Shown piece by piece: positions 1 through 64,000 of a DNA stretch of 64,000 nucleotides; the first letter of the stretch is position 1; the number at the start of each line of letters is the position of its first letter. Origin of the DNA: an uncultured Bacilli bacterium (GTDB lineage Bacteria; Bacillota_I; Bacilli_A; RF39; UBA660); the NCBI GenBank assembly GCA_910578855.1, contig CAJTRV010000001.1, positions 1,430 through 65,429 on the forward strand, written 5' to 3'. The notes beneath the pieces were generated by a model. The model was given only the letters and a program-made list of their open reading frames with translations, did no database searches and was not told the DNA's origin. The translations under genes were made by a program, and so were the position numbers.

Positions 1-116
1 TTAAATCAATATGGAGTAATGTAAATGGTAGGGTATTGAATAGTGGTAAAATAAAGTAAACACCCATCGCAGCAATTCCACGAATGATATTTTTTCTATT
101 ACTTTTTTGTTTCATG
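1..116 (-). CDS. Partial small membrane protein (N-terminal part; continues beyond window start)
   Basis: Minus-strand ATG at 114-116 reads MKQKSNRKNIIRGIAAMGVYFILPLF... with a hydrophobic stretch. Open to the window edge. No recognisable family. Confidence 0.25.
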
Positions 117-266
117 ATTGATCATCTCCATTCTCATTATACCAAAAAATATGCAAAAATCTTTAAAAAATGTTAAAAAAAGAAAGATTCTATGATATAA
201 TACAAATAGATTGACTTGAAGAGAAGAGTGGGCACCCCCACTCTTTCCTGTAGAAAGAAGGTATTT

Positions 267-521
267 ATGGAAATAGTCACAACGGTAAGGGCATTAATAG
301 AACCGACGATTGTCGAACATGGCTACCGTATTGATCATATTGAGTATGTCAAAGAGGGAGGCCTATATTTTCTTCGGGTAGTAATAGATAAAGAGGGGTT
401 TATTACAATTGATGATTGTGTTATTGTAAGTAAATTAATTAATCCAATCTTAGATTCGGAAGATCCGATTGCTGATAATTATATATTAGATGTATGTTCT
501 AAAGAGAAAGGTAGTGAATAA
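267..521 (+). CDS. rimP: Ribosome maturation factor RimP (short form, N-terminal domain only)
   Basis: Immediately upstream of nusA. RBS gaaagaagg precedes ATG 267. The sequence (MEIVTTVRALIEPTIVEHGYRIDHIEYVKEGGLYFLRVVIDKEG...) matches the RimP N-domain. Canonical rimP-nusA-ylxR-infB synteny. It is shorter than typical RimP. Confidence 0.55.
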   Translation: MEIVTTVRALIEPTIVEHGYRIDHIEYVKEGGLYFLRVVIDKEGFITIDDCVIVSKLINPILDSEDPIADNYILDVCSKEKGSE

Positions 522-522
522 A

Positions 523-1743
523 ATGGATACGAAGGCATTTAAAAAGGCAGTAGAAGTATTGAATAAAGAAAAGGGAATTGATATTGATTATATTTATGAT
601 GCGATGGAATTAGCCCTTAATTCAGCATATAAAAAGAATCATCATTTACCAAATAGTCGTGTTGAAGTTGACAAAGATACAGGTGATTTTCATGTATATT
701 CTTTTAAGACAGTAGTGAATGATCCAGATGAAATGGGAATTATTAACGGGCAGGAAATCGATGACTTTTATGATGAGTTTGGTGATGCACTAGATGCACA
801 ATTAGAACGGATCGAAGCAGGGGAAGAAATTGCTGATGAAGAAAAGCTTACAGAACCTAAGGAGATCAAGTTTGATTCGCGCATTCATTTGACATTAGAG
901 GAAGCTCGTAAAATTGTACCAGGAATTGAAATTGGTGAGACTATTGAGGAGGAAGTAACTCCTAAAGATTTTGGGCGGGTGGCCGCAGCCACTGCGAAAC
1001 AAGTTGTCGTTCAAAAAATTCGTGAAGCAGAACGAAATAATATTATGGAAGAATTTAGCGAAGCTGAAGGAGAAATGATGACAGGAATTGTCGCTATGGA
1101 AGATGTTCGAAATTATTATATCGATCTTGGAAAGACCCAGGGAATTCTACCAAAAAGTGAAACGATTCCAGGTGAGACAATTAAAATGGGATCGAGTATT
1201 AAAGTATATGTTAGTAAAGTGGATAACAATGGAAAAGGACCGTTAATTCTTTTATCACGAACGCATTATGGATTTGTAAAACGTCTCTTTGAATTAGAGA
1301 TTCCAGAAGTAAATGAGGGAATTATTTTAATCTATAGTGTTGCTAGAGATGCGGGAAATAGAACGAAGATTGCCGTATATTCAGAGAATCATAATGTTGA
1401 TCCAGTAGGATCATGTATCGGTCAAAATGGGTCGCGTATTAATATGATTATCAAAGAATTAAATGGAGAACGAATTGATGTTATTCCGTATGATCCAGTT
1501 GATACTAAGTTCATTGAAAATGCGTTAAGTCCAGCTAAAAATTTACATGTTCTAATCATGGATGAGGTGAAAAAAGAGGCAATGGTAATTATCGATCAGG
1601 AAAATTTATCAAAAGCAGTAGGAAAAAAAGGTTTAAATGTAAGATTAGCTTCACGACTAACGCACTATAGAATCGATGTAAAAACGTATGAACAGGCGAG
1701 TGAAATGGGAATTCATATCAAGCCTAGTAAGGATTATGAATAA
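523..1743 (+). CDS. nusA: Transcription termination/antitermination factor NusA
   Basis: N-terminal MDTKAFKKAVEVLNKEKGI, S1 and tandem KH domain pattern, and operon context before ylxR/infB. The ATG at 523 overlaps the rimP stop. Confidence 0.9.
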   Translation: MDTKAFKKAVEVLNKEKGIDIDYIYDAMELALNSAYKKNHHLPNSRVEVDKDTGDFHVYSFKTVVNDPDEMGIINGQEIDDFYDEFGDALDAQLERIEAGEEIADEEKLTEPKEIKFDSRIHLTLEEARKIVPGIEIGETIEEEVTPKDFGRVAAATAKQVVVQKIREAERNNIMEEFSEAEGEMMTGIVAMEDVRNYYIDLGKTQGILPKSETIPGETIKMGSSIKVYVSKVDNNGKGPLILLSRTHYGFVKRLFELEIPEVNEGIILIYSVARDAGNRTKIAVYSENHNVDPVGSCIGQNGSRINMIIKELNGERIDVIPYDPVDTKFIENALSPAKNLHVLIMDEVKKEAMVIIDQENLSKAVGKKGLNVRLASRLTHYRIDVKTYEQASEMGIHIKPSKDYE

Positions 1744-2003
1744 TGAAGCCTAAGAAGATACCGATGCGTAGTTGTGTTGTAACGAAAGAACGTTATCCTA
1801 AAGCAGAGTTAGTACGAGTAGTAAGAACGCCAGAAGGAGAAGTTGTGATTGATAGAGCTGGTCGCATGAATGGTCGCGGTGCTTATTTAAAAAGGGATCT
1901 TACAGTAATTGAGAAAGCGCAACAGACAGGTGTTTTAAAGCGACATTTAGAAGTTACCATACCTGATGCGATATATGATGAATTAAAAGAGTTAGTAAAG
2001 TAG
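1743..2003 (+). CDS. ylxR: YlxR/RnpM-family RNA-binding protein (DUF448)
   Basis: Small basic protein (CVVTKERYPKAELVRVV...GRGAYL) in the conserved position after nusA. Translationally coupled: TAATG at 1741-1745. Confidence 0.8.
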   Translation: MKPKKIPMRSCVVTKERYPKAELVRVVRTPEGEVVIDRAGRMNGRGAYLKRDLTVIEKAQQTGVLKRHLEVTIPDAIYDELKELVK

Positions 2004-2008
2004 GTGGT

Positions 2009-2455
2009 ATGATGGGTCAAAGAGTTAGTTTTGACGAGTACTTTATGCAGCTTGCACATTTGATAGCAAGTCGTTCTACTTGTCTATCACGGTCGGTCGG
2101 AGCAGTCATTGTGAGAGATAACCACATTATTGCAACTGGATATAATGGTGCACCTCGGGGAGTTTCTCACTGCCTCGATACTGGTTGTATTAGGCGAGAG
2201 CATGATATTCCTAGTGGGGAACGACTAGATATTTGCAAAGCAGTACATGCTGAGCAGAATGCGATTATTGAAGCTGCCTATAATGGGGTATCTACCAAGG
2301 GTGCTAGTATCTATGTGACGGTAACCCCATGTTTTACCTGTGCGAAAATGTTAGTCAATGCTGGCATAAAAGAGATTATTATTGATGGCGATTATCCATC
2401 ACCGAGTAGTAGATCACTCTTTGAAGAAGTTGGTATTAAGTTGAAGAAATTATAA
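2009..2455 (+). CDS. dCMP/cytidine deaminase-family zinc enzyme (ComEB-like)
   Basis: HAEQNAI (H-A-E zinc/catalytic motif) and PCFTCAKML (PCxxC zinc ligands). Typical size of deoxycytidylate deaminase. Confidence 0.75.
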   Translation: MMGQRVSFDEYFMQLAHLIASRSTCLSRSVGAVIVRDNHIIATGYNGAPRGVSHCLDTGCIRREHDIPSGERLDICKAVHAEQNAIIEAAYNGVSTKGASIYVTVTPCFTCAKMLVNAGIKEIIIDGDYPSPSSRSLFEEVGIKLKKL

Positions 2456-2473
2456 CAAAATAGAAAGAAAGAG

Positions 2474-4606
2474 GTGATGTTTATGATGAGTGTATTAGAG
2501 TATGCACAAGATGTCAATAAAACAGTAGAGGAAATTCTAGAAAAATGTAAGGAGCTAGGAATTGAGGTTAGTACAGAGGATGATTTATTAGATCAAGATG
2601 GAATTACGATTCTTGATAATGCTTTTCCTGTGGAAACAGAACGTGAAGCCGAAGAACAGTTAGAAGATTTGGTAGAAGAGATTATTGAGCAAGAAGAAAT
2701 CGAAGTCGATAATACAGTTAAGAAACAAAAACTAAAAAAGGCAACTAAGTCTACGGGGCCATCTAAAGGAAATAATTTGACAAAGAAGGAACTTGCGAAG
2801 AAGAAAAAACAGATGTACAAAAACAAGGAAAAGTTGCAGAGTAATGCTCCTACTATTAATGATGATGTGGTATTATATCGTGAAAATATGACCATTGGTG
2901 ACCTTGCCAAGGCACTTCATGTTGGGGCTGCTGATTTGGTAAAGAAATTGTTTTCACTAGGAATTATGTGTACGATTAACCACTCATTGAGCTTTGAAAA
3001 TGCTGAATTATTGGTTGTTGATTATGACAAAGAGTTAAAAAGGGAAGAGACTGCTGACGTAACCAATTTTGAGGAATTTGAGATCAATGATCGAACTGAA
3101 GATTTGCAATTAAGACCGCCTGTTGTTACGATTATGGGTCATGTCGATCACGGGAAGACAACTTTGTTAGATACTATCCGTAAAACAAGTGTTGCTGCCG
3201 GTGAAGCTGGAGGAATTACCCAGGCGATTAGTGCATATCAAGTGACACACCAAGGAAATAAAATTACCTTTATCGATACTCCTGGTCATGCCGCTTTTAC
3301 AGAAATGCGGGCCCGGGGAGCAAGTATAACGGATGTTATTATCATCATTGTTGCCGCTGATGATGGGGTTATGCCGCAAACGAAAGAAGCAGTTGATCAT
3401 GCAAAAGCAGCTGGAGTTCCTATTATTGTAGCAATTAATAAGATGGATAAACCAGGTGCTAATCCTGAGCGAATTATGACGGAGTTATCAGAGTATGGAT
3501 TGACTCCTGATGAATGGGGTGGTGATACCCTCTATAATAAGATTGTTGCTGCTGATGGAACGGGAATTGATGCGTTATTAGAAAATATTACGTTAATTGC
3601 CGAGATGCAGGAATATAAAGCCAATCCTAACCGATATGCGGTGGGAACTGTGGTTGAGTCAAGACTTGATAAACATCTAGGACCAGTAACGACGATTTTA
3701 ATTCAAAATGGGACGCTTCGCTTAGGGGATCCAATCGTGGTTGGAACAGCGTTTGGAAAGATTCGAACGATGAAAAATGATCTTGGAATGGAAATCACGG
3801 AAGCATTACCAAGTACACCAGTTGAGATCACCGGAATTAATGAGGTGCCAAGTGCTGGGGATAGATTTATGGCTTTTGAAACTGAAAAACAAGCTCGTAA
3901 TGTTGGAGAAACGCGAAAACAACAGGCTAAATTACGTGATAATAAAGCAACAGCTAGTGTGTCACTCGATGATTTGTTCTCAAAAATCAAAGAGGGGATC
4001 AAAGAAATTAATGTCATCATTAAAGCTGATGTTAATGGTAGTGCCGAAGCTGTTAAAAATTCACTTGAGAAGTTACAAGTGGAAGATGTTCGGATTAAAG
4101 TAATTCGTAGTAGCGTTGGATCAATTACCGAAAGTGATATTGTTCTTGCCAAAGCTAGTAATGCACTTATGATCGGATTTAATGTTCGACCAAATAATCA
4201 GATTAAAGATTATGCCAAAGAGAATGGTGTCGACATTCGACTTTATAACATTATTTATAAAGTTGTAGAAGAAATGGAAGCAGCGATGAAGGGAATGTTG
4301 GAACCAGTTTATGAAGAAAAGGTAATGGGAACAGCTGAGGTAAGACAATTATTCAAATTCTCAAAAGTAGGAATTATTGCCGGAAGTTATGTTGCTGATG
4401 GTATCATAAAACGGGATGCCAAAGCACGTATTATCCGCGATGGAATTGTGATCTATGATGGTAATATTAATTCTATTCAACGAGGAAAAGATGCCGCTAA
4501 AGAAGTGAAAAAGGGAATTGAATGTGGAATTACAATTGAAAATTATGCTGACATCAAAGAAGGCGATGTTATTGAGGCCTATGAAATGGTGGAAATAAAA
4601 CGTTAA
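2474..4606 (+). CDS. infB: Translation initiation factor IF-2
   Basis: G-domain motifs GHVDHGKTTLLD, DTPGH, NKMD. Long low-complexity N-terminus and C-terminal beta-barrel domains. Operon context. Confidence 0.95.
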   Translation: MMFMMSVLEYAQDVNKTVEEILEKCKELGIEVSTEDDLLDQDGITILDNAFPVETEREAEEQLEDLVEEIIEQEEIEVDNTVKKQKLKKATKSTGPSKGNNLTKKELAKKKKQMYKNKEKLQSNAPTINDDVVLYRENMTIGDLAKALHVGAADLVKKLFSLGIMCTINHSLSFENAELLVVDYDKELKREETADVTNFEEFEINDRTEDLQLRPPVVTIMGHVDHGKTTLLDTIRKTSVAAGEAGGITQAISAYQVTHQGNKITFIDTPGHAAFTEMRARGASITDVIIIIVAADDGVMPQTKEAVDHAKAAGVPIIVAINKMDKPGANPERIMTELSEYGLTPDEWGGDTLYNKIVAADGTGIDALLENITLIAEMQEYKANPNRYAVGTVVESRLDKHLGPVTTILIQNGTLRLGDPIVVGTAFGKIRTMKNDLGMEITEALPSTPVEITGINEVPSAGDRFMAFETEKQARNVGETRKQQAKLRDNKATASVSLDDLFSKIKEGIKEINVIIKADVNGSAEAVKNSLEKLQVEDVRIKVIRSSVGSITESDIVLAKASNALMIGFNVRPNNQIKDYAKENGVDIRLYNIIYKVVEEMEAAMKGMLEPVYEEKVMGTAEVRQLFKFSKVGIIAGSYVADGIIKRDAKARIIRDGIVIYDGNINSIQRGKDAAKEVKKGIECGITIENYADIKEGDVIEAYEMVEIKR

Positions 4607-4611
4607 AAAAA

Positions 4612-4649
4612 TAGACGTTCAACAATGATTGAATGTCTATTTTTCTTTG
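4612..4649. terminator. Bidirectional rho-independent terminator between infB and the convergent membrane-protein gene
   Basis: Hairpin tagacgttcaa-caatga-ttgaatgtcta (11-bp stem, one G-U) followed by a T-run (tttttcttt). Confidence 0.5.
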
Positions 4650-5581
4650 GTTAAAGTTTGGTTAATTTCAGAATCAGCAACAATTTTTTCTAATAAGTGA
4701 TAAGCGGTTACTAGTTTATGTTCTTGGGTTTGATCTGTCGCTTCTAAATGGTCCATTAGATCAAAAACAATCATATAGGGAATATAACGAGGCCATGATT
4801 TATCTGTTTGAATTTCGGCTCCTTCGATCATTTTATAATCTTGGAGATATTGTTTGAATCCGACAATCTCATTTCGTTGCTTCCAATACTTGGTTTTGAC
4901 AGTGGTAAACATTCCCGCATGGAAACTAATCATCCAAACAACAGTAAGAATAATTGAAAAGATGGGAATCATTAATAGTGTATTGTTGTGAATCATTGAA
5001 AACAAATAAAATTCAGCAACCGCAAAAATTAACGTAATAAAGATAATGGCATTATTGGTGTAATAGCTTTTTGATACTTTGGTAGAAATACTCGAAAGAA
5101 GACTTTTCAACCGAAGAACTTCATCGACATCTTTTGTTAGTTTTTTGATATAGTCATTTAATAAGATTTTATCTTCCCCTTTGAGAATAAAGTGGATAAT
5201 ACTCTGCTCCATAATATCTAAGTCTTGGATGTCTCGGATGGTGTTGTCACGAATTACAATATCGGTATTGGTATAATGCTTTGCAATTTCTAACCGAAGA
5301 TATTCGCGTGAAACTAAGTCCATGATAGTTGCAATTAAATCTTGATATCGGGCAGATCGTTCATTGGAGATACACCCGGCAATTAATGGCGATGTATTTT
5401 TTGGTAAAGCGTGATGATAGATAACTTTGGATGCTTGAATTTTTTTCTTTTGCTCAATCTTATATAAAATATAGGCAATTAAAAATAAGAGTTGTCCAAG
5501 AATGAAGTAAAAGCAAGTATTTGGTAGTAGAAGACAAGCACATAGTAATAGGCTGTTGATTAAAATAATAATAAAATTCAT
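4637..5581 (-). CDS. Predicted membrane protein (DUF2207-like: N-terminal TM helices, C-terminal WPRYIPYMIVFDL)
   Basis: Hydrophobic N-terminus and internal TM segments. No catalytic motif recognised. Confidence 0.45.
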   Translation of the reverse strand: MNFIIILINSLLLCACLLLPNTCFYFILGQLLFLIAYILYKIEQKKKIQASKVIYHHALPKNTSPLIAGCISNERSARYQDLIATIMDLVSREYLRLEIAKHYTNTDIVIRDNTIRDIQDLDIMEQSIIHFILKGEDKILLNDYIKKLTKDVDEVLRLKSLLSSISTKVSKSYYTNNAIIFITLIFAVAEFYLFSMIHNNTLLMIPIFSIILTVVWMISFHAGMFTTVKTKYWKQRNEIVGFKQYLQDYKMIEGAEIQTDKSWPRYIPYMIVFDLMDHLEATDQTQEHKLVTAYHLLEKIVADSEINQTLTKEK

Positions 5582-5710
5582 ATAAAATCCTCTATTCTAA
5601 GCATTATTTTATCATAAACGAGTAGTGGCCACAAGAGAAAAGATTGGATTCAATGAAGATAATGAATGAAAATGGAAGAATACGTGATATAATAATAGCG
5701 AGGTGATAGT

Positions 5711-6058
5711 ATGAGTATAAAAATTGATCGAATTGCAAGTATGTTAGAAAAAGAAATTAGTTATATTTTAATGATGGAAGTGAAAGATGCTGATATCAAA
5801 TTTGTAACAGTAACTGGTGTAAAATTAACGACGGATCTTTCTTATGCAAAAGTGTATGTTACGGTTTTAGATGATTGTAAAAAGGATGCGACGATGCGTG
5901 CTTTGAAGGATGCGAGTGGTTTTATTCGTCATGAGTTGTATGATCGAGTTGATATTCGTCATATTCCTGAGCTAGAATTTGTCTATGATGAATCGATTGA
6001 ATATGGTAAGAAAATTGAAACAATTATCGAAGAAATTCATGGAGAACAATCAGAATAA
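5711..6058 (+). CDS. rbfA: Ribosome-binding factor A
   Basis: About 115 aa. KH-like RbfA pattern (VTVTGVKLTTDLSYAKVYVTVL...IRHIPELEFVYD). Confidence 0.85.
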   Translation: MSIKIDRIASMLEKEISYILMMEVKDADIKFVTVTGVKLTTDLSYAKVYVTVLDDCKKDATMRALKDASGFIRHELYDRVDIRHIPELEFVYDESIEYGKKIETIIEEIHGEQSE

Positions 6059-6192
6059 AAAAATGATGTTAATAAATTTGATTAGTATAATAGTGAATTA
6101 AAGGGTATTCTTGCGTTTTTTTGTTTAGAATATTATTTGTTATTACTATTATTTAAAGTAGCAATTTTTTATGGTGAAAAAGAGGTGAGAAA

Positions 6193-7788
6193 TTGAAAGA
6201 TAAGAAAGATGAGAAACAAAAGACGAATTTTAAAGATTTCAAAATCATTGTTCAATATTTAAAAAAACGAAAATTAAAATTATTTATGTATTTATTACTA
6301 GTAGGCGTAACGATGTTACCAGACGCTTTTGGACCGTTGCTATGGGGATTGGGACTAGAAGCTTTGGTTGCTAAAGATATGGCAATGTTTTGTTGGTATC
6401 TGATTGGCTATCAGACCATTCATATATTAGCTTATTCTATTTTAATGTCTCCTCGTCAGCGATTATATAATGATTTAGAACTTGAATTTACGAAAAATAT
6501 AACCAAGGATTTATATATTAAGGTTGATCAATTACCAGCGCGCGCGTTTGAAGAAATAGGGGTTGGAGAATTTATCAATCGGCTATATAACGATCCTGAA
6601 CGAGTGATGAGTTTATTAAATAAGATTATTCAACTTACTTTACGAAGTATTGTTGCTATTTTTGCCGTTATCTTAGCATTTTCTATTTCCTTAGTTTTAG
6701 GAATTGAAGTGATTATTTTTGGATTTCTAATGGGCTTGATATCATATCGATATTTTCCTAGAATTAAAAAAATTCAAAGAGAAATAAAACAAGAGTCAGA
6801 TGCCTATGTAAAGAATGCAACCGAGAATATTACCGGAATTAGAGAAATAAAGTCTTTGGGAATTAAAAAGAATATTGAGAAATCGTTATTTCAGACAGTG
6901 GATCAATTATTCCATAATTCTAAGAAGAGTGCAAATAATGAAATGGATTATTATTCGATAAACAATGGACTATATTACCTATTACAATTTGTTATTATTT
7001 TAACATGTGGATACTATTTTATCGAGGGCCATATTGCTTATACGTTATTTATCATGATGCAAAGTTATATTTGGCGCATTGATTCCGTGGTAGAAAGTAT
7101 TAGTGATTTTGGTGTTAACTTTAATAAAGTAGCCGTGTCACTTAGCCGAATGAATGATATTTTACAAAATCGATTATATCCGGATGAGACTTTTGGTGAT
7201 GTTACTTTAACGGATCCAGTTGGTTATGTTAAGATGAAGAATGTAAAATTTCGCTATAGTGATGAAGAAGATTATACGTTGAAGGGATTAAATTTGGATG
7301 TGATGCCAAATAAAAAAATTGCTATCGTTGGACGTAGTGGTAATGGAAAGAGTACGATATTTAATTTATTGTTACGTTATTTCGATGCAACTAGTGGAGA
7401 GATAACGATTGATGATATTCCTATTCAAAATTTAACGGAAGAATCATTGCGTCATAATATTTCCATTATTCGCCAAACACCATTTTTATTTAATATGTCA
7501 ATTTTGGATAATTTTAGATTGGTAAATCCAAAAGTAACCTTAAAGGCTGTTAGAGAAATATGTAAGAAAGCATATATTGATGATTATATTATGGGTTTAC
7601 CAAAGAAATATCACACGATTATTGGAGAAGGTGGGGTCAATTTAAGTGGTGGTCAAAAGCAACGATTAGCCATTGCTAGAACTTTGTTATTGAATACAAA
7701 GATTATCCTATTTGATGAGGCAACAGGAGCATTGTTTAAATCCAAAAAATATAATAGTTGTAATTTAAGGCCTTTATATTCCTTATAA
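6193..7788 (+). CDS. ABC exporter (fused 6-TM permease + ATPase). The reading frame is interrupted at the Walker-B/D-loop by the integrated element. Codons after about 7724 are element-derived.
   Basis: TMD followed by NBD with Walker A GRSGNGKST, signature LSGGQKQRLAIAR and Walker B ILFDEAT. The ORF then reads GALFKSKKYNSCNL...stop instead of the canonical SALD D-loop. The missing 3' end is found at 57143..57368. Confidence 0.8.
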   Translation: MKDKKDEKQKTNFKDFKIIVQYLKKRKLKLFMYLLLVGVTMLPDAFGPLLWGLGLEALVAKDMAMFCWYLIGYQTIHILAYSILMSPRQRLYNDLELEFTKNITKDLYIKVDQLPARAFEEIGVGEFINRLYNDPERVMSLLNKIIQLTLRSIVAIFAVILAFSISLVLGIEVIIFGFLMGLISYRYFPRIKKIQREIKQESDAYVKNATENITGIREIKSLGIKKNIEKSLFQTVDQLFHNSKKSANNEMDYYSINNGLYYLLQFVIILTCGYYFIEGHIAYTLFIMMQSYIWRIDSVVESISDFGVNFNKVAVSLSRMNDILQNRLYPDETFGDVTLTDPVGYVKMKNVKFRYSDEEDYTLKGLNLDVMPNKKIAIVGRSGNGKSTIFNLLLRYFDATSGEITIDDIPIQNLTEESLRHNISIIRQTPFLFNMSILDNFRLVNPKVTLKAVREICKKAYIDDYIMGLPKKYHTIIGEGGVNLSGGQKQRLAIARTLLLNTKIILFDEATGALFKSKKYNSCNLRPLYSL

Positions 7789-7866
7789 TAATAAATAAAT
7801 TAATATCTATTGATATAGAAATAAATCTATATCTTTTTTTATTACAAAAATATTTGTCAAAAAATA

Positions 7867-8763
7867 ATGAAGGGGGTTGATAAAATGACAAATGAAATTA
7901 TAAAAGTAGGAACTTTTTTTAGTGGAATAGGATCACCAGAAAAAGCTTTAGAAAGATTAAAAAACGAAGGACATATAAAAGATTATAAAGTAGAATTTTT
8001 TTCAGAAATAGATAAAAATGCAATTAAAAGTTATTGTGCGATTCATAATGTAGATGAAAGTTTAAATCTTGGTAGTATAACTGATATTAAAGGTAAAAAT
8101 TTACCATACTGTGATTTATGGATTGGCGGCTTTCCATGTCAAGATATATCTTGTGCTGGTAAAATGAGAGGATTTGATTTTACAAGTTCTACAAGATCAT
8201 CACTTGGTTGGGAAATGATTAGATTACTTAAAGAAGTAAAGATAAAACCTAAATATGTTATATTTGAAAACGTAGCTATGATAACAAGCAAGAAATTTAA
8301 GGAAACATTAAACTTATTTAAAGAAGATTTAGTAAGTTTAGGATATACATTATATGACCAATTATTAAGTGCTACTGATTATGGAATACCTCAAACTAGA
8401 GCGAGGTATTTTTTAGTTGCAATACTAGATAATCAAAAACAATTTAAATTTCCAGACAAAATGGAAAGTGATGTTATATTAAAGAATTTTCTTGAAGAAT
8501 TTGTTGATGAAAAATATTATTTAACAAATTCTAATTATATAGAAAAGGGCAATAAAAGGATATTTAAACATAAAAATAGAAATGATATAGAGTATGAGAT
8601 TGATATGGATAAATATTTAATTGGTGGTGTATGTGGAATAGATAAACATACTAAATTTGCAATCTCATCAAGGTTATTTTCTATTTATGGGAATTCGCCA
8701 ACTTTAACAGCAAGTAATACATCTGATAATAGCAAAATTGTTGTAGAAAGTGAGGTAGAATAA
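7867..8763 (+). CDS. DNA (cytosine-5)-methyltransferase, N-terminal/large part (motifs I-VIII + start of TRD)
   Basis: FSGIGS (motif I), EIDKNAIKSY (II), GGFPCQDIS (IV), ENV (VI), QTRARYF (VIII). Confidence 0.8.
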   Translation: MKGVDKMTNEIIKVGTFFSGIGSPEKALERLKNEGHIKDYKVEFFSEIDKNAIKSYCAIHNVDESLNLGSITDIKGKNLPYCDLWIGGFPCQDISCAGKMRGFDFTSSTRSSLGWEMIRLLKEVKIKPKYVIFENVAMITSKKFKETLNLFKEDLVSLGYTLYDQLLSATDYGIPQTRARYFLVAILDNQKQFKFPDKMESDVILKNFLEEFVDEKYYLTNSNYIEKGNKRIFKHKNRNDIEYEIDMDKYLIGGVCGIDKHTKFAISSRLFSIYGNSPTLTASNTSDNSKIVVESEVE

Positions 8764-8933
8764 TGAGAATAAGAAAACTTACTCCAAGAGAAACTTGGAG
8801 ATTAATGGGATTTAGCGATATAGACTTTGATAGAGCAAGTAAAGTATGTACTGAAACGAATTTATATCATCAGGCTGGAAATTCTATTGTAGTTAATGTA
8901 ATGTATTCGATTTTAAAAGAATTATTAAAATAA
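8763..8933 (+). CDS. DNA (cytosine-5)-methyltransferase, C-terminal small part (motifs IX-X). Separate frame, overlaps the upstream stop as TAATGA.
   Basis: MRIRKLTPRETWRLMGFSDIDFD (motif IX) and GNSIVVNV (motif X). SD-like gaggtag 7 nt upstream of the ATG. Too short for the ORF track (57 codons). Confidence 0.7.
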   Translation: MRIRKLTPRETWRLMGFSDIDFDRASKVCTETNLYHQAGNSIVVNVMYSILKELLK

Positions 8934-8940
8934 AAAGATG

Positions 8941-9204
8941 CTATTTTGCATCCTTGTTATTCTCCATAAGTTTTTCATAACCATCAAAAAATTTTCTAAT
9001 GTCAAAATTATATTTTTGAGATAAAAAGAAAAGGGTATCTAGTGAAATTCCTGTATCTACATTAGGACTTTCAATGTGAGATATAAAACTTCTACTCATA
9101 TCTGTATCTTCTGCCATTTTTTCTTGAGACTTACCAATTATATCTTTTCTTATGGATTTCATATTTTGTCCTATAAGGGCGAAAAGTTCATAAGTATTTT
9201 TCAC
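8941..9204 (-). CDS. XRE-family helix-turn-helix transcriptional regulator
   Basis: SQEKMAEDTDMSRSFISHIE HTH motif. Small. Convergent/adjacent to the methyltransferase. Confidence 0.6.
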   Translation of the reverse strand: MKNTYELFALIGQNMKSIRKDIIGKSQEKMAEDTDMSRSFISHIESPNVDTGISLDTLFFLSQKYNFDIRKFFDGYEKLMENNKDAK

Positions 9205-9346
9205 AAAAATCCCTCCTATATATAATTTTATAGGAAATATTGATTTTATACTGCTCTCTTATAAGGAGCAATTTTATTGCTCGGTATTAACAGTTTTGTG
9301 TTATAATTAAGTTGGCACGAAAAAAGAATACTTTAAATTGTATTCT

Positions 9347-9610
9347 TTATCGCCTAGGAATACGACGATTTTCAATATTTTTCCTTTTCTCAAATAATTG
9401 GAAAAGTTCAACATTAAGTGTAGTCGCGATGTGATCAATATAGTCGATTCTAGTATTTCTTTTAGCATTTTCCAAATTAGATACGTAAGTAGGTGTAGTT
9501 CCAAGCTTATCTGCAAAATCTTCTTGGGACCAACCATTTTGCAATCTATAGTAAACAATATTATTTGCTAAAATATTACGAGCACTTGATTTTAATTTAA
9601 TTGTCATCAC
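9347..9610 (-). CDS. XRE-family helix-turn-helix transcriptional regulator
   Basis: WSQEDFADKLGTTPTYVSNLENAKRNTRID is a classic HTH_3 pattern. Confidence 0.65.
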   Translation of the reverse strand: MMTIKLKSSARNILANNIVYYRLQNGWSQEDFADKLGTTPTYVSNLENAKRNTRIDYIDHIATTLNVELFQLFEKRKNIENRRIPRR

Positions 9611-9771
9611 ATCCTTCCTCTTACTTACTACTATTGTAATAAGTTTATGAAAATTGAACCATACTAACTATGTAGTAAGTTATTTAAATTATAGTGAATT
9701 AAAAAGGGAAAAAATGTTGGATTTTGTGCTAAAACAAAAAGGTAGATATTTTATAAGAAAAGGAGCTAGAT

Positions 9772-10260
9772 ATGAACAAAGAAAATTTAAATAGATATGT
9801 TAAAGAAATATCTGATGTTTTAGACGACAAAATTAAAATTATTACTTCAATTGAATATTACTATGATTTAGAAAAACTAGCATCTTCACTAAAAGATTTA
9901 TCTGATACCGAAGCTGAAAATGTTTTAGAACAATTAATCAATGAAAAACTAGAACAAATTAAGACAAGTGGTAAAGCAGATAAATTTAGAGAAAATAATA
10001 GACTTGTGGATGATGTAACTGAATTCTTCTATGAAAATAAGGAAGAAGATGTTGCCATTGTTGAAGAGGGAAGTTGCGTAGCAACAGATTTAATTTTAAA
10101 AACAATAGGTATAAATGGTAGAAAAATTGAATTACCAGTAAAGATTTCATATATAAAGGAATATTGTATAAGTAATATCATTGAGGAAAAAGATATAAGG
10201 AAAACGTTGTTGTGGATAGTTTTAGAACTATCAGTTGTAAGTTATTTTTTAAATAATTAA
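9772..10260 (+). CDS. Hypothetical protein
   Basis: ORF with RBS aaaggagc. No recognisable motif. Confidence 0.35.
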   Translation: MNKENLNRYVKEISDVLDDKIKIITSIEYYYDLEKLASSLKDLSDTEAENVLEQLINEKLEQIKTSGKADKFRENNRLVDDVTEFFYENKEEDVAIVEEGSCVATDLILKTIGINGRKIELPVKISYIKEYCISNIIEEKDIRKTLLWIVLELSVVSYFLNN

Positions 10261-10386
10261 AAATAATATATATAAGTAGTAGTAATTAGCAGTACCTGAA
10301 TCTACCTTTTTCAAGACACTTCTAATTCTATGGAAGTGTTTTATATTGTTAGTAATTTAAATTTATATAGATAAGGTTGTGATTTT

Positions 10387-10974
10387 ATGTTACAAGTTAG
10401 TAGAGCAAATAATCTTAAAATTCCAAAAACAATAGAAAATATTAGTGGAAATTTAAATAGTGTTGATGATAAGGTTGCAGTAAAACAAGCAATAGCTACA
10501 GCAAACAATCAAAAATTTGATAAGAAAAAAGTAAAAGAAAATGAAGAAAAGGATATGGAATTAGAAAGAATAGAAAAAATTCCATTTAATGCAAATGATT
10601 TAATGGTTATCACTGTTGTAAAAAAGCTAGGTGCTTATATAATTGCTGTTACTGAAAAATCTCCAGCTAAATATAGAGGTGTATTTGTTAATCGTATGCA
10701 AAATCTATCTTTAGAAATACTAGAATTACTTCTTCAAGCTAACTTTGTAAGAATTGATAGTTTAGATAATAAGAAAAAGAGAGAAGAATATCAAAAAGAT
10801 GCAATAATAAAATTAAAAATGTTAGGATATATAGCTATGGTGGCAGAAAATTCTAAATGTATATTATCTAAACAGTTTAAACAAATTTCGATTCAAATTG
10901 GTGAATCTATTAATTTAATAGCTGCTTGGAAAAAAAGCGACGATAATAGATGGAGTAGTCGTACAAATAATTAA
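10387..10974 (+). CDS. avd: Avd-like four-helix-bundle accessory protein of the DGR (possible true start at internal Met near 10555)
   Basis: C-terminal region KDAIIKLKMLGYIAMVAENSKCILSKQFKQISIQIGESINLIAAWKK resembles the Avd / 'S23 ribosomal-protein-like' four-helix-bundle family (LxxLGYI...EIGKML pattern). Basic. Located immediately upstream of TR-RT. Confidence 0.45.
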   Translation: MLQVSRANNLKIPKTIENISGNLNSVDDKVAVKQAIATANNQKFDKKKVKENEEKDMELERIEKIPFNANDLMVITVVKKLGAYIIAVTEKSPAKYRGVFVNRMQNLSLEILELLLQANFVRIDSLDNKKKREEYQKDAIIKLKMLGYIAMVAENSKCILSKQFKQISIQIGESINLIAAWKKSDDNRWSSRTNN

Positions 10975-11065
10975 AGGATTTTAAACCGAAAGGTTTTTAA
11001 TTAAGTAAATAATTTATTCTAGCGGCTTTACTTGTGTTGCGCCTTTGGCGCAGGGCTTTGTATTT

Positions 11066-11144
11066 GTCCGCGCGGTCAATAAGAATGGTAATAGGAACAA
11101 CAAATATAGGTATAAACGCAATGGTGCTGTTCGCCCAGATTTGC
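11066..11144 (+). repeat. DGR template repeat (TR)
   Basis: 79-bp near-identity to 12682..12760. Differs at 12 positions, all adenines in this copy (AAT/AAG/AAC/AAA codons). Confidence 0.85.
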
Positions 11145-11353
11145 TTTTGAAGAGATTTAATAATCTAAAAAACAGGTCAGAGAAATATATTTTAAGTAAA
11201 ATATATCAGAACTTTAAAGCAAAGGAATTATTTACTTTTCTAACCGCTATAATAGTGCGGTGGATAAATTTTTAACACCCACACAAGCAACGATAAAAAT
11301 ATCTTTGCAAGTTATAAGGGGTGTTTTTTTATTATTTATGGGGAGGATTTTTT

Positions 11354-12382
11354 ATGAAATTAGAAGAGATATTTACATTTGAAAATATATATAATGCCCA
11401 TAAAAAATGTAGAAGATCAAAACAACATAAAGGAGAAGTAATAAGATTTGAAGTAAATATTTCTGAAAATATTTGCAAATTACAAAAGGAAATAATATCA
11501 AAGAAATATAAAGTAGGAAAATATAAGGAATTTATAATATATGAACCAAAAGAAAGATTAATACAAGCTCTTCCATATAGAGATAGAATTGTATTAAGAT
11601 GTTTTTGCGATAATGTTTTAATTCCAAAGATTGAAAAAAAACTAATAAATGATAATGTTGCTTGTAGAAAAGGTAAAGGAACAAAATATGGAATGGATAG
11701 ATTGAAATATTTTTTACAAAAAGAATATTTTAAGAATAACGATAATAAAGTTTATTATTTGAAATGTGATATTCGTAAATATTTTCCTAGTATTAACCAC
11801 AATATTTTAATAAATAATCTAAAAAGGATTGGCTTTTCAGATGATGAATTTTGGTTTATAAACAAAATTATAAATGAACAACCTGATAATTTAGAAAAGG
11901 GTTTAGCATTAGGAAATCAATCAAGTCAATGGTTTGCTTTATATTATCTTGATAAAATTGATAGATTAATCAAAGAAAAACTTAAAGTTAAATGTTATGT
12001 TAGATATATGGATGATTTTATTTTAATTCATCGTGATAAAAAATATCTACAATATTGTTTGAAAATAATTAATAAAGTTTGTAATGAAGAATTAAATTTA
12101 GAACTTAATCAAAAAACTCAAATTGGTGTTGCCTATAATGGAATTGATTTTCTAGGATTTAATCATATTTTGACTGATAGTGGTAAAGTTATTAGAAAAC
12201 TTAGATTTTCATCTAAACAAAGAATGAGAAAACATATTAAAACTATAAAAAAACTTAAAGATAAATCTATAATTGATGAAGAATATGTTGGTATGAGAAT
12301 AAATGCTTTCAAAGCACATCTAAAATATTCTAATGAAAAAAGTATGGATAAATTATTATCAAATTTAGATAAAAACCTATAA
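11354..12382 (+). CDS. Diversity-generating retroelement reverse transcriptase
   Basis: RT motifs LKCDIRKYFPSINH (motif 3) and YVRYMDDFILI (YxDD). DGR-specific LGNQSSQ (I/LGxxxSQ in place of the group II intron QGxxxSP). About 340 aa. No maturase or endonuclease domains. RBS ggggagg precedes ATG 11354. Confidence 0.85.
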   Translation: MKLEEIFTFENIYNAHKKCRRSKQHKGEVIRFEVNISENICKLQKEIISKKYKVGKYKEFIIYEPKERLIQALPYRDRIVLRCFCDNVLIPKIEKKLINDNVACRKGKGTKYGMDRLKYFLQKEYFKNNDNKVYYLKCDIRKYFPSINHNILINNLKRIGFSDDEFWFINKIINEQPDNLEKGLALGNQSSQWFALYYLDKIDRLIKEKLKVKCYVRYMDDFILIHRDKKYLQYCLKIINKVCNEELNLELNQKTQIGVAYNGIDFLGFNHILTDSGKVIRKLRFSSKQRMRKHIKTIKKLKDKSIIDEEYVGMRINAFKAHLKYSNEKSMDKLLSNLDKNL

Positions 12383-12447
12383 AATTCAAAAAATAGTAAT
12401 AAAAAAATGAATTTATATGGTAAAATATAACTGTGGTGATGATTTAA

Positions 12448-14373
12448 ATGTATAATAATCAAGATTTAACTTTATTGTCGGAAGGACAAATTTGGGGGAA
12501 TGGTAATGAAGCCCAATTAGAAGTAATTAGAAAATATGGAACTAAGGCAGCAATTACAGATTTATGTGTTTTGACTGGTAGCTATTTATGTGAAGATACG
12601 GATTATAATATAGATGAAGATAGTTCATTAAAAGGTAGAACTAGTTGGTTTTGGACTAGATCTGATGATAATGACAATGATGTCCGCGCGGTCGATCGGG
12701 ATGGTACTAGGGACCACGAATGTAGGTATGAACGCATTGGTGCTGTTCGCCCAGCTTTGCAATCTTCTGTAATCTTTTCTCAAATCTCCCCGAACAGAGT
12801 GAGGGGATACAACGGAACTGAAGAAGTAGAATATGGTGAATATCCACAATATGCTGCTGATTCAAGAATGCAAAGTATATTAGAATCAGAATATAATAGG
12901 GGAATGAATAAAACAGGAAGAAGTTATACTTTTGATTCAGTAAAATATGACGATTATGATACTGGCTTTAAACCAGTGACTTATGAAGAATATGAATATC
13001 AAGGAAAAAAATATATTCGCATAAGGGCAAATTCTGATTTTGGTGGAAATAAATTTAAACTTTCAAATGGTATTGAATATAGAGATGGTGATTATGTTTG
13101 GGTAGAAGTATCACCTGTAAAATGGTTAATTGATGATAGAACAGGAATATTAATTTCAAAAAGAGGATTAGTTTCTGGAATAAGATTTCTTGATAAAAGA
13201 ACTAATTATAAAGGTGATTTTAGTAGAACAGAAATGAAGGAATATCTTGATAGATATATGATACGCGATTTAACTCAGACAGCAACATTTACTCGTGTTC
13301 AAGATATGACACCAGAAGAAAAAGCTCAATTTGAAGAAGAAAGAAAGCAAGCTGAAAAAAGAAGAAATCCTTATGGTTTAAAATTTGGACAAGTTAGTGA
13401 AGAAGAAATTATTAAAGGTGCAATAGAAAGTGGTGTTGCAGTATTCTTACATGGGCCTTCATCAGAAGGTAAATCTGCAAGAGTAAAGCAAATAGATCCT
13501 ACTTGTGAAATAATATATCTTCGTAATGCTACACCAGAAAGTTTAAATGGTAAAAGTGTATATAATCAATCAACAGGTGAGATGATGGATGTTCCACCAA
13601 CTTGGTTAAAGAAATTACAAGAAAAATGTGAAAAGGAACCTGATAGACTTCATGTAGTATTCTTTGATGAAATAACAAATGCACTACCTAGCATTCAAGG
13701 TATAGCATTTAATATAGTATTAGATAGAGAAGTTAATGGTATATGGAAATTGCCAGATAATGCTAGAATCGTTGCAGCAGGAAATGATATGAAAGATTCA
13801 TTAGCTGCAAATCAATTAGCAGAACCATTATTTAATAGATTTGCCCATGTTTATATTAAAACAACTACTGAGGGTTGGTTAAAATGGGCAAGTGAACATA
13901 ATATACATCCTGCTATTTACTCATATATTGCTTATAAAAAGGGCGAAACATTAAGAAGTAAATATGATGGTGAAAAACCTAACGCAGATCCAAGAAAATG
14001 GGAAATGGCTTCAAAAATGTTATATGCAACAGGAAGCCCTGAAATGTTAAGGGCGTTAGTTGGAGAGGATATTACAAGAGAATTTGTAGAATTCTGTAAT
14101 CAACAAGTTATAACATTAGATGATGTTATAAATGGAAATTATACCGATAGAGATATACAGGCATTAAATACTGCTGAAAGATATGCAACAACTATGGGAT
14201 TATCACAAGTTGATGATAATAACTTAGAAAAAGTAAGGGGTTTTGTTGCAGGTTTAGGAGCAGAGTTTGGAGCAATTTTTGATGCTTTATGGACACATGG
14301 CGATGAAAGTAAATTGGAAAGACTTGCAGAAGCAAAACTTGCTGAAATGCCAGGAGGAGGTATAAGAAGATAA
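12448..14373 (+). CDS. DGR target protein: N-terminal C-type-lectin-like variable domain fused to a MoxR/AAA_5-class AAA+ ATPase
   Basis: VR-encoded SWFWTRS...VRAVDRDGTRDHECRYERIGAVRPAL matches the DGR CLec consensus (WW.RS ... GVRP). The C-terminal half has Walker A LHGPSSEGKS, Walker B HVVFFDEITNA, sensor-1 RIVAAGN and PLFNRFAHVYI (the MoxR 'ALLDRF' motif). No signal peptide. Confidence 0.8.
   Translation: MYNNQDLTLLSEGQIWGNGNEAQLEVIRKYGTKAAITDLCVLTGSYLCEDTDYNIDEDSSLKGRTSWFWTRSDDNDNDVRAVDRDGTRDHECRYERIGAVRPALQSSVIFSQISPNRVRGYNGTEEVEYGEYPQYAADSRMQSILESEYNRGMNKTGRSYTFDSVKYDDYDTGFKPVTYEEYEYQGKKYIRIRANSDFGGNKFKLSNGIEYRDGDYVWVEVSPVKWLIDDRTGILISKRGLVSGIRFLDKRTNYKGDFSRTEMKEYLDRYMIRDLTQTATFTRVQDMTPEEKAQFEEERKQAEKRRNPYGLKFGQVSEEEIIKGAIESGVAVFLHGPSSEGKSARVKQIDPTCEIIYLRNATPESLNGKSVYNQSTGEMMDVPPTWLKKLQEKCEKEPDRLHVVFFDEITNALPSIQGIAFNIVLDREVNGIWKLPDNARIVAAGNDMKDSLAANQLAEPLFNRFAHVYIKTTTEGWLKWASEHNIHPAIYSYIAYKKGETLRSKYDGEKPNADPRKWEMASKMLYATGSPEMLRALVGEDITREFVEFCNQQVITLDDVINGNYTDRDIQALNTAERYATTMGLSQVDDNNLEKVRGFVAGLGAEFGAIFDALWTHGDESKLERLAEAKLAEMPGGGIRR
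12682..12760 (+). repeat. DGR variable repeat (VR) inside the target gene (codons about 79-104)
   Basis: Matches TR 11066..11144. Substitutions occur only where TR has A (a->g/c/t). Confidence 0.85.
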
Positions 14374-14765
14374 TGGAAAATAAAAAGGAAATATTATTGT
14401 CATATATAAGGACAAATGTTGCACCAATATTAGTTGATTTTATATCTGGTAAAGATTTGAATGGTGCAGTAGTATTGCCTGCTAATGTTGATGTTAAAGA
14501 ATTAAATGGTCATTATGATGGAGCAGATTTTATGCCACCAAAATGGCTTAATGAGATATTAAGTACAAATGCTAGTAAAATATTAGTAATAGATAAAATT
14601 GATACTATTTCAAAAGAAGAACAATTAAAATTTTGTGAATTATTAGAACATAGAAAAATATCTACATTTGAATTACCAAAAAGTTGTGTGATAATTGTAA
14701 CAGCAAACGAAATAAATAAAGATAAGATAAACGAAGAAATATTCTCATTAGTTGCACGAATTTGA
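14373..14765 (+). CDS. AAA-like domain fragment protein (Walker-B/sensor-1-like motifs, no Walker A). Translationally coupled to the DGR target.
   Basis: TAATG overlap at 14371-14375. KILVIDKID (hhhhD), CVIIVTAN (sensor-1-like). No GxxGxGKS. Confidence 0.4.
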   Translation: MENKKEILLSYIRTNVAPILVDFISGKDLNGAVVLPANVDVKELNGHYDGADFMPPKWLNEILSTNASKILVIDKIDTISKEEQLKFCELLEHRKISTFELPKSCVIIVTANEINKDKINEEIFSLVARI

Positions 14766-14775
14766 GGTATAAATT

Positions 14776-16386
14776 ATGAAATATGATATTGCAGCGTTAA
14801 AAAGAAAAATGCTTGTTAAATATCCCTTTTTTGGGAGTGTGGTAGCAAGTGTAGGTTATAAAGAAAACAAAGATATACCAACCGCAGGTACAGATGGAGA
14901 AACAATTTACTATAATCCTGAATATTTGGAAAGTTTAAGTGTTGAAGAACAGACTTTTATATTTGCTCATGAAGTATGTCATATTGCATTTAATCATATA
15001 TTAAGAAGTGAAGATAAAGATCCAGATTTATGGAATATTGCTACTGATGGTGTTATTAATCAATTTTTGAAACGAGATGGATTAAAAATGGCGCCGGGTG
15101 GAGTTGATATGGCAGAAGCTATTAATTACGATGCTGAACAGTTATATGAAAAACTATTACAAGAAAAACAGCAAAGACAACAGCAACAACAAACTGGACA
15201 AGGTAATAGTCAAAATCAACAAGGTAATCAGCAACAAAATCAACAACAAAGCGGTGGTAGTAGTCAAGGCGAAAATAACCAACAACAACCCCAATCACAA
15301 CAACAGAGTGGCGATTCACAAAATCAAGAACAAAATCAAGAAAATCAACAACAAAGTAGTGGTGGGGGGCAAAGTGGTGATGACCAACAGCAATCTCAAT
15401 CACAACAACAAGGTAGTTCAGGTGATGAAAGTTCACAAGAGCAAGATAAGCAATCACAAGAACAAAGCAGTGGTGGAACTGGGAAAGATTCACAAGAGGA
15501 AGATAAATCAAAACAAGATGTTGGACATGATACTCACAGCATGTGGGAACAAGCAGTTAAAAAGCATAAAGAGCAGCAAGAAAAATCTGATAAAAAAGAG
15601 AGTTTATTAGATAAGTTGTTAGGGAAAGATAAAGATAAAAAAGATAAAGAAAAAACTGAGCTTGAAAAGAAACAAGAAGAACTTGCAGAAATGGGAGAAA
15701 AAGATGCTTTTAAGAAAAATCTTGAAGATAAGAAAAAGCAACTTGAAGAATTAAAAGAAGCAATTTCTAAACAAGCATCACAAGCAGGAACTTCAACAAA
15801 TAGAGATGTTAGAACAGTTAATGATATTGGTACTGCAAAACCAATAGTTGATTGGCGATATATTTTAAGAGAAGCAATTAAATATGATGTAGATTGGTCA
15901 TATAAAAATGCTACATTAGAAGATGGTGTTGTTACTGCTAATTTAGAAGAACAACCAATGCCAGAAACTGAAATTGTTCTTGATACAAGTGGCTCAATAA
16001 ATGAAGTATTATTAAAGAACTTTTTAAGAGAATGTAAAAATATATTACAACATACTAAATTAAAAGTAGGATGTTTTGATACAGAATTTTATGGATTTCA
16101 AGAGATTAGAGCAGAAGAAGATATAGAAAATATGCGATTTGAAGGTGGTGGCGGTACTGACTTTGATGTCGCTGTAGGTGCTTTCTCAAGGCGAGTTGAA
16201 AATAAAATAATATTTACTGATGGAGAAGCTTCAATGCCGGATATGCCACTTGATGCAATATGGATAGTATTTGGTGGTGAAAGAATTAATCCTAAAGGTG
16301 GTAAAGTAATTCACATTACACCAGAACAATTGGATAGATTATATTCATACGAAATTGGGAGTGAAACCAGAGGAAGATCAAGATAA
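14776..16386 (+). CDS. Metallopeptidase-like (DUF2201-type HExxH) + von Willebrand factor A domain protein with central Q/S/N-rich disordered linker
   Basis: HEVCHIAFNH (HExxH), long polyQ/S segment, C-terminal VWA with MIDAS DTSGS...T...D. This is the family that pairs with MoxR AAA+ ATPases. Confidence 0.7.
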   Translation: MKYDIAALKRKMLVKYPFFGSVVASVGYKENKDIPTAGTDGETIYYNPEYLESLSVEEQTFIFAHEVCHIAFNHILRSEDKDPDLWNIATDGVINQFLKRDGLKMAPGGVDMAEAINYDAEQLYEKLLQEKQQRQQQQQTGQGNSQNQQGNQQQNQQQSGGSSQGENNQQQPQSQQQSGDSQNQEQNQENQQQSSGGGQSGDDQQQSQSQQQGSSGDESSQEQDKQSQEQSSGGTGKDSQEEDKSKQDVGHDTHSMWEQAVKKHKEQQEKSDKKESLLDKLLGKDKDKKDKEKTELEKKQEELAEMGEKDAFKKNLEDKKKQLEELKEAISKQASQAGTSTNRDVRTVNDIGTAKPIVDWRYILREAIKYDVDWSYKNATLEDGVVTANLEEQPMPETEIVLDTSGSINEVLLKNFLRECKNILQHTKLKVGCFDTEFYGFQEIRAEEDIENMRFEGGGGTDFDVAVGAFSRRVENKIIFTDGEASMPDMPLDAIWIVFGGERINPKGGKVIHITPEQLDRLYSYEIGSETRGRSR

Positions 16387-16518
16387 TTAAGGTTTGGGAC
16401 AAATAGTTCTAAATCTTTTTAATTTTGTAATTCACCTTTATATATAGGGAAAATTAATATTTTGTGTTATAATTAAATTGTACGATTAGGGCTTATTAAT
16501 TATAGGTATATTAAAGGA

Positions 16519-17979
16519 TTGAGTGATAGTATGAGAATAGGTTTAGATATAGATAATGTTGTAACCAATTTTGATAAAAAAATGTTAGAAGAATTTTATA
16601 AAGAAGATAAAAACAAAAGAAATAAGGGAATAGTTAATCCAGAAGGAAATTGGATTAAAAATATGTTTGATTGGTCAAATGATGAAATAGAGACCTTTTT
16701 TAATGACAATATGCAAGAATTTGCTAAAGAGTTAGAACCTAGAGAAGATGCTAAATATTATATGGATAAATTATTGGATGATGGGCATAGTTTATATTTA
16801 ATTTCACATAGAGCTTATCCACATTATACTGAACCATATAAAATTACTGAAAACTGGTTAAAAAAAAATAATATAAATTATACAAAATTAATACTTTCTA
16901 AAACTACAAATAAAAGTAAAGAATGTAAGGAAAATAACATTGATGTAATGTTTGATGATGTTAGAACTAATTGTCATCAATTGCAAGAAAGTGGTATTAA
17001 ATGTTATTTAATGGGAACAAACTATAATCAAAAAAAATTAGATGGATTAAAAGTAGTGAAAAATTGGAAGGAACTATATGAGGTGGTTAATAAAATGGAA
17101 AAGAAAAAAGTAATATTAGATACAGATATGTATAATGAAATAGATGATCAATTTGCATTAACTTATTTAATTAAATCATTGAATATTTTTGATTTACAAG
17201 CAATCACAATAGCTCCATTTTCAAAAAGTGGTTATGCTAATACTATGACTATTGAAGATGGAACAGAAAAAAGTTATGAGACAACTTTAAAAATATTAGA
17301 TATGTTGGATAAATCTGAATATAAAGATTTAGTATATAAGGGTGCAATAAAATATATGAAAGATAGTGAAGAAGATAATGATGCTGTAAATAAAATAATT
17401 GAAATATCAAATAAAAATGAAAAAACAACTATTTTAGCTATTGGAGCAATAACAAATGTTGCATTAGCTATTAAGAAAGCACCTGAAATTATTAGCAAAA
17501 TAAATGTAGTATGGTTAGGTGGTAATACTTTCTTAACTAAAGATAATAGTGAATTTAATTTTAGACAAGATATAAAAGCAGTACAAACAGTATTTAATTC
17601 AGGCGTTGAATTAGTTGTTATTCCATGTAGAAATGTTGCTTCTAATTTATCAACTACAATTTATGAATTACAACATTATTTAAGTGAGAATACAGAATTA
17701 AATAAATATTTAATTGATATTTTTATTAAGTGCAAAAAATCATTTATGAAAGAACCTAAAGATGAAATAGGTTCTAGTAAAACATTATGGGATCTAAGTG
17801 CAATAGCTTATGAGATAAATGCAGATTGGTTTAAATCTGAAATGATAAGTTGTCCTAATGTTCTTGATAATGGTTTATATGAACAAACAGAAAACAGACA
17901 TAATGTAATATTTGTGAATGATTTATATCGCAATAAAATATATCAAGATTTCTTTATTAAAATGGGATATAAAATTTAG
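16519..17979 (+). CDS. Fusion protein: HAD-type 5'(3')-deoxyribonucleotidase-like domain + inosine-uridine-preferring nucleoside hydrolase domain
   Basis: N-terminal GLDIDNVV (DxDxV HAD motif I). C-terminal LDTDMYNEIDDQFAL matches the nucleoside hydrolase DxDxxxDD signature. Confidence 0.6.
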   Translation: MSDSMRIGLDIDNVVTNFDKKMLEEFYKEDKNKRNKGIVNPEGNWIKNMFDWSNDEIETFFNDNMQEFAKELEPREDAKYYMDKLLDDGHSLYLISHRAYPHYTEPYKITENWLKKNNINYTKLILSKTTNKSKECKENNIDVMFDDVRTNCHQLQESGIKCYLMGTNYNQKKLDGLKVVKNWKELYEVVNKMEKKKVILDTDMYNEIDDQFALTYLIKSLNIFDLQAITIAPFSKSGYANTMTIEDGTEKSYETTLKILDMLDKSEYKDLVYKGAIKYMKDSEEDNDAVNKIIEISNKNEKTTILAIGAITNVALAIKKAPEIISKINVVWLGGNTFLTKDNSEFNFRQDIKAVQTVFNSGVELVVIPCRNVASNLSTTIYELQHYLSENTELNKYLIDIFIKCKKSFMKEPKDEIGSSKTLWDLSAIAYEINADWFKSEMISCPNVLDNGLYEQTENRHNVIFVNDLYRNKIYQDFFIKMGYKI

Positions 17980-18016
17980 AATAACTAGATACTAATATTG
18001 TGTAGAGGGTGATTAG

Positions 18017-18541
18017 ATGAAAGTATATATAGTAAGACATGGTCAAGTTTCACATAATGCTTTGAATCAATATAATACGAGTGATGAAGATTTAACAGAT
18101 TTAGGAATAAAGCAAGCAGAAGAATTAAGAAGCAAAATTCAAAATATACATTTTGATATTGTTATATCATCGCCATTATTAAGAGCTACTCATACAGAAT
18201 ACATACTTACAAATTATGATAATAGTATAATTACTGATGAAAGGTTAAGAGAAAGAAGCTGTGGTACTTTAAGTGGACAACCACTTGAAGTTACGAATAG
18301 AGAAGAATATTGGAATTATTATAGTGATGTTCAATATGGTATAAATGAAAATATACAAGATTTCTTTAAAAGAGTTTATAATTTTTTAGATGATCTTAAA
18401 ACAAAAGATTATAAAAGTGTTTTAATAGTTGCTCATAGTGGAGTTTCAAAAGCTTTTAGTGGTTATTTTGAAGGGATAAAGGATGGCAAATTTTTAAACA
18501 GAGGATTAAAAAATTGTGAAATTAAGGAGTATGAATTATGA
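18017..18541 (+). CDS. Histidine phosphatase superfamily (phosphoglycerate mutase-like) protein
   Basis: VRHGQ (RHG catalytic motif) at the N-terminus. About 175 aa. Confidence 0.65.
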   Translation: MKVYIVRHGQVSHNALNQYNTSDEDLTDLGIKQAEELRSKIQNIHFDIVISSPLLRATHTEYILTNYDNSIITDERLRERSCGTLSGQPLEVTNREEYWNYYSDVQYGINENIQDFFKRVYNFLDDLKTKDYKSVLIVAHSGVSKAFSGYFEGIKDGKFLNRGLKNCEIKEYEL

Positions 18542-19158
18542 AATTAACCAGTAAAGAAGCAAGAGAATTTTTAGAAAATGAAAGAGCCAATTTTGAAAAT
18601 CAAAGATGGATAAATCATAGTGTTTGTGTAGGAGATACTGCTGGTAAAATTGCTGAAGCTTTGTATAAAAAAGATATTAATGTAGATATTGATAAAACAA
18701 TTGCATTAGGGTATATTCATGATATTGGCAAAAAATTTAATGAACATGGAGGAGTATTTCCACATGCAATAAATGGGTATAACTATATTAAAGAATTAGG
18801 ATATGATGAAGAATATGCAAGTATTTGTATTAAACATTCATTTCTAAACAATGATATAGATTGTATATCAAACGATAGAGATGAAACTGATAAATCTAAT
18901 CCTAATTATAATTTTGTAAAAGAATATATAAGCAAAGAATATAGTATTGAGGAAAAAATAATTAATTTATGTGATTTAATGTGTATAACTAAAACATTAA
19001 CTGTAGAAAAAAGAATGATAGATTTATTACTAAGGCATGGAGTATTTAAAAAGACACATTATCATATAGAAGAAACTATGAAATTAAAAGAATATTTTGA
19101 TGATTTATTAGGATATAATTTATATGATTTATTTCCAGAAATTAAAGATAATCTATAG
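18538..19158 (+). CDS. HD-domain phosphohydrolase
   Basis: H...YIHDIGK (HD motif). ATGA overlap with the upstream gene. Confidence 0.55.
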   Translation: MKLTSKEAREFLENERANFENQRWINHSVCVGDTAGKIAEALYKKDINVDIDKTIALGYIHDIGKKFNEHGGVFPHAINGYNYIKELGYDEEYASICIKHSFLNNDIDCISNDRDETDKSNPNYNFVKEYISKEYSIEEKIINLCDLMCITKTLTVEKRMIDLLLRHGVFKKTHYHIEETMKLKEYFDDLLGYNLYDLFPEIKDNL

Positions 19159-19169
19159 TTGGTGGTATT

Positions 19170-19772
19170 ATGACTATAAAAGATATGAAACAAGCTGTTA
19201 AGCTTTTAGAAAATGAATGGGATTTGGGAGAAAAGGAATCGGGAGCATCAAGGCATCTATGTGCATGGATTTACTTGATGGAAATATTAGAAGAAACCGA
19301 ACAATTTGTGTATTATAGAGAGAATGGTAATCTTTTAGGATTTGCTGGATATTCTAATGATAAATCAAAAAAGCATCTATTAAAAAAGAAATTTTATTCA
19401 TTTATAAAAAAACAATTGTATAAAAGCAAAGAAATAAAAGATATAAAAGCATTACATGAGTATGAAGATAATTACTACTATGTACCAGATGAATTGAAAA
19501 ATTACTTTGATGGAGAAGTATCTATGCTAATAATTGATGAAAAAATAAGAGGCAAAGGAATTGGAAAAAAATTACTTTTAGAAGTATTCGCTCTAGCTAA
19601 AAAAGATAATATGAAAAATCTTCAAATACTAACTGATGATTCTTGCAATTATTATATATATGAGTCATTAGGATGTAAGAAAGTATATGAAACAGTAATA
19701 GAAAATAAAGAATATGGTAAATTAGGTAATATTACAAAGGAAACTGCTTATATTTATGAAAAAGTATTATAA
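19170..19772 (+). CDS. GNAT-family N-acetyltransferase
   Basis: IRGKGIGKKLL (acetyl-CoA binding motif A). Confidence 0.55.
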   Translation: MTIKDMKQAVKLLENEWDLGEKESGASRHLCAWIYLMEILEETEQFVYYRENGNLLGFAGYSNDKSKKHLLKKKFYSFIKKQLYKSKEIKDIKALHEYEDNYYYVPDELKNYFDGEVSMLIIDEKIRGKGIGKKLLLEVFALAKKDNMKNLQILTDDSCNYYIYESLGCKKVYETVIENKEYGKLGNITKETAYIYEKVL

Positions 19773-19889
19773 ATTAGTGAAATAATATTCCCTATGAAAA
19801 AGGATATAGTAAAAAATTAGAAAATAATTAGTTCTATTGACTAATTTATACTAAACTATTATAATAATCTACCGAAATGAGGCGATTTT

Positions 19890-20531
19890 ATGTCAAGAGA
19901 ACAAAATGTAATAAATTATTATGTTATATGTAATAGATTAAAAAATGTTATCAGAACTGGTTGGAAAAATTGGAATGTGCAAAGAGAAAGAATTGAAAGT
20001 GTTGCGGAGCATATATTTGGTGTTCAAATGCTTGCAATTGCAATGAAGTCAGAGTATCAATATGATGTTGATATAATGAAAGTTATATTTATGCTAGCGA
20101 TACATGAACTTGGTGAAACAGTTATAGGCGACTTAACTCAATTTGAAATATCCAAAGAGGAAAAGGAAAAATTAGAGCATGAAGCAGTGCATAGAATATT
20201 AGGCGGTTTATTAGATGGTAACCAAATTGAAGCATTATTTTTAGAATTTGATTCCCATAGTACAAAAGAATCTATGTTTGCATATCAATGTGATAAGTTG
20301 GAATGTGATTTACAAAGTAAATTATATGATGAAGAAGGTTGTGTTGATTTAGATAAACAGGATGGTAATGAAACAATGAAAAATTCAAGAGTTCAAGAAT
20401 TGTTAAAAACAGGTGCTTCATGGTCAACTATGTGGCTTCAATTTGGACAACAAGTTTATCCATACGATGATAATTTTAGAGCAGTTTCTAATTATGCTAT
20501 AAATAATGAAATAGGTCCAAAAAGGAAATAA
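19890..20531 (+). CDS. HD-domain 5'-deoxynucleotidase (YfbR-like)
   Basis: SVAEHIF...AIHELGETVIGDLT: the H..HE/D..D metal-binding pattern of YfbR-type HD hydrolases. Confidence 0.6.
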   Translation: MSREQNVINYYVICNRLKNVIRTGWKNWNVQRERIESVAEHIFGVQMLAIAMKSEYQYDVDIMKVIFMLAIHELGETVIGDLTQFEISKEEKEKLEHEAVHRILGGLLDGNQIEALFLEFDSHSTKESMFAYQCDKLECDLQSKLYDEEGCVDLDKQDGNETMKNSRVQELLKTGASWSTMWLQFGQQVYPYDDNFRAVSNYAINNEIGPKRK

Positions 20532-20550
20532 AAAGTATTAAGTTTAAAAA

Positions 20551-20591
20551 TGCAAACTTGCACAAAAACCAAAAAAATATGCAAAATTGCA
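20551..20591. promoter_or_regulatory. Two copies of inverted-repeat operator TGCAA-N2-TTGCA (tgcaaacttgca, tgcaaaattgca) overlapping a TTGACA -35-like element
   Basis: Seen directly. Same motif recurs at 21576..21587 and 24500..24531. Confidence 0.5.
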
Positions 20592-20657
20592 TTTTTTATA
20601 TTGACAAAAAACTTAAATTGTTATAGTATATAAAACAATTCAAAAGGGGGAGATTCT

Positions 20658-21521
20658 ATGTTAAATACTCAATCTATGAATCTTGATTTAATTAGAACCT
20701 TTGTAATTGTTGGTCAATCTAGGGATTATAATGACGCTGCTTCAAAGTTAAATATGGATAGATCTAATGTATCAAGACATATTAAAACTCTTGAAGAATT
20801 AATGGGAACTAAATTAATAAATAAAAATGCTAAAAACTATATTGAATTAACAGAAGATGGTAAGGTGTTATTTGATGGATATGAAAAAGCATACAATTTA
20901 TTATTTATTACTGAAAAGACATATTTACAAAATAAAGACTTAAATAGTGGTAAAATATCAATTGGTATTTCTAGTGATATAGAATCTAAAATTTTAATTG
21001 ATAAAATAGTAGATTTTAAAAAGAAATATGCTGATACAGCATTTAAAACAATAAATTTACCTTCAAAAAGTTTAGTAGAAAAGTTATCACATTATACACT
21101 TGACTTTGTTATAGATGAAAAATCAGATAGTTATAAGAAAAGTAGTGGTGTTAAATCTATAGATTTATTTGATGAAGAATACTGTCTAGTATATTCAAAA
21201 AATAATTTTGCTATTTCAGATATTTCAGATTTAAAAGATCTTTCATTTATATTACCTGTTAGTACAAAACAAGAAAGAAAATTATTTGAAGAATATTTAA
21301 GTGATAATCAAATAACAAGAAGATTATCTATAGAAACATCTAATTATTTTTCTTCAATCGAATATGCTAAGAATGGATTAGGAGTAGCTTTAGTTCCTAA
21401 AAGTATGATAGTTGATGAATTAGAAGTTTTTGATATTGATTTAAAAAAGACTATCACATTAAGTTATGTTGAGAATAATTTATCACCATCATCAAAAGAG
21501 TTTTTGAAAGAATTTAAATAA
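20658..21521 (+). CDS. LysR-family transcriptional regulator
   Basis: N-terminal HTH (LIRTFVIVGQSRDYNDAASKLNMDRSNVSRHIKTLEE) plus substrate-binding-domain-sized C-terminus. Confidence 0.7.
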   Translation: MLNTQSMNLDLIRTFVIVGQSRDYNDAASKLNMDRSNVSRHIKTLEELMGTKLINKNAKNYIELTEDGKVLFDGYEKAYNLLFITEKTYLQNKDLNSGKISIGISSDIESKILIDKIVDFKKKYADTAFKTINLPSKSLVEKLSHYTLDFVIDEKSDSYKKSSGVKSIDLFDEEYCLVYSKNNFAISDISDLKDLSFILPVSTKQERKLFEEYLSDNQITRRLSIETSNYFSSIEYAKNGLGVALVPKSMIVDELEVFDIDLKKTITLSYVENNLSPSSKEFLKEFK

Positions 21522-21575
21522 TATACTAAAAATATTTATAATCTAATTTCAATTTTGAAGTTAGATTTTTTTTAA

Positions 21576-21587
21576 TGCAATTTTGCA
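21576..21587. promoter_or_regulatory. Operator copy TGCAA-TT-TTGCA upstream of the radical SAM gene
   Basis: tgcaattttgca, followed by a ttgact/-10-like region. Confidence 0.45.
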
Positions 21588-21666
21588 TATACAATTGTAA
21601 AATTGACTGGATATATTTGGCAATAAAGATGTTAGAATAATCACTAATTAAAAAAGAGGTGATTTT

Positions 21667-22791
21667 ATGTCTGTAATTGAAATGCACTCTAGTTGGCTTG
21701 CTATTAATTCAATCGTTGGATGTCCTAATGGATGTAAATATTGTTTATTACAAGCTACTAATGATAATAATTGTTTACCTAAAGAATTAGCGACACCAGA
21801 AGAAGCAGTTAAGCAATTATTAGAGTACAAATATTATGACAAAGATATTCCAGTATGTTTATTGCCTAATACAGATGTTTTTGTAAATCCAAAGAATGTT
21901 AAATACTTATTAAAATTACTAGATGAGATTGAAAAAAATAATATATTAAATGATTTAATTATTATTACAAAATGTAAAATAACAGATGAAGTTATAATGA
22001 AGGTAAAAGGCTTGAAATCAAAAGGTCAAAATGTTGTTTTCTATATTAGTTATTCTGGATTAGGAAAAGAAATAGAACCTAGAATATCAGAGGAAATATT
22101 AAGAGATAATTTTAAAAAACTAAGTGAAAATGGTATTGATGTAATTCACTATTATAGACCATTTCTACCACAAAATTCAGATCCGGAAAAAATTAAAGAA
22201 ATTCTTGATTATGTTAATCAATATACTGATATTTCAGTAACAACTGGATTAGCTCTTATTGAAACATTCATAAATAAAATTGATTGTTGGGATGAAATAA
22301 AAGAAAATAAAGAAGCTAGTTTAAAAGCAAATTGTGTATGGCCTGAAAGTGCTTGGAATTATTTTAATAATAATTATTCTCATCCACAACAAATATTTCA
22401 AACTAATACTTGTGGATTAAATACTAAATTAAAAAGGCCTTCAACACAATACTATGGAACAGAAGAATGCTTAAAATATAATCATTGTAGCAAAGAGCAA
22501 AGAGAACGTTGTAGATTAGCTCATCAAAAGATAAGTGAAGATTTAATAAAGATGAGATGTTCATTACTATTAAATAAATTAGGATTTGATTCTAATAATG
22601 TTGAATATATTTTTGATAAATATGGAAGTTTGGAACTTAAAAATATAGATTTAAAGATTAGTGATGCTTCTTATTTATCATATAAATTGGGAACAAAAGT
22701 ATATGTCTCTACTAATAATATTGTTAAAGATACTTATAATTCAACTTTAAATGGTGCTAAGCCACTTGTTTTAAAGGCAGGTGTTAAATAA
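21667..22791 (+). CDS. Radical SAM enzyme (CxxxCxxC at residues 19-26); subclass unassigned
   Basis: CPNGCKYC near the N-terminus. About 375 aa. Coupled (TAATG overlap) to the downstream MazG-Nudix gene. Confidence 0.6.
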   Translation: MSVIEMHSSWLAINSIVGCPNGCKYCLLQATNDNNCLPKELATPEEAVKQLLEYKYYDKDIPVCLLPNTDVFVNPKNVKYLLKLLDEIEKNNILNDLIIITKCKITDEVIMKVKGLKSKGQNVVFYISYSGLGKEIEPRISEEILRDNFKKLSENGIDVIHYYRPFLPQNSDPEKIKEILDYVNQYTDISVTTGLALIETFINKIDCWDEIKENKEASLKANCVWPESAWNYFNNNYSHPQQIFQTNTCGLNTKLKRPSTQYYGTEECLKYNHCSKEQRERCRLAHQKISEDLIKMRCSLLLNKLGFDSNNVEYIFDKYGSLELKNIDLKISDASYLSYKLGTKVYVSTNNIVKDTYNSTLNGAKPLVLKAGVK

Positions 22792-24344
22792 TGAATGATA
22801 TTATTAAATTCTTAGATGTTCATTATGATGCTGCTTTAAAATTAGTGAGTGATTTTGATATAACAAAAAATAAAGAGTGGGATCCACAAATATATTTAAA
22901 TGAGTTATATGTACAATTAGGTCATGTTTATAATGTTTTATTTGCTAATGAAAATGTTAATGAAAATAAAAGAAAAATAGATAATTTAGGTGATGAATTA
23001 TCTGATGTATTACTACAATTAATTAATTTAGCAAGAGTGTTAAATATAGATATGTATGAAATAAAAGAATATAAAGATTATAAGTATGATGATTTAAATG
23101 GATTAACAATTCTTTTAGGACAACTTACAGAAGCAGTTATGGAAATATATGAATGTCGTTTTAAAAAGAATAGAGCAGATTTTGATACAAGTTATGACTT
23201 TGTAAAAGATAGATTGTATAAATTATTTATTATTACATACAAAATATCTAAAAAATATAAATTAAATATGATTAAAGAATTTGATGATATGTTAAAAGAT
23301 GCAAATGGATTCTTAGATAGATTTAGAAAAGGTAGTAAAAATAAAGTAGAATTTATAGATATATTTGATAAAGATGGTAATTTACTTGGTTATTGTGAAA
23401 AAAATAATGCTCATAAATTAGGATATTATCATAAGGTATTTGGTTGTTTAATATATAACAATAAAAAGAATAAAGTGTTTTTACAATTAAAGAATCCAAA
23501 TCATAATAAAGTAAATAAGAAACCACTTCTTGAAATAACAGCTGGTGGACACTTGATGTCAGGAGAAACAGTTAGAAATGGTGTAAGAGAAATAAAAGAA
23601 GAAACAGGATTAGATGTTGAGTATGAAAAATTAACATTTATAGAAGAAAGAACTTGTAATAAAACAATCACAAAAGATTATAAAATACATGAATTTCAAT
23701 ATTATTATGCAGTAGATTTAAAAATAAATGTTGAAGATTTTAAAAATTATGATCCAGAAGAAGTTATGGGGTTTGTTGAATTAGATATACATGATTTATT
23801 AAGGTTACTAAATAACAAGGTTAAAAGAATAAAAGGAAAAAGAGAAAATGGTAAAATAGTAAATGTTACTAAAGATGATTTAGATAAAGCATATATTAAG
23901 AATGGTTTATATCTATCTTTATTAACAAAATTAAATATTAAGAAGGGGGAAAAAGTCATGAATAATAAGCTTAAAAAATTATATAAATATACTAATAAAC
24001 AAATAAAGAAAAATCCAAATATGTATTATTTTGATGATGGTACAGTTTGTCAAAACCAAGACTATGAAAAAGATAATGTGAAATATTCGGTTATGAAAGT
24101 TAATACAGATATTAATACAAATAATTATTTAGTATATTTACTTATAATAAGTGGTAAAAAATCCATACCACAAATGTTAGTCAGAAGTTTCAAAACTGAT
24201 AGAGGAACAACAACATATTTTAATAAGTTATGTTCTTTAGTTGAGAAAAATACTAATCAAGATATTATTTCAAAATGTTATGATAAACTAATTGAAAGCA
24301 ATCCAAAACCAACTCCATTATTTAGTAGAATATTTAACCTGTAA
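22791..24344 (+). CDS. Fusion of MazG-like NTP pyrophosphohydrolase domain and Nudix hydrolase domain
   Basis: N-terminal LGDELSDVLLQLINLA (MazG EExxE-type helix). Central Nudix box GGHLMSGETVRNGVREIKEETGL (Gx5Ex7REUxEExGU). Confidence 0.65.
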   Translation: MNDIIKFLDVHYDAALKLVSDFDITKNKEWDPQIYLNELYVQLGHVYNVLFANENVNENKRKIDNLGDELSDVLLQLINLARVLNIDMYEIKEYKDYKYDDLNGLTILLGQLTEAVMEIYECRFKKNRADFDTSYDFVKDRLYKLFIITYKISKKYKLNMIKEFDDMLKDANGFLDRFRKGSKNKVEFIDIFDKDGNLLGYCEKNNAHKLGYYHKVFGCLIYNNKKNKVFLQLKNPNHNKVNKKPLLEITAGGHLMSGETVRNGVREIKEETGLDVEYEKLTFIEERTCNKTITKDYKIHEFQYYYAVDLKINVEDFKNYDPEEVMGFVELDIHDLLRLLNNKVKRIKGKRENGKIVNVTKDDLDKAYIKNGLYLSLLTKLNIKKGEKVMNNKLKKLYKYTNKQIKKNPNMYYFDDGTVCQNQDYEKDNVKYSVMKVNTDINTNNYLVYLLIISGKKSIPQMLVRSFKTDRGTTTYFNKLCSLVEKNTNQDIISKCYDKLIESNPKPTPLFSRIFNL

Positions 24345-24499
24345 GACCAAGTATCAGATTTACTATCAGATGAAGTATCAAATCAAGTATCAATTTTGGT
24401 ATTAGATTTTTGGGGGTAACAAATACCAGACATTCATGTTATACTTGTTATAAATAGGACGAACTTTGAAAAAAAGTCCTATTTTTTTGCCTTTTCGAG

Positions 24500-24531
24500 T
24501 GCAAATTTGCAATTTTATGTGCAAAATTGCA
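24500..24531. promoter_or_regulatory. Two operator copies TGCAA-N2-TTGCA (tgcaaatttgca, tgcaaaattgca) upstream of the first ArpU-like gene
   Basis: Seen directly. Followed by a ttgact ... taagat promoter-like pair. Confidence 0.45.
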
Positions 24532-24702
24532 AATAAACTCTTGACTTTTTCCAAAAAAGTTGTAAGATAAATGGCAATTATTTACATTAATTTGTAAGTA
24601 ACTATTGGGGTTTCTGGTGATTGTGGCGCATTTTAAAAGTTGTATTTTTCAAAGAGAGATTACTAGGACTTCATGTGATTTCTCTTTTTTGTTAAGTAGG
24701 GG

Positions 24703-25188
24703 GTGGATTTGCTCATGCAAGTAGAATTTAAAAAGAAGTACCTTGATGAATATGATCTAAAAGCAATTGTTAAAGCTGTATATAATTTGTTTGATGATTA
24801 TAATTACAAGAAAGCTATTGCACAAGAGTATTTAGATTCAATATATCAACATAGATTAACAGATAAACCTGAATATTCTAAATATCATAAGAAAATAGAT
24901 TCAACATACAATACAGTTGAAAAAAGGGACAAAGTAGTAAATTACCTTAATGAATTTGATAGAAAATTAGAATTTTTATTATCAACATTCACAGCAGAAG
25001 AAATGAAAATCTATAACCATAGTGTAATAGGGAGAGAACAAGATAAACAAATCAGGGATAGAATATGCAAAACTGATAGAACATATTATCCAATTAAAAA
25101 GAGCTGTTATGTTAAAATAGCACTTAGATTTGGATTGGTAGATGGTTTTACGAAGGATGTATTCGCGACTATTAGTCTATTTGACTAA
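24703..25188 (+). CDS. ArpU/RinA-like (sigma-70 region-4-like) small transcriptional regulator
   Basis: About 160 aa. C-terminal ...KKSCYVKIALRFG. Paralog of 25511..25960. Confidence 0.45.
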   Translation: MDLLMQVEFKKKYLDEYDLKAIVKAVYNLFDDYNYKKAIAQEYLDSIYQHRLTDKPEYSKYHKKIDSTYNTVEKRDKVVNYLNEFDRKLEFLLSTFTAEEMKIYNHSVIGREQDKQIRDRICKTDRTYYPIKKSCYVKIALRFGLVDGFTKDVFATISLFD

Positions 25189-25510
25189 TGGCCGTCCTTT
25201 TTTTTTGCCATTTTTTTGAAAAAAGTTTTAAAAAATTATTTGAGAAAATTTCTAATAAACGAATTTATTTAATAGTTTATTTTTTGATTTAGCCCTTATA
25301 AAATAAGACTTTTAATTAAAAATCATCCAACTAAAAATTCAACTAAATATTCAATTAAATTCGCTACTGACATTCCAAGAGCAAGATGCTAAAATGTAGT
25401 AAAATGGGATAAGTTTAAAGAAAGGAACTATTCCATTTTTATTTTCACTATTTTTTTGAAGGACAAATTTATTTTGTTCTTTTTTTGTACTTTCAGAGGG
25501 AGATGGTTTT

Positions 25511-25960
25511 ATGCCAAAAATTAAAGAACCAAAATTATATGATAAGGAAGTTTTAGAGGAATACAATTATCCTGAAACAAGGGAAATGGTATTACATTAT
25601 TTTTCAAAGTATAGAGCTTATAGTGTTAAGGTTGAAGAAATATGTGATTCTTATCAATCTCCATTGTCAAATGATTCAATGGGGATTTTTTCATCCAATA
25701 TAAGTGATCCAACTTCCAAGCGTGCTTTAAAAATAATAGAGTATAAGGAATATATTGATTATATGAATAAGCAATTTAAAGGTTTAAGATTAAGACTTAC
25801 ATCAGATGAAAAGATAATATTTAATTATTCAATATTATCAAAACATACTGATGAAGAATTGGCTGAAAAATTATCTATGGAAAAAAGTAGTATTTATCAT
25901 AGAAAGAAAAGCTGTTATATTAAAGTAGCTAAGTATTTTCATATAGAAGTCTTTAATTAA
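25511..25960 (+). CDS. ArpU/RinA-like small transcriptional regulator (paralog)
   Basis: C-terminal ELAEKLSMEKSSIYHRKKSCYIKVAKYF, paralogous to the upstream gene. Confidence 0.45.
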   Translation: MPKIKEPKLYDKEVLEEYNYPETREMVLHYFSKYRAYSVKVEEICDSYQSPLSNDSMGIFSSNISDPTSKRALKIIEYKEYIDYMNKQFKGLRLRLTSDEKIIFNYSILSKHTDEELAEKLSMEKSSIYHRKKSCYIKVAKYFHIEVFN

Positions 25961-26038
25961 AATTGAAAGTTAAAATAATAGTGAATTTTTGAGTTATTAC
26001 TCTCGTTAAAAGTAAGAATTAATAAGGAGGTGTAAATT

Positions 26039-26284
26039 TTGAGGGAGATTAGAGTTTATATGCCTGAATATTTAATCAATAATATTGATGAACGTTGCGC
26101 AGAACTTAATATCAACAGATCTGAATATCTTAGAACATTAGCTAATTTAGATATTTCTGTTCAAAGATACCAGCAACTTACAAGATATGCAAATCAAATG
26201 TTTAACAATATTAATAATATTCATGCAGAACTTGGTGTTTTTGTAACACCATTACAAGAAGTTCCAATGATTTGTATGGATTAG
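26039..26284 (+). CDS. Ribbon-helix-helix (CopG/MobC-like) small DNA-binding protein
   Basis: INRSEYLRTLANL is an RHH helix pattern. 81 aa. Confidence 0.4.
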   Translation: MREIRVYMPEYLINNIDERCAELNINRSEYLRTLANLDISVQRYQQLTRYANQMFNNINNIHAELGVFVTPLQEVPMICMD

Positions 26285-26344
26285 GGGCTGACATTTTAAG
26301 AAAACTGCTGTATAATAATAGTAATAAATGAGGAGGAGTTTTCT

Positions 26345-27019
26345 ATGAAAAAAAGAAAGAAAATGCCTCTTGTAATTTTAACTTTAATGGTATTAGTTTT
26401 AATTGCTAGTATTAGTATATTTACCTTTAACGCAAGAGAAACAAAAAATAAAGACAGTGTTTTATTAGAAGAGAAGAAAGCAAATGTAGTTAAGGATAAA
26501 AAAATAGATGAAAAATCAAATGACAAAGTTGATGAAATTGAATCTGTAGATAAAACTAAAGAAGAAAGTAAGAAGAAAGAAAATACACTTACTTCGTCAA
26601 ATAGTAAAAAAGAATCTACTGTTTCAAATCAAAAATCAACGCAATCATACAATAATTCGAGTGCTACTAATAATTCTAAAAAACAAGAAGAGTCAGTAGT
26701 TAATAAAGCTCAAACTCAAACTAATAATACACAACCAAATAATAATCAATCATCAAACAATGTTACAACAGATCCTTATAATTATATTACAGGTGGAGTA
26801 ATAGATGCACCAACAAAAGATGCTTGCTTAGCAAAAGGAGATGCTATCTTAAATAGGCATTTAGATGAATTGATGAATTATAATAGTATGCACATGGATA
26901 ATCAAAGAAGTCAGGATATTACTAACTTAGAATGTTATCCGGTACATAAACCAGATCAAGATGGTTGGTTTTTAAACATCTTGTGCAATTCTGGAAATTG
27001 TAATAGTAAATATAAATAG
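26345..27019 (+). CDS. Membrane-anchored S/N/Q/K-rich protein with Cys-containing C-terminal domain
   Basis: N-terminal TM (LVILTLMVLVLIASISIF), low-complexity middle, 4 Cys in the last 60 aa. Confidence 0.45.
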   Translation: MKKRKKMPLVILTLMVLVLIASISIFTFNARETKNKDSVLLEEKKANVVKDKKIDEKSNDKVDEIESVDKTKEESKKKENTLTSSNSKKESTVSNQKSTQSYNNSSATNNSKKQEESVVNKAQTQTNNTQPNNNQSSNNVTTDPYNYITGGVIDAPTKDACLAKGDAILNRHLDELMNYNSMHMDNQRSQDITNLECYPVHKPDQDGWFLNILCNSGNCNSKYK

Positions 27020-27081
27020 AACAGTGATGTTCTTTTTATTTTTGACTATAAAAATATTTCATAGGTACTAATTAGATATTA

Positions 27082-29865
27082 GTGCTTTTTATTTGTCTAT
27101 TATTTAGACAGAAATTAAAGAAGGGGGAAAAATTTTTGAAAAAATTAACGAAATATTTATTAGTTGCTGTTGGATTACTTATAGGTGCAACAGTTAATGC
27201 ACAATCAGTGTCTGCTGCAACTTTAAACTATGATTTTTCTGGTTATTGGTATGAACGTCAAAATGGTGATGGTTCAGATCATTCATCATGGAAACTAGAA
27301 AATTATTATGTAGATGGTCAAACTGCATATTGTATAGAACCGGGAGTACCAGAAGGAAATCCAATGTATCCAGCTGATTGGAATGCAACTGGTCTTAGCC
27401 CATCAATTAAAGATAGATTAACTTTAGTTGCTTATTATGGATATACTTATCCAGGACATCAAACTGTTAAATATCATGCTGCTACACAAGCAATGATTTG
27501 GGAATCAATTTTAGGAAATGGTTCTTGGGTTAGATTTTCAACAGCAAGATGGAATGGAGGTACTCCTTTAGATGTATCAGCAGAACGTGCTGAAATTGAA
27601 AACTTAATTGCTCATCATAGGGATTTACCAAGTTTTAGTGGGCAAGTACATAGATTACAAGTTGGAGAAACATTAGTATTAACTGATACAAATAATGTTT
27701 TATCTAATTATGATGTAAGTGTTAGTAATGCTAGTGTTAGTGTGAATGGAAATCAATTAACAATCGTTCCTACAGAAAGTGGAACAATTGATTTAAATTT
27801 AACTAAAAAACAAGTTTATTCTAGCGGATATAAATTATTTGTTGGAGATAAAATTCAAAATATGATTGTACCGGGAGCAGTTGATCCAGTACGAACAAAA
27901 GTAAGAATTAATTCTTATAAAAGTGTAGTAAAAGGACATAAGTATGATACAGAAACTGGTGTAGCTCAAGGACAAGCTACATTAAAAGGTGCAACTTATG
28001 GCGTTTATGAAGAATCAACTGGCAAATTAGTTACAACTGTAACAACAGATGAAAATGGATATTTTCAAAGTGCAGCAGTTTTAACATATAAAAAATATTA
28101 TTTACAAGAAATTAGTTCAAGTAATGGATATTTACTAGATGCAACAAAGTATTATTTTGATATAAGAAATAAAGATAGTATAGAAGTAGATGTAAAAGAA
28201 GATGTTGTAAAAAACTACATTAGTATTTTAAAACAATACGATTATGTAGATGGTAATACAACATTTTTAAATGCAGAAAAAGGTATTACTTTTGAAATTT
28301 ACTATCCAAATGGAGATAAATGGGGTGAAGTAACTACAGATAAAAATGGTTATGCAACTATTGAAATTCCTTATGGAGTATGGAAATTTCATCAAGTAAA
28401 CACAAATACTGGATTTGAAAAAATCTATGATTTCTTCATTACTGTTGATTATGATAGTTCAAAAGAACAATACTATAACATTTTAAATAATAAATTATCA
28501 GCATATTTACAAGTGTTTAAAACTGATTCTGAAACAGGAGAAACAATTGCTATAGCTGACACTACATTTAAAATTTATAATATGGATACAAAACAATATG
28601 TATCACAATATGTTGCTGGAAAAGTATATGATACTTTTAAAACTGATGAAAATGGTAAATTCATTACATATTTAAAATTAGAGGCAGGAAATTATAAGTT
28701 AGTTGAGATTTCAAGCCCACATAATTACTTATTAGATAGTGAAGGAATGACATTTACCATAGGAAATGATACTCATTACAATTACACTACTTATGGTGCT
28801 TTTGTAACTGTATATTTCAAAGATAAGGTAATTAAAGGCCAAGTAGAAATTAATAAAACTGGTGAAGTTCCTGTAATTAAAGATGGAACATATACTTATG
28901 AAGTAAAATCATTAGAAGGTGTAACTTTTGAAATTTATGCGAATGAAGATATTTTATCTGCTGATGGTAATCATTTATATTATAGTAAAGGTGAATTAGT
29001 TGATACAATTACTACTAATAGTGAAGGTTATGCAATAAGTAAAGAACTTTATTTAGGTTCTTATTATTTAGTTGAGGTAAAAACTTTAGATAAAATGGTT
29101 TTAAATGATGAAAAATACTATTTTACGTTAGAAGAAATCGATAATAAAACAAGTATTGTTTATGAAAGTTATAGTGCTTTAAATTATTACAAAAAAGGTG
29201 AATTAGAATTTAGTAAAACAGATCTTACAACTGGTAAGGGAGTAGCAGATACTAAGGTTGAAATTTTCCATATCAATGAAGATACTGATGAAAGAGAACT
29301 TGTATTTACCGGTGTTACAGATAAGGAAGGTAAGATAAAAATTACTGATTTATTTGTAGGCAAATTTGTAATCATTGAAACTGAGGCAGCAACTGGTTAT
29401 AAACTAAGTGATGAAGAGGTTTCATTTGAAATTAAAGAAAACGGTGAAATAGTTAAAGCTAATATGACTAATGAAAAAATTACATCTACTGTTGGAATTC
29501 ATAAAGTAGATGAAGATGGTAAACCAATTAAAGGGGTTACAATAGGTGTTTATGATTTAGATGGTAACTTAATTTATTCTGGTGTAACTGATGAAAATGG
29601 GGATATTGAATTTGTTGTTGAATATGGCTCATATTATTTTCAAGAAATTGCTACATTAGACGAATTTGAATTATCAGATGAAAAAGTATATTTTGATGTA
29701 ACAGAGGATGGAGAATATATCCAAAAAACATTAGTTAATGAATTAAAAGAAATTGAAGTACCAAATACATCATCAAATACTTATATTGATATTATTGCTG
29801 GTGCTATTGTTTTATTAGGTACTGGTTTAATAATTGTTTCAAGCAAAAGAAAAAATAAAAAATAA
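27082..29865 (+). CDS. Surface adhesin with repeated Cna-B/SpaA-type (isopeptide-bond Ig-like) domains and C-terminal cell-wall sorting signal (start probably TTG/ATG near 27136)
   Basis: Signal peptide LLVAVGLLIGATVNAQSVSA. Repeated blocks of about 90 aa with G(Y/F)...E...AP.GY motifs. C-terminal EVPNTSS + hydrophobic helix + KRKNKK tail. Confidence 0.7.
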   Translation: MLFICLLFRQKLKKGEKFLKKLTKYLLVAVGLLIGATVNAQSVSAATLNYDFSGYWYERQNGDGSDHSSWKLENYYVDGQTAYCIEPGVPEGNPMYPADWNATGLSPSIKDRLTLVAYYGYTYPGHQTVKYHAATQAMIWESILGNGSWVRFSTARWNGGTPLDVSAERAEIENLIAHHRDLPSFSGQVHRLQVGETLVLTDTNNVLSNYDVSVSNASVSVNGNQLTIVPTESGTIDLNLTKKQVYSSGYKLFVGDKIQNMIVPGAVDPVRTKVRINSYKSVVKGHKYDTETGVAQGQATLKGATYGVYEESTGKLVTTVTTDENGYFQSAAVLTYKKYYLQEISSSNGYLLDATKYYFDIRNKDSIEVDVKEDVVKNYISILKQYDYVDGNTTFLNAEKGITFEIYYPNGDKWGEVTTDKNGYATIEIPYGVWKFHQVNTNTGFEKIYDFFITVDYDSSKEQYYNILNNKLSAYLQVFKTDSETGETIAIADTTFKIYNMDTKQYVSQYVAGKVYDTFKTDENGKFITYLKLEAGNYKLVEISSPHNYLLDSEGMTFTIGNDTHYNYTTYGAFVTVYFKDKVIKGQVEINKTGEVPVIKDGTYTYEVKSLEGVTFEIYANEDILSADGNHLYYSKGELVDTITTNSEGYAISKELYLGSYYLVEVKTLDKMVLNDEKYYFTLEEIDNKTSIVYESYSALNYYKKGELEFSKTDLTTGKGVADTKVEIFHINEDTDERELVFTGVTDKEGKIKITDLFVGKFVIIETEAATGYKLSDEEVSFEIKENGEIVKANMTNEKITSTVGIHKVDEDGKPIKGVTIGVYDLDGNLIYSGVTDENGDIEFVVEYGSYYFQEIATLDEFELSDEKVYFDVTEDGEYIQKTLVNELKEIEVPNTSSNTYIDIIAGAIVLLGTGLIIVSSKRKNKK

Positions 29866-29943
29866 GATATAAAAGAATAAAGGGGTTTTGGTTTTTATAT
29901 AGATTAAGTTATTACTATGAAATAAAAGAAGGGGGAATGTAAA

Positions 29944-30321
29944 ATGAATAGTATTAATAAGTTTTGTGTTATGGGTAGATTAGTTAGAGATCCAGAATTA
30001 AAAGAATTAGAAAATGGAAGTAAAGTAGCTAATGTTACTCTTGCTGTTGATAGAGATTATAAAGATAAGGAAGGCAATAAAATTACTGATTTCCTTAATT
30101 ATTCTCTATGGAATAAAGATGCTGAAAGAATTACTGATTTTAGTAAAAAAGGTGCAATTGTTTGTTTAGAAGGTTCATTTAATGATAGAGAGATTGAAAT
30201 AGGTGATGGTAAAAAAATTCATACATTTAATCCAGTTGTTGAAGTTTATAGACATATTGCTAATGCTAAAAATATGGATTCTGAAGTCGTAAATACTAAT
30301 GAAGAAGAGATGGCAAAATAA
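29944..30321 (+). CDS. ssb: Single-stranded DNA-binding protein (short OB-fold SSB)
   Basis: VMGRLVRDPELKEL.NGSKVANVTLAVDR....DFLNYSLWNKDAERI.DFSKKG parallels the SSB OB-fold consensus. Confidence 0.65.
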   Translation: MNSINKFCVMGRLVRDPELKELENGSKVANVTLAVDRDYKDKEGNKITDFLNYSLWNKDAERITDFSKKGAIVCLEGSFNDREIEIGDGKKIHTFNPVVEVYRHIANAKNMDSEVVNTNEEEMAK

Positions 30322-30323
30322 TT

Positions 30324-30911
30324 ATGATTGATACAAATAAAACATATAGTTTGGCTGAATTATTAAACCTATACAATATGTATAATTTAGAATTTAAATT
30401 TTATGGTAATAACAAAAATGGAAAGTTAGAAGTTTACATGAAAACAGATGTTGATAAAATATCTGTTTTTTCTTCTATCAATCCTAATATGACTAAAAAT
30501 GATTATATAAATCTTAGTGAAAATGAAGCTAAAAAAGTTGAATTTAAATTTGATAGGGAGGTATTAGATGTGGAATTAGATATAGTTGCTGTTGTTTTAA
30601 AAACAAGTGATGTAAATATACCATCTACTAAATATTCTTTAGAAACTTTAGATAGACTTACTAAAGAACAAGATCAAGAAGATAGAGAAGTTAAAGATGG
30701 TGAACAAGATGGTATTTGCTATTTCATAGTAGATCATAATACCGGTTGTAATCTTTATGATGGTGTTTATACATTTGATAAAAACAATAAAGGTTTAATT
30801 GAAGATTTAAAAGATAAATACGAAGAAGAAGATAATCAATTATTAAAAGATAATTTAAAGTTGATTTTAGATTATTGCAAAGAGTTAGGAAATAAAGAAA
30901 TAACTAGATAA
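30324..30911 (+). CDS. Hypothetical acidic protein
   Basis: ORF only. Confidence 0.35.
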   Translation: MIDTNKTYSLAELLNLYNMYNLEFKFYGNNKNGKLEVYMKTDVDKISVFSSINPNMTKNDYINLSENEAKKVEFKFDREVLDVELDIVAVVLKTSDVNIPSTKYSLETLDRLTKEQDQEDREVKDGEQDGICYFIVDHNTGCNLYDGVYTFDKNNKGLIEDLKDKYEEEDNQLLKDNLKLILDYCKELGNKEITR

Positions 30912-30914
30912 TAT

Positions 30915-31301
30915 TTGATAAGAAAAAAGGGGGAATTTATTTTGATAGAAAAATTAAAAAAAATAAAAGATAAAATAGATTTAACTATGGTTGGAATATT
31001 TACTTTTGCTCTTAGTATTATAGGTAATATTCAATCAGTATATGCAGTTGATAAAATTGAAGGCGGAAATATAACTATTGATTCGCTTGGTACAATAATT
31101 AAAAACTTAGCTACAAAAATTCAAGTTTTTGGTATTGTTGTTTCTTTCATAGCACTTGTTGTTTTTGTTATTCAATTTATTATTGGTGATGATGAAACTA
31201 AGCAAAGAAGAAAGAAAACAATTCTTTATACGCTAGGTGGTGTAGCATTACTTATTTTAGTTCCTAGTATAATCAATTTTGTTATTGATACACTAAAGTA
31301 G
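30915..31301 (+). CDS. Small membrane protein, possible T4SS pilin-like/VirB2-like component
   Basis: Signal-like N-terminus ending ...VYA plus two TM helices. Located at the start of the T4SS block. Confidence 0.35.
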   Translation: MIRKKGEFILIEKLKKIKDKIDLTMVGIFTFALSIIGNIQSVYAVDKIEGGNITIDSLGTIIKNLATKIQVFGIVVSFIALVVFVIQFIIGDDETKQRRKKTILYTLGGVALLILVPSIINFVIDTLK

Positions 31302-31308
31302 GGATAAT

Positions 31309-32973
31309 ATGTTTTATACATTAAGTATTGCTAGTGATATTAAATATAGTGTACTTGATATATTAAGGGGTTTAGGAATGGGAATTGTCAATATCATCTT
31401 TAAAACAATAGATGTTTTATATGATGTTGCACATAGTATAAATAGTTTAAATTTTATAGAAATGCTTAAAAATGTTGATAATTCTCCATTTACTAAAATA
31501 TTTAATGCTTTTTTTATACTGGCATTTGCACTTTTATTTTTATTTTCAGTTTGGAAATTAACATTTAGAATATTAGATGCAGATAGTAATGAACAACCAT
31601 TATTTGATTTAGTAAAAGAAATAGTCAAATGTGGTTTCTTAATATTTTCAGTATATTTAATATTTAATACGACTATTAATTTAGGAATAAATTTATCAAA
31701 TGCTATCTATAATAATTTTAATGCAAATAATTCTACAATAGGAGATAAGATGAAAACAGCTTATTTGTCTATTAATGAGTCATGTTACAAAGTTGATGGT
31801 GGAGATAAAGTTGACTCTAAGAACGTTAAAGATTTAAAAGATAAATTAAGTGGATATTCAAATACTTCATCAGCAACTACAATGAAAGACTTTGAAAAAT
31901 TAATAAGAAATAATACGATAACTGCAAGTGATGTCTCGGATAGTGGGGCTTTCTCTTTTAGGTGTAACATTTATAAACCGGGTATTTGGAATGATAGTGA
32001 AGATTATGCTTTTAATTATAATTTCTTATTTGGAATCGTAATTGGTGCAATTTTTTTATTTGCTGTTGGCTTTTCTGTCCTGATGCTTGGTAGAAGGCAA
32101 TTAGAACTTGCTTTTTTAATGGTTATATCTCCACTAGTTATTGCAACTAGTGTTGGAAGAAAAGAACAAAGATCCGCGTTATATCAACAACTTGCTTCTC
32201 TGGTGTTACAAGCTGGTGCAATAATGTTATTAATAGGTTTAACTTCTATTATGTTCAATGCTATTCAAAATAGTGCTGATATTAATAAGTTAAATTACTT
32301 TACAAAAATAGTAGCTCAATCGGTTCTATATTTAGGTTGTGCAATGATGCTTATGACAGGTTGTACTTCTTTAAATAGATTTATTGGTGAAAATGTATCT
32401 GCAAATAGTGGTCGTGATATGATGATGGCTATGCGTGGATTAGGTGGAGGAATTGCAGCAGCAACTGGAGTTGGAATTGGTGCAGCTGGGGCAGCAGTAG
32501 GAATTGCTAAAGGTGGAGTAAAGGCTGGTAAAGGAATTGGTCAACTTGCTAAAGGTGGAGTTCAAACTGCTAAAGGAATGTATCATGGAATTGCAAGCGT
32601 TCATCCAAAAATGAATGCTGGTATATCAAAACGAATGAATGACAAAGTTGGTAAAGGCATAGGACAAATGATGAAGGGATCTGATTTACAACAAAGCAGT
32701 AATCCATTTGCTCGTGCTTATGGACGAATGCTTGAATCACGTGGAGAAGGTAATGTTAAAGATGCTGCAAGTAAATGGGATTTCACAAATGATAAATATA
32801 ATGTAGATTATGTTCGCGGTGGAGTTTCACTAGCTAGAGAAGGTATTGATAATATTAAAAGTGGTTTTGGTGGTGCATTTAATGGCATTAGAAATATAGG
32901 TAATCCACATAGTAGTAGATACCATTCAAGGCCAAGAATAAGCGATTATGAAAGTGAATCAGATAGATTATAA
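31309..32973 (+). CDS. Polytopic membrane protein, VirB6/TcpH-like conjugation channel component
   Basis: Multiple TM helices, Gly-rich C-terminal segment. Position between the pilin-like gene and VirB4. Confidence 0.5.
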   Translation: MFYTLSIASDIKYSVLDILRGLGMGIVNIIFKTIDVLYDVAHSINSLNFIEMLKNVDNSPFTKIFNAFFILAFALLFLFSVWKLTFRILDADSNEQPLFDLVKEIVKCGFLIFSVYLIFNTTINLGINLSNAIYNNFNANNSTIGDKMKTAYLSINESCYKVDGGDKVDSKNVKDLKDKLSGYSNTSSATTMKDFEKLIRNNTITASDVSDSGAFSFRCNIYKPGIWNDSEDYAFNYNFLFGIVIGAIFLFAVGFSVLMLGRRQLELAFLMVISPLVIATSVGRKEQRSALYQQLASLVLQAGAIMLLIGLTSIMFNAIQNSADINKLNYFTKIVAQSVLYLGCAMMLMTGCTSLNRFIGENVSANSGRDMMMAMRGLGGGIAAATGVGIGAAGAAVGIAKGGVKAGKGIGQLAKGGVQTAKGMYHGIASVHPKMNAGISKRMNDKVGKGIGQMMKGSDLQQSSNPFARAYGRMLESRGEGNVKDAASKWDFTNDKYNVDYVRGGVSLAREGIDNIKSGFGGAFNGIRNIGNPHSSRYHSRPRISDYESESDRL

Positions 32974-32981
32974 AGGAGAGG

Positions 32982-33254
32982 ATGGATAAGATGTATATAA
33001 CATTAAAAAGTATAAAAAGAAATTTAGGTTTATTTAATTTAGAGTTTGAAGATTTAATTATAGGTGGGATTTTTATTTTAATTTTCACTATATTATTTCT
33101 ACTTAAAATTTATACTTTATCAATAGTGATTATCTCTCTTGGTATTTTATCATTAGTTCCTATGGATTTTAGTAAATGCAATAGAATGTATAAGTTGTTT
33201 ATTTTATTTGCAAAGTATTTATTTAAGAATAAAAATTATTACTATTTTAAATGA
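32982..33254 (+). CDS. Small membrane protein (VirB3/PrgI-like position)
   Basis: Two hydrophobic helices. Immediately upstream of VirB4. Confidence 0.35.
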   Translation: MDKMYITLKSIKRNLGLFNLEFEDLIIGGIFILIFTILFLLKIYTLSIVIISLGILSLVPMDFSKCNRMYKLFILFAKYLFKNKNYYYFK

Positions 33255-33280
33255 TAATATAAATAAAAGGGGGTATATAT

Positions 33281-35758
33281 TTGATTATAAAAAGTAAGGA
33301 TGAAAGAAAAAAATTAAAAGAAGAAAAGAAAAAGAAAAGAGAAGAAAAAAATGTATTAAAAGCTAAGACTAAAAAGAAAGATACTTATCTTAGTAAAAAT
33401 ATGTTAAAGAAAAAAATACAAAATGCTCAAATGTTTTGTAATGTAAAGGAAATAACTGATAATGGTCTAATAAAATTAAAATCAGATCAAGTTGCTATCT
33501 TTTACAAGGTAAGTCCTATTGACTTATCTCTTACAAATGATAATGAGCAAAAATTATTTTTTCATACATTATCAAAACTTTATAGATTACCTTTTGTAAT
33601 TAAAGCATATAAGTTTGATGAAAAAATAAATTTAAATATAAATAAAGAAAATTATGAAAAATTAATTGAAGAAAATTCAGATAATAAGACAAGAGCTAAT
33701 TTACTTATTAATAATCATAACTTTATTGAAATGATAGAGGCAGAGAATATGACTTCTGCTTCTTCTTATTATTTTGCACTTATTTGCAAAAATAAAGAGG
33801 CATTAGATAAAGCTAAAGAGGATTTTGAAAGAACTTGTGATGCAATAGTTCCTAAGTTAGATATAGAACTTGTTGATAATAAAAAATGGCTTATTAAAGT
33901 ATTTACAAATTTATATTATTCTAATACTAATTTAGATCAAATTATGTATTATGATTTTATGGATTTATTATCACCACTTAGAATATCAGAATTACCATCA
34001 TATTTAAAAGTAGATAATGAAGAAATACAAATGGTTAGTATTAAAAATTATCCACTTTTTATTGAGCATGGCTTTTTAGATAGAATAATTAATTTACCAA
34101 ATGTAAAAGCTAGTGTAACTATTAAAGATACAATTGAACAATCCAAACTATTAAATGTATTAAATAGTAGTTTTAAAGCAGTATTAGCTGATTATAATTC
34201 ATCTAAAAATTTAAGTGATGTAACAGAGATGCAATCACTTATGAATAACTATAAACTTTTAATTGAACAAATCTCTGCAAATGATGAAAAGGTCAAAGAA
34301 GTATCAATTATTTTAGCTATAAGTGGTACTAAAAAGCAAAGAGAAGAAATATTAAAAGAGATTAAAACTAATGCTGAATTATATCAAATTAAAGTTGATG
34401 TTCCTAATTTAAGACAAATGTCTGCATGGCAAGGTTTTGAACTTACTGATAAGGGATTATCTGATTATGCAATGTATTTACCAACATCCACTTTAGCATC
34501 AGCATTTTTCTTTACTGAAAATTATCATAATGATTCTACAGGTTGGCTTATTGGTGAAGATTGTAATTATGGACTTCCAACTTTCTTTGATCAGTTTACT
34601 TTAACTAAAAATAGAACTGGGCATAATATGAGTGTAATTGGTACAACTGGAAGTGGTAAAAGTTTTCTTTTAAAATTGCTTATTACTAATGAATTTGCTA
34701 GAGGTACAAAATTATTTTTATTTGATATAGAAAATGAGCTTGAAAAATTAACTAATAGATGTGGAGGAGAATATATAGATTTATCTAGTAAGAGTTTAAT
34801 TAATCCATTACAGATTAGATATGTTTCTACTGATGATGATGGTGAAACATCTATATTAGGTAAACATTTGGGATTCTTAGAAAATTTCTTTATTACAGCA
34901 TTTGAAGATATATCAGAGAAAGAACTTGTTGTTCTTCTTGATATAGTAGAAAAATTTTATAATTCAAGAGGAATAACTAAAAAAACTACATTAGAAGAAT
35001 TTGAAAATATGACAGCTAAAGACTATCCAATATTTTCAGATTTATATGCTTTTCTCTTAGAACAACAAAGAAATACTAAAACAAAAGAGTTAGAAAGAAT
35101 TTTAGTTAATATTGAAGTTCTATTAAAAAGAATGGTTACAGGCCAAGATGGTAATTTATATAATGGTATAACGACTATTGATTTAAGTAATAATCTAGTC
35201 GTTTTTAATTTACAAGAATTATTATTTAATTCTTCTCGTAGATTAATAAATACTCAAATGATTAATTTACTTACATATTTAAGTAATGAAATTGTTGATA
35301 ATAAAAAGAAGAATGATAAGAAAAATAAAAAGCAAAATATGCTTATAGTTGTAGATGAATTTCATTATTTTATAGATGAAGATAATCCAACATTATTAAA
35401 ATATTTTGGTCAAATGGCAAGGCGTCTAAGAAAGTATAACAGTGGTATAGTCGTTGCGACACAACAACCTTCTGATCTAACCAGTTCAGCAGGAGTTTTA
35501 AGACATGCTTCAAGTTTATTTGGAAATTGTCAGTATCAAATAACAGGTATGTTAAAGGATAATGATCTACAAGCTATTGAAAAGATATATGCTAATACAC
35601 CACTTACTGAAACTCAAAAGAGCTTTTTAAGTAAATGTGGTCAAGGTCAATTTCTAGTTAATATAACTAATAAGAATAGACTTAGAATTAATGTTTTTGC
35701 AACACCACTTCAACTTTACTATATGGGTGAATCTGATGAATTTCCTAGTGGAGCATAA
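33281..35758 (+). CDS. Conjugal transfer ATPase VirB4/TcpF/TrsE family
   Basis: Walker A GTTGSGKSF, Walker B VVDEFHYF, about 825 aa. Confidence 0.8.
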   Translation: MIIKSKDERKKLKEEKKKKREEKNVLKAKTKKKDTYLSKNMLKKKIQNAQMFCNVKEITDNGLIKLKSDQVAIFYKVSPIDLSLTNDNEQKLFFHTLSKLYRLPFVIKAYKFDEKINLNINKENYEKLIEENSDNKTRANLLINNHNFIEMIEAENMTSASSYYFALICKNKEALDKAKEDFERTCDAIVPKLDIELVDNKKWLIKVFTNLYYSNTNLDQIMYYDFMDLLSPLRISELPSYLKVDNEEIQMVSIKNYPLFIEHGFLDRIINLPNVKASVTIKDTIEQSKLLNVLNSSFKAVLADYNSSKNLSDVTEMQSLMNNYKLLIEQISANDEKVKEVSIILAISGTKKQREEILKEIKTNAELYQIKVDVPNLRQMSAWQGFELTDKGLSDYAMYLPTSTLASAFFFTENYHNDSTGWLIGEDCNYGLPTFFDQFTLTKNRTGHNMSVIGTTGSGKSFLLKLLITNEFARGTKLFLFDIENELEKLTNRCGGEYIDLSSKSLINPLQIRYVSTDDDGETSILGKHLGFLENFFITAFEDISEKELVVLLDIVEKFYNSRGITKKTTLEEFENMTAKDYPIFSDLYAFLLEQQRNTKTKELERILVNIEVLLKRMVTGQDGNLYNGITTIDLSNNLVVFNLQELLFNSSRRLINTQMINLLTYLSNEIVDNKKKNDKKNKKQNMLIVVDEFHYFIDEDNPTLLKYFGQMARRLRKYNSGIVVATQQPSDLTSSAGVLRHASSLFGNCQYQITGMLKDNDLQAIEKIYANTPLTETQKSFLSKCGQGQFLVNITNKNRLRINVFATPLQLYYMGESDEFPSGA

Positions 35759-36765
35759 TGGGTAAGCTTTTAAAAGTAAAGGTTTTTCTAATAACAATTT
35801 GTGCAGGATTTTTAATCGCTCTTATTTTGATTGTAGTTATGGCTGTTTGTGGATATAAAGTCGGAGAAGCTTATGTAAATGAACAAGTAAATCAAATGAG
35901 AGCTAATTCTGTTGTAATTAATAGTCAGTTATATGCTGAAAGATATAGATCCATATTAAATAAATATTTGGCTTCAAAAGGATATGTATCATTAGAAAGA
36001 ATGGTATTTTATCTTCAAAAAACAAATAATGTCTTAGATACATCTACATTAAGCTATGATGTTTGGGAAAAAGCATATTTGGATAATTTAAATGAACAAG
36101 AAAAACAAATGATACCAATTAAAACAATGTGTAAAAAATTAAATGCTGATACATCTATTCCTGCTTTCACAGTTGAAAATGGTTTAAATGCAGATGGAGT
36201 TGCAATAGATGTAATTGATTTGTGTACAGTTGATGGAGTGGATATAACACAAAGTGATGAGTATAATGAGGTTTATTATCCATTACCTTATACATTTCCA
36301 TTAAGAACAAATTTTACTGTTACATCTATTGCATTTGAACATAGAAGTGTAGATTTAGGAAATATATCAGCAGAACAACAAGCTAGTACAAATTTTCATT
36401 CTGGTTGGGATTTAGCAGTACCAATAGGAACAAATTTTTATAGTATTTGTGATGGAACAGTATCTAATATAACTAATACACAGGCAAATGATTTACCATT
36501 TAAAAAATCTGGAAATTCAACAGGTAATTATATGATGGTTACTTGTAGTAATGGTTTTACAGCTATGTATTGGCATCTCCAATATAAAAGTCAACCATTT
36601 ACAATAAGAAAAGGAACACTTGTTAGAAAAGGTGAATTACTTGGTAGGACATCCACAACTGGTACATCAACTGGGCCACATCTTCACATGGGTTTAAAAG
36701 ATCCAGAAGGTAATTTGTTGGATGTAATGTCTTATATAGATTTTTCAGAGTATGAGGGAAACTAG
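35758..36765 (+). CDS. M23-family peptidoglycan endopeptidase with N-terminal membrane anchor (conjugation-associated cell-wall hydrolase, TcpG-like role)
   Basis: HSGWDLAVPIGTNFYSICDGTV (HxxxD) and GPHLHMG (HxH). Confidence 0.7.
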   Translation: MGKLLKVKVFLITICAGFLIALILIVVMAVCGYKVGEAYVNEQVNQMRANSVVINSQLYAERYRSILNKYLASKGYVSLERMVFYLQKTNNVLDTSTLSYDVWEKAYLDNLNEQEKQMIPIKTMCKKLNADTSIPAFTVENGLNADGVAIDVIDLCTVDGVDITQSDEYNEVYYPLPYTFPLRTNFTVTSIAFEHRSVDLGNISAEQQASTNFHSGWDLAVPIGTNFYSICDGTVSNITNTQANDLPFKKSGNSTGNYMMVTCSNGFTAMYWHLQYKSQPFTIRKGTLVRKGELLGRTSTTGTSTGPHLHMGLKDPEGNLLDVMSYIDFSEYEGN

Positions 36766-36801
36766 ATTTTTAGTTTCCTTTTTACTTTATCAAAAGGGGG
36801 T

Positions 36802-37047
36802 ATGAAAATGGAATGGATAAAAAATTTTGGGAAAATGATTAAAGGCGAAAGATTATCTTGGGGTATGTCAAGAGGACGACTTCAAAGATTATCACATGTT
36901 GATAGAGAAACAATTACAGATATAGAAAATGGTAAAATATTAAATCCTGATTTTTATGAAATGCTAAATATTTGTGAAGCATTAGATACATCTGTTTATT
37001 TTTACTTAAAAGATATAGATAAAGAAAAGAAGGATAAATATGATTAA
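36802..37047 (+). CDS. Small HTH (XRE-like) protein
   Basis: LSWGMSRGRLQRLSHVDRETITDIENGK. Confidence 0.4.
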   Translation: MKMEWIKNFGKMIKGERLSWGMSRGRLQRLSHVDRETITDIENGKILNPDFYEMLNICEALDTSVYFYLKDIDKEKKDKYD

Positions 37048-37465
37048 AGATTTTTTAGAAAACTTAAAGGGGAGTAATAGACTTACTAATCATGTACTTG
37101 ATTATTATATAGATGAAAGTGTTGATTATGAATCTACTGATGATTTATTAAGGAGTATGGAAGATTTACAACAATATGGTTGCGTATCTGGAATGATTGG
37201 AGAATTAATTTATTATGATGATACTATTAAATTTTTTGATGAATATAAAGAAGAAATTAATGAAATGTTATCCAATGTAATAGAAGGAACTGGTTGTTCT
37301 ATGGAAGAATTATTTGGAGATAAATTTGATAAGGAAGATCCACTTGTAATAGATTATTCAAATAAAAACCTACTTGCTTGGTTTGGCTTTGAGGAGACAG
37401 TTAATAATTTGTATGAAAACATATATGAAAAATTAAAAAATAATAATTTAGATTATGAATATTAG
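37040..37465 (+). CDS. Hypothetical acidic protein
   Basis: ORF, ATGA-type coupling. D/E/Y rich. Confidence 0.35.
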   Translation: MIKDFLENLKGSNRLTNHVLDYYIDESVDYESTDDLLRSMEDLQQYGCVSGMIGELIYYDDTIKFFDEYKEEINEMLSNVIEGTGCSMEELFGDKFDKEDPLVIDYSNKNLLAWFGFEETVNNLYENIYEKLKNNNLDYEY

Positions 37466-37474
37466 GAGTGATTT

Positions 37475-38014
37475 ATGATAACAAAAACTTGTTATTTTTA
37501 TAATGTTGGAACAACATTTGATAGAAATAATTTAGAATATTTAAAAGATGTTTGGAATTGTAATGGTAATTGCTGCAAATCTGATTTATGTAATGGACTT
37601 AATTGTGAAGAATATGGAATTGACTTTAATAAAGATGATGTACTTAGATATGTAGAAGATTACGTAAAAAAAGGTGTAATTGATACTTATGGCTATATTA
37701 AAAGCGTTGATATAACTTTATCAGAAGATGAATGGAATGATATATATAAATATTTATTAAAAAACTATAATTTTAATTCGATTGAAGATGCCTCTAAAAG
37801 AGGTTTTATTAGTTTTAATTATGGTGATTTAATAGAGGATTATTCTTCTTATTGGGAAGAACCAGATGAATCTTTTTTAAAAACTGGCTTACATACTGTT
37901 GAAAAAAATAAAATTCATATTTTAAGTGAGAATAAATTAAATAAAAAAACTATTAATTGGATTAATAAAAATCTTTATGGAACAGTAAAAGATTTAGAAA
38001 CTATGGAAATTTAG
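37475..38014 (+). CDS. Hypothetical Cys-containing acidic protein (ends ...ETMEI)
   Basis: ORF with RBS. CNGNCCKSDLCNGLNCEEYG Cys cluster. Confidence 0.35.
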   Translation: MITKTCYFYNVGTTFDRNNLEYLKDVWNCNGNCCKSDLCNGLNCEEYGIDFNKDDVLRYVEDYVKKGVIDTYGYIKSVDITLSEDEWNDIYKYLLKNYNFNSIEDASKRGFISFNYGDLIEDYSSYWEEPDESFLKTGLHTVEKNKIHILSENKLNKKTINWINKNLYGTVKDLETMEI

Positions 38015-38137
38015 GAGGAATGATTATGATATGGATTATATTAGGGATTATTGGAAGTATTCTTATGACATTTTTGTATTGTTGTCTAGTAATATCTAGT
38101 AGATGTTCAAGAGAAGAAGAAAAAAGGGAAGAGTTAA

Positions 38138-38839
38138 ATGAATTACGATAAAAAATTTATTTCTGATTCTATAAAAAAAATAGGAAATAGGTATGGAGTT
38201 CATGAATCATTTAGAGATGTAGTAACTTGTTGTGCTTATTCATTTGCTAATAGTGTTGATTTTAGGGAAGATAGGGAAAAAGAATATTTGAGAATAATAA
38301 ATAAATATTCTGATGAAGAAAAAGAACTTTTTCCTAAAATACTTGTTGCATTAGTTAATGAATATGAAAAGTCAGAAGAACCTATTGATATACTAGGTGA
38401 TATTTATGAAAAATTAAATCTAACTAAGAAAGGTGCAGCTCAATTCTTTACTCCATTAGATCTCTGTAAAGTAATGGCAAAAGTTACAATTGATAAAAAA
38501 GAAAGTGAAAATACTATTAAAGATAAAGGTTATATAAATGTTTCAGATCCGGCTTGTGGAAGTGGAAGAAATTTATATGCTGCATATAGTGAATTATTAA
38601 ATAATGGTATTGATAATAATAAAATTCTTTTAGTAGGTGATGATATAGATTTAACTTGTTGTTGTATGACATATATTCAACTTTCTTTGATGGGAGCAAA
38701 TGCAATTGTTCATCATCAAGATAGTTTAACTATGAATAGATATGATACTTTTTATACTGTTTCTTATGCAACAAATAAAGAGTTGCAAGAAAAAATATCT
38801 AGTAAAGAAAAAAACATAGAGGAGGAAATAGAAGTATGA
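38138..38839 (+). CDS. N6-adenine DNA methyltransferase-like protein (HsdM/gamma-class N-terminal motifs only; no NPPY/F)
   Basis: AQFFTP (motif X) and DPACGSGRNL (motif I, SAM binding) are present. The catalytic (D/N)PP(Y/F) is absent and the ORF ends about 100 aa after motif I. Confidence 0.45.
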   Translation: MNYDKKFISDSIKKIGNRYGVHESFRDVVTCCAYSFANSVDFREDREKEYLRIINKYSDEEKELFPKILVALVNEYEKSEEPIDILGDIYEKLNLTKKGAAQFFTPLDLCKVMAKVTIDKKESENTIKDKGYINVSDPACGSGRNLYAAYSELLNNGIDNNKILLVGDDIDLTCCCMTYIQLSLMGANAIVHHQDSLTMNRYDTFYTVSYATNKELQEKISSKEKNIEEEIEV

Positions 38840-39570
38840 ATTATAGAGATTTGATTGGAGTTAGTAATCCTGAATTTCATATATTAGCTTATATTAATCA
38901 TTTTGTAGAATTACCAAAAAATGTTTATATGCGTGATGATTATAGAATTCTAAATATTTATGGGATTATTAATGATGATAAAAATGGTGATAAGGCGATT
39001 TGTTCTATTGGAAGAGAGGGCACGAAAGAGTTATATGATATTAAAACTATTGATGGTGAAGATTTTATTGTTTCTGAAAAACAAGAAGGTACAATTAAAC
39101 ATACTCCATTGAAGAACGCTATTTTATTATTAGAAATAGTTGGTAAACTTGAAGATAATAAAATATATTCTGAATACTTTAGACAAGGACATATTTATAA
39201 AAATGAACTTGTTTACTTAAAAACAAAAGATCTACCTAAAGAAGAATTAGATAAATTACCTATAAAAGATAAAATTTGTTATATTCCAGAAAGTTCCTTT
39301 GAAGGAAAAGAATATATAAATTTATCTGATGGATTAGAAGAAGGTAGTGATTACTATACAGTTCAATCTATTAGAGAAGATATTAAATCATATTTTGGTA
39401 ATGATGTTATGAATAAGCTAGAAGAAAAGAATATTAGATCAATGATTGATGATGTTTTTTATTGCGTTGATTGGCAACATCCCTCCTCATTATTAGATGC
39501 AGATCAATATCTTGATGACTACGTTGAAGAATTAGGAATCAATTTAGATGAAAGTGAGATGGAAATATAA
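38836..39570 (+). CDS. Hypothetical acidic protein (ends ...ESEMEI)
   Basis: ORF coupled by ATGA overlap. Confidence 0.35.
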   Translation: MNYRDLIGVSNPEFHILAYINHFVELPKNVYMRDDYRILNIYGIINDDKNGDKAICSIGREGTKELYDIKTIDGEDFIVSEKQEGTIKHTPLKNAILLLEIVGKLEDNKIYSEYFRQGHIYKNELVYLKTKDLPKEELDKLPIKDKICYIPESSFEGKEYINLSDGLEEGSDYYTVQSIREDIKSYFGNDVMNKLEEKNIRSMIDDVFYCVDWQHPSSLLDADQYLDDYVEELGINLDESEMEI

Positions 39571-39884
39571 TGCAAACAAATTCTAGTTTTTATGAATTTG
39601 AAGATATATATAATGAATTAAAAGATAAAAAAATAGGTGAATTAACTACTAGGGATATTGCAAAATATTTGTTAGTTGCAGAAGAACTTGATTGGGTGGA
39701 TGAAAATATAGGTGATGATAAAGTGTTTTATAATTATGATAAAAATTTATTAGAGAAATTATCTTATACATTTGCTGATTCTATTTTTCGTCTAATTAAT
39801 GAAGAATTATTATATGATTATAATTTACATACAAAACCAAAAGAATTAGAAAATATGAAAGAAGAGGATGATTATGAATTTTGA
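39570..39884 (+). CDS. Hypothetical acidic protein
   Basis: ORF, TAATG coupling. Confidence 0.3.
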   Translation: MQTNSSFYEFEDIYNELKDKKIGELTTRDIAKYLLVAEELDWVDENIGDDKVFYNYDKNLLEKLSYTFADSIFRLINEELLYDYNLHTKPKELENMKEEDDYEF

Positions 39885-40101
39885 TAAAGTAATAAATAAT
39901 ATGCAAGAACTTCAAAGTAAAATTGAAGTCTATGAAGAGAAAAATAAAAAAATAGAGGATTCGATTACATCTATCAATAAAGAAATTTTAAAATTAGAAA
40001 AGAAAAAATCTAATTTAAAAAGTGAAATAGATAAACATATTTTAGATATTAGAATTTTAATTATGAAAGATGTGGTTAATAAGTTTAATATTAAAAATTA
40101 A
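39868..40101 (+). CDS. Small coiled-coil protein
   Basis: Heptad-like K/E/L pattern. Confidence 0.3.
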   Translation: MIMNFDKVINNMQELQSKIEVYEEKNKKIEDSITSINKEILKLEKKKSNLKSEIDKHILDIRILIMKDVVNKFNIKN

Positions 40102-40128
40102 AAGGATAAAAATTAAGGGGGTATTAAT

Positions 40129-41085
40129 TTGAAACAAGAGTTTTTAGAATTTTTAAGAAGTGGAAGTATTATTAAAACATTTAATTATGGAGATAAATCT
40201 AAGGTAATTGTGAATAAAATTAGATATAATGATAAATTGGATATTATATATGCTTTAGATAGTTATAATGGTAATGTATTTGATTTACATACTCCATTTA
40301 AATATAGTGGTATATATAATAAAGAAAATGATAAATTATATGATGTAGAATATTCATTAAGGTATCATATTTTAAGTTGGGATTATAGTGATGAAAAATA
40401 TGTAAGTGCAGGTAATTTATATAATCTAATTAATAAAGATATGAATGATAGAATAACAGAATTAATTAAAGAAATAAAAACGAAAATATTTGATATTAGT
40501 GAAGTTGAAATTGGTGAAGAAATAGAAGATAGAGATGTTTTAACAGAATTTATTAATGGTGCAACATCTGAAACATTAGAAGATTCTCATAAAGAGTTTA
40601 CAACAGAAAAACCACAAGATTTACTTGATTACTTAACTGATAAAGAAACATTTATAGAGGAAGAAGCAAGATGGTTCATTCTTGAAAATACAACAAGTAT
40701 TTTAAGAAGTCTAGCTATTGCCGAAAAGAAAAAAGAAGTTTTAAAAGGTATAGAGGATAATGAAGAACATCCATATCACAAAATTAAAAAAATTATAGAT
40801 GCCATCAAAGATCACAATTGCGTTACTGTTAATTTAACAATTAATAAGAATGGTATTGAGCAAACATTTAAATATAATGCTGATGCACTTAAAAGAGATT
40901 ACAATTCATCATATCTATCAACATGGAATTTTGAAAAAGCTCAAGAAAGAAATCTTTTTGAAGAAACATTTGGTAGAAATGCAGATTTATATTATGAGGA
41001 AATTGTTAAAATAACTTATGGAAAAAATACTATATATGAGGATGAAAATTTTAAAGTAAAAGAGGAAGAAACATGTCTTTCATAG
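40129..41085 (+). CDS. Hypothetical protein
   Basis: ORF with RBS aagggggt. Confidence 0.35.
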   Translation: MKQEFLEFLRSGSIIKTFNYGDKSKVIVNKIRYNDKLDIIYALDSYNGNVFDLHTPFKYSGIYNKENDKLYDVEYSLRYHILSWDYSDEKYVSAGNLYNLINKDMNDRITELIKEIKTKIFDISEVEIGEEIEDRDVLTEFINGATSETLEDSHKEFTTEKPQDLLDYLTDKETFIEEEARWFILENTTSILRSLAIAEKKKEVLKGIEDNEEHPYHKIKKIIDAIKDHNCVTVNLTINKNGIEQTFKYNADALKRDYNSSYLSTWNFEKAQERNLFEETFGRNADLYYEEIVKITYGKNTIYEDENFKVKEEETCLS

Positions 41086-42041
41086 ACAGAACTAGTATTG
41101 ATAATTTTAAGCCAATGTTAGCTGATTATTTAATAAAAAAACATGGATTAAATATTAATAGACCATTTACTTGTTTAAATCCAAACCATGAAGATAATCA
41201 CCCAAGTATGAGTTATTCACCTAAATATAATATTTGCAAATGCTTTGCTTGTGGTACAACTTATGATATTTTTGATATGGTAGGATTAGATTATGGTGTA
41301 GAATCATTTAAAGAAAAATTGGAGATAGTTGATAAATTATATCCAAATATTTCTAATATAGTTTTTAAAAAGTTTGATGTAGTAGAATCAGAAAATACAG
41401 TAATAGATTTTACTAATTATTTTAGAAAATGTGTCAGCAAAATTAATGAAACTAACTATTTAAATGATAGAAAAATAAATCCAGATTTATTAAAAAAATA
41501 TAATGTAGGATTTGATGATAAAAGAGAAATGGTAGTCTTTCCAATTAATAAAAATTGTTATTTTGCAAGAAGTGTTACTGGAGATAGTAAAATAAAATCT
41601 AAAGGTACAAGTTATTTGTGGAATGAAAAATTATTAGATGATTCTGATGATAAATCATTAATATATGTAACAGAAAGTATTATAGATTCTTTATCATTAG
41701 AAACTATAGATCCTGATGTAAAAACTATTGCATTAAATGGATTACCTAACTATAAAAGATTATTAAAAGTTTTAGAAAGTAAAGGTTATAAAGGTACTCT
41801 AGTTTTAGCATTTGATAATGATAAATCTGGTAAAATGTATCAAGATATTGTAAAAGAGGAATTAGCAAAATTAAATGTTAATTCCTTTTCTACTTCATTA
41901 ATCTCTAGTTTAGATGTTAAAGATTTGAATGAAGCATTGATAAATAACAAAGAATCTTTAATTAAAAATTATAACTATTTTAATGATAATTTTAAGAAAA
42001 TAATTGATAAAAGAATTGAAAGTGAGGGATATGAAATATGA
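41073..42041 (+). CDS. DNA primase (CHC2 zinc finger + Toprim)
   Basis: CLNPNHEDNHPS...CKCFACG (CHC2 zinc finger). Toprim E in YVTESIID and DxD in LAFDNDKSGK. Confidence 0.7.
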   Translation: MSFIDRTSIDNFKPMLADYLIKKHGLNINRPFTCLNPNHEDNHPSMSYSPKYNICKCFACGTTYDIFDMVGLDYGVESFKEKLEIVDKLYPNISNIVFKKFDVVESENTVIDFTNYFRKCVSKINETNYLNDRKINPDLLKKYNVGFDDKREMVVFPINKNCYFARSVTGDSKIKSKGTSYLWNEKLLDDSDDKSLIYVTESIIDSLSLETIDPDVKTIALNGLPNYKRLLKVLESKGYKGTLVLAFDNDKSGKMYQDIVKEELAKLNVNSFSTSLISSLDVKDLNEALINNKESLIKNYNYFNDNFKKIIDKRIESEGYEI

Positions 42042-42253
42042 GTAATAGGAAAAAAATAAAAAAAGTAGAAGTAACAATAGAGTTTGATTTAGAAAAACAA
42101 TTTTTCAAAGTTGTTGACTATGACTATAATCATTCAGGTGGAGCTATGTCAGGAGGTTATAGAAATAAACAACATTTTCTTGATATGTTTAATGACTATT
42201 TTGAGAAATATATTTGTATAGAATTGCCAAAATATGAGGAAGAACATGAATAA
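42038..42253 (+). CDS. Hypothetical small protein
   Basis: ORF, ATGA coupling. Confidence 0.3.
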   Translation: MSNRKKIKKVEVTIEFDLEKQFFKVVDYDYNHSGGAMSGGYRNKQHFLDMFNDYFEKYICIELPKYEEEHE

Positions 42254-42713
42254 AGATATTAAAATTTCAAACGAAATTATCAAAGAAAAAATAGTAGAAA
42301 AGGATAAAGCAAAATTAAAATATAAACAAAAATTAGAGTTGGTAAAACAGCATTATGGAGTAGAATTTGATGTTTATTATTTTAAAAATGAGAATATTGA
42401 TAAGATAAAATTTACTAATTTAGAATTTAAAACATCTGCAAAAAATGTATCACTTGTTTATGATAATAAGATAGGAAAATTTAATTATATTTTTTATGAT
42501 TATGATAGTGAACAAGCTATAAGAAATTATGATGAAAAGAAAATTATAAGTGGATTAAATCGTGAAAAAAAATTAAAATTAGTTATTGCAGAAGTTAAAA
42601 GATTAAATGAAGAATATCAAAAAGAATTAGTAGAAATTGATGAAAAATTTAGTGAAAATAATCAAGAAATTGCTACTGAACTTGAATATAGAAAAAAAGA
42701 AGAAAATAACTAA
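42234..42713 (+). CDS. Hypothetical K/E-rich protein
   Basis: ORF. Confidence 0.3.
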   Translation: MRKNMNKDIKISNEIIKEKIVEKDKAKLKYKQKLELVKQHYGVEFDVYYFKNENIDKIKFTNLEFKTSAKNVSLVYDNKIGKFNYIFYDYDSEQAIRNYDEKKIISGLNREKKLKLVIAEVKRLNEEYQKELVEIDEKFSENNQEIATELEYRKKEENN

Positions 42714-42807
42714 ATAGTTGAAAAATAGTTGACTAAAAATTCTTATAAAACAAGGGTTTAAAGGACATTTTATAAAATAATCAACTATAAAAAGGTGTAA
42801 AATAGTT

Positions 42808-42878
42808 GTTTTCGCAAGTGCGAAAACGGTTGTTGGTGCAACAAAGAAGTTGAAAAATCCTTTATTTTAAAGGATTTT
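42808..42878. promoter_or_regulatory. Candidate origin of transfer (oriT): three adjacent inverted repeats upstream of the RHH-relaxase operon
   Basis: Perfect IR gttttcgca-ag-tgcgaaaac (42808..42827). IR ttgttg-gtg-caacaa (42830..42844). IR aaaatccttta-ttt-taaaggatttt (42854..42878). Lies in the non-coding gap before the RHH/relaxase genes. Confidence 0.4.
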
Positions 42879-42956
42879 GAAATTTCGTGGTGCATTCCCA
42901 TATCCTGTTGTCTTTAATATTTTAACTATTTTTGTGAAAGGGGGATTTTTATTATA

Positions 42957-43277
42957 ATGGAATTTAGTGTATTACTATATGAAAAAGAAGCTTTATTATT
43001 AAATGATTTTATGAAAAAAAATAAATGCAAAAGTAAAGCAGAAGCAGTAAGAAAATGTATTGATATTGCTGTTAATTTACAATCAAGAGAAGATTTATTA
43101 TTGGATATAAATAATAAATTAAATAGAATAATTTATAGAGAGAATATTCAAAAAAAATTATTAGAACAATTTTATGCTAATATGGAATTTCCAGTTGATC
43201 AAGATGTAAAAACAGAAGCAGGTTTAAAAAGATTTTATGAAAATAATAATTTTTATTTGAATAAAATTATGGATTAG
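42957..43277 (+). CDS. Ribbon-helix-helix relaxosome accessory protein (putative)
   Basis: KSKAEAVRKCIDIAV RHH pattern. Position upstream of the relaxase. Confidence 0.4.
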   Translation: MEFSVLLYEKEALLLNDFMKKNKCKSKAEAVRKCIDIAVNLQSREDLLLDINNKLNRIIYRENIQKKLLEQFYANMEFPVDQDVKTEAGLKRFYENNNFYLNKIMD

Positions 43278-43280
43278 TTT

Positions 43281-43508
43281 ATGAGTGAAAGAATAAAAAA
43301 TTTTAAAAGGAGAAGTATAAGTTTACCTGTTGAACTTGATGAAATAATTTCTATAAAATTTAAAAATACTAATTATAGTTTTATAAATGATTTTTTAGTT
43401 GAACTTTTAGAATTAGGTTTAATAAAATTAGATGAAGATTTAGAAATAAAAGATAGACAAATTGAAATTTTAAATAAGATAGATAAACTCATATCATTTA
43501 AAGAATAA
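43281..43508 (+). CDS. Small relaxosome accessory protein (putative)
   Basis: 75 aa. Coupled (TAATG) to the relaxase. Confidence 0.3.
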   Translation: MSERIKNFKRRSISLPVELDEIISIKFKNTNYSFINDFLVELLELGLIKLDEDLEIKDRQIEILNKIDKLISFKE

Positions 43509-44956
43509 TGGATTCTAAAGTTGTGTTTATAGATCATCCATATTATGCAGTAAATAATCCATCTAATAATTTAAGAATTTATAAAAAAAATAAAAAAGGT
43601 GAATGGTATTATATTCAATGTAAAGATATAGAACATTACAGAAAAGAATTAAAAAAATATATTTTAGGATTTTATGATTATAGTAGAGATGAATCTAAAG
43701 CTAAGTCATCAATGTTTGATTATTATATGGGCGGCAAGAAAGATGAAGATGTCATGAAAAGAAATAAAATGCGTAGAGAAGAAATGGCTATGTTAAAAGA
43801 TGGTACATTTATTAAAGATGATATGGTTGATGATATGAAAGATAATTGGTCTGAATATTTAGAAAATAGTAATGTTAATCTTGCAGTATTATCTTTATAT
43901 CAAGATTATGTAGATGAGAATATTGATATTTCAGATTTACAAAAAGAAGTTGCTACAAAAATAATGCCTAAATTTTTAAAATATTGTGGTTATCAAGATC
44001 CAGAAAAAAATTTAGAATGGATTGTATCACTTCATTGTGATAGAGAGAATAATTATCACTTTCATATAGCTTGGCTTGAAAAGAATAAATGTTTTAAATT
44101 AAAAAATAATAAGTTAGGTCATAGATATAAATTAAAGTTAGATGAGAATGAAAATAATTTTATAAAAAGACAAGTTTCATTGTCAATAGAAAGAAGTAAA
44201 TTATATAGGCCTGCCTTAATAAAAATAAATGAAGATTTAGAACATTTACAAAGTTATTTTAATCCTAAAGATAGAAATTTTACTTTAAAAAATATTTCAG
44301 ATTTATATTTAGAAGAGGATATTATTAGATTAGGATATTTATTAACACAAGTAAGAGATACTGATAAGAAATATATTAAATATGGTTCTTTACCAAGAAA
44401 TGAAAGAGGTAAAGAAATAAGAATTTTAACTAATAAAATAAAAGATAAATTATTTGATTCTAAAAATGAATTAAGATTATCTAAAAATGAAGTTGATGAA
44501 GCTATAGAAAAATTAAATGATATATTTTTAGATATAGATAAAAGAAATAATATTTCAAATGCTGGTTTTGAAAGTGCTTTTGATAATAAAATGATAAGAG
44601 ATAAATTAGAAAAATCTGATAATTATATTTTAAATGCAATAGTAAATCATGCTTTATATAATTATGATTATAATAAAGGGAATACTAATAAGAAATCCAG
44701 TAAAATATCTTTTGAAGATATTATTGGAGAAATTGCTATTATTATTTATAAAGATAAGAATAATAAAATTTATCTAAATAATAGAAAGAAATTTAGATTA
44801 AAAGTATTAGAAAATTATTTTATATATGGTGGTTATAAGAATCACGATAAAATGTCTAATGCTTTAAGAAGATTATCAAAAGATTCTGATAATGCTGCTA
44901 AACAATTTTATGAGATGTTATCAGATAATGAATATACTAATAATATATATTTTTAA
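43508..44956 (+). CDS. Conjugative relaxase, MobA/MobL (HUH) family
   Basis: HCDRENNYHFHIAW is the relaxase 3-His motif (HxDE...HxH). N-terminal domain size fits. Location after the oriT-like repeats. Confidence 0.65.
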   Translation: MDSKVVFIDHPYYAVNNPSNNLRIYKKNKKGEWYYIQCKDIEHYRKELKKYILGFYDYSRDESKAKSSMFDYYMGGKKDEDVMKRNKMRREEMAMLKDGTFIKDDMVDDMKDNWSEYLENSNVNLAVLSLYQDYVDENIDISDLQKEVATKIMPKFLKYCGYQDPEKNLEWIVSLHCDRENNYHFHIAWLEKNKCFKLKNNKLGHRYKLKLDENENNFIKRQVSLSIERSKLYRPALIKINEDLEHLQSYFNPKDRNFTLKNISDLYLEEDIIRLGYLLTQVRDTDKKYIKYGSLPRNERGKEIRILTNKIKDKLFDSKNELRLSKNEVDEAIEKLNDIFLDIDKRNNISNAGFESAFDNKMIRDKLEKSDNYILNAIVNHALYNYDYNKGNTNKKSSKISFEDIIGEIAIIIYKDKNNKIYLNNRKKFRLKVLENYFIYGGYKNHDKMSNALRRLSKDSDNAAKQFYEMLSDNEYTNNIYF

Positions 44957-45346
44957 CTATTTATCCTATAAAAAATTGAAAACGTATAATTTACGACATA
45001 TTTTGACATTTTTCCTATAATTTTTATGTTAATATAGCCATTATAATTTTATTTAAGGGGGAAAAATATAATGAAAAATGAAATTATTAATAACATTGAA
45101 AAAGAGTTGTCTATTTTATTGGACAAGCTAGGAGAAGAAAAGTATATTGAATTCATAAAAGAAAATGAGTTATTATCAATATATGATCAAATTGATAATG
45201 AATTATATAGTTCATATATTTTGAAAAAGACTTTTTAGTGAATATCTATCAAATTGTAAAATTTAAAAATGAAATTATAGTTTAATATATTTTTATATGG
45301 TAAAATATTATTGAAAGCTTAAAGCTTAGGACAGGAGGTGTAATCA

Positions 45347-45622
45347 ATGAAGAAGTCTGAAATGATTGAAACAATTGCAAAAAATGCTGATGTAACAAAA
45401 GCAGATGCTGAAAAAGTATTTAATGCTACTTTTGATTTATTCAAAGATGAATTAGCAAAAGGAGAAAAAGTTTCAGTAGCTGGATTTGGAGTTTTCAAAA
45501 TTTCTGAAAGAGCTGCAAGAGAAGGTCGTAATCCAGCAACTGGAGAACCAATGAAGATTGCTGCTAGTAAAGGTGTTAGTTTCAAAGCTGGTACTGCTTT
45601 AAAAGAAGTTGTTAATAAATAA
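45347..45622 (+). CDS. HU/IHF-family DNA-binding protein
   Basis: MKKSEMIETIAKNADVTKADAEKV...GFGVFKISERAAREGRNPATGEPMKIAASK is the classic HU sequence. Confidence 0.85.
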   Translation: MKKSEMIETIAKNADVTKADAEKVFNATFDLFKDELAKGEKVSVAGFGVFKISERAAREGRNPATGEPMKIAASKGVSFKAGTALKEVVNK

Positions 45623-45671
45623 CTTAATTTTTTATTAAAGATTATCAAAATTGATGATCTTTTTATTTTGA

Positions 45672-46382
45672 TTGAAAAGGGGGAAAATAAATTTGTTAAG
45701 TTTAGAAAAAAAATTAAAAGTATTTGAGGTTATATGTGGTGATTGGGATTATAGAAATATAGATATGACTGAACCACATTTACAAGGAATTCAGGTAATA
45801 GATAATCATCATATAGGAATTAGTTGTGAATTATTTTCACCTGATTTAGATGAATATGTATCTTGTGATGGTGGGATAGTTGAGGATAAAAAGTTAGTAA
45901 AAAAATTTAAAAAGTTAAACTTTGATAAACAGGATGAAGTGCTTAATTTTATATCTGATATAAATTCTTTAATAGATTGGGACAAGATTAATAATGACTT
46001 ATTTGATCAAGTTAATTTAGAAAAAGAAAAATTGAAACTTGAAGAAGAGTCAGATGAAGAATATGAAGAATTTGCTGATTATGAGGAAGATGACATTACT
46101 ATTGTACCAGCAAAAAAACTGGGTGATGGTTGGAATTGGTATAAATATGATGATGGTTCTGGTTATTTGCAATCTCCAGATGGTAAAGAATATATGTCTT
46201 ATGATTTACAAACAAATGAGTATCAAGTAACTAGAAATTCTCAATATGATTTATTTCCATTAAGTTATTATTATGGAGATGGAATTGATCCAAGTGAATT
46301 CAAGCCATTTGAATATATGGAAGAGGAAATGATTGAAAGAATTTTACCACGAGAAAAGGAAAAAGAAGAAATGAGTTTATAA
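45672..46382 (+). CDS. Hypothetical highly acidic protein
   Basis: ORF, E/D-rich (EEESDEEYEEFADYEEDD). Confidence 0.35.
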   Translation: MKRGKINLLSLEKKLKVFEVICGDWDYRNIDMTEPHLQGIQVIDNHHIGISCELFSPDLDEYVSCDGGIVEDKKLVKKFKKLNFDKQDEVLNFISDINSLIDWDKINNDLFDQVNLEKEKLKLEEESDEEYEEFADYEEDDITIVPAKKLGDGWNWYKYDDGSGYLQSPDGKEYMSYDLQTNEYQVTRNSQYDLFPLSYYYGDGIDPSEFKPFEYMEEEMIERILPREKEKEEMSL

Positions 46383-46391
46383 GGGGGTAGT

Positions 46392-47183
46392 ATGAGTATA
46401 TTTCAAGATTTTGAAGAAATTAGAGAGAAAATTGGTCATGAAAAATATGATATGATAGAAAATTATTTAGAAACAAATTGTTCACAAGGTAATATTGATA
46501 AATATTTTAAAGAAATGAATAAAATATGGAAATTACCACCTGATAAGTGGAATGAGACAGCAAATGAATTAAAAGAAAAATATGGAGTAATTTTATTAGA
46601 TGATGTTTTACATAAGCAAGATGAATGGGTAAAGTATGAAGAATGGTACAATAAAAATTATTTACATAGAGATATTAAAATATTAGGTACTTGGAATACT
46701 GATTATGATGATATACGTTGCAATGCTATTTTATATCAGGATGGAAAAGAGGTTGCTAATATAATTGCTAGCTATGATGAATCTGATATTAGATATTCAA
46801 TTGGAAATAAAGATTCTGAATTAAGTGAAGATTTTGTTAATAGGGCTTTTAAAAATCTAATATCTTATGCTTTTGATTCTTATTTAGAATTACCAAAAAT
46901 ATCGGAGTGTTCAAAACTATTACAAAGCATTTATGATGATGTATGTTCTTCTGATGCTGCTATGTGTCATATATCAGATGAAGATTGGGATAATTATTAT
47001 ATTGATGATTATTCTGATAATGATGTAAAAACATTGGAAGAAGAGATAAAAAAATATGGTTTAGAAGAAGTAATTGGTATAGGTGATGATGGTTATAAAA
47101 TTGTTGGATATGGTGATTTAGAAACTAGATTTAATGATGATAGAAATTTAGAAAAAAATAAAGAAAGTGAGATGGAATTATAA
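46392..47183 (+). CDS. Hypothetical acidic protein (ends ...ESEMEL)
   Basis: ORF with RBS. Confidence 0.35.
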   Translation: MSIFQDFEEIREKIGHEKYDMIENYLETNCSQGNIDKYFKEMNKIWKLPPDKWNETANELKEKYGVILLDDVLHKQDEWVKYEEWYNKNYLHRDIKILGTWNTDYDDIRCNAILYQDGKEVANIIASYDESDIRYSIGNKDSELSEDFVNRAFKNLISYAFDSYLELPKISECSKLLQSIYDDVCSSDAAMCHISDEDWDNYYIDDYSDNDVKTLEEEIKKYGLEEVIGIGDDGYKIVGYGDLETRFNDDRNLEKNKESEMEL

Positions 47184-47306
47184 TGAGTAATAAAATCTTA
47201 CTTGAAATTTCAAATTTTTGTGAAACATGTTCTTCTCATGAAAATTGTCCTGAAGAAGAATGTGTTTTATATCGAATTGAAAAAATAATATTAAAGGGGG
47301 AGAAAG

Positions 47307-48167
47307 ATGAAAAATAAATTATGTTATTTGGTTGATATAATTGAAAATAATGAAGAGTGTGTTATTTTAAAGGTAAAAGATAATAAGACATTAGATTTAA
47401 TTAAACTTGGTTGTTTTGATGGTAATGAAGAATTAATAAGATTAACAAAAGGGAAAGATCATACATGTACTATATTTAGAACCAATGATAAACCATTTTC
47501 TTGGGATTGGGGAAGAAGTGGATATACTTTAGTTTCAGATAACGTTTCTACTATGGGAAAATTAATAGAAGCATGTATAACAGAAGATTTTGATATTTAT
47601 ATAGGAGAGGACAAAAATAAAATAAGAGAAACAATGAGTATTATGTCCTTAGATGATTCAAGTAATAGTAGTCATTTTATTGAAATGATGTATTGGAAAA
47701 ATGGAAACGATGTTTCAGTTCATAAAGATAATTCATTCTATAAATTTTTTAAAAATACCACTGAGGCAAAAAAACATTTTGAAGATTTAAATTATGACAT
47801 TAATTTTAAAAATAAATACATTGCAGGTACAGGTTGTATTGTTGAAGAATATGATATATCTAAAAACAAAGAATTAAAAGATTGGAAAGAAGAGCCATAT
47901 TTTGATATGTTAGTTGATGATATTAAATCAATGGAAGATGATCAATCATATACTGTTGCTAGAGTGATAAATGGTATAAATTGTGTTGAGTTACATTATG
48001 TTGATGGGGAAGCAACTCTTGAATATGGAAATAGAGTTAGTGAAAATGAATGGAAATCAGATATAGAAGAGATTGATTGGTTTAATAAAGACTTATCGGA
48101 AGAGGAGATAGCAGATAAATTATGGGATTTATTTAATTATTATTATGGAGAAGAGTATGAAATATAA
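47307..48167 (+). CDS. Hypothetical acidic protein (ends ...EEYEI)
   Basis: ORF with RBS aaagggggagaaag. Confidence 0.35.
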   Translation: MKNKLCYLVDIIENNEECVILKVKDNKTLDLIKLGCFDGNEELIRLTKGKDHTCTIFRTNDKPFSWDWGRSGYTLVSDNVSTMGKLIEACITEDFDIYIGEDKNKIRETMSIMSLDDSSNSSHFIEMMYWKNGNDVSVHKDNSFYKFFKNTTEAKKHFEDLNYDINFKNKYIAGTGCIVEEYDISKNKELKDWKEEPYFDMLVDDIKSMEDDQSYTVARVINGINCVELHYVDGEATLEYGNRVSENEWKSDIEEIDWFNKDLSEEEIADKLWDLFNYYYGEEYEI

Positions 48168-48774
48168 TGATAAAATATATACTGTCTGTTATGATACTTT
48201 AGATGTGTTTAATTCAAAAGAAGATGCAAAAAGATTTTATAGTGAATGTTATTATATGAGTGAAGGAGCAGAACATGAGCGTTATGCTTCTATTTTAGTT
48301 GATTTGAATTTTAGTAATTTAGGGAAGGATAATGTAAGTATAGATTGTAGAGAAATAAAAATAAAAAATAATGACAATGAAAGCAAGTTTTTAAGTGTTC
48401 AACTTAAAGAGAGATTATCTATTGAGGATACTATTAAATATTATGAAGAAAAAATACAACCTATATTAGAAGTATCAGATGAATATGGAATTTATTTTAC
48501 TGGTAGAAATCCTTTTGAAGATTTTGGATCTGATGCAGAAGGTAATACAAATTTCAGTTTTTCAAATTACTATAAAGAACTATTAGAAAAATTTGGAATA
48601 GATGTTGATAATATATATACTGATGATTGGTCTGATGGAAAATATAAATTGGTTGTTAATAATGAGGAGTTTAAAATTACTGCATGGGATGATTTAGAAG
48701 GAGTTATTGATAATGTAGATTCAATGATTGAATTATTTAAATCAAAAGAATTAAAGGGGGAATTAGAAATATGA
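48145..48774 (+). CDS. Hypothetical acidic protein (ends ...GELEI)
   Basis: ORF. Confidence 0.35.
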   Translation: MEKSMKYNDKIYTVCYDTLDVFNSKEDAKRFYSECYYMSEGAEHERYASILVDLNFSNLGKDNVSIDCREIKIKNNDNESKFLSVQLKERLSIEDTIKYYEEKIQPILEVSDEYGIYFTGRNPFEDFGSDAEGNTNFSFSNYYKELLEKFGIDVDNIYTDDWSDGKYKLVVNNEEFKITAWDDLEGVIDNVDSMIELFKSKELKGELEI

Positions 48775-49568
48775 AAACATTAGATGATATTGTAGATGAA
48801 TATTATAATGCGATTTTACAATATGAATCATATCTAAAAGAACATGAATTAAAAGAAGAACCAAAAAAACAAGAATTATCTAAATTAAAGAAAATGGAGA
48901 TGGATATTAGGAATTCAATGCAAGAATATTATGAAAGAAATTGTATGCCATGGCGACAGCTTAAAGGAGATATTAAAGAAGGCATAAAAAAAGATCTATC
49001 AAAGAGGGATAAACTAATTTCTTATTTGAGAGCAGAAGATGCAATAGGAGATAGTTTATCCTCTGTTGTGGAAGAAGAATTAGCAGAATATTATTTGAAA
49101 AATGGTTTTGATTTAAATGATGATGATATTAAAATTAAAATAGAAGAAGAAGTATGCGACTGTTATGCTGTTTCTTCTTTAGATTCAAAAAAGTATTCAA
49201 AAGATACTTTAAAATTAAAAGAAATTGCAATTGCATTTCATAAAGCTTGCACAGACATATATAAAATATATACTGGTGAATATAAATTTGAAATGGATGC
49301 TCCAAATAAAATTGATATTGAAATAAATAATGGTAGAATTATGAGAATTAGTCAGACAGAATCAGATAAAATAAGATGTGGTATAGGAGTTGAAACTTTA
49401 GATGAAAAAGGTAATTTAGAAGAAAAAGAGTTAATAAGCGAAGGGGATTTTGTTATGCTTATAAATTATTATCATTATATTAAAGAAAATGATATTAAAG
49501 ATGATTTTATAAACACAACTGGTTTAAATGATAGAAAAGATTTTGAATCAGAAAACATTGAAATATAA
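48771..49568 (+). CDS. Hypothetical acidic protein (ends ...ENIEI)
   Basis: ORF, ATGA coupling. Confidence 0.35.
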   Translation: MKTLDDIVDEYYNAILQYESYLKEHELKEEPKKQELSKLKKMEMDIRNSMQEYYERNCMPWRQLKGDIKEGIKKDLSKRDKLISYLRAEDAIGDSLSSVVEEELAEYYLKNGFDLNDDDIKIKIEEEVCDCYAVSSLDSKKYSKDTLKLKEIAIAFHKACTDIYKIYTGEYKFEMDAPNKIDIEINNGRIMRISQTESDKIRCGIGVETLDEKGNLEEKELISEGDFVMLINYYHYIKENDIKDDFINTTGLNDRKDFESENIEI

Positions 49569-50226
49569 TAAAACTGAGGGTTTTGGTATGAGTATATTAG
49601 TTATAGATAGAAAAACAGTTGATGAAAGTATAAGTAATCGTGAAACTTTAAGAGAAGCTAAAGTTGCTTATGAATATATTAATAGTATCTTAAAATATTC
49701 AGATGTTAGAATGGATAAAGAAACTGTAAAAGAACTAGAAAATGCTACTGACATTTTAAAAGATTTATATGAGTGTACATATTCTACTACTTATGATAAC
49801 GAAGATAAAAAAGAACAACTATTAACTGATTGTAGTTGCCCTGATTGTCATAATCAACTTAGTGTAAGTGATTTAATAGATTATTCATATACTTGCAATA
49901 ATTGTGATAAGAATTTATATGATTTTGAAGTTGATTCAGAAAAGGTTTGGTATTTAGAGGAGACAAGAGAATTAATATCTCCTCTTTTTGTTGGCGAAAG
50001 TAAGATCAGAGTTGTTCCAGAACCAATATTAAATAAATATATAGATTGTTGGTCTAAACATGAGGAATTACCAATTAAAGATGATTTATTGTATTGTAAA
50101 ACTGATAATAAAATAATAGCTTTAGATAACAGCAGTGGTGATTGTTGGGTAGAAGAATTTGATAATGAAATAGATGCTAAAAAATGGCTTCTAGGAATAG
50201 AAGAGTGTAGTGAAATGGAAATATAA
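49528..50226 (+). CDS. Hypothetical Cys-containing acidic protein (likely start at Met 49588; ends ...CSEMEI)
   Basis: ORF. CSCPDCHNQ...CNNCDKN zinc-ribbon-like Cys pairs. Confidence 0.35.
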   Translation: MIEKILNQKTLKYNKTEGFGMSILVIDRKTVDESISNRETLREAKVAYEYINSILKYSDVRMDKETVKELENATDILKDLYECTYSTTYDNEDKKEQLLTDCSCPDCHNQLSVSDLIDYSYTCNNCDKNLYDFEVDSEKVWYLEETRELISPLFVGESKIRVVPEPILNKYIDCWSKHEELPIKDDLLYCKTDNKIIALDNSSGDCWVEEFDNEIDAKKWLLGIEECSEMEI

Positions 50227-50244
50227 ATAAAAGGGGAGTTAGAA

Positions 50245-51267
50245 ATGAAGTTTAAGGGGAAAATTAAAAAATTAAATCATATTGTTTTATCAGATCCAAG
50301 TTATGAAAAAGGTATCTGGTGTAGATATGAAAAAGATAATTTAAATGAAAAAGATTGGCTAGTAAATATTGACATATATACAGTTGAAACTGATATAGGT
50401 GATTATAAAGTAAAAGGTACAGAATTCTTTTTGCTTTTACAAAAAGATAAAGATGATTGTGAATTGGATGATGAAGGTACTTTAAATTATCTAAAAAGTA
50501 TTGAACTAAAAGATTTTACAATTGGAGTTGATACAGCATGTGTAGCACTTGGAATTAATGATTATGCTAAAAAAATAATAAATTCTAAAGATGAATGGCA
50601 ACCTTCTTGTGCTATTAGAACAGGCGCAGATGGTACATTTGGAGAAGTATCAGAAGGAACTAAAAATGGAGAATTAAGATTTTTACTAATTACTGGTTAT
50701 TTTAGTGAAGATATATGTAATGAAAATGAACTTTTTGAATATTTAAAAAAACAATTTGAAATAACTGATTTGATAAAGGAAGATATAACATTAGATGGTG
50801 ATGATAGAAAATTAAATAAAGGTGATAAAGTTGAAGTATCATCTTGTGCAATTACTAATGATGTTGGTGGAACTACTGTGATAAGAAATTTTAATTATGC
50901 TAGTGAAATTGATGATATGAATTTAACTATTGAAAATCCAGATGGTACAATTGAACATACTACTGTAGAATCACATGACAAATTAGTCGGTTCTCCAATA
51001 GAAATTGAAGTTATTGATGGATTCTATGATTATGAAACAGGTTATAATTATAAAGGTAAAATTAATGATGAAAAGTTAATTGGAGAATTTAAAAAAATTG
51101 GTACAACTGGATTTACACCAGATGATTATAAAAAATATGAAAATAAATCTCTTTATGAAGATGCTTTAAAAGCTAGTAAAGATTATGATCCATCAATTGT
51201 ACATTTTTCAGAGTTTGATGTTATTAAATTACTAGAAAAAGGTACAGATAAAGAAATGGAGATGTAA
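50245..51267 (+). CDS. Hypothetical acidic protein (ends ...KEMEM)
   Basis: ORF with RBS aaaggggag. Confidence 0.35.
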   Translation: MKFKGKIKKLNHIVLSDPSYEKGIWCRYEKDNLNEKDWLVNIDIYTVETDIGDYKVKGTEFFLLLQKDKDDCELDDEGTLNYLKSIELKDFTIGVDTACVALGINDYAKKIINSKDEWQPSCAIRTGADGTFGEVSEGTKNGELRFLLITGYFSEDICNENELFEYLKKQFEITDLIKEDITLDGDDRKLNKGDKVEVSSCAITNDVGGTTVIRNFNYASEIDDMNLTIENPDGTIEHTTVESHDKLVGSPIEIEVIDGFYDYETGYNYKGKINDEKLIGEFKKIGTTGFTPDDYKKYENKSLYEDALKASKDYDPSIVHFSEFDVIKLLEKGTDKEMEM

Positions 51268-51269
51268 TT

Positions 51270-51896
51270 ATGAGCTATGAAATTGTAAAGAGTATTAGTC
51301 AGAGAAAAAAAGATAATAAAATATTTATAACCAGTGCATCTAATAATGTATGGCCTAAAAGTTATTCGAGATGGGAATATATGCCTGATAAGTCATATAG
51401 TGAAGATGAAACTAAGAATAGAGAATTATATTTGTTTCATGGAATCATAGGTGGAAGTTATCAATTAAGTGGAAGTGTTAGTGAAAATTGGAAATATGCA
51501 GAAAACAAATTTAATGAATACTGCAGAGATAATAATATAAGTTTCTCTGATTTGTGGGAATTACCCTATGAAAATGGTGAAAGAAATATAGAATTATTAA
51601 AACCATATTATGAGATATTCAAAGGTTTTTTGGAAGAGAAAAAAGAAGGAAAATATTATCTAGATTGTGATTTAGGAATTATTACAAAAGTAAATAGCAA
51701 AAGCTTTGATTATATACCTTATAATGTTCCAGCAGAAAGATATTGTAAAAGTTTTAAGAAAACCTTTAATGATTATTGCAATATTTCAGAACAAAATAGA
51801 AAAAATCTAAATATTCAAATTAGGGAATATGTTTTAGAAAAAAGTATAGATGATTCAACTGAAACATTCAAAGATAATATGGAGCTAGTAATATAA
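51270..51896 (+). CDS. Hypothetical protein
   Basis: ORF, coupled to VirD4 (TAAATG). Confidence 0.35.
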   Translation: MSYEIVKSISQRKKDNKIFITSASNNVWPKSYSRWEYMPDKSYSEDETKNRELYLFHGIIGGSYQLSGSVSENWKYAENKFNEYCRDNNISFSDLWELPYENGERNIELLKPYYEIFKGFLEEKKEGKYYLDCDLGIITKVNSKSFDYIPYNVPAERYCKSFKKTFNDYCNISEQNRKNLNIQIREYVLEKSIDDSTETFKDNMELVI

Positions 51897-54200
51897 ATGG
51901 ATAGTATTAGGTTTGATTCAATAAATTCTATTGAGATGTTTATATTAGTATTAGTTCTTTTTGCTATATTCTTTATTTTATTTTTAGAACCTAGATTGAA
52001 TAAAAGAAAATTAGAAAACAAAAATGAGCATGGTTCTAGTAAATTTGCTGATATGAAAGAGATAGAGAAAACTTTTGTTAAGGAAGATATAAATAATATT
52101 AATAGTGTAGGTTTTCCTGTATGGTATGAAAAGAAAAATGGAAAATTTGAAAGTGTGTATTTTGATGATAAAAGTCCACACTATTTACTTATAGGTTCTA
52201 CTGGAAGTGGCAAATCTGCAACGGTTGTTATCCCTGAATGTTTTATGTTTGCAACAGCAAAGGAAAAACATAGTGTAGTAGTAACAGATCCAAAAGCTGA
52301 AATTTTTAATGCAACTAGTAAGGTATTTAAAGATAATGGTTATGATGTTATTACAATAGATTTTAGAAGTCCAAATAAATCTAATAAAATAAATATAATG
52401 CAACCAATTATAAATGAGTGGAAAGAGTATTGTCGTTATAATGAGATAATGCTTTTTCTTTTTGCTCATTTTATAAAAAATAATAGGATTAAGTTAGACA
52501 ACTGTAATGATAAAAAATATTTAAATAAGATAAAGGAAAAGTATAACTTAGAAGATTATTTGATAGATATTATAAATAATAATAAAGATGATATTAATGA
52601 ATTTATAAGTGATAAAAAAATATATGAAAAGGATTTTTTTAAAGAAAATATTGAAAATAATGTTTCGTTAAAAGAATATCTATTATCTAAATCAAATGAA
52701 GAGATAATATTGATGATAAGAGAATATCAAAATTTAAGTTCAAAACATCAGGCTGAATCTAATAGATTAGTTATATCTTTGGCAGATTTAATATTTGTAG
52801 ATAACGATACCAACGATAAATTTTGGATTAATAGTGCAAAGCAATTATTCATAGGAATATGTGGTATATTTTTAGAAGATTATCAAAAAGGATTAATTTC
52901 AGAAAACAAAATTAATATATCTAGTGTTAAAAAGTTTCAAAATTCATCTCTTATAAAAGAAAATCAAACATTTCTACAAAGGAATGTTAATAATCGTAAA
53001 TATGGTAGTTTATCTAAAGATTATTTAACTTCTATACTTTCAGCTGCTGAGAACACTTATAAATCAATAACTGCTGTTTTTGGAGAAAAAATGGCTATAT
53101 TTGATGATTTAAATGTAGAAAATGTTACTAGTTCAAATGAATTTAATTTTACTGATTTAGGTAGCAAACCGACAGCATTATATATAATTGTTCCTGATGA
53201 AGATCGTGCATATTTCCAATTAGTAACAATTATTATTGGTATGCTTACAAAAGATTTAACTAGATTTGCAAATTTACCAGAAAATAAGGGAAAATTGCCA
53301 ATAATGGTGGAGTGGATTTTAGATGAATTTGCGAATTGTCCTCAACTAAATTCTATCCAGACCTTAGTCTCAGTGGCCAGAAGTAGGCGGATGAGATTTC
53401 AATTTTTCATACAGTCCTATGGGCAGCTTTCACAAGTTTATGGTAAAGATGTAGCTAGTATTATTCAAGATAACTGTGCGTTAGTGTATCTAAAAACTAA
53501 TACGGTTGAGACTGCTGAAATAATTGCAAAAAAACTCGGACGAGCTACTGTAGAAACTAATTCAATGAGTAAAAGTACAGATCCAATGAAGGTTGGCGCA
53601 AATAAAACTATTTCATTAATGGGTAAAGAATTATTAACTGCAACTGAAATAATCGCTTTAAAGTATAAAACAATTATATTTCCAACTATAAGTAATCCAA
53701 TATTTAGAGATACTTATATTTATAGTGATTTATTTCCACAATTTAAAAAATTGGAAGGTATAGAACGTGAAACAAAGGTATTAAAGAGAGTAACTAGTAA
53801 TTATTATACAGTTGAAGAATTAAAGAAAAGTTCTGAAATAAAAAATGAAAGAGTTTTAAAACAAACAACAAAGAATATACAAGATAAGTTTAAACAAGAT
53901 ATTCAAAAAGAAATTAATAGGGCTACAAAAAAAATTGAACCAACTTCTGCTGATGAAGAAATTATTGATAATGATATTATGAATGATTTAAAAAATAAAT
54001 TATTTGTTAAATATGATGTTTCAATAAATAAAGGTACTGATTCTTATAGTTTATTAATCGATAAAGTTATAAATAAAATGGAAATAAAAGAAATAGAAGA
54101 TTATGCAAAAACAAATTATAGTTTTGGAGTGTCAAGAAATTTAAGTAAAGGTACTACTAAAATTACAATTTGGGAAAATTCAAAGGAGAAAAAGATATGA
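51897..54200 (+). CDS. Type IV coupling protein (VirD4/TraG/TcpA-like ATPase) with N-terminal TM anchor
   Basis: N-terminal hydrophobic helix, Walker A LLIGSTGSGKSATV. About 770 aa. Confidence 0.7.
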   Translation: MDSIRFDSINSIEMFILVLVLFAIFFILFLEPRLNKRKLENKNEHGSSKFADMKEIEKTFVKEDINNINSVGFPVWYEKKNGKFESVYFDDKSPHYLLIGSTGSGKSATVVIPECFMFATAKEKHSVVVTDPKAEIFNATSKVFKDNGYDVITIDFRSPNKSNKINIMQPIINEWKEYCRYNEIMLFLFAHFIKNNRIKLDNCNDKKYLNKIKEKYNLEDYLIDIINNNKDDINEFISDKKIYEKDFFKENIENNVSLKEYLLSKSNEEIILMIREYQNLSSKHQAESNRLVISLADLIFVDNDTNDKFWINSAKQLFIGICGIFLEDYQKGLISENKINISSVKKFQNSSLIKENQTFLQRNVNNRKYGSLSKDYLTSILSAAENTYKSITAVFGEKMAIFDDLNVENVTSSNEFNFTDLGSKPTALYIIVPDEDRAYFQLVTIIIGMLTKDLTRFANLPENKGKLPIMVEWILDEFANCPQLNSIQTLVSVARSRRMRFQFFIQSYGQLSQVYGKDVASIIQDNCALVYLKTNTVETAEIIAKKLGRATVETNSMSKSTDPMKVGANKTISLMGKELLTATEIIALKYKTIIFPTISNPIFRDTYIYSDLFPQFKKLEGIERETKVLKRVTSNYYTVEELKKSSEIKNERVLKQTTKNIQDKFKQDIQKEINRATKKIEPTSADEEIIDNDIMNDLKNKLFVKYDVSINKGTDSYSLLIDKVINKMEIKEIEDYAKTNYSFGVSRNLSKGTTKITIWENSKEKKI

Positions 54201-54805
54201 AGAAAATAGGAATATGTTTAATAACAATTGGTATTACAATTTTAGGATTTTATTTTATATATAATAATGCTATAAATAAAAGGAATAATGAAAATGTTGA
54301 AGATTATATTAATGATACTTCAATAGTTAATGAAGTTGAAACAGAAGAAACAATTAATGAAGAAAAAGAAACATCTAATACTCAAAACAGCAATAACATT
54401 GCTTATACAGCTGTTTTAGAAATACCTAAAATTAATTTAAAAAGGGGAGTAGTGGATAGTACAGAAAACTTTAAATCAATTAATTATGCTATTAGTGTTG
54501 ATAAAAATAGTAATTATCCTAATGAAAAGGGTAATTTTATTTTGTATGCACATTCAGGAAATAGTTATATTTCATATTTTAGAAAATTAAATCAAGTAGA
54601 TATAAATGATGAAGTCTATGTTTACTACAATGGAGTCAAATACCATTATATCATAGAAAATAAATATGATATTGAAAAAACCGGAAAAGCTAAAGTCATC
54701 AATTTAAAGGATAATAGATATATAACATTAATTACTTGCAATCAAGATAGAAAAGGTTATCAAATAGTTGTAGAAGGTAAGTTAATAGATTCTACAACAT
54801 ATTAA
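54197..54805 (+). CDS. Sortase-family transpeptidase (element-encoded; likely partner of the adhesin 27082..29865)
   Basis: N-terminal TM anchor. Catalytic His in ILYAHSG. TLITC (TLxTC cysteine motif). Confidence 0.65.
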   Translation: MKKIGICLITIGITILGFYFIYNNAINKRNNENVEDYINDTSIVNEVETEETINEEKETSNTQNSNNIAYTAVLEIPKINLKRGVVDSTENFKSINYAISVDKNSNYPNEKGNFILYAHSGNSYISYFRKLNQVDINDEVYVYYNGVKYHYIIENKYDIEKTGKAKVINLKDNRYITLITCNQDRKGYQIVVEGKLIDSTTY

Positions 54806-55073
54806 TATGAAAGGATAAAAAGGGGGATAAAATTATGGAAAGGAATAAAATAGAAAAAAAGATAAATAAAATTACTTATAACTGTGAATATGAATTAAAA
54901 ACAGACAAGCCAGATTTAACAAAAGATGATTTAATCAAAATTTTCAATCAAAAATATTACAATTATATAAAAAGAAAAGAAAATCGCCTTTTTATATGCT
55001 GTAATTTTGATTAAAATACGTTATAATTTATATAGGCCTTATATTACGACTAAAAATGAGGAGACGATTTTTT

Positions 55074-57113
55074 ATGAGTAATAAAGGAAATGAAATTGTA
55101 AGGGCGGTGTTATATCTAAGATTATCAAATGAAGATGAAGGAAAATTAACAAAAGAAGAAAAATCAGAGAGTATCAAAAATCAAGAAATGATGCTTAAAG
55201 ATTATGCTAAAGAGCAAGGTTATGAAATTGTAGGTATCTATAATGATGAAGATTGGTCTGGTGCAGATAGTACAAGACCAGAATTTAATAAAATGATAAA
55301 AGAATGTGAATCTGGAAATGTAGATGTAGTAATTGCTAAAACACAAGCAAGATTTGCAAGAGATATGGAATTAATTGAAAGATACATTCATGATAAATTT
55401 ATTGAATGGAATGTGCAATTTAAAACAGTTGTTGATCGTATAGATAATACCAAGAGAGAAACAAAAAAGACAAGTCAAATACTTGGTTTAACAGATGAAT
55501 GGTATTTAGAAGATACTTCTTATAATATTAGACAAACTTTTAAAACCAAAAGAGAAAATGGAGAATTTACTGGTAGTTTTGCACCTTATGGATATGCAAA
55601 AGATCCTGAAAATAAAAACCATTTAGTAATTGATCCTGTTGCAGCTGAAGTTATTAAAAGAATATTTAATGATTTTATAGGTGGTATGGGAATAAAAACT
55701 GTAGCAACTGCATTAAATGAAGATTTTGTTTTAAGTCCATTAGAATATAAATATATGAATGGATATAATTTACAAGTTCCATTTATAAATGATTATATGT
55801 TTTTTGAATCCATAAAAAAAGCAGGAATGTATAAGGTAAATGTTAATTATAAAAATGAAGAACGAAAAGTTTTACATAATTTAATTTCTTATAATATTTT
55901 ATCTGAAGATAGGAAAACATTTGATAATAAATGCAAAATTTATTTGAGACAATTTTCAGAAGATAGAATGAAGATTTATTATACAAAAGAAAAAGAAATT
56001 GATTATAATAATTTTAAAATTGAATTATGGAATGAATTAAAGTTAAATGAGCAATTACCTAATGATACAACTTGTATAGCAACATTGACTGAAACTTTAG
56101 ATCGTACACATTCAATTAACTATCAATTTGAAATTTTGTTAGAAGAGAATGTCAATCATAAGGAGTATTTTTTTGATATATTGCATGTTTCAAATGATGA
56201 AAAATCAGCTATTGATTATAATGTCATAATACGAAAAAAATATAAATGGTGTCAGCAAATGATTAAAAAAATATTGACTGATGAAGTTTATATAGGTAAT
56301 TTAGTACAATCTAAAACAACTAGTGTAAGCTATAAAAACAAGAAGAAAATTAAGAAAGATCCAAGTGATTGGATTCGTGTTGAGAATACTCATGATGCTA
56401 TAATTACTGAGGATTTATGGATAAAAGCACAAGAAAGATTAAAGGAAAGGTCAAGATGTGATAAAAATGGAAATTATAATCCATTTCTTCACAAGTTATA
56501 TTGCAAAGAATGTGGAAGAGTATTTACTAGGTCTGGAGATTGTGAACATATATATTATAGATGCAAAGATTTAATTGAAAAATATCATACTTGCGATAAT
56601 AGAAGTAGTATAAATAATAATGACCTTCATAGTTTAGTAATTGATGGTATAAATGAATTGCTTGATAATTTTTATAAAGATAAAGAGATAAATAATTTCA
56701 AAGAAAATGATATTGATAATGATTTATTTAAAGAAAAATTAGATTCTCTAAATAAAGAGTTAATTAGTATTGATAAGGAATTACAAACTAAAAAAACATA
56801 CTTTCAACGTTTATATGAAGATAGAGCAAATGGTCTCTTAGATACAGAAGAATATATGATGTTAAAAACAAAGTATAAGGATGATAGTGAAAGACTAGAG
56901 GATAGAGCTAAAAAAATACATGAAGAAATAGAATTATATAATACTAAAAAGAAAGTATTAAAAGGTAAGCAAAATATATTTAATAAATATAAACACGTTG
57001 AAAAATTAGATGTGGATATTGTTAGTGATTTTGTTGATAAAATTTTAATTGGAAAATTAGATAAAGTTAACAAGACTAGAGATATTAAGATTGTATGGAA
57101 TTTTAGTGTATAA
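55074..57113 (+). CDS. Large serine recombinase (integrase of the element)
   Basis: N-terminal resolvase domain with the catalytic serine in AVLYLRLSNEDEG. Recombinase + zinc-ribbon region (CKECGRVF...YYRCKD) and long coiled-coil C-terminus. Lies 28 nt from the deduced crossover site. Confidence 0.85.
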   Translation: MSNKGNEIVRAVLYLRLSNEDEGKLTKEEKSESIKNQEMMLKDYAKEQGYEIVGIYNDEDWSGADSTRPEFNKMIKECESGNVDVVIAKTQARFARDMELIERYIHDKFIEWNVQFKTVVDRIDNTKRETKKTSQILGLTDEWYLEDTSYNIRQTFKTKRENGEFTGSFAPYGYAKDPENKNHLVIDPVAAEVIKRIFNDFIGGMGIKTVATALNEDFVLSPLEYKYMNGYNLQVPFINDYMFFESIKKAGMYKVNVNYKNEERKVLHNLISYNILSEDRKTFDNKCKIYLRQFSEDRMKIYYTKEKEIDYNNFKIELWNELKLNEQLPNDTTCIATLTETLDRTHSINYQFEILLEENVNHKEYFFDILHVSNDEKSAIDYNVIIRKKYKWCQQMIKKILTDEVYIGNLVQSKTTSVSYKNKKKIKKDPSDWIRVENTHDAIITEDLWIKAQERLKERSRCDKNGNYNPFLHKLYCKECGRVFTRSGDCEHIYYRCKDLIEKYHTCDNRSSINNNDLHSLVIDGINELLDNFYKDKEINNFKENDIDNDLFKEKLDSLNKELISIDKELQTKKTYFQRLYEDRANGLLDTEEYMMLKTKYKDDSERLEDRAKKIHEEIELYNTKKKVLKGKQNIFNKYKHVEKLDVDIVSDFVDKILIGKLDKVNKTRDIKIVWNFSV

Positions 57114-57142
57114 GTAAAATTTGATATAAACAAAGCACCAAC

Positions 57143-57368
57143 GAGTGCTTTAGATAATGAATCACAAGAGTATATTAAAAAAACGATTGATGATTTAGTA
57201 AAAGATCATACGATAATTATCGTGGCCCATCGTTTATCGACGATTGTTGATGCTGACGAGATTAATATTATTAAGAATGGAAAATTAGAAGCAAAGGGAA
57301 CCCATCAAGAATTGTTACAGAATTGTAAAACGTACCAGAATTTATATATGACTGAATCTAACAATTAA
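57143..57368 (+). pseudogene. 3' fragment of the interrupted ABC exporter gene (D-loop/H-loop and C-terminus)
   Basis: Reads (T)SALDNESQEYIKKTIDDLVKDHTIIIVAHRLSTIVDADEINIIKNGKLEAKGTHQELL.... This contains the SALD D-loop and the H-loop (AHRLST) that the 5' part lacks. Confidence 0.8.
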
Positions 57369-57467
57369 AATGAAATTGGATATTTCAATTTCATTTTTTC
57401 TTGACAAAATTATTAAATTTTGTTAGGATAGACAGCGTCTTAAGAAGTATATGAAAAGGATGGTAAT

Positions 57468-58553
57468 ATGGAAAAGTTAGATAACGATATCACTAAAATA
57501 TTTGATGGAAGGATAGAAAAGGTTGATATTGAAACTTTGTTAAAGAAGGTGGAAGAAAAATATTTTACACAGTTAGTATATATTGAACCAAGTTCATCAC
57601 ATAATTTGGAAGATCATTTATCTTGCTATGTTGAAAAATATAATTCTTTTCAAAAAGAGTTTGATGCGATGCATCGTATTTATAATATTTTTAAAAAGTT
57701 TAAATTTTCAAATTGTGATTGGGAAAAAATGATTCACCAATATTTATCATTAAAGTTTGACGTTAAGAAAATGCTGCTTTGTTTAGCAGATGGTCCAGAT
57801 ATTGATGATAAAACGGTTATTAAAATAAATAGTTTATTAAAAATGTCAAAGGATTTATTATCGATTGGGGATATGGAGTTAATTTTTCGTATCTTTTCAA
57901 AACTTATGTTCATAGATGAAGATGTTTGCAAATATTTTGCAGTATTTAAACAAATAAAGAGTAAATTTTTCTCTAATGCCCCAAAGATTGTGGAGTTATA
58001 TAGTGACTTACAACAAGGAAGGATGCGCTATATTGATAAAGGACTCGCTGAAATGTTAATTCAGATGTTTAGTTCTTCGGAAGAAATGACTAAGGATTTT
58101 CAAACATTTATTTCTAACAATAATCTTATATATCAGAAATGGCAAGCACAGCGTACTGTAGAAAAAAAGCCAAACGATGGATTGGATGAAACAAAGATAG
58201 ACCAAGGGGAAGAGGATTGTACTATTCTAGATGTTGATAACAGGTCCTTGTTAGAAGAACAAAAAAAAGTGACTCATTATTATAACCTGTTAATGGGATG
58301 TGAGAATAGTGAACAATTAATGCATTGTTTTCCTAAGTGTGGTAGTAACTTATATTATAGTATACCTAAGAAGGTATTTACTCGTTTACAGTTGGAACTA
58401 GAAGAATGTAATCAATTATTAACACAATGCCAAACAATGGAGGAACAGCAATTTTTAGAGGATGCAATAAATGAATTATCGGTGAAGCAAGTCTTATTAT
58501 CTGAATATTTGAAGTCATTAGGAATTGCTAAATGTAAAATAAAAGCGAAATAG
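57468..58553 (+). CDS. Hypothetical protein
   Basis: ORF in host-composition DNA. No motif recognised. Confidence 0.4.
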   Translation: MEKLDNDITKIFDGRIEKVDIETLLKKVEEKYFTQLVYIEPSSSHNLEDHLSCYVEKYNSFQKEFDAMHRIYNIFKKFKFSNCDWEKMIHQYLSLKFDVKKMLLCLADGPDIDDKTVIKINSLLKMSKDLLSIGDMELIFRIFSKLMFIDEDVCKYFAVFKQIKSKFFSNAPKIVELYSDLQQGRMRYIDKGLAEMLIQMFSSSEEMTKDFQTFISNNNLIYQKWQAQRTVEKKPNDGLDETKIDQGEEDCTILDVDNRSLLEEQKKVTHYYNLLMGCENSEQLMHCFPKCGSNLYYSIPKKVFTRLQLELEECNQLLTQCQTMEEQQFLEDAINELSVKQVLLSEYLKSLGIAKCKIKAK

Positions 58554-58555
58554 TT

Positions 58556-58584
58556 TTGACTTTTTATATGAAATAACATATAAT
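58556..58584 (+). promoter_or_regulatory. Sigma-A-type promoter TTGACT-17-TATAAT
   Basis: ttgact at 58556, 17-nt spacer, tataat at 58579. Confidence 0.5.
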
Positions 58585-58589
58585 GGTAT

Positions 58590-58790
58590 TATATTTGATG
58601 GAGAAAAATATAAAGTAATAGGATTATTGGTAATTAGAAAGTTAACGGTTGCTGAAAGTTAGCCTAAATAATCGTATGAATTACATATTTGGAGTCAAAC
58701 CGTGGATTCGCGTTAAGAATGAAGCTGCATAAGTATTTATGAAATAAGGTGGTACCGCGGGGAAGCTCGTCCTTATAACATAAGTACTTT
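58590..58790 (+). ncRNA. Candidate T-box leader upstream of deoC-tyrS
   Basis: aataaggtggtaccgcgg (58743..58760) closely matches the T-box consensus AAUUAGGGUGGUACCGCG. A U-run follows. A UAC (Tyr) triplet lies in the upstream leader (gaattacat). tyrS lies downstream. Secondary structure not verified. Confidence 0.4.
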
Positions 58791-58809
58791 TTTTATGGAA
58801 AGGATTATT

Positions 58810-59505
58810 ATGAATCATTATATTGATAGTACAAATTTAAAGATGGATGCGACGATGAAGGAGATTGAGGCCTTGTGTCATGAGGCAATTCACTACCATT
58901 TTGAAACTGTATGTGTGCACCCTTATTATGTCCCATTTGCCAAAAAATTACTAGAAGGAAGTCCTGTTCAGATATGTACAGTAATTGGTTTTCCGTTGGG
59001 AATGAATACCAAACAAGTGAAGGTATATGAGGCAATTGAGGCTATCAATGAAGGGGCCGATGAGATAGATATGGTGATTAATGTTGGAGCACTCAAAGAT
59101 CGAGATTATGACTATATCAAAGATGAAATTGAAGAAGTAAGAGATGCGATCGATGGAAAAACACTAAAAGTGATTGTTGAAACAAGTTTACTTACAACTG
59201 ATGAATTAGCTAAAATGACCGAGATTTGTAATGAAACATTTGTTAACTTTATTAAAACATCGACAGGATTTGGAAGTCGTGGGGCCTCAGTAGCTGATAT
59301 CAAGACGATTATGGAGTATCGAAGTGATGTCTTAGAAGTAAAGGCGAGTGGGGGAATTAGAACGGATGAACAAGCACAAACTTTGATTGATATGGGGGTT
59401 ACGAGAATTGGTACGAGCCATGGGAAAGAATTGATGGCTATGGAACCTTATCACGATAGATGCCATATCTGTACAGGTACTTGTGAACATGAGGAGGGAG
59501 AATAG
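58810..59505 (+). CDS. deoC: Deoxyribose-phosphate aldolase with Cys/His-rich C-terminal tail
   Basis: DeoC core (ICTVIGFPLG...Schiff-base region VKASGGIRT). RBS ggaaagga before ATG 58810. Tail HDRCHICTGTCEHEEGE. Confidence 0.8.
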   Translation: MNHYIDSTNLKMDATMKEIEALCHEAIHYHFETVCVHPYYVPFAKKLLEGSPVQICTVIGFPLGMNTKQVKVYEAIEAINEGADEIDMVINVGALKDRDYDYIKDEIEEVRDAIDGKTLKVIVETSLLTTDELAKMTEICNETFVNFIKTSTGFGSRGASVADIKTIMEYRSDVLEVKASGGIRTDEQAQTLIDMGVTRIGTSHGKELMAMEPYHDRCHICTGTCEHEEGE

Positions 59506-59510
59506 GTATT

Positions 59511-60743
59511 ATGACATTATTTGAAGAATTAACATGGCGGGGACTCATTAAAGATATTAGTAGTCCTGAGCTAGAAGAAAAATTAAATAACGGTGGATTG
59601 ACTTTTTATATTGGGACTGATCCGACAGGTGATAGCCTTCATATTGGGCATTATTCATCATTTCTAATATCAAAACGGTTAAAACAGGCAGGGCACAATC
59701 CAATTCTCTTGGTTGGTGGTGCAACTGGTTTGATTGGAGATCCTAGGCCAAGTGCGGAACGGGCGATGATAACGAAGGAAGAAGTTGCTCATAACTTTGC
59801 CTGTTTAAAAAAACAAGCTGAAGAGATTTTTGGATTTGAAGTAGTAAATAATTTTGATTGGTGTAAAGATATTAATTTTATTGATTTTTTAAGAGATTAT
59901 GGAAAACATTTTAATGTGAATTATATGCTTGGAAAAGATATCGTCGCAAGACGGTTAGAGCAAGGGATTACGTATACTGAATTTTCTTATATGATTATGC
60001 AAGCACTTGACTTTTTATATTTATATCAACACCGAGATTGTACGTTACAAGTAGCCGGGCAGGATCAATGGGGAAATATTACCGCTGGAATTGAGTTAAT
60101 CCGTAAGAAGATAGGAAAAGAAGCATATGGATTTACCATGCCATTGGTAACAAAGTCAGATGGTACAAAGTTTGGGAAAAGCGAAGGAAAAGCTATCTGG
60201 TTAGATAAACATAAGACATCATCTTATGAATTATATCAATTTTTAATTAATAGTGAAGATAGTAAAGTCATTGATTATTTGAAAACATTAACATTTCTTT
60301 CACCTGATGAGATTATGAAACTAGAAAAAGCAAACCAAGAAGCACCTCATTTAAGACAGGCACATCTTGCCCTTGCCAAAGCTGTGATTACTGATCTACA
60401 TGGGGAAGCAGAATATGAAAATGCAGTTCGGATTAGTGAGTCATTATTTAGTGGAAATGTTTCTGCGTTGTCGTTAGAAGAAATTAAAATCGCATTTCAG
60501 GATGTCCCTACATTTCATCCAGTGATTAATGTCTCGGTTGTTGAGATGATCGTTGCCGGTGGTATTGCTAGTTCAAAGCGCGAAGCTCGTGAGTTTGTAA
60601 CAGCTGGGTCTATTTCTATTAATGGGAAGAAAGTTACCGATGTTGATCAAATAATTACTAAAGACGATGCGATTTGTGAAGTTGCCTTTATCATTCGTCG
60701 AGGAAAAAAGAAATATTATGTTGGAATGTTAGAAAGTGCTTAA
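59511..60743 (+). CDS. tyrS: Tyrosyl-tRNA synthetase
   Basis: HIGH motif (SLHIGHY), KMSKS-equivalent KFGKS, C-terminal S4 domain. Confidence 0.9.
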   Translation: MTLFEELTWRGLIKDISSPELEEKLNNGGLTFYIGTDPTGDSLHIGHYSSFLISKRLKQAGHNPILLVGGATGLIGDPRPSAERAMITKEEVAHNFACLKKQAEEIFGFEVVNNFDWCKDINFIDFLRDYGKHFNVNYMLGKDIVARRLEQGITYTEFSYMIMQALDFLYLYQHRDCTLQVAGQDQWGNITAGIELIRKKIGKEAYGFTMPLVTKSDGTKFGKSEGKAIWLDKHKTSSYELYQFLINSEDSKVIDYLKTLTFLSPDEIMKLEKANQEAPHLRQAHLALAKAVITDLHGEAEYENAVRISESLFSGNVSALSLEEIKIAFQDVPTFHPVINVSVVEMIVAGGIASSKREAREFVTAGSISINGKKVTDVDQIITKDDAICEVAFIIRRGKKKYYVGMLESA

Positions 60744-60797
60744 TATTCTTTCTTTTTTTGTGAAAAATGTGTGAAATTTATGATATACTTATAACAG

Positions 60798-61829
60798 TTG
60801 AAGGTAGAAAGTAGTGATATGATGGGAAAAATTAATTATTTAGTAAAACGAATTCGGCATATGAATTATCAAAACATGTTTGATACTGCCCACCACGTTG
60901 CTGAAAAAACAGGACGATCTTATATTACTGTTTTATGTGATATAATCTCTTGTGGACTAAAATATCAAGCGGGATATAATGATTATCTTGAGTTTGAATT
61001 TTATCTTTTAAACAAGGAAGAACGTAAAACCTATTTAACTAGAGGAATCAATAATACGATTATAAAGAAATATAACCGCAAAGATTTTTATTATAAGTTT
61101 GATGATAAAATTGTTTTTAATAAATTATTTAATTCTTATTTAAAGAGGGAATGGATCTATTTACGAGAGGTGAAAGGGGATCAGTTTGTCGAATTTTTAA
61201 AAGGGAAAAAAGCAATTATTGTAAAACCAATTGATGGTGATGGTGGAATGGGAATTGAGAAGATTAATATTAATTCTAAAACCAATGGTAAAAAATTGTA
61301 TCGCCAACTTCGTAAATCAGGTCAAGTATTGGTGGAAGAATTTGTTCGACAGCACCCTGATATGAACCAGTTATATAAAAATTCTGTTAATACATTACGA
61401 ATGTTTACGTTTATTCAAAATGGGAAAGTAACCTTTTTAAATGGGATATTAAAGATTGGAAACGGTGGCGTTGTTGACAATTTTTCTAGTGGTGGGATGT
61501 ATACGTTTGTGAATCAAAATGGAAAAGTAATTGCTCCTGCGATTGATAAACAAGATCTTGTTTATGAAGTTCATCCTAAAACCAAAACTAAAATTGTTGG
61601 CTTTCAAGTACCAATGTTTAAAGAAGCAGTGAAGATGGTCAAGAAAGCAGCGAAAGAAGTGCCGGAAATTGGTTATGTCGGTTGGGATGTTGCGATTAGT
61701 GAAACTGGGCCAATCATTATCGAAGGAAATTGTTTCCCGGGTGTCTTCCAAATTCGACCAAGTTTTTCTAAGAAAAAAGAAGGAATCTTACCAAAATATT
61801 TAAAGGTTATGGATCTCAAAGTAAAATAA
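60798..61829 (+). CDS. ATP-grasp domain protein (sugar-transfer-associated ATP-grasp-like)
   Basis: VKPIDGDGGMGI and EEFVRQHPDMNQ...LRMFTF ATP-grasp pattern. Confidence 0.55.
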   Translation: MKVESSDMMGKINYLVKRIRHMNYQNMFDTAHHVAEKTGRSYITVLCDIISCGLKYQAGYNDYLEFEFYLLNKEERKTYLTRGINNTIIKKYNRKDFYYKFDDKIVFNKLFNSYLKREWIYLREVKGDQFVEFLKGKKAIIVKPIDGDGGMGIEKININSKTNGKKLYRQLRKSGQVLVEEFVRQHPDMNQLYKNSVNTLRMFTFIQNGKVTFLNGILKIGNGGVVDNFSSGGMYTFVNQNGKVIAPAIDKQDLVYEVHPKTKTKIVGFQVPMFKEAVKMVKKAAKEVPEIGYVGWDVAISETGPIIIEGNCFPGVFQIRPSFSKKKEGILPKYLKVMDLKVK

Positions 61830-61905
61830 TGAAAGAAAATATTATCAAGTGATTGAGCTATATAAAAAATTCTAGCAGTGATTAGAATTTTTTTTGTTTA
61901 ATAAG

Positions 61906-61935
61906 GAACAAAAAAACCCTTCCTTGGAAGAGTTC
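61906..61935 (-). terminator. Rho-independent terminator of rpsD (minus strand)
   Basis: Minus-strand hairpin ctcttcc-aa-ggaaggg followed by tttttttg. Confidence 0.45.
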
Positions 61936-61940
61936 TTTTC

Positions 61941-62543
61941 TTATCGGTTGTAGAATTCAACTACTAATGCTTCATCAATTTCGCTATTTAATTCGCTTCT
62001 TTCAGGGTATCTTACATAAGTACCACTCATTTTTGCTTCATCATAAGTAACAAATTCTACACGATTGTGAACATTTTCTAATGCTTCTTTAACAGCTTTG
62101 TGATCTTTACTATTTTCTTTGATCGCAATTACGTCACCAGGTGTACAACGATATGATGGAATATCTACTTTTTTTCCATTTACGGTAATATGACCATGGT
62201 TAACAAGTTGTCTAGCACCATTTCTTGTACTAGCAAATCCTAAACGGTAAACTAAATTGTCTAAACGACTTTCTAGAAGTTTCATGAAGTCTTCTCCGTG
62301 AACTCCTTTTAATTTTCCAGCTTCGACAAATGTTTTCTTGAATTGTTTTTCATTCAATCCATACATAAATCTTAATTTTTGTTTTTCTTGTAATTGGGTT
62401 CCGTAATTTGATAATTTCTTTTTACGTCCCTGACCATGTTGACCTGGTGCATAAGGTCTCTTAGCAATGTCTTTTCCATTTTCTAATGTAGAGAATCCTA
62501 AACGACGTGATCTTCTGTTTACTGGTCCAGTATACTTTGACAT
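61941..62543 (-). CDS. rpsD: 30S ribosomal protein S4
   Basis: [16 protein letters not shown]...S4 domain. Start at the MSKYTG Met rather than the longer ORF-track start. Confidence 0.9.
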
Positions 62544-62804
62544 AAATTTCCTCCTTCTTTTCACGATGTGATTACGAAGGTTATCTCGCCAAATGATAGG
62601 GTGTTTATCTTAATATCTTCGCTTTGCAGCTAAAGTTACTAGTATACCAATCTTGGGGATAAACACGTTACCAATTTCGAAATAACGCTGCAAGTAACAC
62701 ATGCATATACAATTATAGTATTTATCTTATCATATGTCAATATTTTTCCCTTATTTCTCTTGATAATTAGTTATTTCAAGGGTTAGTTCATATTATGTGT
62801 TTTA

Positions 62805-63443
62805 TTATCGTTTATGCGTATTCTCTTCTGGAGATCGTTCACTTTGGGGATCATAAAATGCTCTTGTTTCTAACAAGGTTGCAATAACCTGATCAAAGTT
62901 TCCTAATTTATTAGTATCGTAATTATCTACTGCTATTTTGTCATAAAAATAGACAGGAAGATTTCGGTAGATTATTTTATTTGGAATTGGTCTAATCTGG
63001 CCAGCTGTTTGAACGATTTCAATTTGACTTGCCAATTGTATTAATGCTTTTTGTTGTGCTTCTATCAGGTATTCTAAATCAGCTGGAAGATAGATTGATC
63101 CTTGTCTTACTTTTCCAATCGCGTGAGCATAACGATGATCAATCTGATCCATGAATACAATATGATCATTTTTATTTAACATTACAGTTAAGTTAAAAAG
63201 ATTGGTTTCTGTACTAATATTTCCCCCCCCCGATTTTTGAACAATTTCTTTTCTTTTCCTATCTGCCAATTGTAGATCATACTTTAAAGAAAAATGAATG
63301 GATTTGTTTTGTATATAATCCCGGATTGCTACATAATGATTTTGCATAGTTTTAGAAAAATAATATGGAACTATTTTCTCTTGGGGATCTATAATTGTAA
63401 TCATTATATAACAAATCGGACTATGGCACAATTCCTTTTTCAA
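62805..63443 (-). CDS. Hypothetical protein containing an in-frame G9 homopolymer (encodes GGG)
   Basis: ORF. C9 run on the plus strand at 63223..63231. Confidence 0.4.
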   Translation of the reverse strand: MKKELCHSPICYIMITIIDPQEKIVPYYFSKTMQNHYVAIRDYIQNKSIHFSLKYDLQLADRKRKEIVQKSGGGNISTETNLFNLTVMLNKNDHIVFMDQIDHRYAHAIGKVRQGSIYLPADLEYLIEAQQKALIQLASQIEIVQTAGQIRPIPNKIIYRNLPVYFYDKIAVDNYDTNKLGNFDQVIATLLETRAFYDPQSERSPEENTHKR

Positions 63444-63546
63444 AATTAAATTGTTTCTTGTTTTTGTTCTAACAACACAAAAAAGCGAAAAAAGAGTGCA
63501 AAAAAAGTCGGAATTGTGGTAGAATTATAATAGCGAGGTGATAGAA

Positions 63547-64000
63547 TGGACAACATCATTTTAATAATACTTATTATCTACACAGTTGCCGTAATATCTA
63601 TTGTTCTTATTTTATCATTTTTACAGAAATCAAAAAACAAGAAGTATAAGAAACTTTTAGAGGAATTAGAGTTTGAGAAAAATACCATTGATAGTGCGCC
63701 AATTATGCCAGAACTGTCAAAGATTGAATCATATTTAAAAAATGACAAATTGGAGGCGATGTATCAAGAGTGGTGTGCACGACTTGATGATATTAAGGAA
63801 AAACAAATTCCTGAAGTTACCGATATGCTATTAGAAGCGGATTATTCGTTATCAAAGATGGATTATAAGGGGACATTATATAAAATTGCTAAATTAGAGA
63901 TGCAATTATATAAAGTAAAGGCGAATAGTGAATTTTTATTAAGTGAGATAAAAGAGATCACCACTAGTGAGGAACGAAACCGGGCAATTATTACCAAATT
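63547..64000 (+). CDS. ezrA: Septation ring formation regulator EzrA (N-terminal part; continues beyond window)
   Basis: N-terminal TM helix followed by a coiled-coil with the W...W...P.V..LL.AE pattern of EzrA. Conserved rpsD neighbourhood. Confidence 0.6.

Follow-up and report, generated by a model that had tools for sequence, protein, structure and literature searches.

A putative conjugative element of an uncultured gut Bacilli bacterium and its apparent attachment site in the Walker-B/D-loop coding motif of ABC ATPase genes

An ABC exporter gene in two pieces

In a 64,000-nucleotide stretch of DNA from an uncultured Bacilli bacterium (the window), an ABC exporter gene breaks off within its nucleotide-binding domain and resumes some 49 kb downstream, close to the gene for a large serine recombinase. 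The locus raises the question of what separates the two pieces, and whether the site of entry is a property of this gene or of ABC genes in general.

Sequence inspection placed the interruption at 7724|7725 and 57142|57143 (all features described here are on the + strand), and a check of the exact positions located the dinucleotide AC at 7723–7724 and again at 57141–57142. The 5′ part (6193..7724) encodes the transmembrane domain and the nucleotide-binding domain as far as Walker B (...ILFDEAT). With the element integrated, the ORF spans 6193–7788, continuing into the element as GALFKSKKYNSCNLRPLYSL before a stop codon. The 3′ fragment (57143..57368) supplies the D-loop SALD, the H-loop AHRLST and the stop codon at 57366–57368, and the frame from 57141 reads TSALDNESQEY...AHRLST... 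up to that stop. When 6193–7724 and 57143–57368 are joined, a single intact ORF of 585 aa results. These coordinates and the rejoined ORF bear out the original prediction that the gene is interrupted exactly in its Walker-B/D-loop codons.

An intact homologue (P0001; 585 aa, 99% identity, 100% query coverage) has the Pfam domains ABC_membrane and ABC_tran. Its contigs L001 and L002 stem from a close relative (97.7% nt; left flank 97.4–97.7%, right flank 98.4%) that carries the ABC gene uninterrupted and shares the upstream gene order of the window, rimP-nusA-ylxR-deaminase-infB-DUF2207-rbfA-ABC. Both contigs, which represent a related strain and not the population of the window, contain the exact predicted attB, GATGAGGCAACGAGTGCTTTAGAT, and their alignment jumps from window position 7724 to 57139, the two segments overlapping by 4 bp, CAAC. 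The empty-site DNA therefore restores the interrupted motif in the way that had been foreseen from the occupied site. The alternative of an ABC gene that naturally stops near 7788 was not seen, as the relatives encode the full 585-aa protein. Similarity of the element ends to the ABC gene is limited to about 13 bp.

The element, its recombinase and its att sites

The empty-site contigs, composition and gene content delimit an insert of 49,418 bp (7725..57142), in agreement with the predicted element of about 49.4 kb. Its GC content of 25.7%, compared with 34.4% and 32.1% in the flanks, confirms the AT-rich interior. At the right end lies the recombinase gene (55074..57113, ATG at 55074), which stops 28 bp from the element's end and encodes 679 aa, the same length as its homologues. 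The protein combines Resolvase, Recombinase, zinc-ribbon and DUF4368 domains (Resolvase, 6.9e-21; PF07508, 1.4e-22; PF13408, 5.4e-09, the latter two above cutoffs); DUF4368 (PF14287) reaches 28.9 bits (cutoff 25) and is not called in relatives of 65% identity. The best match among solved structures is the TnpX catalytic domain 2mhc (E 5.8e-16), and the catalytic serine motif aligns as LYLRLSNED with LYERLSRDD of TnpX. The domains and the catalytic serine uphold insertion by a large serine recombinase, and the proposed comparison with the TnpX/TndX family proved positive; the protein belongs to the TnpX/TndX-like subfamily. A search of a viral contig collection gave no relative of the recombinase, and in a plasmid collection the best relatives were 35% identical (Subdoligranulum), with no named close relative.

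Directly upstream is a small ORF of 59 aa (54835..55014) with no Pfam match. It is kept in relatives at 57–60 aa and may have a directionality or regulatory role. The order coupling protein–sortase–small ORF (57–60 aa)–recombinase is kept in every ABC-targeting relative with a locus extending far enough upstream to show it. According to the passage of PMC5704250 that cites Lyras et al. (2004), TnpX carries out excision and insertion without any other transposon protein. The window element would be expected to excise too, possibly, as for TnpX, without a separate directionality factor.

The attL site (7695..7754) consists of the B arm ...TTTGATGAGGCA, the crossover AC (7723–7724) and the P′ arm AGGAGCATTGTTTAAATCC..., and attR (57113..57172) of the P arm ...TTTGATATAAACAAAGCACCA, the crossover AC (57141–57142) and the B′ arm GAGTGCTTTAGATAATGA.... 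The deduced attP, ...AAAGCACCA-AC-AGGAGCATTG..., translates as K-A-P-T-G-A-L. All four sites could thus be reconstructed, and the deductions match both the junctions and the observed empty site. The claim that attP is an imperfect inverted repeat about AC was reproduced, with 16/21 arm positions symmetric; random centres in the element gave 6.3 ± 2.1, 16 was reached at one of about 49,000 positions, and moving the centre by 1–3 bp reduced the count to 5–8. The attB of the window is weakly symmetric (7/21). A quasi-palindromic attP and a target not duplicated outside the shared core, here CAAC, are as for a serine integrase. Since attP and attB both contain CAAC, identity alone permits a crossover at CA, AA or AC, and only the symmetry centre picks AC. 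The predicted AC crossover therefore stands as far as symmetry is concerned and is one of three choices by identity; AC is the probable dinucleotide. One relative (L050, 66% identical) has CCAAT|TGG, encoding A-P-I-G-A-L-D, where others have CCAAC, which does not fit a universal AC crossover.

Conjugation genes and cargo

The integrase with its att sites and the relatives' empty site are accompanied by a VirB4-type conjugation ATPase (33281..35758; Pfam TraG P-loop, AAA_10) and a type IV coupling protein of the VirD4/TraG type (51897..54200; Pfam T4SS-DNA_transf 3e-57, TraG-D_C, TrwB_AAD_bind). Other parts of a mating pore are an M23 peptidoglycan hydrolase (35758..36765; Peptidase_M23 1.8e-17), a weak T4SS pilin-like (VirB2-like) protein (30915..31301; 25.7 bits against a Pfam cutoff of 26.6) and a VirB6-like polytopic conjugation membrane protein (31309..32973), which matches the NCBIfam families pLS20_p028, MMCAP2_0566 and Mbov_0396 at E 1e-14 to 1e-17, every one below the curated cutoff. 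The original prediction had suggested a Tcp/CTn-like MPF-FA type; the sole similarity to typed conjugation systems was weak and concerned pLS20_p028 and families of membrane proteins from Mycoplasma ICEs. A sortase (54170..54805; Pfam 1.6e-19) goes with a surface adhesin (27082..29865) comprising a thioester domain and six SpaA repeats, the C-terminus of which resembles a sorting signal (VPNTS, a hydrophobic stretch and KRKNKK). Genes for a single-strand DNA-binding protein (29944..30321; Pfam SSB 3.3e-20), a primase-like protein with a CHC2 zinc finger and Toprim (41073..42041) and an HU-like DNA-binding protein (45347..45622; Pfam Bac_DNA_binding 3.8e-33) complete this set.

From the predicted gene list, VirB4, VirD4, the hydrolase, the primase and, below cutoff, the VirB6-like protein were recovered, whereas the relaxase was not: profile and fold searches confirmed no relaxase in the element. 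What remains is a motif-level candidate module (42957..44956) in which two small ORFs, of which the second (...RRSISLPVELDEII) is RHH-like, accompany a protein of 482 aa. This protein has invariant HPYY and LHxDRxxNYHFH motifs, is strongly conserved and may represent the relaxase. A sequence in which ABC_tran is fused to this candidate (P0322) has its junction off the D-loop on a contig of just 2 kb and was set aside as a probable chimera. Because the relaxase is unconfirmed, self-transmissibility is deduced from the other conjugation genes, and conjugative transfer is accordingly a probable rather than an observed property.

The element's first gene encodes a C-5 cytosine DNA methyltransferase (7867..8763; Pfam 1.6e-48). 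The methylase gene is present as two ORFs of 298 aa and 56 aa, the 56-aa ORF coming next as a separate one that likewise bears the annotation DNA_methylase in relatives. The cargo includes a diversity-generating retroelement (10387..14373) with a bAvd-like gene (10387–10974), a template repeat (11065–11144), a reverse transcriptase (11321–12382) and a variable repeat (12681–12760) inside a 641-aa ORF with a C-terminal ATPase (12448–14373). All mismatches between the two repeats (12/12) fall at adenines of the template repeat, and the retroelement has diversified between relatives. Further cargo (14776..24344) encodes a DUF2201 metallopeptidase/VWA protein, an NT5C and nucleoside hydrolase fusion, a histidine phosphatase, and HD, GNAT, HD_3/YfbR-like, LysR, radical SAM and NUDIX proteins. 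Anti-phage defence profiles gave only generic reverse transcriptase and methyltransferase matches in the cargo.

Targeting of the ABC motif across relatives

To see the site in other contexts, we compared junctions from recombinases 65–99% identical to that of the window, in a non-exhaustive sample composed of contigs that carry one of six recombinase sequences in exact copy, together with genome and metagenome matches. At the right end, every one of the 21 distinct junctions has the sequence ...GCACCA-AC|N (GCACCAAC|N) and continues with codons that specify [G/S][A/N]LD; the ABC H-loop lies 25–30 aa past each of them. The window-type P arm adjoins 20 other ABC D-loop sites at attR. The four distinct left junctions, from the four sites with known B arms, all encode ...DE[A/P]T|GALFKS. 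The B′ arm logo, NGGNGCNYTNGAT, has a 3-nt periodicity with variable wobble positions, and conserved positions reach at least 13 bp into the arm. In 440 kb of retrieved DNA the full attB motif occurred solely at the two empty ABC sites.

A single recombinase sequence (P0143) is found in nine different ABC genes and another (P0130) in seven, with differing neighbour genes. One recombinase sequence is listed in 203 blocks of a sequence collection; the ten places shown are human-gut metagenome contigs and comprise nine genes. The C-terminal fragments of the targets form at least five single-linkage clusters at 50% identity, and their domain architectures differ: half-transporter exporters, stand-alone MacB/FtsX-type ATPases, ATPase-FtsX fusions and an amino-acid-importer-like ATPase are all represented. 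Recombinases of the window cluster (92–99% identity) lie in the window gene and in L007, L014, L017, L053 and L056. In two loci (L053, L054) the window's left end (99.9% nt) is joined to another ABC gene (...LIILADEPT|GALFKS), and two (L055, L056) join the window-type P′ arm to two further ABC genes. In L014 the right end matches at 98.7% identity across 5 kb, yet it lies within another ABC exporter gene, which points to recent mobility of the element. Since close relatives and identical recombinases occupy many ABC genes, the target is a sequence motif and not this gene, and the idea of a gene-specific site had to be abandoned.

More distant recombinases, P0204 (51%), P0167 (57%) and L008 (41%), failed as ABC-targeting candidates: they abut collagen-like GXY repeat genes in different, non-conjugative contexts, which restricts ABC specificity to the clade of at least 65% identity. 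These sister branches of 41–57% identity adjoin collagen-like (Gly-Pro-Thr)n coding repeats with a common CCA-AC-NGG core. Whether the att sites of the DUF4368 clade are in general "written in protein code", the ≥65% branch reading DE(P/A)T|(G/S)ALD, of all ATPase signatures in biology the most widespread, and its sisters (Gly-Pro-Thr)n as variants of an evolvable strategy, seems to us evenly poised. Two further candidates were discarded: L051, the one match to the left-end pattern ACAGGAGCATTGTTTAAATCC in viral contigs, is an unrelated higher-GC phage contig and a chance match, and L013 is an uninformative low-coverage contig with a truncated recombinase.

Taken together, the locus of this uncultured gut Bacilli bacterium most probably holds an apparently intact ICE with its own recombinase, the attB of which is the ABC Walker-B/D-loop coding motif. 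We propose that the element enters the chromosome by conservative site-specific recombination through its TnpX/TndX-like recombinase, and that attB would be the DNA for the ABC ATPase signature hhhhDE[P/A]T-[G/S][A/N]LD, whichever ABC gene carries it (in DNA terms GAYGAR-SCA-AC-N-GGN-GCN-YTN-GAY). Codons for Pro/Ala (SCA), for Thr (ACN) and for Gly (GGN) together make up an imperfect palindrome, CCA-AC-NGG, fitting the recombinase half-site GCACCA, and attP is a quasi-palindromic mimic of the ABC motif. The known mechanism of serine integrases would place cleavage and strand exchange at the AC of the Thr codon, which is invariant in DNA wherever Thr is encoded. Because AC is non-palindromic, the orientation of the insert would be fixed, leaving the recombinase gene invariably pointing toward the ABC gene's 3′ fragment. 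The information in attB resides at codon positions 1 and 2, with wobble positions varying freely. As there are many ABC ATPase genes per genome, a landing site is expected in almost any host, and the cost of insertion would be the knock-out of one transporter, often a dispensable one.

The original prediction had also suggested that excision could act as a genetic switch. On this reading the element would have evolved to interrupt this very exporter gene, and regulated excision would restore it when needed, as for skin in sigK or the comK prophage. The insertion is in-frame and exact, serine recombinase excision would restore the gene perfectly, and one element with a recombinase just 65% identical (L025) sits in an apparent orthologue of the same exporter gene. 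Against this, elements 98.7–99.9% identical at the nucleotide level and identical recombinases occur in many unrelated ABC genes, so that the sites are interchangeable, and no regulator tying excision to exporter demand is evident; a switch role is very unlikely. We consider it equally improbable that a transposase-like recombinase of low specificity requires only a short core (CCAAC) and hits ABC genes through their abundance. TndX has low specificity in some hosts, and wobble positions do vary between sites; moreover, the recombinase falls in a DUF4368 clade called multi-targeting, some members of which are relaxed with AT-rich targets (PMC10083194). Yet all 25 distinct junction halves (21 attR and 4 attL) fall at the same motif codon in the same orientation, conserved positions extend through at least 13 bp of the B′ arm, and a 5-bp core is expected about 60 times by chance per 64-kb window, mostly outside ABC genes.

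It is also improbable, if a little less so, that the element is an immobile remnant, once integrated but now defective (e.g. without a relaxase) and fixed in the lineage. The failure of any profile to recognise a relaxase, the split C-5 methylase and the fact that a circular attP junction was not observed would agree with such a remnant. The large conjugation and recombination ORFs, however, are all intact, near-identical copies reside at different sites in other genomes, the retroelement cargo has diversified between relatives, and the relaxase candidate with its invariant His/Tyr motifs is strongly conserved. In addition, several contigs (L006, L021, L022) end exactly at or just past the junction, as would be expected of polymorphic insertions in a population. 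A prophage or phage-like element is hardly credible. Large serine integrases are common in phages and diversity-generating retroelements are often phage-borne; both are present here, and recombinase relatives of 51–57% identity occur in non-conjugative contexts, some beside lysin-like genes. The element nevertheless encodes VirB4, the coupling protein, the VirB6-like and pilin-like proteins and the sortase/adhesin pair, and its recombinase lacks relatives in the viral contig collection. Pfam and PHROGs gave no capsid, portal, terminase or tail match among the element proteins tested, including ten without Pfam or NCBIfam match that had no PHROG structural match, which agrees with the predicted absence of phage structural genes. 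An ICE directed to the ABC motif thus remains the preferred reading.

Significance and comparison with known systems

In the literature searched, we found no report of an integrase targeting the ABC motif. An ABC-motif attB with a crossover at the AC of a Thr codon would seem to be new to that literature. Beside gene-specific and near-random integration it would represent a third integrase strategy, strict for a DNA motif that is conserved through coding, by which the same enzyme has equivalent sites by the dozen in the genome of nearly every bacterium. Such targeting would account for one recombinase sequence in 203 collection blocks, and it predicts frequent ICE-driven ABC transporter knock-outs in gut Bacilli. 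Among the occupied sites, several belong to MacB/FtsX-type ATPases adjoining two-component regulators, which we interpret as peptide-resistance modules of the BceAB-like kind. A natural serine integrase with an attB that most genomes already contain would be practical for DNA integration in non-model bacteria and, if the proposal is true, would provide genome engineering with a natural, near-universal landing site. The approximately 25 natural sites with free wobble positions also constitute a data set for the reading of DNA by serine integrases.

The clostridial elements Tn4451/Tn4453 (TnpX) and Tn5397 (TndX) share the DUF4368-type recombinase subfamily with the window element. They cross over at GA in loosely defined sites, whereas the window element has AC as its centre and, as its target, a defined coding motif of a whole paralogous family. 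Furthermore, Tn4451 is small and mobilisable and Tn5397 is Tn916-like, while the window element is an ICE of 49 kb whose conjugation module differs.

Insertion of skin in sigK, of SPbeta in spsM and of an A118-like prophage in comK is likewise precise and reversible within coding sequence; these elements are locked to a single gene with regulated reconstitution, unlike the window element with its generic site. Durrant et al. (2022) described a "multi-targeting" clade of large serine recombinases with DUF4368 (Cp36, Enc9, Pc01; PMC10083194), defined by one recombinase cluster (≥90% identity) in over three clusters of target genes. The window cluster resembles this clade in having more than three target genes, DUF4368 and a long motif instead of a 2–4 bp target. 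ABC genes and coding-motif targets both go unmentioned in the text and supplementary files of that study, and in the window family multi-targeting would be explained by protein-motif conservation and not by relaxed specificity. Serine integrases of Tn1549/CTn5-type and streptococcal ICEs target rumA, hsdM, mutT and traG (PMC4701971, PMC3158075). Like the window element, these ICEs belong to Firmicutes, carry the integrase gene at one end, have very short direct repeats and are fixed in orientation relative to the disrupted gene. Their integrases, however, are each dedicated to one gene, apart from occasional secondary sites, and ABC genes are absent from 18 listed streptococcal ICE targets.

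A parallel in targeting logic is found in unrelated enzymology. Homing endonucleases, inteins and group I introns recognise the DNA of conserved motifs through codon positions 1–2 and tolerate wobble changes, which widens their host range. In contrast to such homing-type elements, which restore function by splicing, the window element inactivates the gene that it enters.

A split ABC exporter gene and its empty site

The ORF at 6193-7788 encodes an ABC exporter with a transmembrane domain, Walker A, the LSGGQ signature and Walker B. Its translation runs to ...KIILFDEAT and then continues as GALFKSKKYNSCNLRPLYSL to a stop codon. Directly 3′ of the recombinase gene, the frame from 57141 reads TSALDNESQEYIKKTIDDLVKDHTIIIVAHRLST... 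and is closed by a stop codon at 57366-57368. When 6193-7724 and 57143-57368 are joined, an unbroken ABC protein of 585 aa is obtained. The database protein P0001, likewise 585 aa, matches it with 99% identity at 100% query cover. Both contigs encoding P0001 (L001 and L002) share the upstream gene order of the window (rimP, nusA, ylxR, deaminase, infB, DUF2207, rbfA, ABC), are 97.4-97.7% identical to it up to 7724 and 98.4% from 57139 on, and contain exactly the predicted empty site (attB) GATGAGGCAACGAGTGCTTTAGAT. The rejoined ABC gene thus exists intact in nature. The alignment blocks share 4 bp (CAAC), which puts the length of the insert at 49,418 bp; it contains 25.7% GC, versus 34.4% and 32.1% in the flanks. 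All this bears out the original prediction of an AT-rich interior of about 49.4 kb that breaks the ABC gene at its Walker-B/D-loop codons, with an empty site in strains lacking the element. As the ATPase is cut after Walker B and both D-loop and H-loop are lost, the transporter should be inactivated; excision would rebuild the gene exactly.

The last gene of the element codes for a large serine recombinase (55074-57113). Its start is most likely at 55074, an ATG with a GGAG ribosome-binding site, and homologues have 679 aa. Four Pfam domains (Resolvase, Recombinase, zinc ribbon and DUF4368) score over the cutoffs, the top match among solved structures is the TnpX catalytic domain (2mhc, E 5.8e-16), and the serine motif is aligned (LYLRLSNED in the window, LYERLSRDD in TnpX), so that the assignment to the TndX/large serine type holds. 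A small ORF just upstream of the recombinase gene is conserved (59 aa in the window, 57-60 aa in relatives).

The target motif in many ABC genes

Our main finding is that the target is the ABC Walker-B/D-loop codon motif and not one gene. When one genome per species was scanned, a human-gut MAG contig (L007) was found with a 97% identical recombinase and the same element end in another ABC gene, a MacB-like ATPase-FtsX fusion. Its junction is at the same codon as in the window (...GCACCAAC/AGGTGCGCTAGAT = T-G-A-L-D; the slash marks the junction). Contigs were then fetched for six recombinase sequences of 51%-99% identity. For the four with identities of 65% or more, every junction is a distinct right end (n = 21). 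All 21 read ...GCACCA-AC/N followed by codons for [G/S][A/N]-L-D, and in each the ABC H-loop (AHRLST, VTHN, VTHD, VSHE...) follows 25-30 residues downstream. One exact recombinase sequence, P0143, occurs in 203 blocks of the collection, and in the 10 places listed it interrupts nine different ABC genes; another, P0130, resides in seven. The neighbours of these sites vary (VanZ, TetR, response regulators, tRNA synthetases, MraY and others). The targets comprise half-transporter exporters, stand-alone MacB/FtsX-type ATPases, ATPase-FtsX fusions and an amino-acid-importer-like ATPase (TSALDPLMVGEV), and recombinase and ABC genes are co-oriented in all cases. Downstream of the junction in L024, L031 and L044, MacB/FtsX-type ATPases adjoin response-regulator genes. 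Because this layout is BceAB-like, i.e. that of antimicrobial-peptide resistance, such insertions may turn off host peptide resistance.

For the left side, exact matches to the first protein of the element were sought. Besides L052, the contig from which the window derives (99.99% identity; source sample ENA ERZ28667134 / SAMEA3134473), two NCBI MAG contigs (L053 and L054) carry the same left end, 99.9% identical at the nucleotide level, on another ABC ATPase (...LIILADEPT/GALFKS). Two further left junctions read ...ILLADEPT/GALFKS (L055) and ...IILADEPT/GALFKS (L056). At its right end, L014 shares 98.7% identity with the window across 5 kb, yet the gene occupied there is another exporter gene. 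That almost identical copies occupy different sites points to recent movement. Three independent contigs from metagenomes or MAGs, L006 (6234), L022 (3155) and L021 (3833), end at the element/ABC junction or at most 25 bp past it, which fits assembly-graph branching from population-polymorphic insertions.

The deduced attP joint, ...AAACAAAGCACCAACAGGAGCATTGTTTAAATCC..., brings the element ends together around AC (TTTGATATAAACAAAGCACCA-AC-AGGAGCATTGTTTAAATCCAA) with symmetry at 16 of 21 positions. Centres placed at random inside the element score 6.3 ± 2.1, a value of 16 is reached by only 1 of about 49,000 positions, and the symmetry is lost when the centre is moved by 1-3 bp. The imperfect inverted repeat deduced earlier holds up. 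As CAAC is common to both alignment blocks, identity alone permits CA, AA or AC as crossover; we read it as AC because this is the symmetry centre of attP. AC is also the sole dinucleotide that is constant in DNA wherever Thr is encoded.

Under the established serine-integrase mechanism, the central dinucleotide would be cut with a 2-bp stagger, subunits would rotate and the ends would be religated. On this view, strands would be exchanged at the AC within the Thr codon, and the non-palindromic centre would set insert polarity. For TnpX, neither direction requires an accessory protein (Lyras et al. 2004, as cited in PMC5704250); by analogy, the present recombinase may likewise do without one, even though the small ORF next to its gene is conserved.

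Across the 21 sites, the chromosomal B′ arm has the logo N-G-G-N-G-C-N-Y-T-N-G-A-T, in which the information is concentrated in codon positions 1 and 2 while wobble positions are nearly free. All four known B arms finish with GATGA(A/G)(C/G)CA. Next to the crossover, the P arm has the half-site GCACCA and three of the four B arms have GAACCA; read as reverse complement, the P′ arm has GCTCCT and most B′ arms have GCACYN. These matches make the E-P-T-G-A codons (GAA CCA ACN GGN GCN) an imperfect palindrome that would suit a recombinase dimer. The attP of the element reads K-A-P-T-G-A-L and, judging from its sequence, is a mimic of the ABC motif.

More distant recombinases mark the limits of this clade. 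Those of P0204 and P0167 (51-57% identity) and L008 (41%) adjoin neither a coupling protein nor a sortase; they adjoin collagen-like Gly-X-Y repeat genes, and their elements are non-conjugative. The putative junction regions lie at about 5058-5190 in L033-L036, 5064-5130 in L037-L039 and 3870-3930 in L008. One reads ...GCAAC/AGGTGCTACCGGACCACAAGG (A-T-G-A-T-G-P-Q-G), others are G-P-T-G-P-T runs on the reverse strand. In L033, a second serine recombinase gene is located just downstream in the same region. Collagen-like and ABC sites have a CCA-AC-NGG (Pro-Thr-Gly) core in common, which suggests that the ABC specificity arose within recombinases targeting short coding repeats. In L050 (66% identity, about 5070-5100) the junction GGCACCAAT/TGGGGCACTTGAT (CCAAT/TGGGGCACTTGAT = A-P-I-G-A-L-D) is again an ABC D-loop, with AT in place of the AC seen in all others. 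Being palindromic, this centre would not fix the orientation.

Gene content of the element

The element encodes a VirB4-type ATPase (33281-35758), a VirD4/TraG coupling protein (51897-54200, E 3e-57) and a VirB6-like membrane protein that weakly resembles families from pLS20 and Mycoplasma ICEs. Further conjugation-related genes code for an M23 cell-wall hydrolase, a primase-like protein, a pilin-like protein, an SSB and a sortase; a thioester/SpaA adhesin whose C-terminus resembles a sorting signal and an HU-like protein are also present. Integrase, VirB4, coupling protein and pore components together point to an ICE, in which 43508-44956 is a relaxase candidate. P0322 (535 aa, from a 2-kb ENA contig) fuses an ABC ATPase N-terminus (...LDEPIGGVDPAARSYILKTIM) to the relaxase candidate from residue ~117 onward. 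As this junction is away from the D-loop crossover, chimeric assembly or a rearrangement probably explains the fusion.

The ICE also carries a diversity-generating retroelement (10387-14373) consisting of a bAvd-like gene, a template repeat (TR, 11065-11144), a reverse transcriptase and a variable repeat (VR, 12681-12760); 12 of 12 TR/VR mismatches are at TR adenines. The VR occupies aa 79-104, unusually close to the N-terminus, in a 641-aa protein, the C-terminal half of which is an ATPase (phrog_1297, 1e-46), and a DUF2201 metallopeptidase/VWA gene comes next. In L055 (7178 and 8782) the TR is almost identical and the VR different, indicating that the retroelement has been active; a 1-nt insertion splits the VR-bearing ORF. 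The cargo at 16519-24344 is nucleotide-metabolism-like (NT5C and nucleoside hydrolase fusion, histidine phosphatase, HD, GNAT, HD_3/YfbR-like 5′-deoxynucleotidase, LysR, radical SAM, NUDIX) and had zero matches in a defence-system library. At 37475-51896, at least 10 consecutive small acidic proteins end in E-[M/Y/L/I]-E-[I/L/M]-stop (e.g. ...SEMEI*, ...SEMEL*, ...EEYEI*, ...GELEI*), and several of their genes overlap the next start as TAATG or ATGA. These features could reflect translational coupling or a common C-terminal signal. A C-5 DNA methyltransferase (7867-8933) is split into ORFs of 298 aa (292 aa in some relatives) and 56 aa, both annotated DNA_methylase, in every relative seen (L052-L056).

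Alternative readings and known systems

A prophage is contradicted by this gene content: neither the Pfam scans nor a PHROGs search with 10 proteins lacking a Pfam/NCBIfam match gave a capsid, portal, terminase or tail protein, in line with the initial preference for an ICE. A dead remnant is possible but disfavoured, as the ORFs are intact, near-identical copies occur elsewhere, the cargo retroelement varies between relatives, and L006, L021 and L022 end as polymorphic insertions would have them end. Merely relaxed specificity of the recombinase conflicts with the junction halves, of which 25 out of 25 fall on one codon with a single orientation, and with the full attB motif, which in 440 kb of fetched DNA occurs at two empty ABC sites only. 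A dedicated genetic switch for this exporter, the role first proposed for excision, is unlikely because the site is generic. We hold an ICE, and with it targeting of the ABC motif, to be highly probable.

With its DUF4368 domain, the enzyme is a member of the TnpX/TndX-like group, which Durrant et al. class as "multi-targeting" (PMC10083194); ABC genes are mentioned neither in their text nor in the supplementary files consulted. Surveys of ICE serine-integrase targets name rumA, hsdM, mutT, traG, an adhesin gene and others, with no ABC gene among them (PMC4701971, PMC3158075). Full-text literature searching retrieved no description of ABC-motif targeting. The element itself is of an ordinary kind, a Firmicutes-type ICE with a serine integrase, whereas the target rule, under which a protein motif defines an attB shared by a whole gene family, appears to be new. 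For the broader reading of a peptide-motif att site, we see an even chance that it is both correct and undescribed. An ICE family aimed at ABC Walker-B/D-loop codons adds to the interest of this locus. Homing endonucleases recognise the codons of conserved catalytic motifs and tolerate wobble changes, and an attB defined by a protein motif follows a similar logic.

Follow-up and report, generated by a model that had tools for sequence, protein, structure and literature searches.

An uncultured gut Bacilli (RF39-like) bacterium carries a chromosomal diversity-generating retroelement (DGR) cassette, and the locus is very probably a complete and currently active avd-TR-RT system. Here, the DGR diversifies a small binding domain at the front of a cytoplasmic ATPase, whereas the usual substrate is a surface or phage-tail protein, altered at its tail end. 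The cassette lies within a 64,000-nt stretch of DNA, which was analysed as a whole and is called the window, and is ordered avd, template repeat (TR), structured spacer RNA, reverse transcriptase (RT) and target gene (Table 1). The avd-like, RT and downstream target ORFs are all present and intact in the window, as are the TR and the variable repeat (VR) in the target, and the complete DGR proposed by a first-pass annotation of this DNA is confirmed.

Table 1. Features of the DGR locus, in window coordinates
Feature	Coordinates	Strand	Basis or content
avd (accessory variability determinant), 195 aa	10387..10974	+	Avd profile matches
Template repeat (TR)	11065..11144	+	non-coding, 26 adenines; read in target frame = VRAVNKNGNRNNKYRYKRNGAVRPDL
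IMH*-like TR 3' end	11123..11144	+	GGTGCTGTTCGCCCAG-A-TTTGC; A11139 is the fixed donor-specific base
Structured spacer RNA, TR to RT	11135..11330	+	conservation and covariation
DGR reverse transcriptase (RT), 342 aa	11354..12382	+	LGNQSSQ, YMDD; profile and structure matches
Target gene, 641 aa, cytoplasmic	12448..14373	+	phrog_1297, tblastn, motifs, AF2 model
Divergent C-type-lectin-like (CLec-like) domain, aa 1-118	12448..12801	+	target N-terminus
Variable repeat (VR)	12681..12760	+	encodes target aa 79-104
IMH-like VR 3' end	12739..12760	+	GGTGCTGTTCGCCCAG-C-TTTGC; encodes G-A-V-R-P-A-L
Weak inverted repeat, putative homing element	12787..12807	+	tcccc-11 nt-gggga, inside coding sequence
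Small co-operonic protein, 130 aa	14373..14765	+	phrog_1297 E 6e-4; sub-threshold AAA, AAA_5
Partner protein	14776..16386	+	PF13203 DUF2201_N E 3.7e-39; PF09967 DUF2201 E 1.6e-13; phrog_1314 E 5e-67

Results

TR and VR differ only at adenines. Pairwise alignment of positions 11066-11144 with 12682-12760 was free of gaps, and 12/12 mismatches fell on an A in the TR, as the annotation had claimed (hypergeometric P = 1.9e-7, with 26 A among 79 TR bases). Homology without gaps covers 80 nt at an offset of 1616 (11065-11144 and 12681-12760), and every mismatch lies at codon position 1 or 2 of the ORF 12448-14373, between aa 83 and 103. When the 64-kb window was searched with a pattern in which the TR adenines were masked, TR and VR were the sole copies, with 0 expected. 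The adenine-only pattern recurs in at least 15 independent loci, whose TR sequences differ, and, between lineages, non-A differences in the TR recur in each lineage's own VR, a sign of concerted TR/VR evolution. With 25 mutable adenines, the TR could specify up to ~1e13 protein variants. A spurious 76-aa ORF (11045-11275) overlaps the TR.

The annotation attributed all 12 mismatches to mutagenic homing, which holds for 11 of them. The twelfth, A11139 in the TR and C12755 in the VR (Asp versus Ala), is A versus C in 15/15 RT-intact related loci as well as in the window, and residue 103 of the target is Ala in 117 and Val in 3 of 120 close homologues, the TR-encoded Asp occurring in 0. Because it is fixed in all RT-intact related loci, we conclude that A11139/C12755 is not a product of mutagenesis and instead marks IMH*/IMH, and thus the pair has 11 mutagenic differences and one fixed IMH*/IMH difference. 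As the VR is not C-terminal, the IMH and whatever lies 3' of it have to double as protein-coding sequence, and the IMH-like VR 3' end is a cis element within an ORF. The hairpin noted at 12787-12807 is present and, as noted, weak (dG -3.5 kcal/mol, z ~0 versus shuffled sequence). Over 31 loci, 86.5% of cells were paired and 6 cells were compensatory, versus 2.0 in shuffles, and slid controls were similar.

The VR varies in nature while its surroundings stay constant. Contigs that match the window exactly over 3.8-6.5 kb differ from it inside the 79-nt VR only, and four different VRs occur on contigs otherwise identical to it over 3.8-9.9 kb. One contig (L080) equals the window over 6498 bp except at 16 VR sites, another (L082) over 3787 bp except at 17, and a third (L078) has a TR identical to that of the window and a different VR. 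A comparison of related strains had been suggested as a check, and among these near-isogenic contigs 21/23 variable VR sites were TR adenines, with identical flanks. At the protein level, 9-10 TR-A codons and 0-1 other residues of 641 separate P0002-P0004 from the window protein, and 120 target proteins with 92-100% identity included 60 VR alleles. Hypervariability falls on residues 83, 84, 85, 87, 89, 90, 91, 92, 95 and 97, and mean entropy was 1.76 bits at TR-A codons, 0.20 at VR non-A codons and 0.13 elsewhere.

Diversification of the VR ceases where the RT is deleted, and the VR allele there is frozen. A single allele, NKHGDRDDLFRYLRY, is common to 50 proteins with 50 different backbones, and the sole place of this allele that was examined (L083, which carries P0018) has an RT with an internal deletion of ~240 nt. 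Moreover, non-A TR/VR mismatches numbered 0-1 in RT-intact metagenome loci and 1-5 in RT-truncated ones, versus 0 in the window.

The protein components of the cassette resemble those of known DGRs. The Avd-like ORF of the annotation was borne out by a match to phrog_3206 "Avd protein of DGR" (E 2.8e-14), and matches to PF22296 bAvd (E 1.4e-5) and NF033474 DivGenRetAVD (E 1.1e-5) were both below curated cut-offs. A helical Avd-like region (aa 67-188) follows an N-terminal extension of ~65 aa, and in every related locus with a DGR, avd immediately precedes the TR and is conserved at 69-91% identity. Both reported motifs were found in the RT ORF, and the HMM search proposed for it returned phrog_1423 (E 1.4e-105) and RVT_1 (E 1.1e-16). 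The best solved relative of the RT was PDB 8ub7_A (E 3e-36; next match 1e-9), labelled only "Reverse transcriptase" in the database, which we take to be the BPP-1 bRT-Avd-RNA complex. The nearest phage RTs are gut-phage DGR RTs, 35-42% identical. The order avd-TR-RT-target-SM-vWA is identical in every related DGR-bearing locus.

The spacer between TR and RT is a structured RNA. Pairing joins the TR 3' end (11135-11136 and 11140-11147) to 11216-11225, three hairpins form at 11153-11166, 11185-11206 and 11239-11264, and a long-range helix (11273-11280/11319-11326) is followed by a T run. Across lineages, the stretch is better conserved than the TR. RNAalifold of 11 spacer sequences gave 45 pairs, of which 15 showed compensatory double changes, and 7 sequences gave 14 compensatory pairs, versus 4.8 +/- 1.7 in shuffles and at most 6 with slid partners. 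No Rfam family matched the spacer RNA. That the TR lies within a conserved, covarying RNA agrees with its earlier description as a non-coding template rather than a duplicated coding segment.

The target has an unusual architecture, that of a cytoplasmic MoxR-like AAA+ ATPase with the variable domain as its N-terminus. The CLec-like domain (aa 1-118) is followed by a beta-rich region (aa ~120-260), a helical linker and the ATPase (aa 320-641). The target had no Pfam match at threshold; aa 320-608 matched the phrog_1297 ATPase (E 1e-46), tblastn matches were annotated as MoxR-like or MoxR family ATPase, and Walker A (GPSSEGKS) and Walker B (VVFFDE) motifs occur at aa 336 and 403. An AF2 model of aa 1-315 had pLDDT 93.5. 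The VR, from which the annotation read a C-type-lectin-like segment, forms the last three strands of the divergent CLec-like domain. No signal peptide and no hydrophobic or membrane segment was found in the target sequence. The N-terminal variable region was covered by 0 of the matching 692 phage and 97 plasmid records, and the combination of DGR and CLec-like fusion is specific to this gut Bacillota family. The partner protein combines an HExxH metallopeptidase-like domain (HEVCH at aa 65), a Q/S-rich linker and a vWA domain with an intact MIDAS (DTSGS at aa 403), and is co-operonic with the ATPase; it is conserved after the target in nearly all related loci with contigs that reach far enough.

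Discussion

How the cassette might operate can be proposed from the DGR mechanism established in Bordetella phage BPP-1, as summarised in PMC5758913. By that precedent, an RT-Avd complex would bind the TR-spacer RNA, cDNA synthesis from this RNA would copy adenines unfaithfully, and the adenine-mutagenised cDNA would replace the VR. The GC-rich GGTGCTGTTCGCCCAG and the fixed A(TR)/C(VR) may serve as IMH*/IMH, defining the 3' boundary and making transfer run from donor to recipient. Like the prototype (mtd-avd-TR-brt), the window has Avd and an RT with I/LGxxxSQ and YMDD, a non-coding TR that is separated from the RT by a structured spacer RNA, TR-to-VR changes specific to adenines at positions 1/2 of AAY-rich codons, a GC-rich element that ends both repeats with a donor/recipient-specific difference, and a VR at the end of a C-type-lectin-type fold. 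Unlike BPP-1, which is phage-borne, with a tail-fibre target upstream of avd and a C-terminal VR, the window DGR is chromosomal, with a cytoplasmic ATPase fusion downstream of the RT and a VR at aa 79-104 of 641. Moreover, the IMH/IMH* difference here consists of one fixed base, beyond which homology continues for only 5-6 nt, and there is no convincing GC-rich cruciform.

What the variable domain does is a more tentative matter. As the most likely function, though one we hold with some doubt, it may be an intracellular ligand sensor that recruits a changing target to a MoxR-vWA-peptidase machine, and that target would most plausibly be a phage or mobile-element protein. We favor this reading because of the analogy with DGR-diversified MoxR/vWA conflict systems of cyanobacteria and purple sulfur bacteria. 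These "VMAP ternary" systems, from cyanobacteria and Thiohalocapsa (Kaur et al. 2020, PMC7159879; Dore et al. 2024, PMC10907252), are the source of the sensor interpretation, and likewise couple a DGR to a MoxR-type AAA+ ATPase and a vWA protein, with a predicted cytoplasmic CLec/FGS-type ligand-binding domain as the target. Their variable CLec domain, however, is C-terminal and on the vWA component or a separate protein, whereas that of the window is N-terminal and on the MoxR ATPase. Moreover, the vWA domain here is part of a DUF2201_N/DUF2201 metallopeptidase-vWA partner, the locus gave no match to a VMAP, TIR, trypsin or caspase-like component, and the host is a small-genome gut Bacilli lineage rather than a multicellular bacterium. 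AAA-type DGR targets (a 2017 study as cited in PMC10907252; Midasin/AAA UVR4, Wu et al. 2018, PMC5758913) also join a variable domain and an AAA-type ATPase on one polypeptide, but as described in those accounts the variable region lies in the C-terminal part, and hosts, RT clade and partner genes differ from those of the window. Treponema denticola TvpA and Legionella LdtA are CLec-fold variable proteins of cellular DGRs, but they are surface lipoproteins with C-terminal VRs, whereas the window target lacks an export signal and has its VR domain at the N-terminus.

Alternatively, the DGR is real and its target is not an immune sensor, the variable domain serving as an adaptable substrate adaptor of a MoxR-vWA chaperone/protease for the cell's own proteins or metabolites, in housekeeping or niche adaptation. 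The characterised MoxR-vWA pairs RavA-ViaA, CbbQ-CbbO and NorQ-NorD are chaperones or metal-insertion machines, and these, like the phage phrog_1297/phrog_1314 pair and the window, set a MoxR/AAA_5 Walker A/B AAA+ module beside a MIDAS vWA protein; relative to the phage MoxR-like ATPase/DUF2201 pair, the CLec-like fusion and DGR occur only in the gut Bacillota family of the window. Moreover, the neighbourhoods are housekeeping, no PADLOC model matched the locus, and most species keep the operon without any DGR. We nonetheless consider an adaptor rather unlikely. A 1e13-variant binding site is hard to square with a fixed endogenous substrate, and the N-terminal domain is far more divergent between species than the ATPase (31-96% versus 67-98% identity) and in some genomes is expanded into paralogue arrays (as in L026), both typical of arms-race proteins. 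DGR-MoxR/vWA links elsewhere, moreover, are read as conflict systems (PMC7159879, PMC10907252), as in the sensor reading that we prefer.

It is very unlikely that the DGR is borne by a phage or conjugative element and diversifies that element's receptor-binding or host-range protein, in the manner of BPP-1 tropism switching. Phage families phrog_1297 and phrog_1314 do match the ATPase and vWA genes, the nearest annotated RT relatives are the gut-phage enzymes, the window contains an integrative conjugative element at ~27-57 kb, and XRE regulators and a Dcm methylase lie just upstream. The immediate neighbours of the cassette, however, are NusA, IF-2, RbfA and an ABC transporter to one side and genes of nucleotide metabolism to the other, with no phage structural genes nearby, and relatives of the cassette occupy many chromosomal sites beside housekeeping genes. 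Moreover, IMG/VR scans gave no match, and the target is fused to an ATPase and lacks a signal peptide or membrane segment.

That the cassette is a relic, its TR/VR pattern left by past mutagenic homing that no longer works in this genome, is likewise very unlikely. In many related loci the cassette has indeed decayed, the RT being reduced to fragments or internally deleted, and the VR is frameshifted in L023 and has a stop codon in L049. The window, however, has intact copies of avd, the RT (with both YMDD and LGNQSSQ), the TR and the target, its non-A mismatches are 0 rather than the 1-5 of RT-truncated loci, and otherwise identical contigs bear four different VRs. Finally, a duplicated coding segment homogenised by recombination or gene conversion beside a coincidental RT, to which the translatability of the TR in the VR frame and the ORF overlapping it might point, is refuted by adenine-only differences that gene conversion does not give, their recurrence in the independent loci, the covarying RNA around the TR and the tracking of RT integrity by VR variation.

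The small 130-aa protein adjoins the target in nearly all related loci. Its sequence resembles an AAA-like fragment that has Walker-B and sensor-1-like segments and lacks a P-loop.

RESULTS

The template repeat (TR) and the variable repeat (VR) align without gaps over 80 nt at an offset of 1616, and homology ends abruptly on both sides (see the table below). Pairwise alignment upheld the adenine-only pattern reported in the first-pass annotation: the repeats differ at 12 positions, the TR base is an adenine in 12/12, and P is 1.9e-7 for all 12 differences falling on A, given 26 A among 79 TR bases. The differences are confined to codon position 1 or 2 of the target gene and span residues 83 to 103. 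The pair was the top family in the repeat finder output for the window. Moreover, the TR pattern with its adenines masked, allowing up to 3 mismatches, matched the TR and the VR alone in the 64-kb window (0 expected), and thus there is one TR and one VR and no further target within it. The TR is intergenic, and the ORF that overlaps it is a by-product of the TR sharing the reading frame of the VR. Adenine-restricted differences also were found in 15 related loci with an intact reverse transcriptase (RT), each with 0 to 2 non-A mismatches. The GC-rich hairpin upstream of the TR is kept in the closest clade with a loop change of TTT to TTC and may be either the avd terminator or the 5' part of the retroelement RNA.

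One of the 12 differences sets itself apart. After the last variable codon, both repeats carry GGTGCTGTTCGCCCAG, followed by A in the TR or C in the VR and then by TTTGC, where homology ends. All 15 RT-intact related loci share the A/C difference with the window, divergent as their TRs are, and residue 103 was Ala in 117 and Val in 3 of 120 VRs but the TR-encoded Asp in none. Because of this fixation, and because Asp103 never occurs, we read the A/C difference as a marker that would tell donor from recipient where transfer ends on the 3' side. The absence of Asp could also stem in part from selection on the conserved RPAL motif. On the marker reading, the count of 12 stands for differences at TR adenines and falls to 11 for mutagenesis. 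The first-pass annotation saw no obvious distinct pair of 3'-end elements; GGTGCTGTTCGCCCAG with its A or C end probably functions as IMH* in the TR and IMH in the VR.

The GC hairpin that had been noted 3' of the VR is present and weak. It has a 5-bp stem, an 11-nt loop, and a dG of -3.5 kcal/mol, no better than that of shuffled sequence (z about 0). Compensatory changes in the stem occur in a few lineages (loci L037, L049, and L066), slid controls give similar counts, and some of the changes are nonsynonymous (Pro to Leu with Arg to Lys in L037). GC-rich inverted repeats were detected in 34% of diversity-generating retroelements (DGRs) (PMC5758913), and thus the absence of such a repeat is no argument against a DGR.

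Coordinates of features in the window
Feature	Positions (strand)	Description
C-5 cytosine methyltransferase	7867-8933	Split into 298-aa and 56-aa ORFs abutting at 8763; both match DNA_methylase
21-nt direct repeat	9294-9314 / 16460-16480	TTTTGTGTTATAATTAAGTTG / ...AAATTG, 1 mismatch; contains extended -10-like TGTGTTATAAT
Upstream ORF	9772-10260	162 aa, directly upstream of avd
avd	10387-10974 (+)	Avd-like protein
GC-rich hairpin	11037-11053	TTGCGCC-TTT-GGCGCAG, 7 bp, 12 nt upstream of TR
ORF overlapping TR	11045-11275	76 aa, TTG start
TR	11065-11144	Homologous to VR
IMH* (candidate)	11123-11144	3' end of TR
TR 3' end helix (RNAalifold)	11135-11136 + 11140-11147 with 11216-11225
Spacer hairpins	11153-11166, 11185-11206, 11239-11264
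Long-range helix	11273-11280 with 11319-11326	Followed by T run and RT ribosome-binding site
RT	11354-12382 (+)	342 aa; LGNQSSQ and YMDD present
Target	12448-14373 (+)	641 aa
VR	12681-12760	aa 79-104 of target
IMH (candidate)	12739-12760	3' end of VR
Inverted repeat 3' of VR	12787-12807	Weak hairpin
Small protein	14373-14765 (+)	130-aa AAA-like fragment without P-loop
Partner protein	14776-16386 (+)	DUF2201_N metallopeptidase-like domain (HEVCH), Q/S-rich linker, DUF2201 vWA domain with intact MIDAS (DTSGS, aa 403)
Linker in partner gene	15190-15520	Q/S/G-rich low complexity; degenerate repeats of ~105 nt (families D2-D4)
Nucleotide-catabolism-type genes	16519-24344	NT5C-nucleoside hydrolase fusion, histidine phosphatase, HD protein, GNAT, HD_3/YfbR-like 5'-deoxynucleotidase, LysR regulator, radical SAM protein, NUDIX protein
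Integrative conjugative element	27082-57113	SpaA/thioester-domain adhesin (27082), VirB4/TraG-like ATPase (33281), M23 peptidase (35758), type IV coupling protein (51897), large serine recombinase (55056)
T-box leader	58592-58777	RF00230, 93.2 bits; after conjugative element

The RT is of the DGR type, as its motifs had suggested. A profile search matched it to phrog_1423 at an E value of 1.4e-105 and to RVT_1 at 1e-16, and the best PDB match was 8ub7_A, a 328-aa reverse transcriptase (E 3e-36), with other RT classes at 1e-9 or weaker. The bRT-Avd-RNA complexes of Bordetella phage are entries 8ub7 to 8ube. NCBIfam models of group II intron, Drt3a, and retron enzymes matched only far below their cutoffs. 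The closest annotated phage RTs, at 34 to 42% identity, belong to DGR-bearing gut phages such as Faecalibacterium phages FP_Brigit and FP_Toutatis, and Bordetella phages also were among the phage matches. The assignment of an Avd-like ORF before the TR likewise proved sound: the product matched phrog_3206, "Avd protein of DGR" (E 2.8e-14), and both Pfam bAvd and NCBIfam DivGenRetAVD cover the same residues at E values of about 1e-5, below their curated cutoffs. The Avd protein carries an N-terminal extension of ~65 aa and has no PDB homolog by sequence. The gene order of avd, TR, RT, and target corresponds to Architecture B1 of Wu et al. (PMC5758913), with the target downstream.

The ORF directly upstream of avd has no family match and is kept at the same position with 81 to 93% identity in DGR-bearing loci of two clades (L004, L013, L021, L023, L024, L044, L086, L088, and L094); no copy was detected in loci without a DGR. 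The ORF may serve as an accessory gene or simply belong to the mobile unit. A 165-aa ORF upstream of the RT remnant in locus L083 was considered as a homolog of it and rejected, as that ORF is the Avd gene. In two of the loci, both metagenome contigs, avd, TR, and RT are intact, and downstream of the RT the target either is absent (L088) or is reduced to its first 29 codons (L094).

The RNA between the TR and the RT appears to be structured. Across divergent lineages, this stretch of 210 nt is better conserved than the TR is. For 11 non-identical sequences, RNAalifold predicted 45 pairs, 15 of them with compensatory double changes and almost none broken. The first seven sequences gave 14 double-change pairs, compared to 4.8 +/- 1.7 in column shuffles and no more than 6 with slid partners. 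TTTGC/GCAAA pairing is replaced by TTCAC/GTGAA in two lineages, and A11139 lies in an unpaired AGA bulge of the helix at the TR 3' end. No Rfam family matched the TR or the spacer in a gathering-threshold scan of the window, the sole match being the T-box leader. In BPP-1, the RT-Avd complex uses a TR-spacer scaffold, and the spacer RNA here is of the same kind; by that analogy, we infer that it plays the same scaffold role. The structure, with its covariation support, could serve as a family model.

Related sequences vary where the TR has adenines. More than 120 distinct homologs of the target were found at 92 to 100% identity, and column entropy peaks at residues 83, 84, 85, 87, 89, 90, 91, 92, 95, and 97, with 5 to 14 residue types each. 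Mean entropy was 1.76 bits for codons with a TR adenine at position 1 or 2, 0.20 for other VR codons, and 0.13 for the other 615 residues. Three homologs (P0002 to P0004) differ from the window protein at 9 or 10 hypervariable codons and at 0 or 1 other residues. Moreover, two contigs are identical to the window over 6498 bp (L080) and 3787 bp (L082) except for 16 and 17 positions, respectively, all in the VR, and a third (L078, 9926 bp) combines a different VR with an identical TR and 8 scattered differences. Comparison of four VRs gave 23 variable sites. Polymorphism exclusively at TR adenines, the pattern sought among related strains, holds at 21/23 of these and fails at two, a G-to-C and a C-to-G change. 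Low-level non-A changes have been reported for 23% of DGRs, and the two sites fit such changes.

Lineages that have lost the RT serve as natural controls. The commonest VR allele, NKHGDRDDLFRYLRY, is common to 50 proteins with 50 different backbones. One carrier, P0018, is found on 77 contigs and in 142 index blocks, and its locus keeps avd and the TR with an internal RT deletion of ~240 nt (window positions 11462-11705 absent). A scan of metagenome contigs with a TR-end/spacer motif returned 16 more loci, all of the same gene order, in which non-A TR/VR mismatches number 0 to 1 when the RT is intact versus 1 to 5 when it is truncated. Among 75 species-level genomes, ~11 have the full cassette and ~8 have RT fragments only, while the rest have the target operon alone. 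In lineages with different TRs, non-A differences in the TR are mirrored in their own VRs, which is concerted evolution of the sort predicted by continuing TR-to-VR transfer. We conclude from these comparisons that diversification appears to be ongoing and RT dependent and that the DGR behaves as active, because near-isogenic contigs differ in the VR and because the VR is frozen, with non-A drift, where the RT is deleted. Genomes that are identical over kilobases and differ just at the TR-adenine sites of a 79-nt VR, with RT-less sister lineages as controls, make an unusually clean natural demonstration of activity. Two DGR-bearing loci have a damaged target, one with an in-frame stop within the VR (L049, 6154-6336) and one with a 1-nt VR indel (L023, 6228-6308); either a deleterious homing event has been caught in passing or the consensus of the metagenome-assembled genome (MAG) is in error.

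The target protein had no Pfam or NCBIfam match at threshold and no PDB homolog by sequence. Residues 320 to 608, however, matched the phage ATPase family phrog_1297 (E 1e-46), tblastn against phages and plasmids returned matches annotated as MoxR-like or MoxR family ATPase at 25 to 31% identity, and both Walker motifs are intact (A, GPSSEGKS, aa 336; B, VVFFDE, aa 403). Pfam AAA_5 also matched, below its cutoff (E 0.0066). The N-terminal part was not covered by any of the 692 phage and 97 plasmid matching records. Residues 1 to about 290 are part of a large family, unnamed and comprising 1671 clusters at 50% identity, in which most members are stand-alone proteins of ~300 aa and only ~15 of the top 150 carry the ATPase; ten long representatives had no C-terminal partner Pfam domain. 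Between species, the ATPase half is 67 to 98% identical and the N-terminal half 31 to 96%.

AlphaFold2, given 122 diverse sequences, modeled the N-terminal part with a pLDDT of 93.5 as an alpha/beta domain (aa 1-118) followed by a beta-rich one. The final elements of the first domain are strands 79-82, 88-91, and 103-105, and these come from the VR; DUF6273 matched residues 50 to 104 below threshold. Thus, as predicted by the model, the VR closes the C-terminal end of a divergent C-type-lectin (CLec)-like ligand-binding domain, which is the canonical placement and agrees with the lectin-like segment first proposed. At the level of the whole protein, the VR is not C terminal; a C-terminal VR is typical of DGRs and not defining. 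C-terminal VRs are near universal, ascribed to a need for noncoding cis elements (Roux et al., PMC8144416), and N-terminal cases account for 3/372 DGRs (Wu et al., PMC5758913). The DGR in the window is an exception to the rule: its putative IMH is itself coding sequence for the conserved G-A-V-R-P-A-L, and donor and recipient would be told apart by a single fixed base. Arrays of the N-terminal domain occur elsewhere. Locus L026 has five paralogs (516, 4251, 6142, 9934, and 11837) that differ in their VR-like segments and have no RT nearby, and locus L032 has four copies (6157, 9793, 11760, and 13727) with an identical VR segment, either a true tandem duplication or an assembly artifact.

Two genes follow the target, and the three are kept together in almost every related locus with a long enough contig. 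The vWA-like domain of the partner protein matched PF09967 (DUF2201) at an E value of 1.6e-13, and no signal peptide or membrane segment was found in the target, the 130-aa protein, or the vWA protein. The linker of the partner protein varies in length between species. The window is chromosomal, with NusA, IF-2, RbfA, and an ABC transporter upstream, nucleotide-metabolism genes downstream, and an integrative conjugative element beyond. In other species, the operon lies among unrelated housekeeping genes, and of the 175 Pfam families in 128 flanking ORFs from about 50 species, none occurred in more than 3 members. The hosts belong to the uncultured gut Bacilli, with MAGs labeled Bacilli, "Tenericutes," CAG:417, CAG:605, and Candidatus Faecisoma and among them a complete 1.46-Mb chromosome; some Clostridia, e.g., Zhenpiania hominis, are hosts as well.

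DISCUSSION

The element shows every testable defining feature of a DGR. By the DGR paradigm, RT-Avd would bind the TR-spacer RNA and make adenine-mutagenized cDNA, which in turn would replace the VR as far as the IMH. With 25 adenines open to mutation, the computed diversity is at most 1e15 variants at the DNA level and about 8.5e12 at the protein level; mutation can turn three Lys codons into stops, and one relative has such a stop. Since DGRs are a familiar class of element and abound in the human gut, finding one is unsurprising, and here the mechanism is ordinary and the architecture instructive. What sets this one apart is a VR domain at the N terminus whose putative homing signals lie within coding sequence, a target fused directly to a MoxR ATPase, a partner of the DUF2201 type, and the lineage of its hosts. 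The association of DGRs with MoxR and vWA proteins, seen before in multicellular cyanobacteria and purple sulfur bacteria, thus also reaches reduced-genome gut Bacilli, where the domain architecture differs. A full-text search returned no paper combining DGR and RF39; the lineage may already figure in large DGR catalogs.

Why the target is diversified can be read in more than one way. Its likeliest role, in which our confidence falls somewhat short of even, is that of an intracellular reprogrammable ligand sensor carried on a MoxR hexamer and working with the vWA-metallopeptidase partner. The sensor role is favored indirectly by the cytoplasmic location, by sensor domains that evolve fast and are sometimes multicopy (five in L026), by the patchy distribution, and by analogy to DGR-linked MoxR/vWA conflict systems. 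A candidate effector is the HExxH domain that is fused to the vWA protein. A bolder and doubtful proposal is that of a module of anticipatory immunity in small-genome gut Bacilli, self-contained and able to move horizontally, in which the DGR-reprogrammed N-terminal lectin-like sensor on a MoxR motor would pass foreign (phage or plasmid) proteins to the vWA-tethered metallopeptidase. If so, this would be a system of cytoplasmic recognition, hypervariable at the protein level and separate from the VMAP ternary systems found in multicellular bacteria, and the coding-embedded homing signals would mean that the rule of a C-terminal VR is not mechanistic.

Alternatively, the target might be a housekeeping adaptor, which we consider rather improbable. 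What speaks against a sensor is the lack of a PADLOC match, a defense-island neighborhood, and a VMAP component. PADLOC-DB 2.0 had no match for the target, the small protein, the vWA protein, Avd, or the upstream ORF, and the RT matched generic RT/DRT models, as any RT would. Features of the VMAP ternary system (Kaur et al. 2020) are present in the MoxR-type AAA+ ATPase and the adjoining MIDAS vWA protein; the third gene here, however, encodes a 130-aa AAA-like fragment, and no VMAP component was found. The operon proteins matched only DUF2201_N, DUF2201, RVT_1, and bAvd in a copy of Pfam that may lack VMAP models.

A phage origin was rejected, as megablast against 50,697 phage records gave no cassette match and neither a protein scan nor a TR-end/spacer motif scan of IMG/VR gave any. 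We note that the two copies of the 21-nt direct repeat lie 7166 nt apart and enclose a block that begins with the XRE gene, takes in the DGR and the target, and ends with the vWA gene; the repeat may represent a promoter that was duplicated or the borders of a module that was inserted. The nucleotide-catabolism-type genes directly after the operon are not kept beside it in other species. Finally, the split of the C-5 cytosine methyltransferase gene is not an assembly error in the window, as the same split is found in the independent contigs L076 and L078.

What the first reader, a model, noticed from the sequence alone, without database searches (positions are those of the whole stretch)
12448..16386. 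DGR-diversified lectin domain fused to a MoxR-class AAA+ ATPase, operonic with a Walker-A-less AAA-like ORF and a metallopeptidase-like/VWA partner: a cytoplasmic variable-sensor remodelling module
DGR targets are normally secreted or surface proteins with the VR at the extreme C-terminus. Here the diversified CLec-like VR lies at residues about 79-104, near the N-terminus of a 641-aa protein with no signal peptide. Its C-terminal half is an AAA_5/MoxR-type ATPase (Walker A LHGPSSEGKS, Walker B VVFFDEITNA, sensor-1 IVAAGN, PLFNRFAHVYI). It is translationally coupled (TAATG) to a 130-aa AAA-like ORF that keeps Walker-B/sensor-like motifs but lacks a P-loop. This is followed by a protein with an HExxH DUF2201-type domain, a long polyQ/S disordered linker and a VWA domain with an intact MIDAS (DTSGS). 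MoxR-VWA pairs are established chaperone/adaptor systems (RavA-ViaA, CbbQ-CbbO, NorQ-NorD). Coupling such a pair to a hypervariable binding domain suggests an intracellular system whose substrate specificity is continuously re-diversified. One plausible role is an ICE-borne anti-phage/anti-MGE sensor-effector, analogous in logic to DGR-linked STAND NTPases. I am not aware of this architecture having been characterised.
Basis: partly seen in the sequence, partly recalled or inferred. Interest (0 to 1): 0.92.

Follow-up and report, generated by a model that had tools for sequence, protein, structure and literature searches.

The report
DGR-diversified lectin–MoxR ATPase protease cassette
Uncultured gut Bacilli carry a three-gene cassette whose AAA+ motor protein has an N-terminal lectin-like binding domain that a retroelement keeps rewriting; it is most likely a cytoplasmic sensor and protease module, and a new variant of a predicted but untested kind of system.

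Summary
An 80-nt TR (11065-11144) matches a VR (12681-12760) with 12 mismatches, all at TR adenines. The VR encodes residues 79-104 of a 641-aa protein with no signal peptide or transmembrane segment. [quoted passage not shown]

It is followed by a 130-aa AAA core paralogue that lacks a P-loop. Next comes a DUF2201 protein with a conserved HExxH zincin motif, a Q/S-rich linker and a VWA domain with a complete MIDAS.

The three genes form a conserved cassette in at least 75 species, mostly uncultured gut Bacilli, in unrelated genomic contexts. Only 12 of 54 assessable loci have an intact RT; 11 more keep RT fragments. Tandem paralogues differ in the N-terminal 300 residues while the ATPase stays 96-100% identical, so that region sets specificity.

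The ATPase and the peptidase-VWA protein are homologues of a widespread phage gene pair that lacks the N-terminal module.

DGR-linked MoxR-vWA systems and AAA-fused DGR targets are already in the literature, but only as predictions. I rate this a new variant of a known kind. The function is inferred, not shown.

The parts
10387..10974 (+). Avd accessory protein of the DGR (195 aa)
   Evidence: PHROG phrog_3206 'Avd protein of DGR', E 2.8e-14. Pfam bAvd E 1.4e-5 and NCBIfam DivGenRetAVD E 1.1e-5, both below their cut-offs.
11065..11144 (+). Template repeat (TR), 80 nt, between avd and the RT gene. In the VR reading frame it encodes VRAVNKNGNRNNKYRYKRNGAVRPDL, rich in AAY/AAR codons.
   Evidence: A GC-rich hairpin at 11031-11054 lies just 5' of it.
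11321..12382 (+). DGR reverse transcriptase (353 aa). It carries LGNQSSQ (the [LIV]GxxxSQ motif typical of DGR RTs) and YMDD.
   Evidence: RVT_1 E 1.2e-16. PADLOC RT E 1.1e-34. phrog_1423 E 1.3e-105. Motifs read from the translation.
12448..14373 (+). Target gene: 641-aa protein made of an N-terminal CLec-like domain, a beta-rich middle domain, a MoxR-like AAA+ core and a C-terminal helical domain.
   Evidence: AF2 model with mean pLDDT 87.5. More than 3000 full-length homologues at 92-100% identity. 75 species loci.
12448..12777 (+). N-terminal domain (aa 1-110). It is DUF6273-like and corresponds to the C-terminal, CLec-like half of that Pfam domain. Predicted order of elements: strand, three short helices, four strands.
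12681..12760 (+). Variable repeat (VR), encoding aa 79-104. It covers predicted strands E78-82, E88-92 and E102-105 and the loops between them.
   Evidence: The 3'-most difference (TR GAT, VR GCT at 12754) is the same in all 8 DGR loci compared, so it is a fixed IMH-like difference and not mutagenesis.
12778..13347 (+). Middle beta-rich domain and helical linker (aa 111-300), with conserved EVEYGEYPQ and VSPVKWL motifs. It diverges together with the N-domain between tandem paralogues.
   Evidence: No significant Pfam match.
13405..13872 (+). AAA+ alpha/beta core (aa 320-475). Walker A lies at 13453-13476 and Walker B at 13654-13674. Also present: sensor-1 IVAAGN, Arg-finger motif PLFNRF, a helix-2 insert hairpin (E369-373/E378-382) and a pre-sensor-1 hairpin.
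13873..14370 (+). C-terminal helical region (aa 476-641): the AAA+ lid plus an extension. It carries the invariant NADPRKWE motif, which I infer to be sensor-2-like.
   Evidence: It is covered by the phage ATPase matches.
14373..14765 (+). 130-aa degenerate AAA+ core paralogue. The P-loop is deleted, Walker B is reduced to VIDKID, and the gene is translationally coupled to the target gene.
   Evidence: hhalign to target aa 320-467: probability 93%, E 2.7e-7, 123 columns. phrog_1297 E 6e-4. Present in 63 of the 76 sources clustered (75 loci plus the window). TAATG overlap.
14776..16386 (+). 536-aa zincin-VWA protein. The DUF2201_N peptidase spans 14797-15357, with HEVCH at 14968-14982. A Q/S/K/E-rich low-complexity linker spans about 15157-15945. 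The VWA domain spans 15973-16317, with MIDAS DTSGS at 15982-15996.
   Evidence: Pfam. phrog_1314 E 5e-67. Motif conservation and length range 381-761 aa. Repeats in the linker. Weak match of the HExxH region to the minimal metallopeptidase MJ1213, E 0.04.
16389..16417 (+). Terminator-like hairpin with a T tract, closing the operon. Homology with other species ends at 16386.
9772..10260 (+). 162-aa ORF of unknown function found upstream of avd in 7 loci. It is a possible part of the DGR unit; this is uncertain.
   Evidence: No family match.

Best explanation
This is a self-contained cytoplasmic recognition-and-proteolysis cassette.

Shown:
- The 641-aa protein is a MoxR-type AAA+ ATPase. Its N-terminal 300 residues (a DUF6273/CLec-like domain plus a beta-rich domain) are the variable part of the system.
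- In this lineage a DGR rewrites 26 codons of the lectin-like domain by adenine mutagenesis.
- In other lineages the same region is diversified by tandem paralogues or by replacement of the whole cassette.

Inferred:
- The N-terminal module binds a variable macromolecule, most probably a protein of a phage or other mobile element.
- The ATPase assembles as a ring, perhaps together with the P-loop-less 130-aa paralogue.
- The ring engages the VWA domain of the partner protein in the way NorQ engages NorD.
- ATP hydrolysis pulls or twists the long disordered linker. This activates or positions the N-terminal zincin peptidase, which then cleaves the bound ligand or a host target.

The outcome would be immunity or interference whose specificity is continually re-drawn.
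For: DGR and VR activity. All catalytic motifs are under purifying selection: Walker A 82/82, Walker B 81/82, HExxH 95-100%, MIDAS 100%.

The N-terminal module is the specificity determinant. Tandem paralogues differ there while the ATPase is nearly identical. In L037 the N-domain is 35% and the middle domain 47% identical, against 99% for the AAA core; in L045 it is 65% against 100%; in L026 it is 68-82% against 96-100%. The cassette was replaced at a fixed chromosomal site: in L057 it is 53% identical while the downstream genes are 93-97% identical.

Synteny of the three genes is strict in about 63-69 of 75 loci, with unrelated flanks. There is no signal peptide or transmembrane segment. The MoxR fold and a VWA partner are present.

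NorQ remodels a linker of NorD through a VWA finger inserted in its pore (PMC13036017). Published predictions of DGR/CLec sensors working with MoxR-vWA-peptidase conflict systems are in PMC7159879 and PMC10907252. In this window the island travels with a C5 methyltransferase and two XRE regulators.
Against: There is no experimental evidence for any member. No operon protein matches a PADLOC defence model at E below 0.03. Most flanks are housekeeping genes rather than recognisable defence islands.

The closest relatives of the ATPase and of the peptidase-VWA protein are phage genes (phrog_1297 and phrog_1314, in about 600-700 phage genomes). Those genes have been proposed to work in virion assembly (PMC7824862), which is a chaperone role and not an immune one.

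Most cassettes have no DGR. The ligand, the ring assembly, the role of the 130-aa protein and the peptidase substrate are all inferred. The CLec fold of the N-domain is supported only by weak sequence matches and by secondary structure. I could not run a fold search on that domain alone.
Confidence: 0.45

Rival explanations
1. Dedicated chaperone or assembly factor. Like RavA-ViaA, CbbQ-CbbO, NorQ-NorD and the phage MoxR/zincin-vWA pair, the cassette would mature or process a specific protein complex. The N-terminal lectin-like module would be a substrate adaptor that tracks a fast-evolving host or prophage substrate.
For: The best structural matches are the chaperone-type MoxR ATPases NorQ and CbbQ. 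There is strong homology to a phage ATPase and zincin-VWA pair, which has been proposed to act in virion assembly with peptidolytic processing (PMC7824862). Many cassettes sit among housekeeping genes.
Against: A dedicated chaperone has a fixed client. Here the client-binding module is hypermutated by a DGR, duplicated into divergent tandem arrays and swapped between strains. No conserved candidate client gene accompanies the cassette. The phage homologues lack the N-terminal module altogether.
Confidence: 0.2
2. The cassette serves a mobile element rather than the host. On this reading it is cargo of an ICE, IME or prophage. It recognises and degrades variable host factors, such as recipient defence proteins or competing elements, so it would act in counter-defence or exclusion.
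For: The window carries an ICE-like region at 27-57 kb. L024 and L021 share both the DGR island and an ICE-proximal segment. In L004 and L013 a protein that reads as a MobV-type relaxase lies upstream of the DGR; I judged this from the sequence alone and did not scan it. In L081 the whole unit sits right after the tail, holin and endolysin genes of a predicted prophage. The ATPase and VWA-peptidase come from phage gene families.
Against: Only 1 of the 22 confirmed matches in the scan of 2.9 million viral contigs carries the full-length protein. Megablast found no phage or plasmid match. Most loci show no mobility genes within 8 kb. The borders of the ICE in the window were not determined, so whether the cassette lies inside it is not shown.
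Confidence: 0.15
3. Signalling or regulatory sensor. The variable lectin-like domain would bind a small molecule, glycan or self protein, and the ATPase-peptidase would process a regulator, as proposed for cyanobacterial DGR targets. No conflict role would be involved.
For: CLec folds bind varied ligands. DGR targets in cyanobacteria have been interpreted as tuning regulatory pathways (PMC7517822). Two XRE regulators lie in the co-inherited block.
Against: Nothing in the operon resembles a regulator, kinase or nucleotide-signalling domain. Tandem arrays and cassette swapping fit an arms race better than tuning of a pathway.
Confidence: 0.1

Closest known systems
DGR-associated MoxR-vWA 'VMAP ternary' conflict systems (Kaur et al. 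2020, PMC7159879; Dore et al. 2024, PMC10907252); predicted only
   Same: A DGR diversifies a CLec-type domain that is genetically coupled to a MoxR AAA+ ATPase, a vWA/MIDAS protein and a peptidase. The components are predicted to be cytoplasmic. The proposed logic is sensor, then ATPase, then effector.
   Different: In those systems the CLec/FGS domain is C-terminal and fused to the vWA protein or to a separate target, and the peptidase (trypsin or caspase type) sits on a third VMAP protein. They occur in multicellular cyanobacteria, gammaproteobacteria and actinobacteria. Here the CLec-like domain is N-terminal and fused to the ATPase itself, a zincin is fused to the vWA protein, and the third gene is a P-loop-less AAA fragment. 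The hosts are small-genome gut Bacilli.
Phage MoxR-like ATPase plus metallopeptidase-vWA pair (phrog_1297 and phrog_1314; N4-like and jumbo phages; Iyer et al. 2021, PMC7824862)
   Same: The ATPase (aa 320-608, E 1e-46) and the whole zincin-linker-VWA protein (E 5e-67) are homologous to this pair. The two genes lie close together in phage genomes.
   Different: The phage ATPases are about 340-400 aa and lack the N-terminal 300 residues. They have no 130-aa partner and no DGR. Their function is also unknown; virion assembly has been proposed.
NorQ-NorD, CbbQ-CbbO and RavA-ViaA MoxR/VWA chaperone pairs
   Same: These are the best solved structural matches of the ATPase core. The partner has a MIDAS-bearing VWA domain joined by a linker that the ATPase can remodel (PMC13036017).
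   Different: Sequence identity is only 12-16%. Those pairs have a fixed client and no variable binding domain, and their VWA partner carries no peptidase.
Tentaclins and other DUF6273 DGR targets of gut phages (Baykov et al. 2023, PMC10743442; bioRxiv 10.1101/2024.10.15.618418)
   Same: A DUF6273/CLec-like domain at the N-terminus of the protein carries the VR, which forms a beta-hairpin with flanking loops.
   Different: Tentaclins are virion receptor-binding proteins with Ig-like domains. Here the domain is fused to a cytoplasmic ATPase and matches only the C-terminal half of DUF6273.
AAA/Midasin-like and STAND NTPase DGR targets (Wu et al. 2018, PMC5758913; Paul et al. 2017 as cited in PMC10907252)
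   Same: A DGR-diversified domain on the same polypeptide as a P-loop NTPase, read as sensor plus transducer.
   Different: Those are CPR, DPANN or cyanobacterial proteins, described with the variable region C-terminal to the NTPase. I could not read Paul et al. 2017 directly.

Membership tests
Diversity-generating retroelement (DGR) | TR/VR pair whose differences fall at TR adenines | tested here: met
   12 of 12 mismatches fall at A. Across loci, 21/26 A positions are changed against 0/51 non-A positions.
Diversity-generating retroelement (DGR) | Reverse transcriptase of the DGR type next to the TR | tested here: met
   RVT_1, PADLOC RT and phrog_1423 matches. LGNQSSQ and YMDD were read. No DGR-specific RT phylogeny was made.
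Diversity-generating retroelement (DGR) | Avd accessory protein | tested here: met
   phrog_3206 E 2.8e-14. The Pfam and NCBIfam matches are below their cut-offs.
Diversity-generating retroelement (DGR) | Ongoing diversification in natural populations | tested here: met
   The VR columns are the most variable among near-identical homologues. VRs differ while TRs are conserved across species. Heterogeneity within a single sample was not tested.
Diversity-generating retroelement (DGR) | IMH and a hairpin or cruciform 3' of the VR | tested here: inconclusive
   A fixed TR/VR difference (GAT/GCT) lies at the 3' end in all 8 loci compared. No inverted repeat of 6 nt or more lies within 120 nt downstream of the VR.
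C-type-lectin-like VR scaffold (Pfam DUF6273) | Profile match above the Pfam cut-off | tested here: not met
   The query scores 17.3 bits against a cut-off of 23.5, E 0.0045, and matches only profile positions 112-168 of 172. 12 of 55 relatives match, and relative P0221 passes the cut-off.
C-type-lectin-like VR scaffold (Pfam DUF6273) | CLec fold of the VR-bearing domain | tested here: inconclusive
   The predicted strand, helices, four-strand order at pLDDT 82-97 is compatible with a CLec fold. Only whole-chain fold searches were possible, and AAA+ hits fill every list.
MoxR-class AAA+ ATPase | Walker A, Walker B, sensor 1 and Arg-finger motifs | tested here: met
   GPSSEGKS, FFDE, AAGN and PLFNRF are conserved in 81-82 of 82 members.
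MoxR-class AAA+ ATPase | Fold closest to solved MoxR proteins, with helix-2 insert and pre-sensor-1 hairpins | tested here: met
MoxR-class AAA+ ATPase | Pfam AAA_5 or AAA_3 above the gathering score | tested here: not met
   AAA_5 scores 15 bits against a cut-off of 22. 24 of 46 relatives match AAA_5 at E below 0.1, best 4.4e-7.
MoxR-class AAA+ ATPase | Adjacent VWA partner with an intact MIDAS | tested here: met
   DUF2201 VWA domain with D403xS405xS407, T461 and D482 conserved at 100%.
MoxR-class AAA+ ATPase | Hexamer formation and ATPase activity | not testable with these tools
   This needs biochemistry or a multimer structure prediction.
VMAP ternary system (Kaur et al. 2020) | Third component carrying a VMAP domain | tested here: inconclusive
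   The third gene is a degenerate AAA core. No Pfam family at E below 0.01 was found in it or in the other operon proteins beyond those listed. The authors' own VMAP profiles were not available.
Phage ATPase / zincin-VWA pair (phrog_1297 + phrog_1314) | Both proteins match the two PHROG families | tested here: met
   E 1e-46 and E 5e-67. tblastn matches in 692 and 595 phage records.
Phage ATPase / zincin-VWA pair (phrog_1297 + phrog_1314) | Same domain architecture as the phage members | tested here: not met
   No phage match covers aa 1-210. 21 of 22 viral-contig matches cover only the ATPase.
Known anti-phage defence systems (PADLOC-DB 2.0.0) | Match of any operon protein to a defence model | tested here: not met
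   Only chance-level matches (E at or above 0.036) for the three cassette proteins. The RT matches generic RT models.

The most novel reading that the evidence does not exclude
The cassette is a minimal, programmable cytoplasmic immune machine. A ring of MoxR ATPase subunits would each carry a DGR-rewritable lectin-like 'antibody' domain, and the ring would mechanically switch on a tethered zincin protease when the domains capture a foreign protein. This would be the first case where the hypervariable sensor and the motor are one polypeptide. It would also show that DGR-driven adaptive recognition operates in unicellular, genome-reduced gut bacteria, not only in multicellular lineages.
Probability: 0.3. 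Interest if true: 0.85.

Novelty: new variant of a known kind. Interest (0 to 1): 0.62.

Why it matters
If the inferred mechanism holds, the sensor (a DGR-diversified lectin-like domain) is physically fused to the transducer (a MoxR ATPase). That makes the published but untested 'sensor-MoxR-effector' model of DGR-linked conflict systems directly testable in a compact three-gene unit of about 4 kb.

It would also extend such systems from multicellular cyanobacteria and proteobacteria to very common, uncultured, small-genome gut Bacilli.

It gives a functional lead for a phage gene pair (phrog_1297 and phrog_1314) that is present in hundreds of phage genomes and partly mislabelled 'HNH endonuclease'.

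As a tool, it suggests a DGR-evolvable binding domain coupled to an ATP-driven protease.

Tried and rejected
- The first structure prediction used 40 near-identical homologues and failed (pLDDT 40). It was repeated with 46 diverse relatives (pLDDT 87.5).
- A profile of the N-domain found nothing meaningful among PDB sequences.
- Idea: the middle domain is the N-terminal half of a permuted DUF6273. Only one of ten middle domains gave a hint (E 0.16), so this is not supported.
- Suspicion that the 130-aa ORF is fused in other assemblies, because its 90% cluster holds 788-aa members. Those members are PheT, so this is a clustering artefact.
- Megablast of the locus against phages and plasmids found no match.
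- A search for a hairpin 3' of the VR found none.
- PADLOC and NCBIfam gave nothing for the three cassette proteins.
- The second homologue search, with the N-domain profile, returned mostly gene fragments and added little.
- The small ORFs between the phage ATPase and VWA genes are not homologues of the 130-aa protein.
- Paul et al. 2017 could not be read.

Full report
OBSERVATION

The window is low-GC (25-30%) DNA from a gut metagenome scaffold. At 10387-16386 all genes lie on the + strand in this order: avd (10387-10974), an intergenic TR, an RT gene (11321-12382), a 641-aa ORF (12448-14373), a 130-aa ORF (14373-14765) and a 536-aa ORF (14776-16386).

TR 11065-11144 and VR 12681-12760 are 80 nt long and differ at 12 positions, every one an adenine in the TR. 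Given 26 A in 80 nt, this happens by chance about once in a million. The RT carries LGNQSSQ and YMDD and matches RT families strongly. The avd product matches the PHROG 'Avd protein of DGR'.

The VR encodes residues 79-104 of the 641-aa protein. More than 3000 database proteins are 92-100% identical to it over the full length. In a sample of 40, the ten most variable columns are residues 83-97.

In three species that share a nearly identical TR, 21 of 26 TR-adenine positions are altered in at least one VR, and none of 51 other positions is altered. A second trio gives 19 of 28 against 2 of 72. The DGR is therefore real, and it has been active across species.

THE TARGET PROTEIN

Pfam finds nothing significant in this sequence; AAA_5 scores E 0.026. 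An AlphaFold model built on 46 diverse relatives is confident, with mean pLDDT 87.5.

- Motifs. Walker A, Walker B, sensor 1 and the PLFNRF arginine motif are conserved in 81-82 of 82 family members from genomes.
- Closest sequence family. This is a phage ATPase family, phrog_1297, at E 1e-46 over residues 320-608.
- N-terminal domain. Residues 1-110 are predicted as one strand, three short helices and four strands, and the VR covers the last three strands and their loops. Residues 48-104 match the C-terminal part of Pfam DUF6273 weakly (E 0.0045). 12 of 55 related N-domains match it, best E 1.6e-6. One relative matches the whole DUF6273 profile above threshold, with this domain as its C-terminal half.
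- What DUF6273 is. It is described as a C-type-lectin-like DGR target domain, including an N-terminal VR in phage tentaclins (PMC10743442; bioRxiv 10.1101/2024.10.15.618418).
- Limit of the fold test. I could not test the fold of this domain separately, because only whole-chain searches were available.
- Middle domain and localisation. Residues 111-300 form a beta-rich domain with no family match. No signal peptide or hydrophobic segment is present in any of the three proteins.

THE PARTNERS

The 130-aa ORF overlaps the target's stop codon (TAATG). It aligns to the AAA core of the target (residues 320-467) with the P-loop deleted: hhalign probability 93%, E 2.7e-7.

The 536-aa protein has a DUF2201_N zincin domain, a Q/S/K/E-rich repetitive linker and a DUF2201 VWA domain. 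HExxH and all five MIDAS residues are 95-100% conserved in 62 homologues, while protein length varies from 381 to 761 aa. The only terminator-like hairpin follows at 16389-16417.

DISTRIBUTION

One scan of species-representative genomes returned 240 confirmed matches, of which the best 80, collapsing to 75 distinct loci, were kept. Most are uncultured gut Bacilli, labelled Tenericutes/Mycoplasmatota or 'Clostridium sp. CAG'. Some are Clostridia such as Zhenpiania hominis.

The order target, 130-aa ORF, zincin-VWA is kept in nearly all loci. The most distant members lack the 130-aa gene. Flanking genes are unrelated from locus to locus, and the ones I read are housekeeping genes.

Nucleotide homology with DGR-less relatives begins within the last 30 nt of the RT gene and ends at the stop codon of the VWA gene. 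The three genes are therefore the unit.

Of 54 loci with enough upstream sequence, 12 have a full RT, 11 have RT fragments and 31 have none. Clear adenine-biased TR/VR pairs, always at the same N-terminal site, occur in about a dozen loci whose target proteins are as little as 53% identical to this one.

THE SPECIFICITY MODULE

Eleven loci with full-length copies hold two to five tandem copies of the target gene, and in eight of them the copies differ. Where copies differ, they differ in the N-terminal and middle domains, while the ATPase core remains 96-100% identical in all but two arrays (90% in L031, 81% in L066). In L037 the figures are 35% and 47% against 99%.

In L057 the whole cassette is only 53% identical to this one, yet the next two genes are 93-97% identical.

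The N-terminal module also occurs on an unrelated C-terminal half in a stand-alone gene.

There are thus three routes to varying the first 300 residues on a constant motor: the DGR, paralogue arrays and cassette replacement.

RELATIVES IN PHAGES

The ATPase part and the zincin-VWA protein have homologues in about 690 and 595 phage genomes, including N4-like and jumbo phages. None covers residues 1-210. In phage PA5oct the two genes lie about 3 kb apart.

Iyer et al. 2021 noted this MoxR plus metallopeptidase-vWA pair and proposed a role in virion assembly (PMC7824862).

Of the 22 confirmed matches from the 2.9 million viral contigs, one has the full-length protein. There it comes with avd and RT and lies directly after the lysis genes at the contig end.

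CONTEXT IN THE WINDOW

On the left lie nusA, infB and rbfA. At 27-57 kb there is an ICE-like region with a VirB4-like ATPase, a coupling protein and a serine recombinase.

The block 7647-16386 (methyltransferase, two XRE regulators, orf162, the DGR and the cassette) is shared with L023. L024 shares 7851-16387 and L021 shares 8934-16390, and both of these also share an ICE-proximal segment. ICE carriage is possible for this sublineage but is not shown, and it is not general.

INTERPRETATION

Shown:
- An active DGR.
- A MoxR-like ATPase with an N-terminal hypervariable domain.
- A degenerate AAA partner.
- A zincin-VWA partner with intact catalytic and MIDAS motifs.
- Strict operon conservation.
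- Diversification concentrated in the first 300 residues.

Inferred:
- The N-terminal module binds a variable foreign macromolecule.
- The ATPase ring engages the VWA domain and works on the linker, as NorQ does on NorD (PMC13036017).
- This controls the zincin.

I hold the conflict or immunity reading at about 0.45. The main rivals are a client-specific chaperone (0.2), a function serving a mobile element (0.15) and a regulatory sensor (0.1).

The main evidence against the conflict reading is the lack of any match to known defence models, the housekeeping flanks, and the phage ancestry of the motor-protease pair.

COMPARISON WITH THE LITERATURE

The general idea is published, but only as prediction. 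Kaur et al. 2020 and Dore et al. 2024 describe CLec or FGS domains fused to vWA proteins, or separate DGR targets next to MoxR ATPases. Dore et al. also cite CLec-AAA fusions in CPR bacteria. Wu et al. 2018 list rare N-terminal VRs and Midasin-like AAA targets.

I found no description of this particular arrangement: sensor at the N-terminus of the MoxR ATPase, zincin on the VWA partner, a P-loop-less AAA gene in between, in gut Bacilli. The library searched is incomplete, however.

VERDICT

This is a new variant of a known kind, with interest 0.62.

Noticed in passing
window 27082-57113: ICE-like region: SpaA/thioester-domain adhesin (27082-29865), VirB4/TraG-like ATPase (33281-35758), M23 peptidase (35758-36765), type IV coupling protein (51897-54200) and large serine recombinase (55056-57113), followed by tyrS. 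Its left border, and whether it includes the DGR island, were not determined.
   Followed up: partly
window 7647-16386; L023, L024, L021: An 8.7-kb block (C5 cytosine methyltransferase, two divergent XRE regulators, orf162, the DGR and the cassette) is shared at 82-92% nucleotide identity with three other species and has different flanks in each. L024 and L021 also share window 26022-27330.
   Followed up: partly
window 9772-10260: A 162-aa ORF with no family match lies directly upstream of avd in 7 DGR loci. It may be an unrecognised DGR accessory gene.
   Followed up: no
window 11031-11054: A GC-rich hairpin (TTGCGCC...GGCGCAG) lies 10 nt upstream of the TR. Its role is unknown.
   Followed up: no
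window 11138 / 12754: The 3'-most TR/VR difference (TR GAT, VR GCT) is identical in all 8 DGR loci compared. It is a fixed difference, probably part of an IMH embedded in coding sequence, rather than a product of mutagenesis.
   Followed up: partly
L057:58-6113: This cassette is only 53% identical in protein to the window's, yet the downstream nucleotidase/nucleoside-hydrolase and histidine-phosphatase genes are 93-97% identical. The cassette has been replaced at one chromosomal site.
   Followed up: partly
L002, L005, L006, L009, L012, L029, L030, L034, L056, L059 and L072, upstream of the target gene: RT gene fragments of 27-248 codons occur upstream of the target gene. All lack a detectable TR except L072, which keeps its TR/VR. 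This suggests repeated decay of the DGR next to an intact cassette.
   Followed up: partly
L026, L032, L020, L037, L066 and others: Tandem arrays of two to five target-gene paralogues share one or two copies of the partner genes. In L032 four nearly identical copies all carry a VR-like site next to one DGR whose TR/VR mismatches are only 11 of 18 at adenines.
   Followed up: partly
phage records H26-H50; phrog_1314: Homologues of the zincin-VWA protein are annotated 'HNH endonuclease' in PHROGs and in many Vibrio phage records. This looks like a propagated misannotation of an HExxH metallopeptidase-VWA protein.
   Followed up: no
L081:1-13616 (IMGVR_UViG_3300006217_003178): This is the only viral contig with the full-length family. 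Avd, RT, target, the 130-aa ORF and zincin-VWA lie at the contig end, just after the tail, holin and endolysin genes. The unit is either prophage cargo or flanking host DNA.
   Followed up: partly
L080:2421-4199 (P0198): A stand-alone 592-aa protein has the N-terminal plus middle module (66% identical to aa 4-285) joined to an unrelated C-terminal half with no family match. It has no partner genes.
   Followed up: partly
protein cluster of window 14373-14765: The 90%-identity cluster that holds the 130-aa protein has a 788-aa phenylalanyl-tRNA synthetase beta chain as its representative. This is a clustering artefact that could mislead automated annotation.
   Followed up: yes
window 16519-24344: A run of nucleotide-metabolism-type genes lies between the cassette and the ICE-like region: an NT5C/nucleoside-hydrolase fusion, a histidine phosphatase, two HD-domain proteins, a GNAT, a LysR regulator, a radical-SAM-like ORF and a NUDIX protein. 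The GNAT, LysR, second HD and radical-SAM labels are my reading of the translations and were not scanned. The run is variable between species.
   Followed up: no
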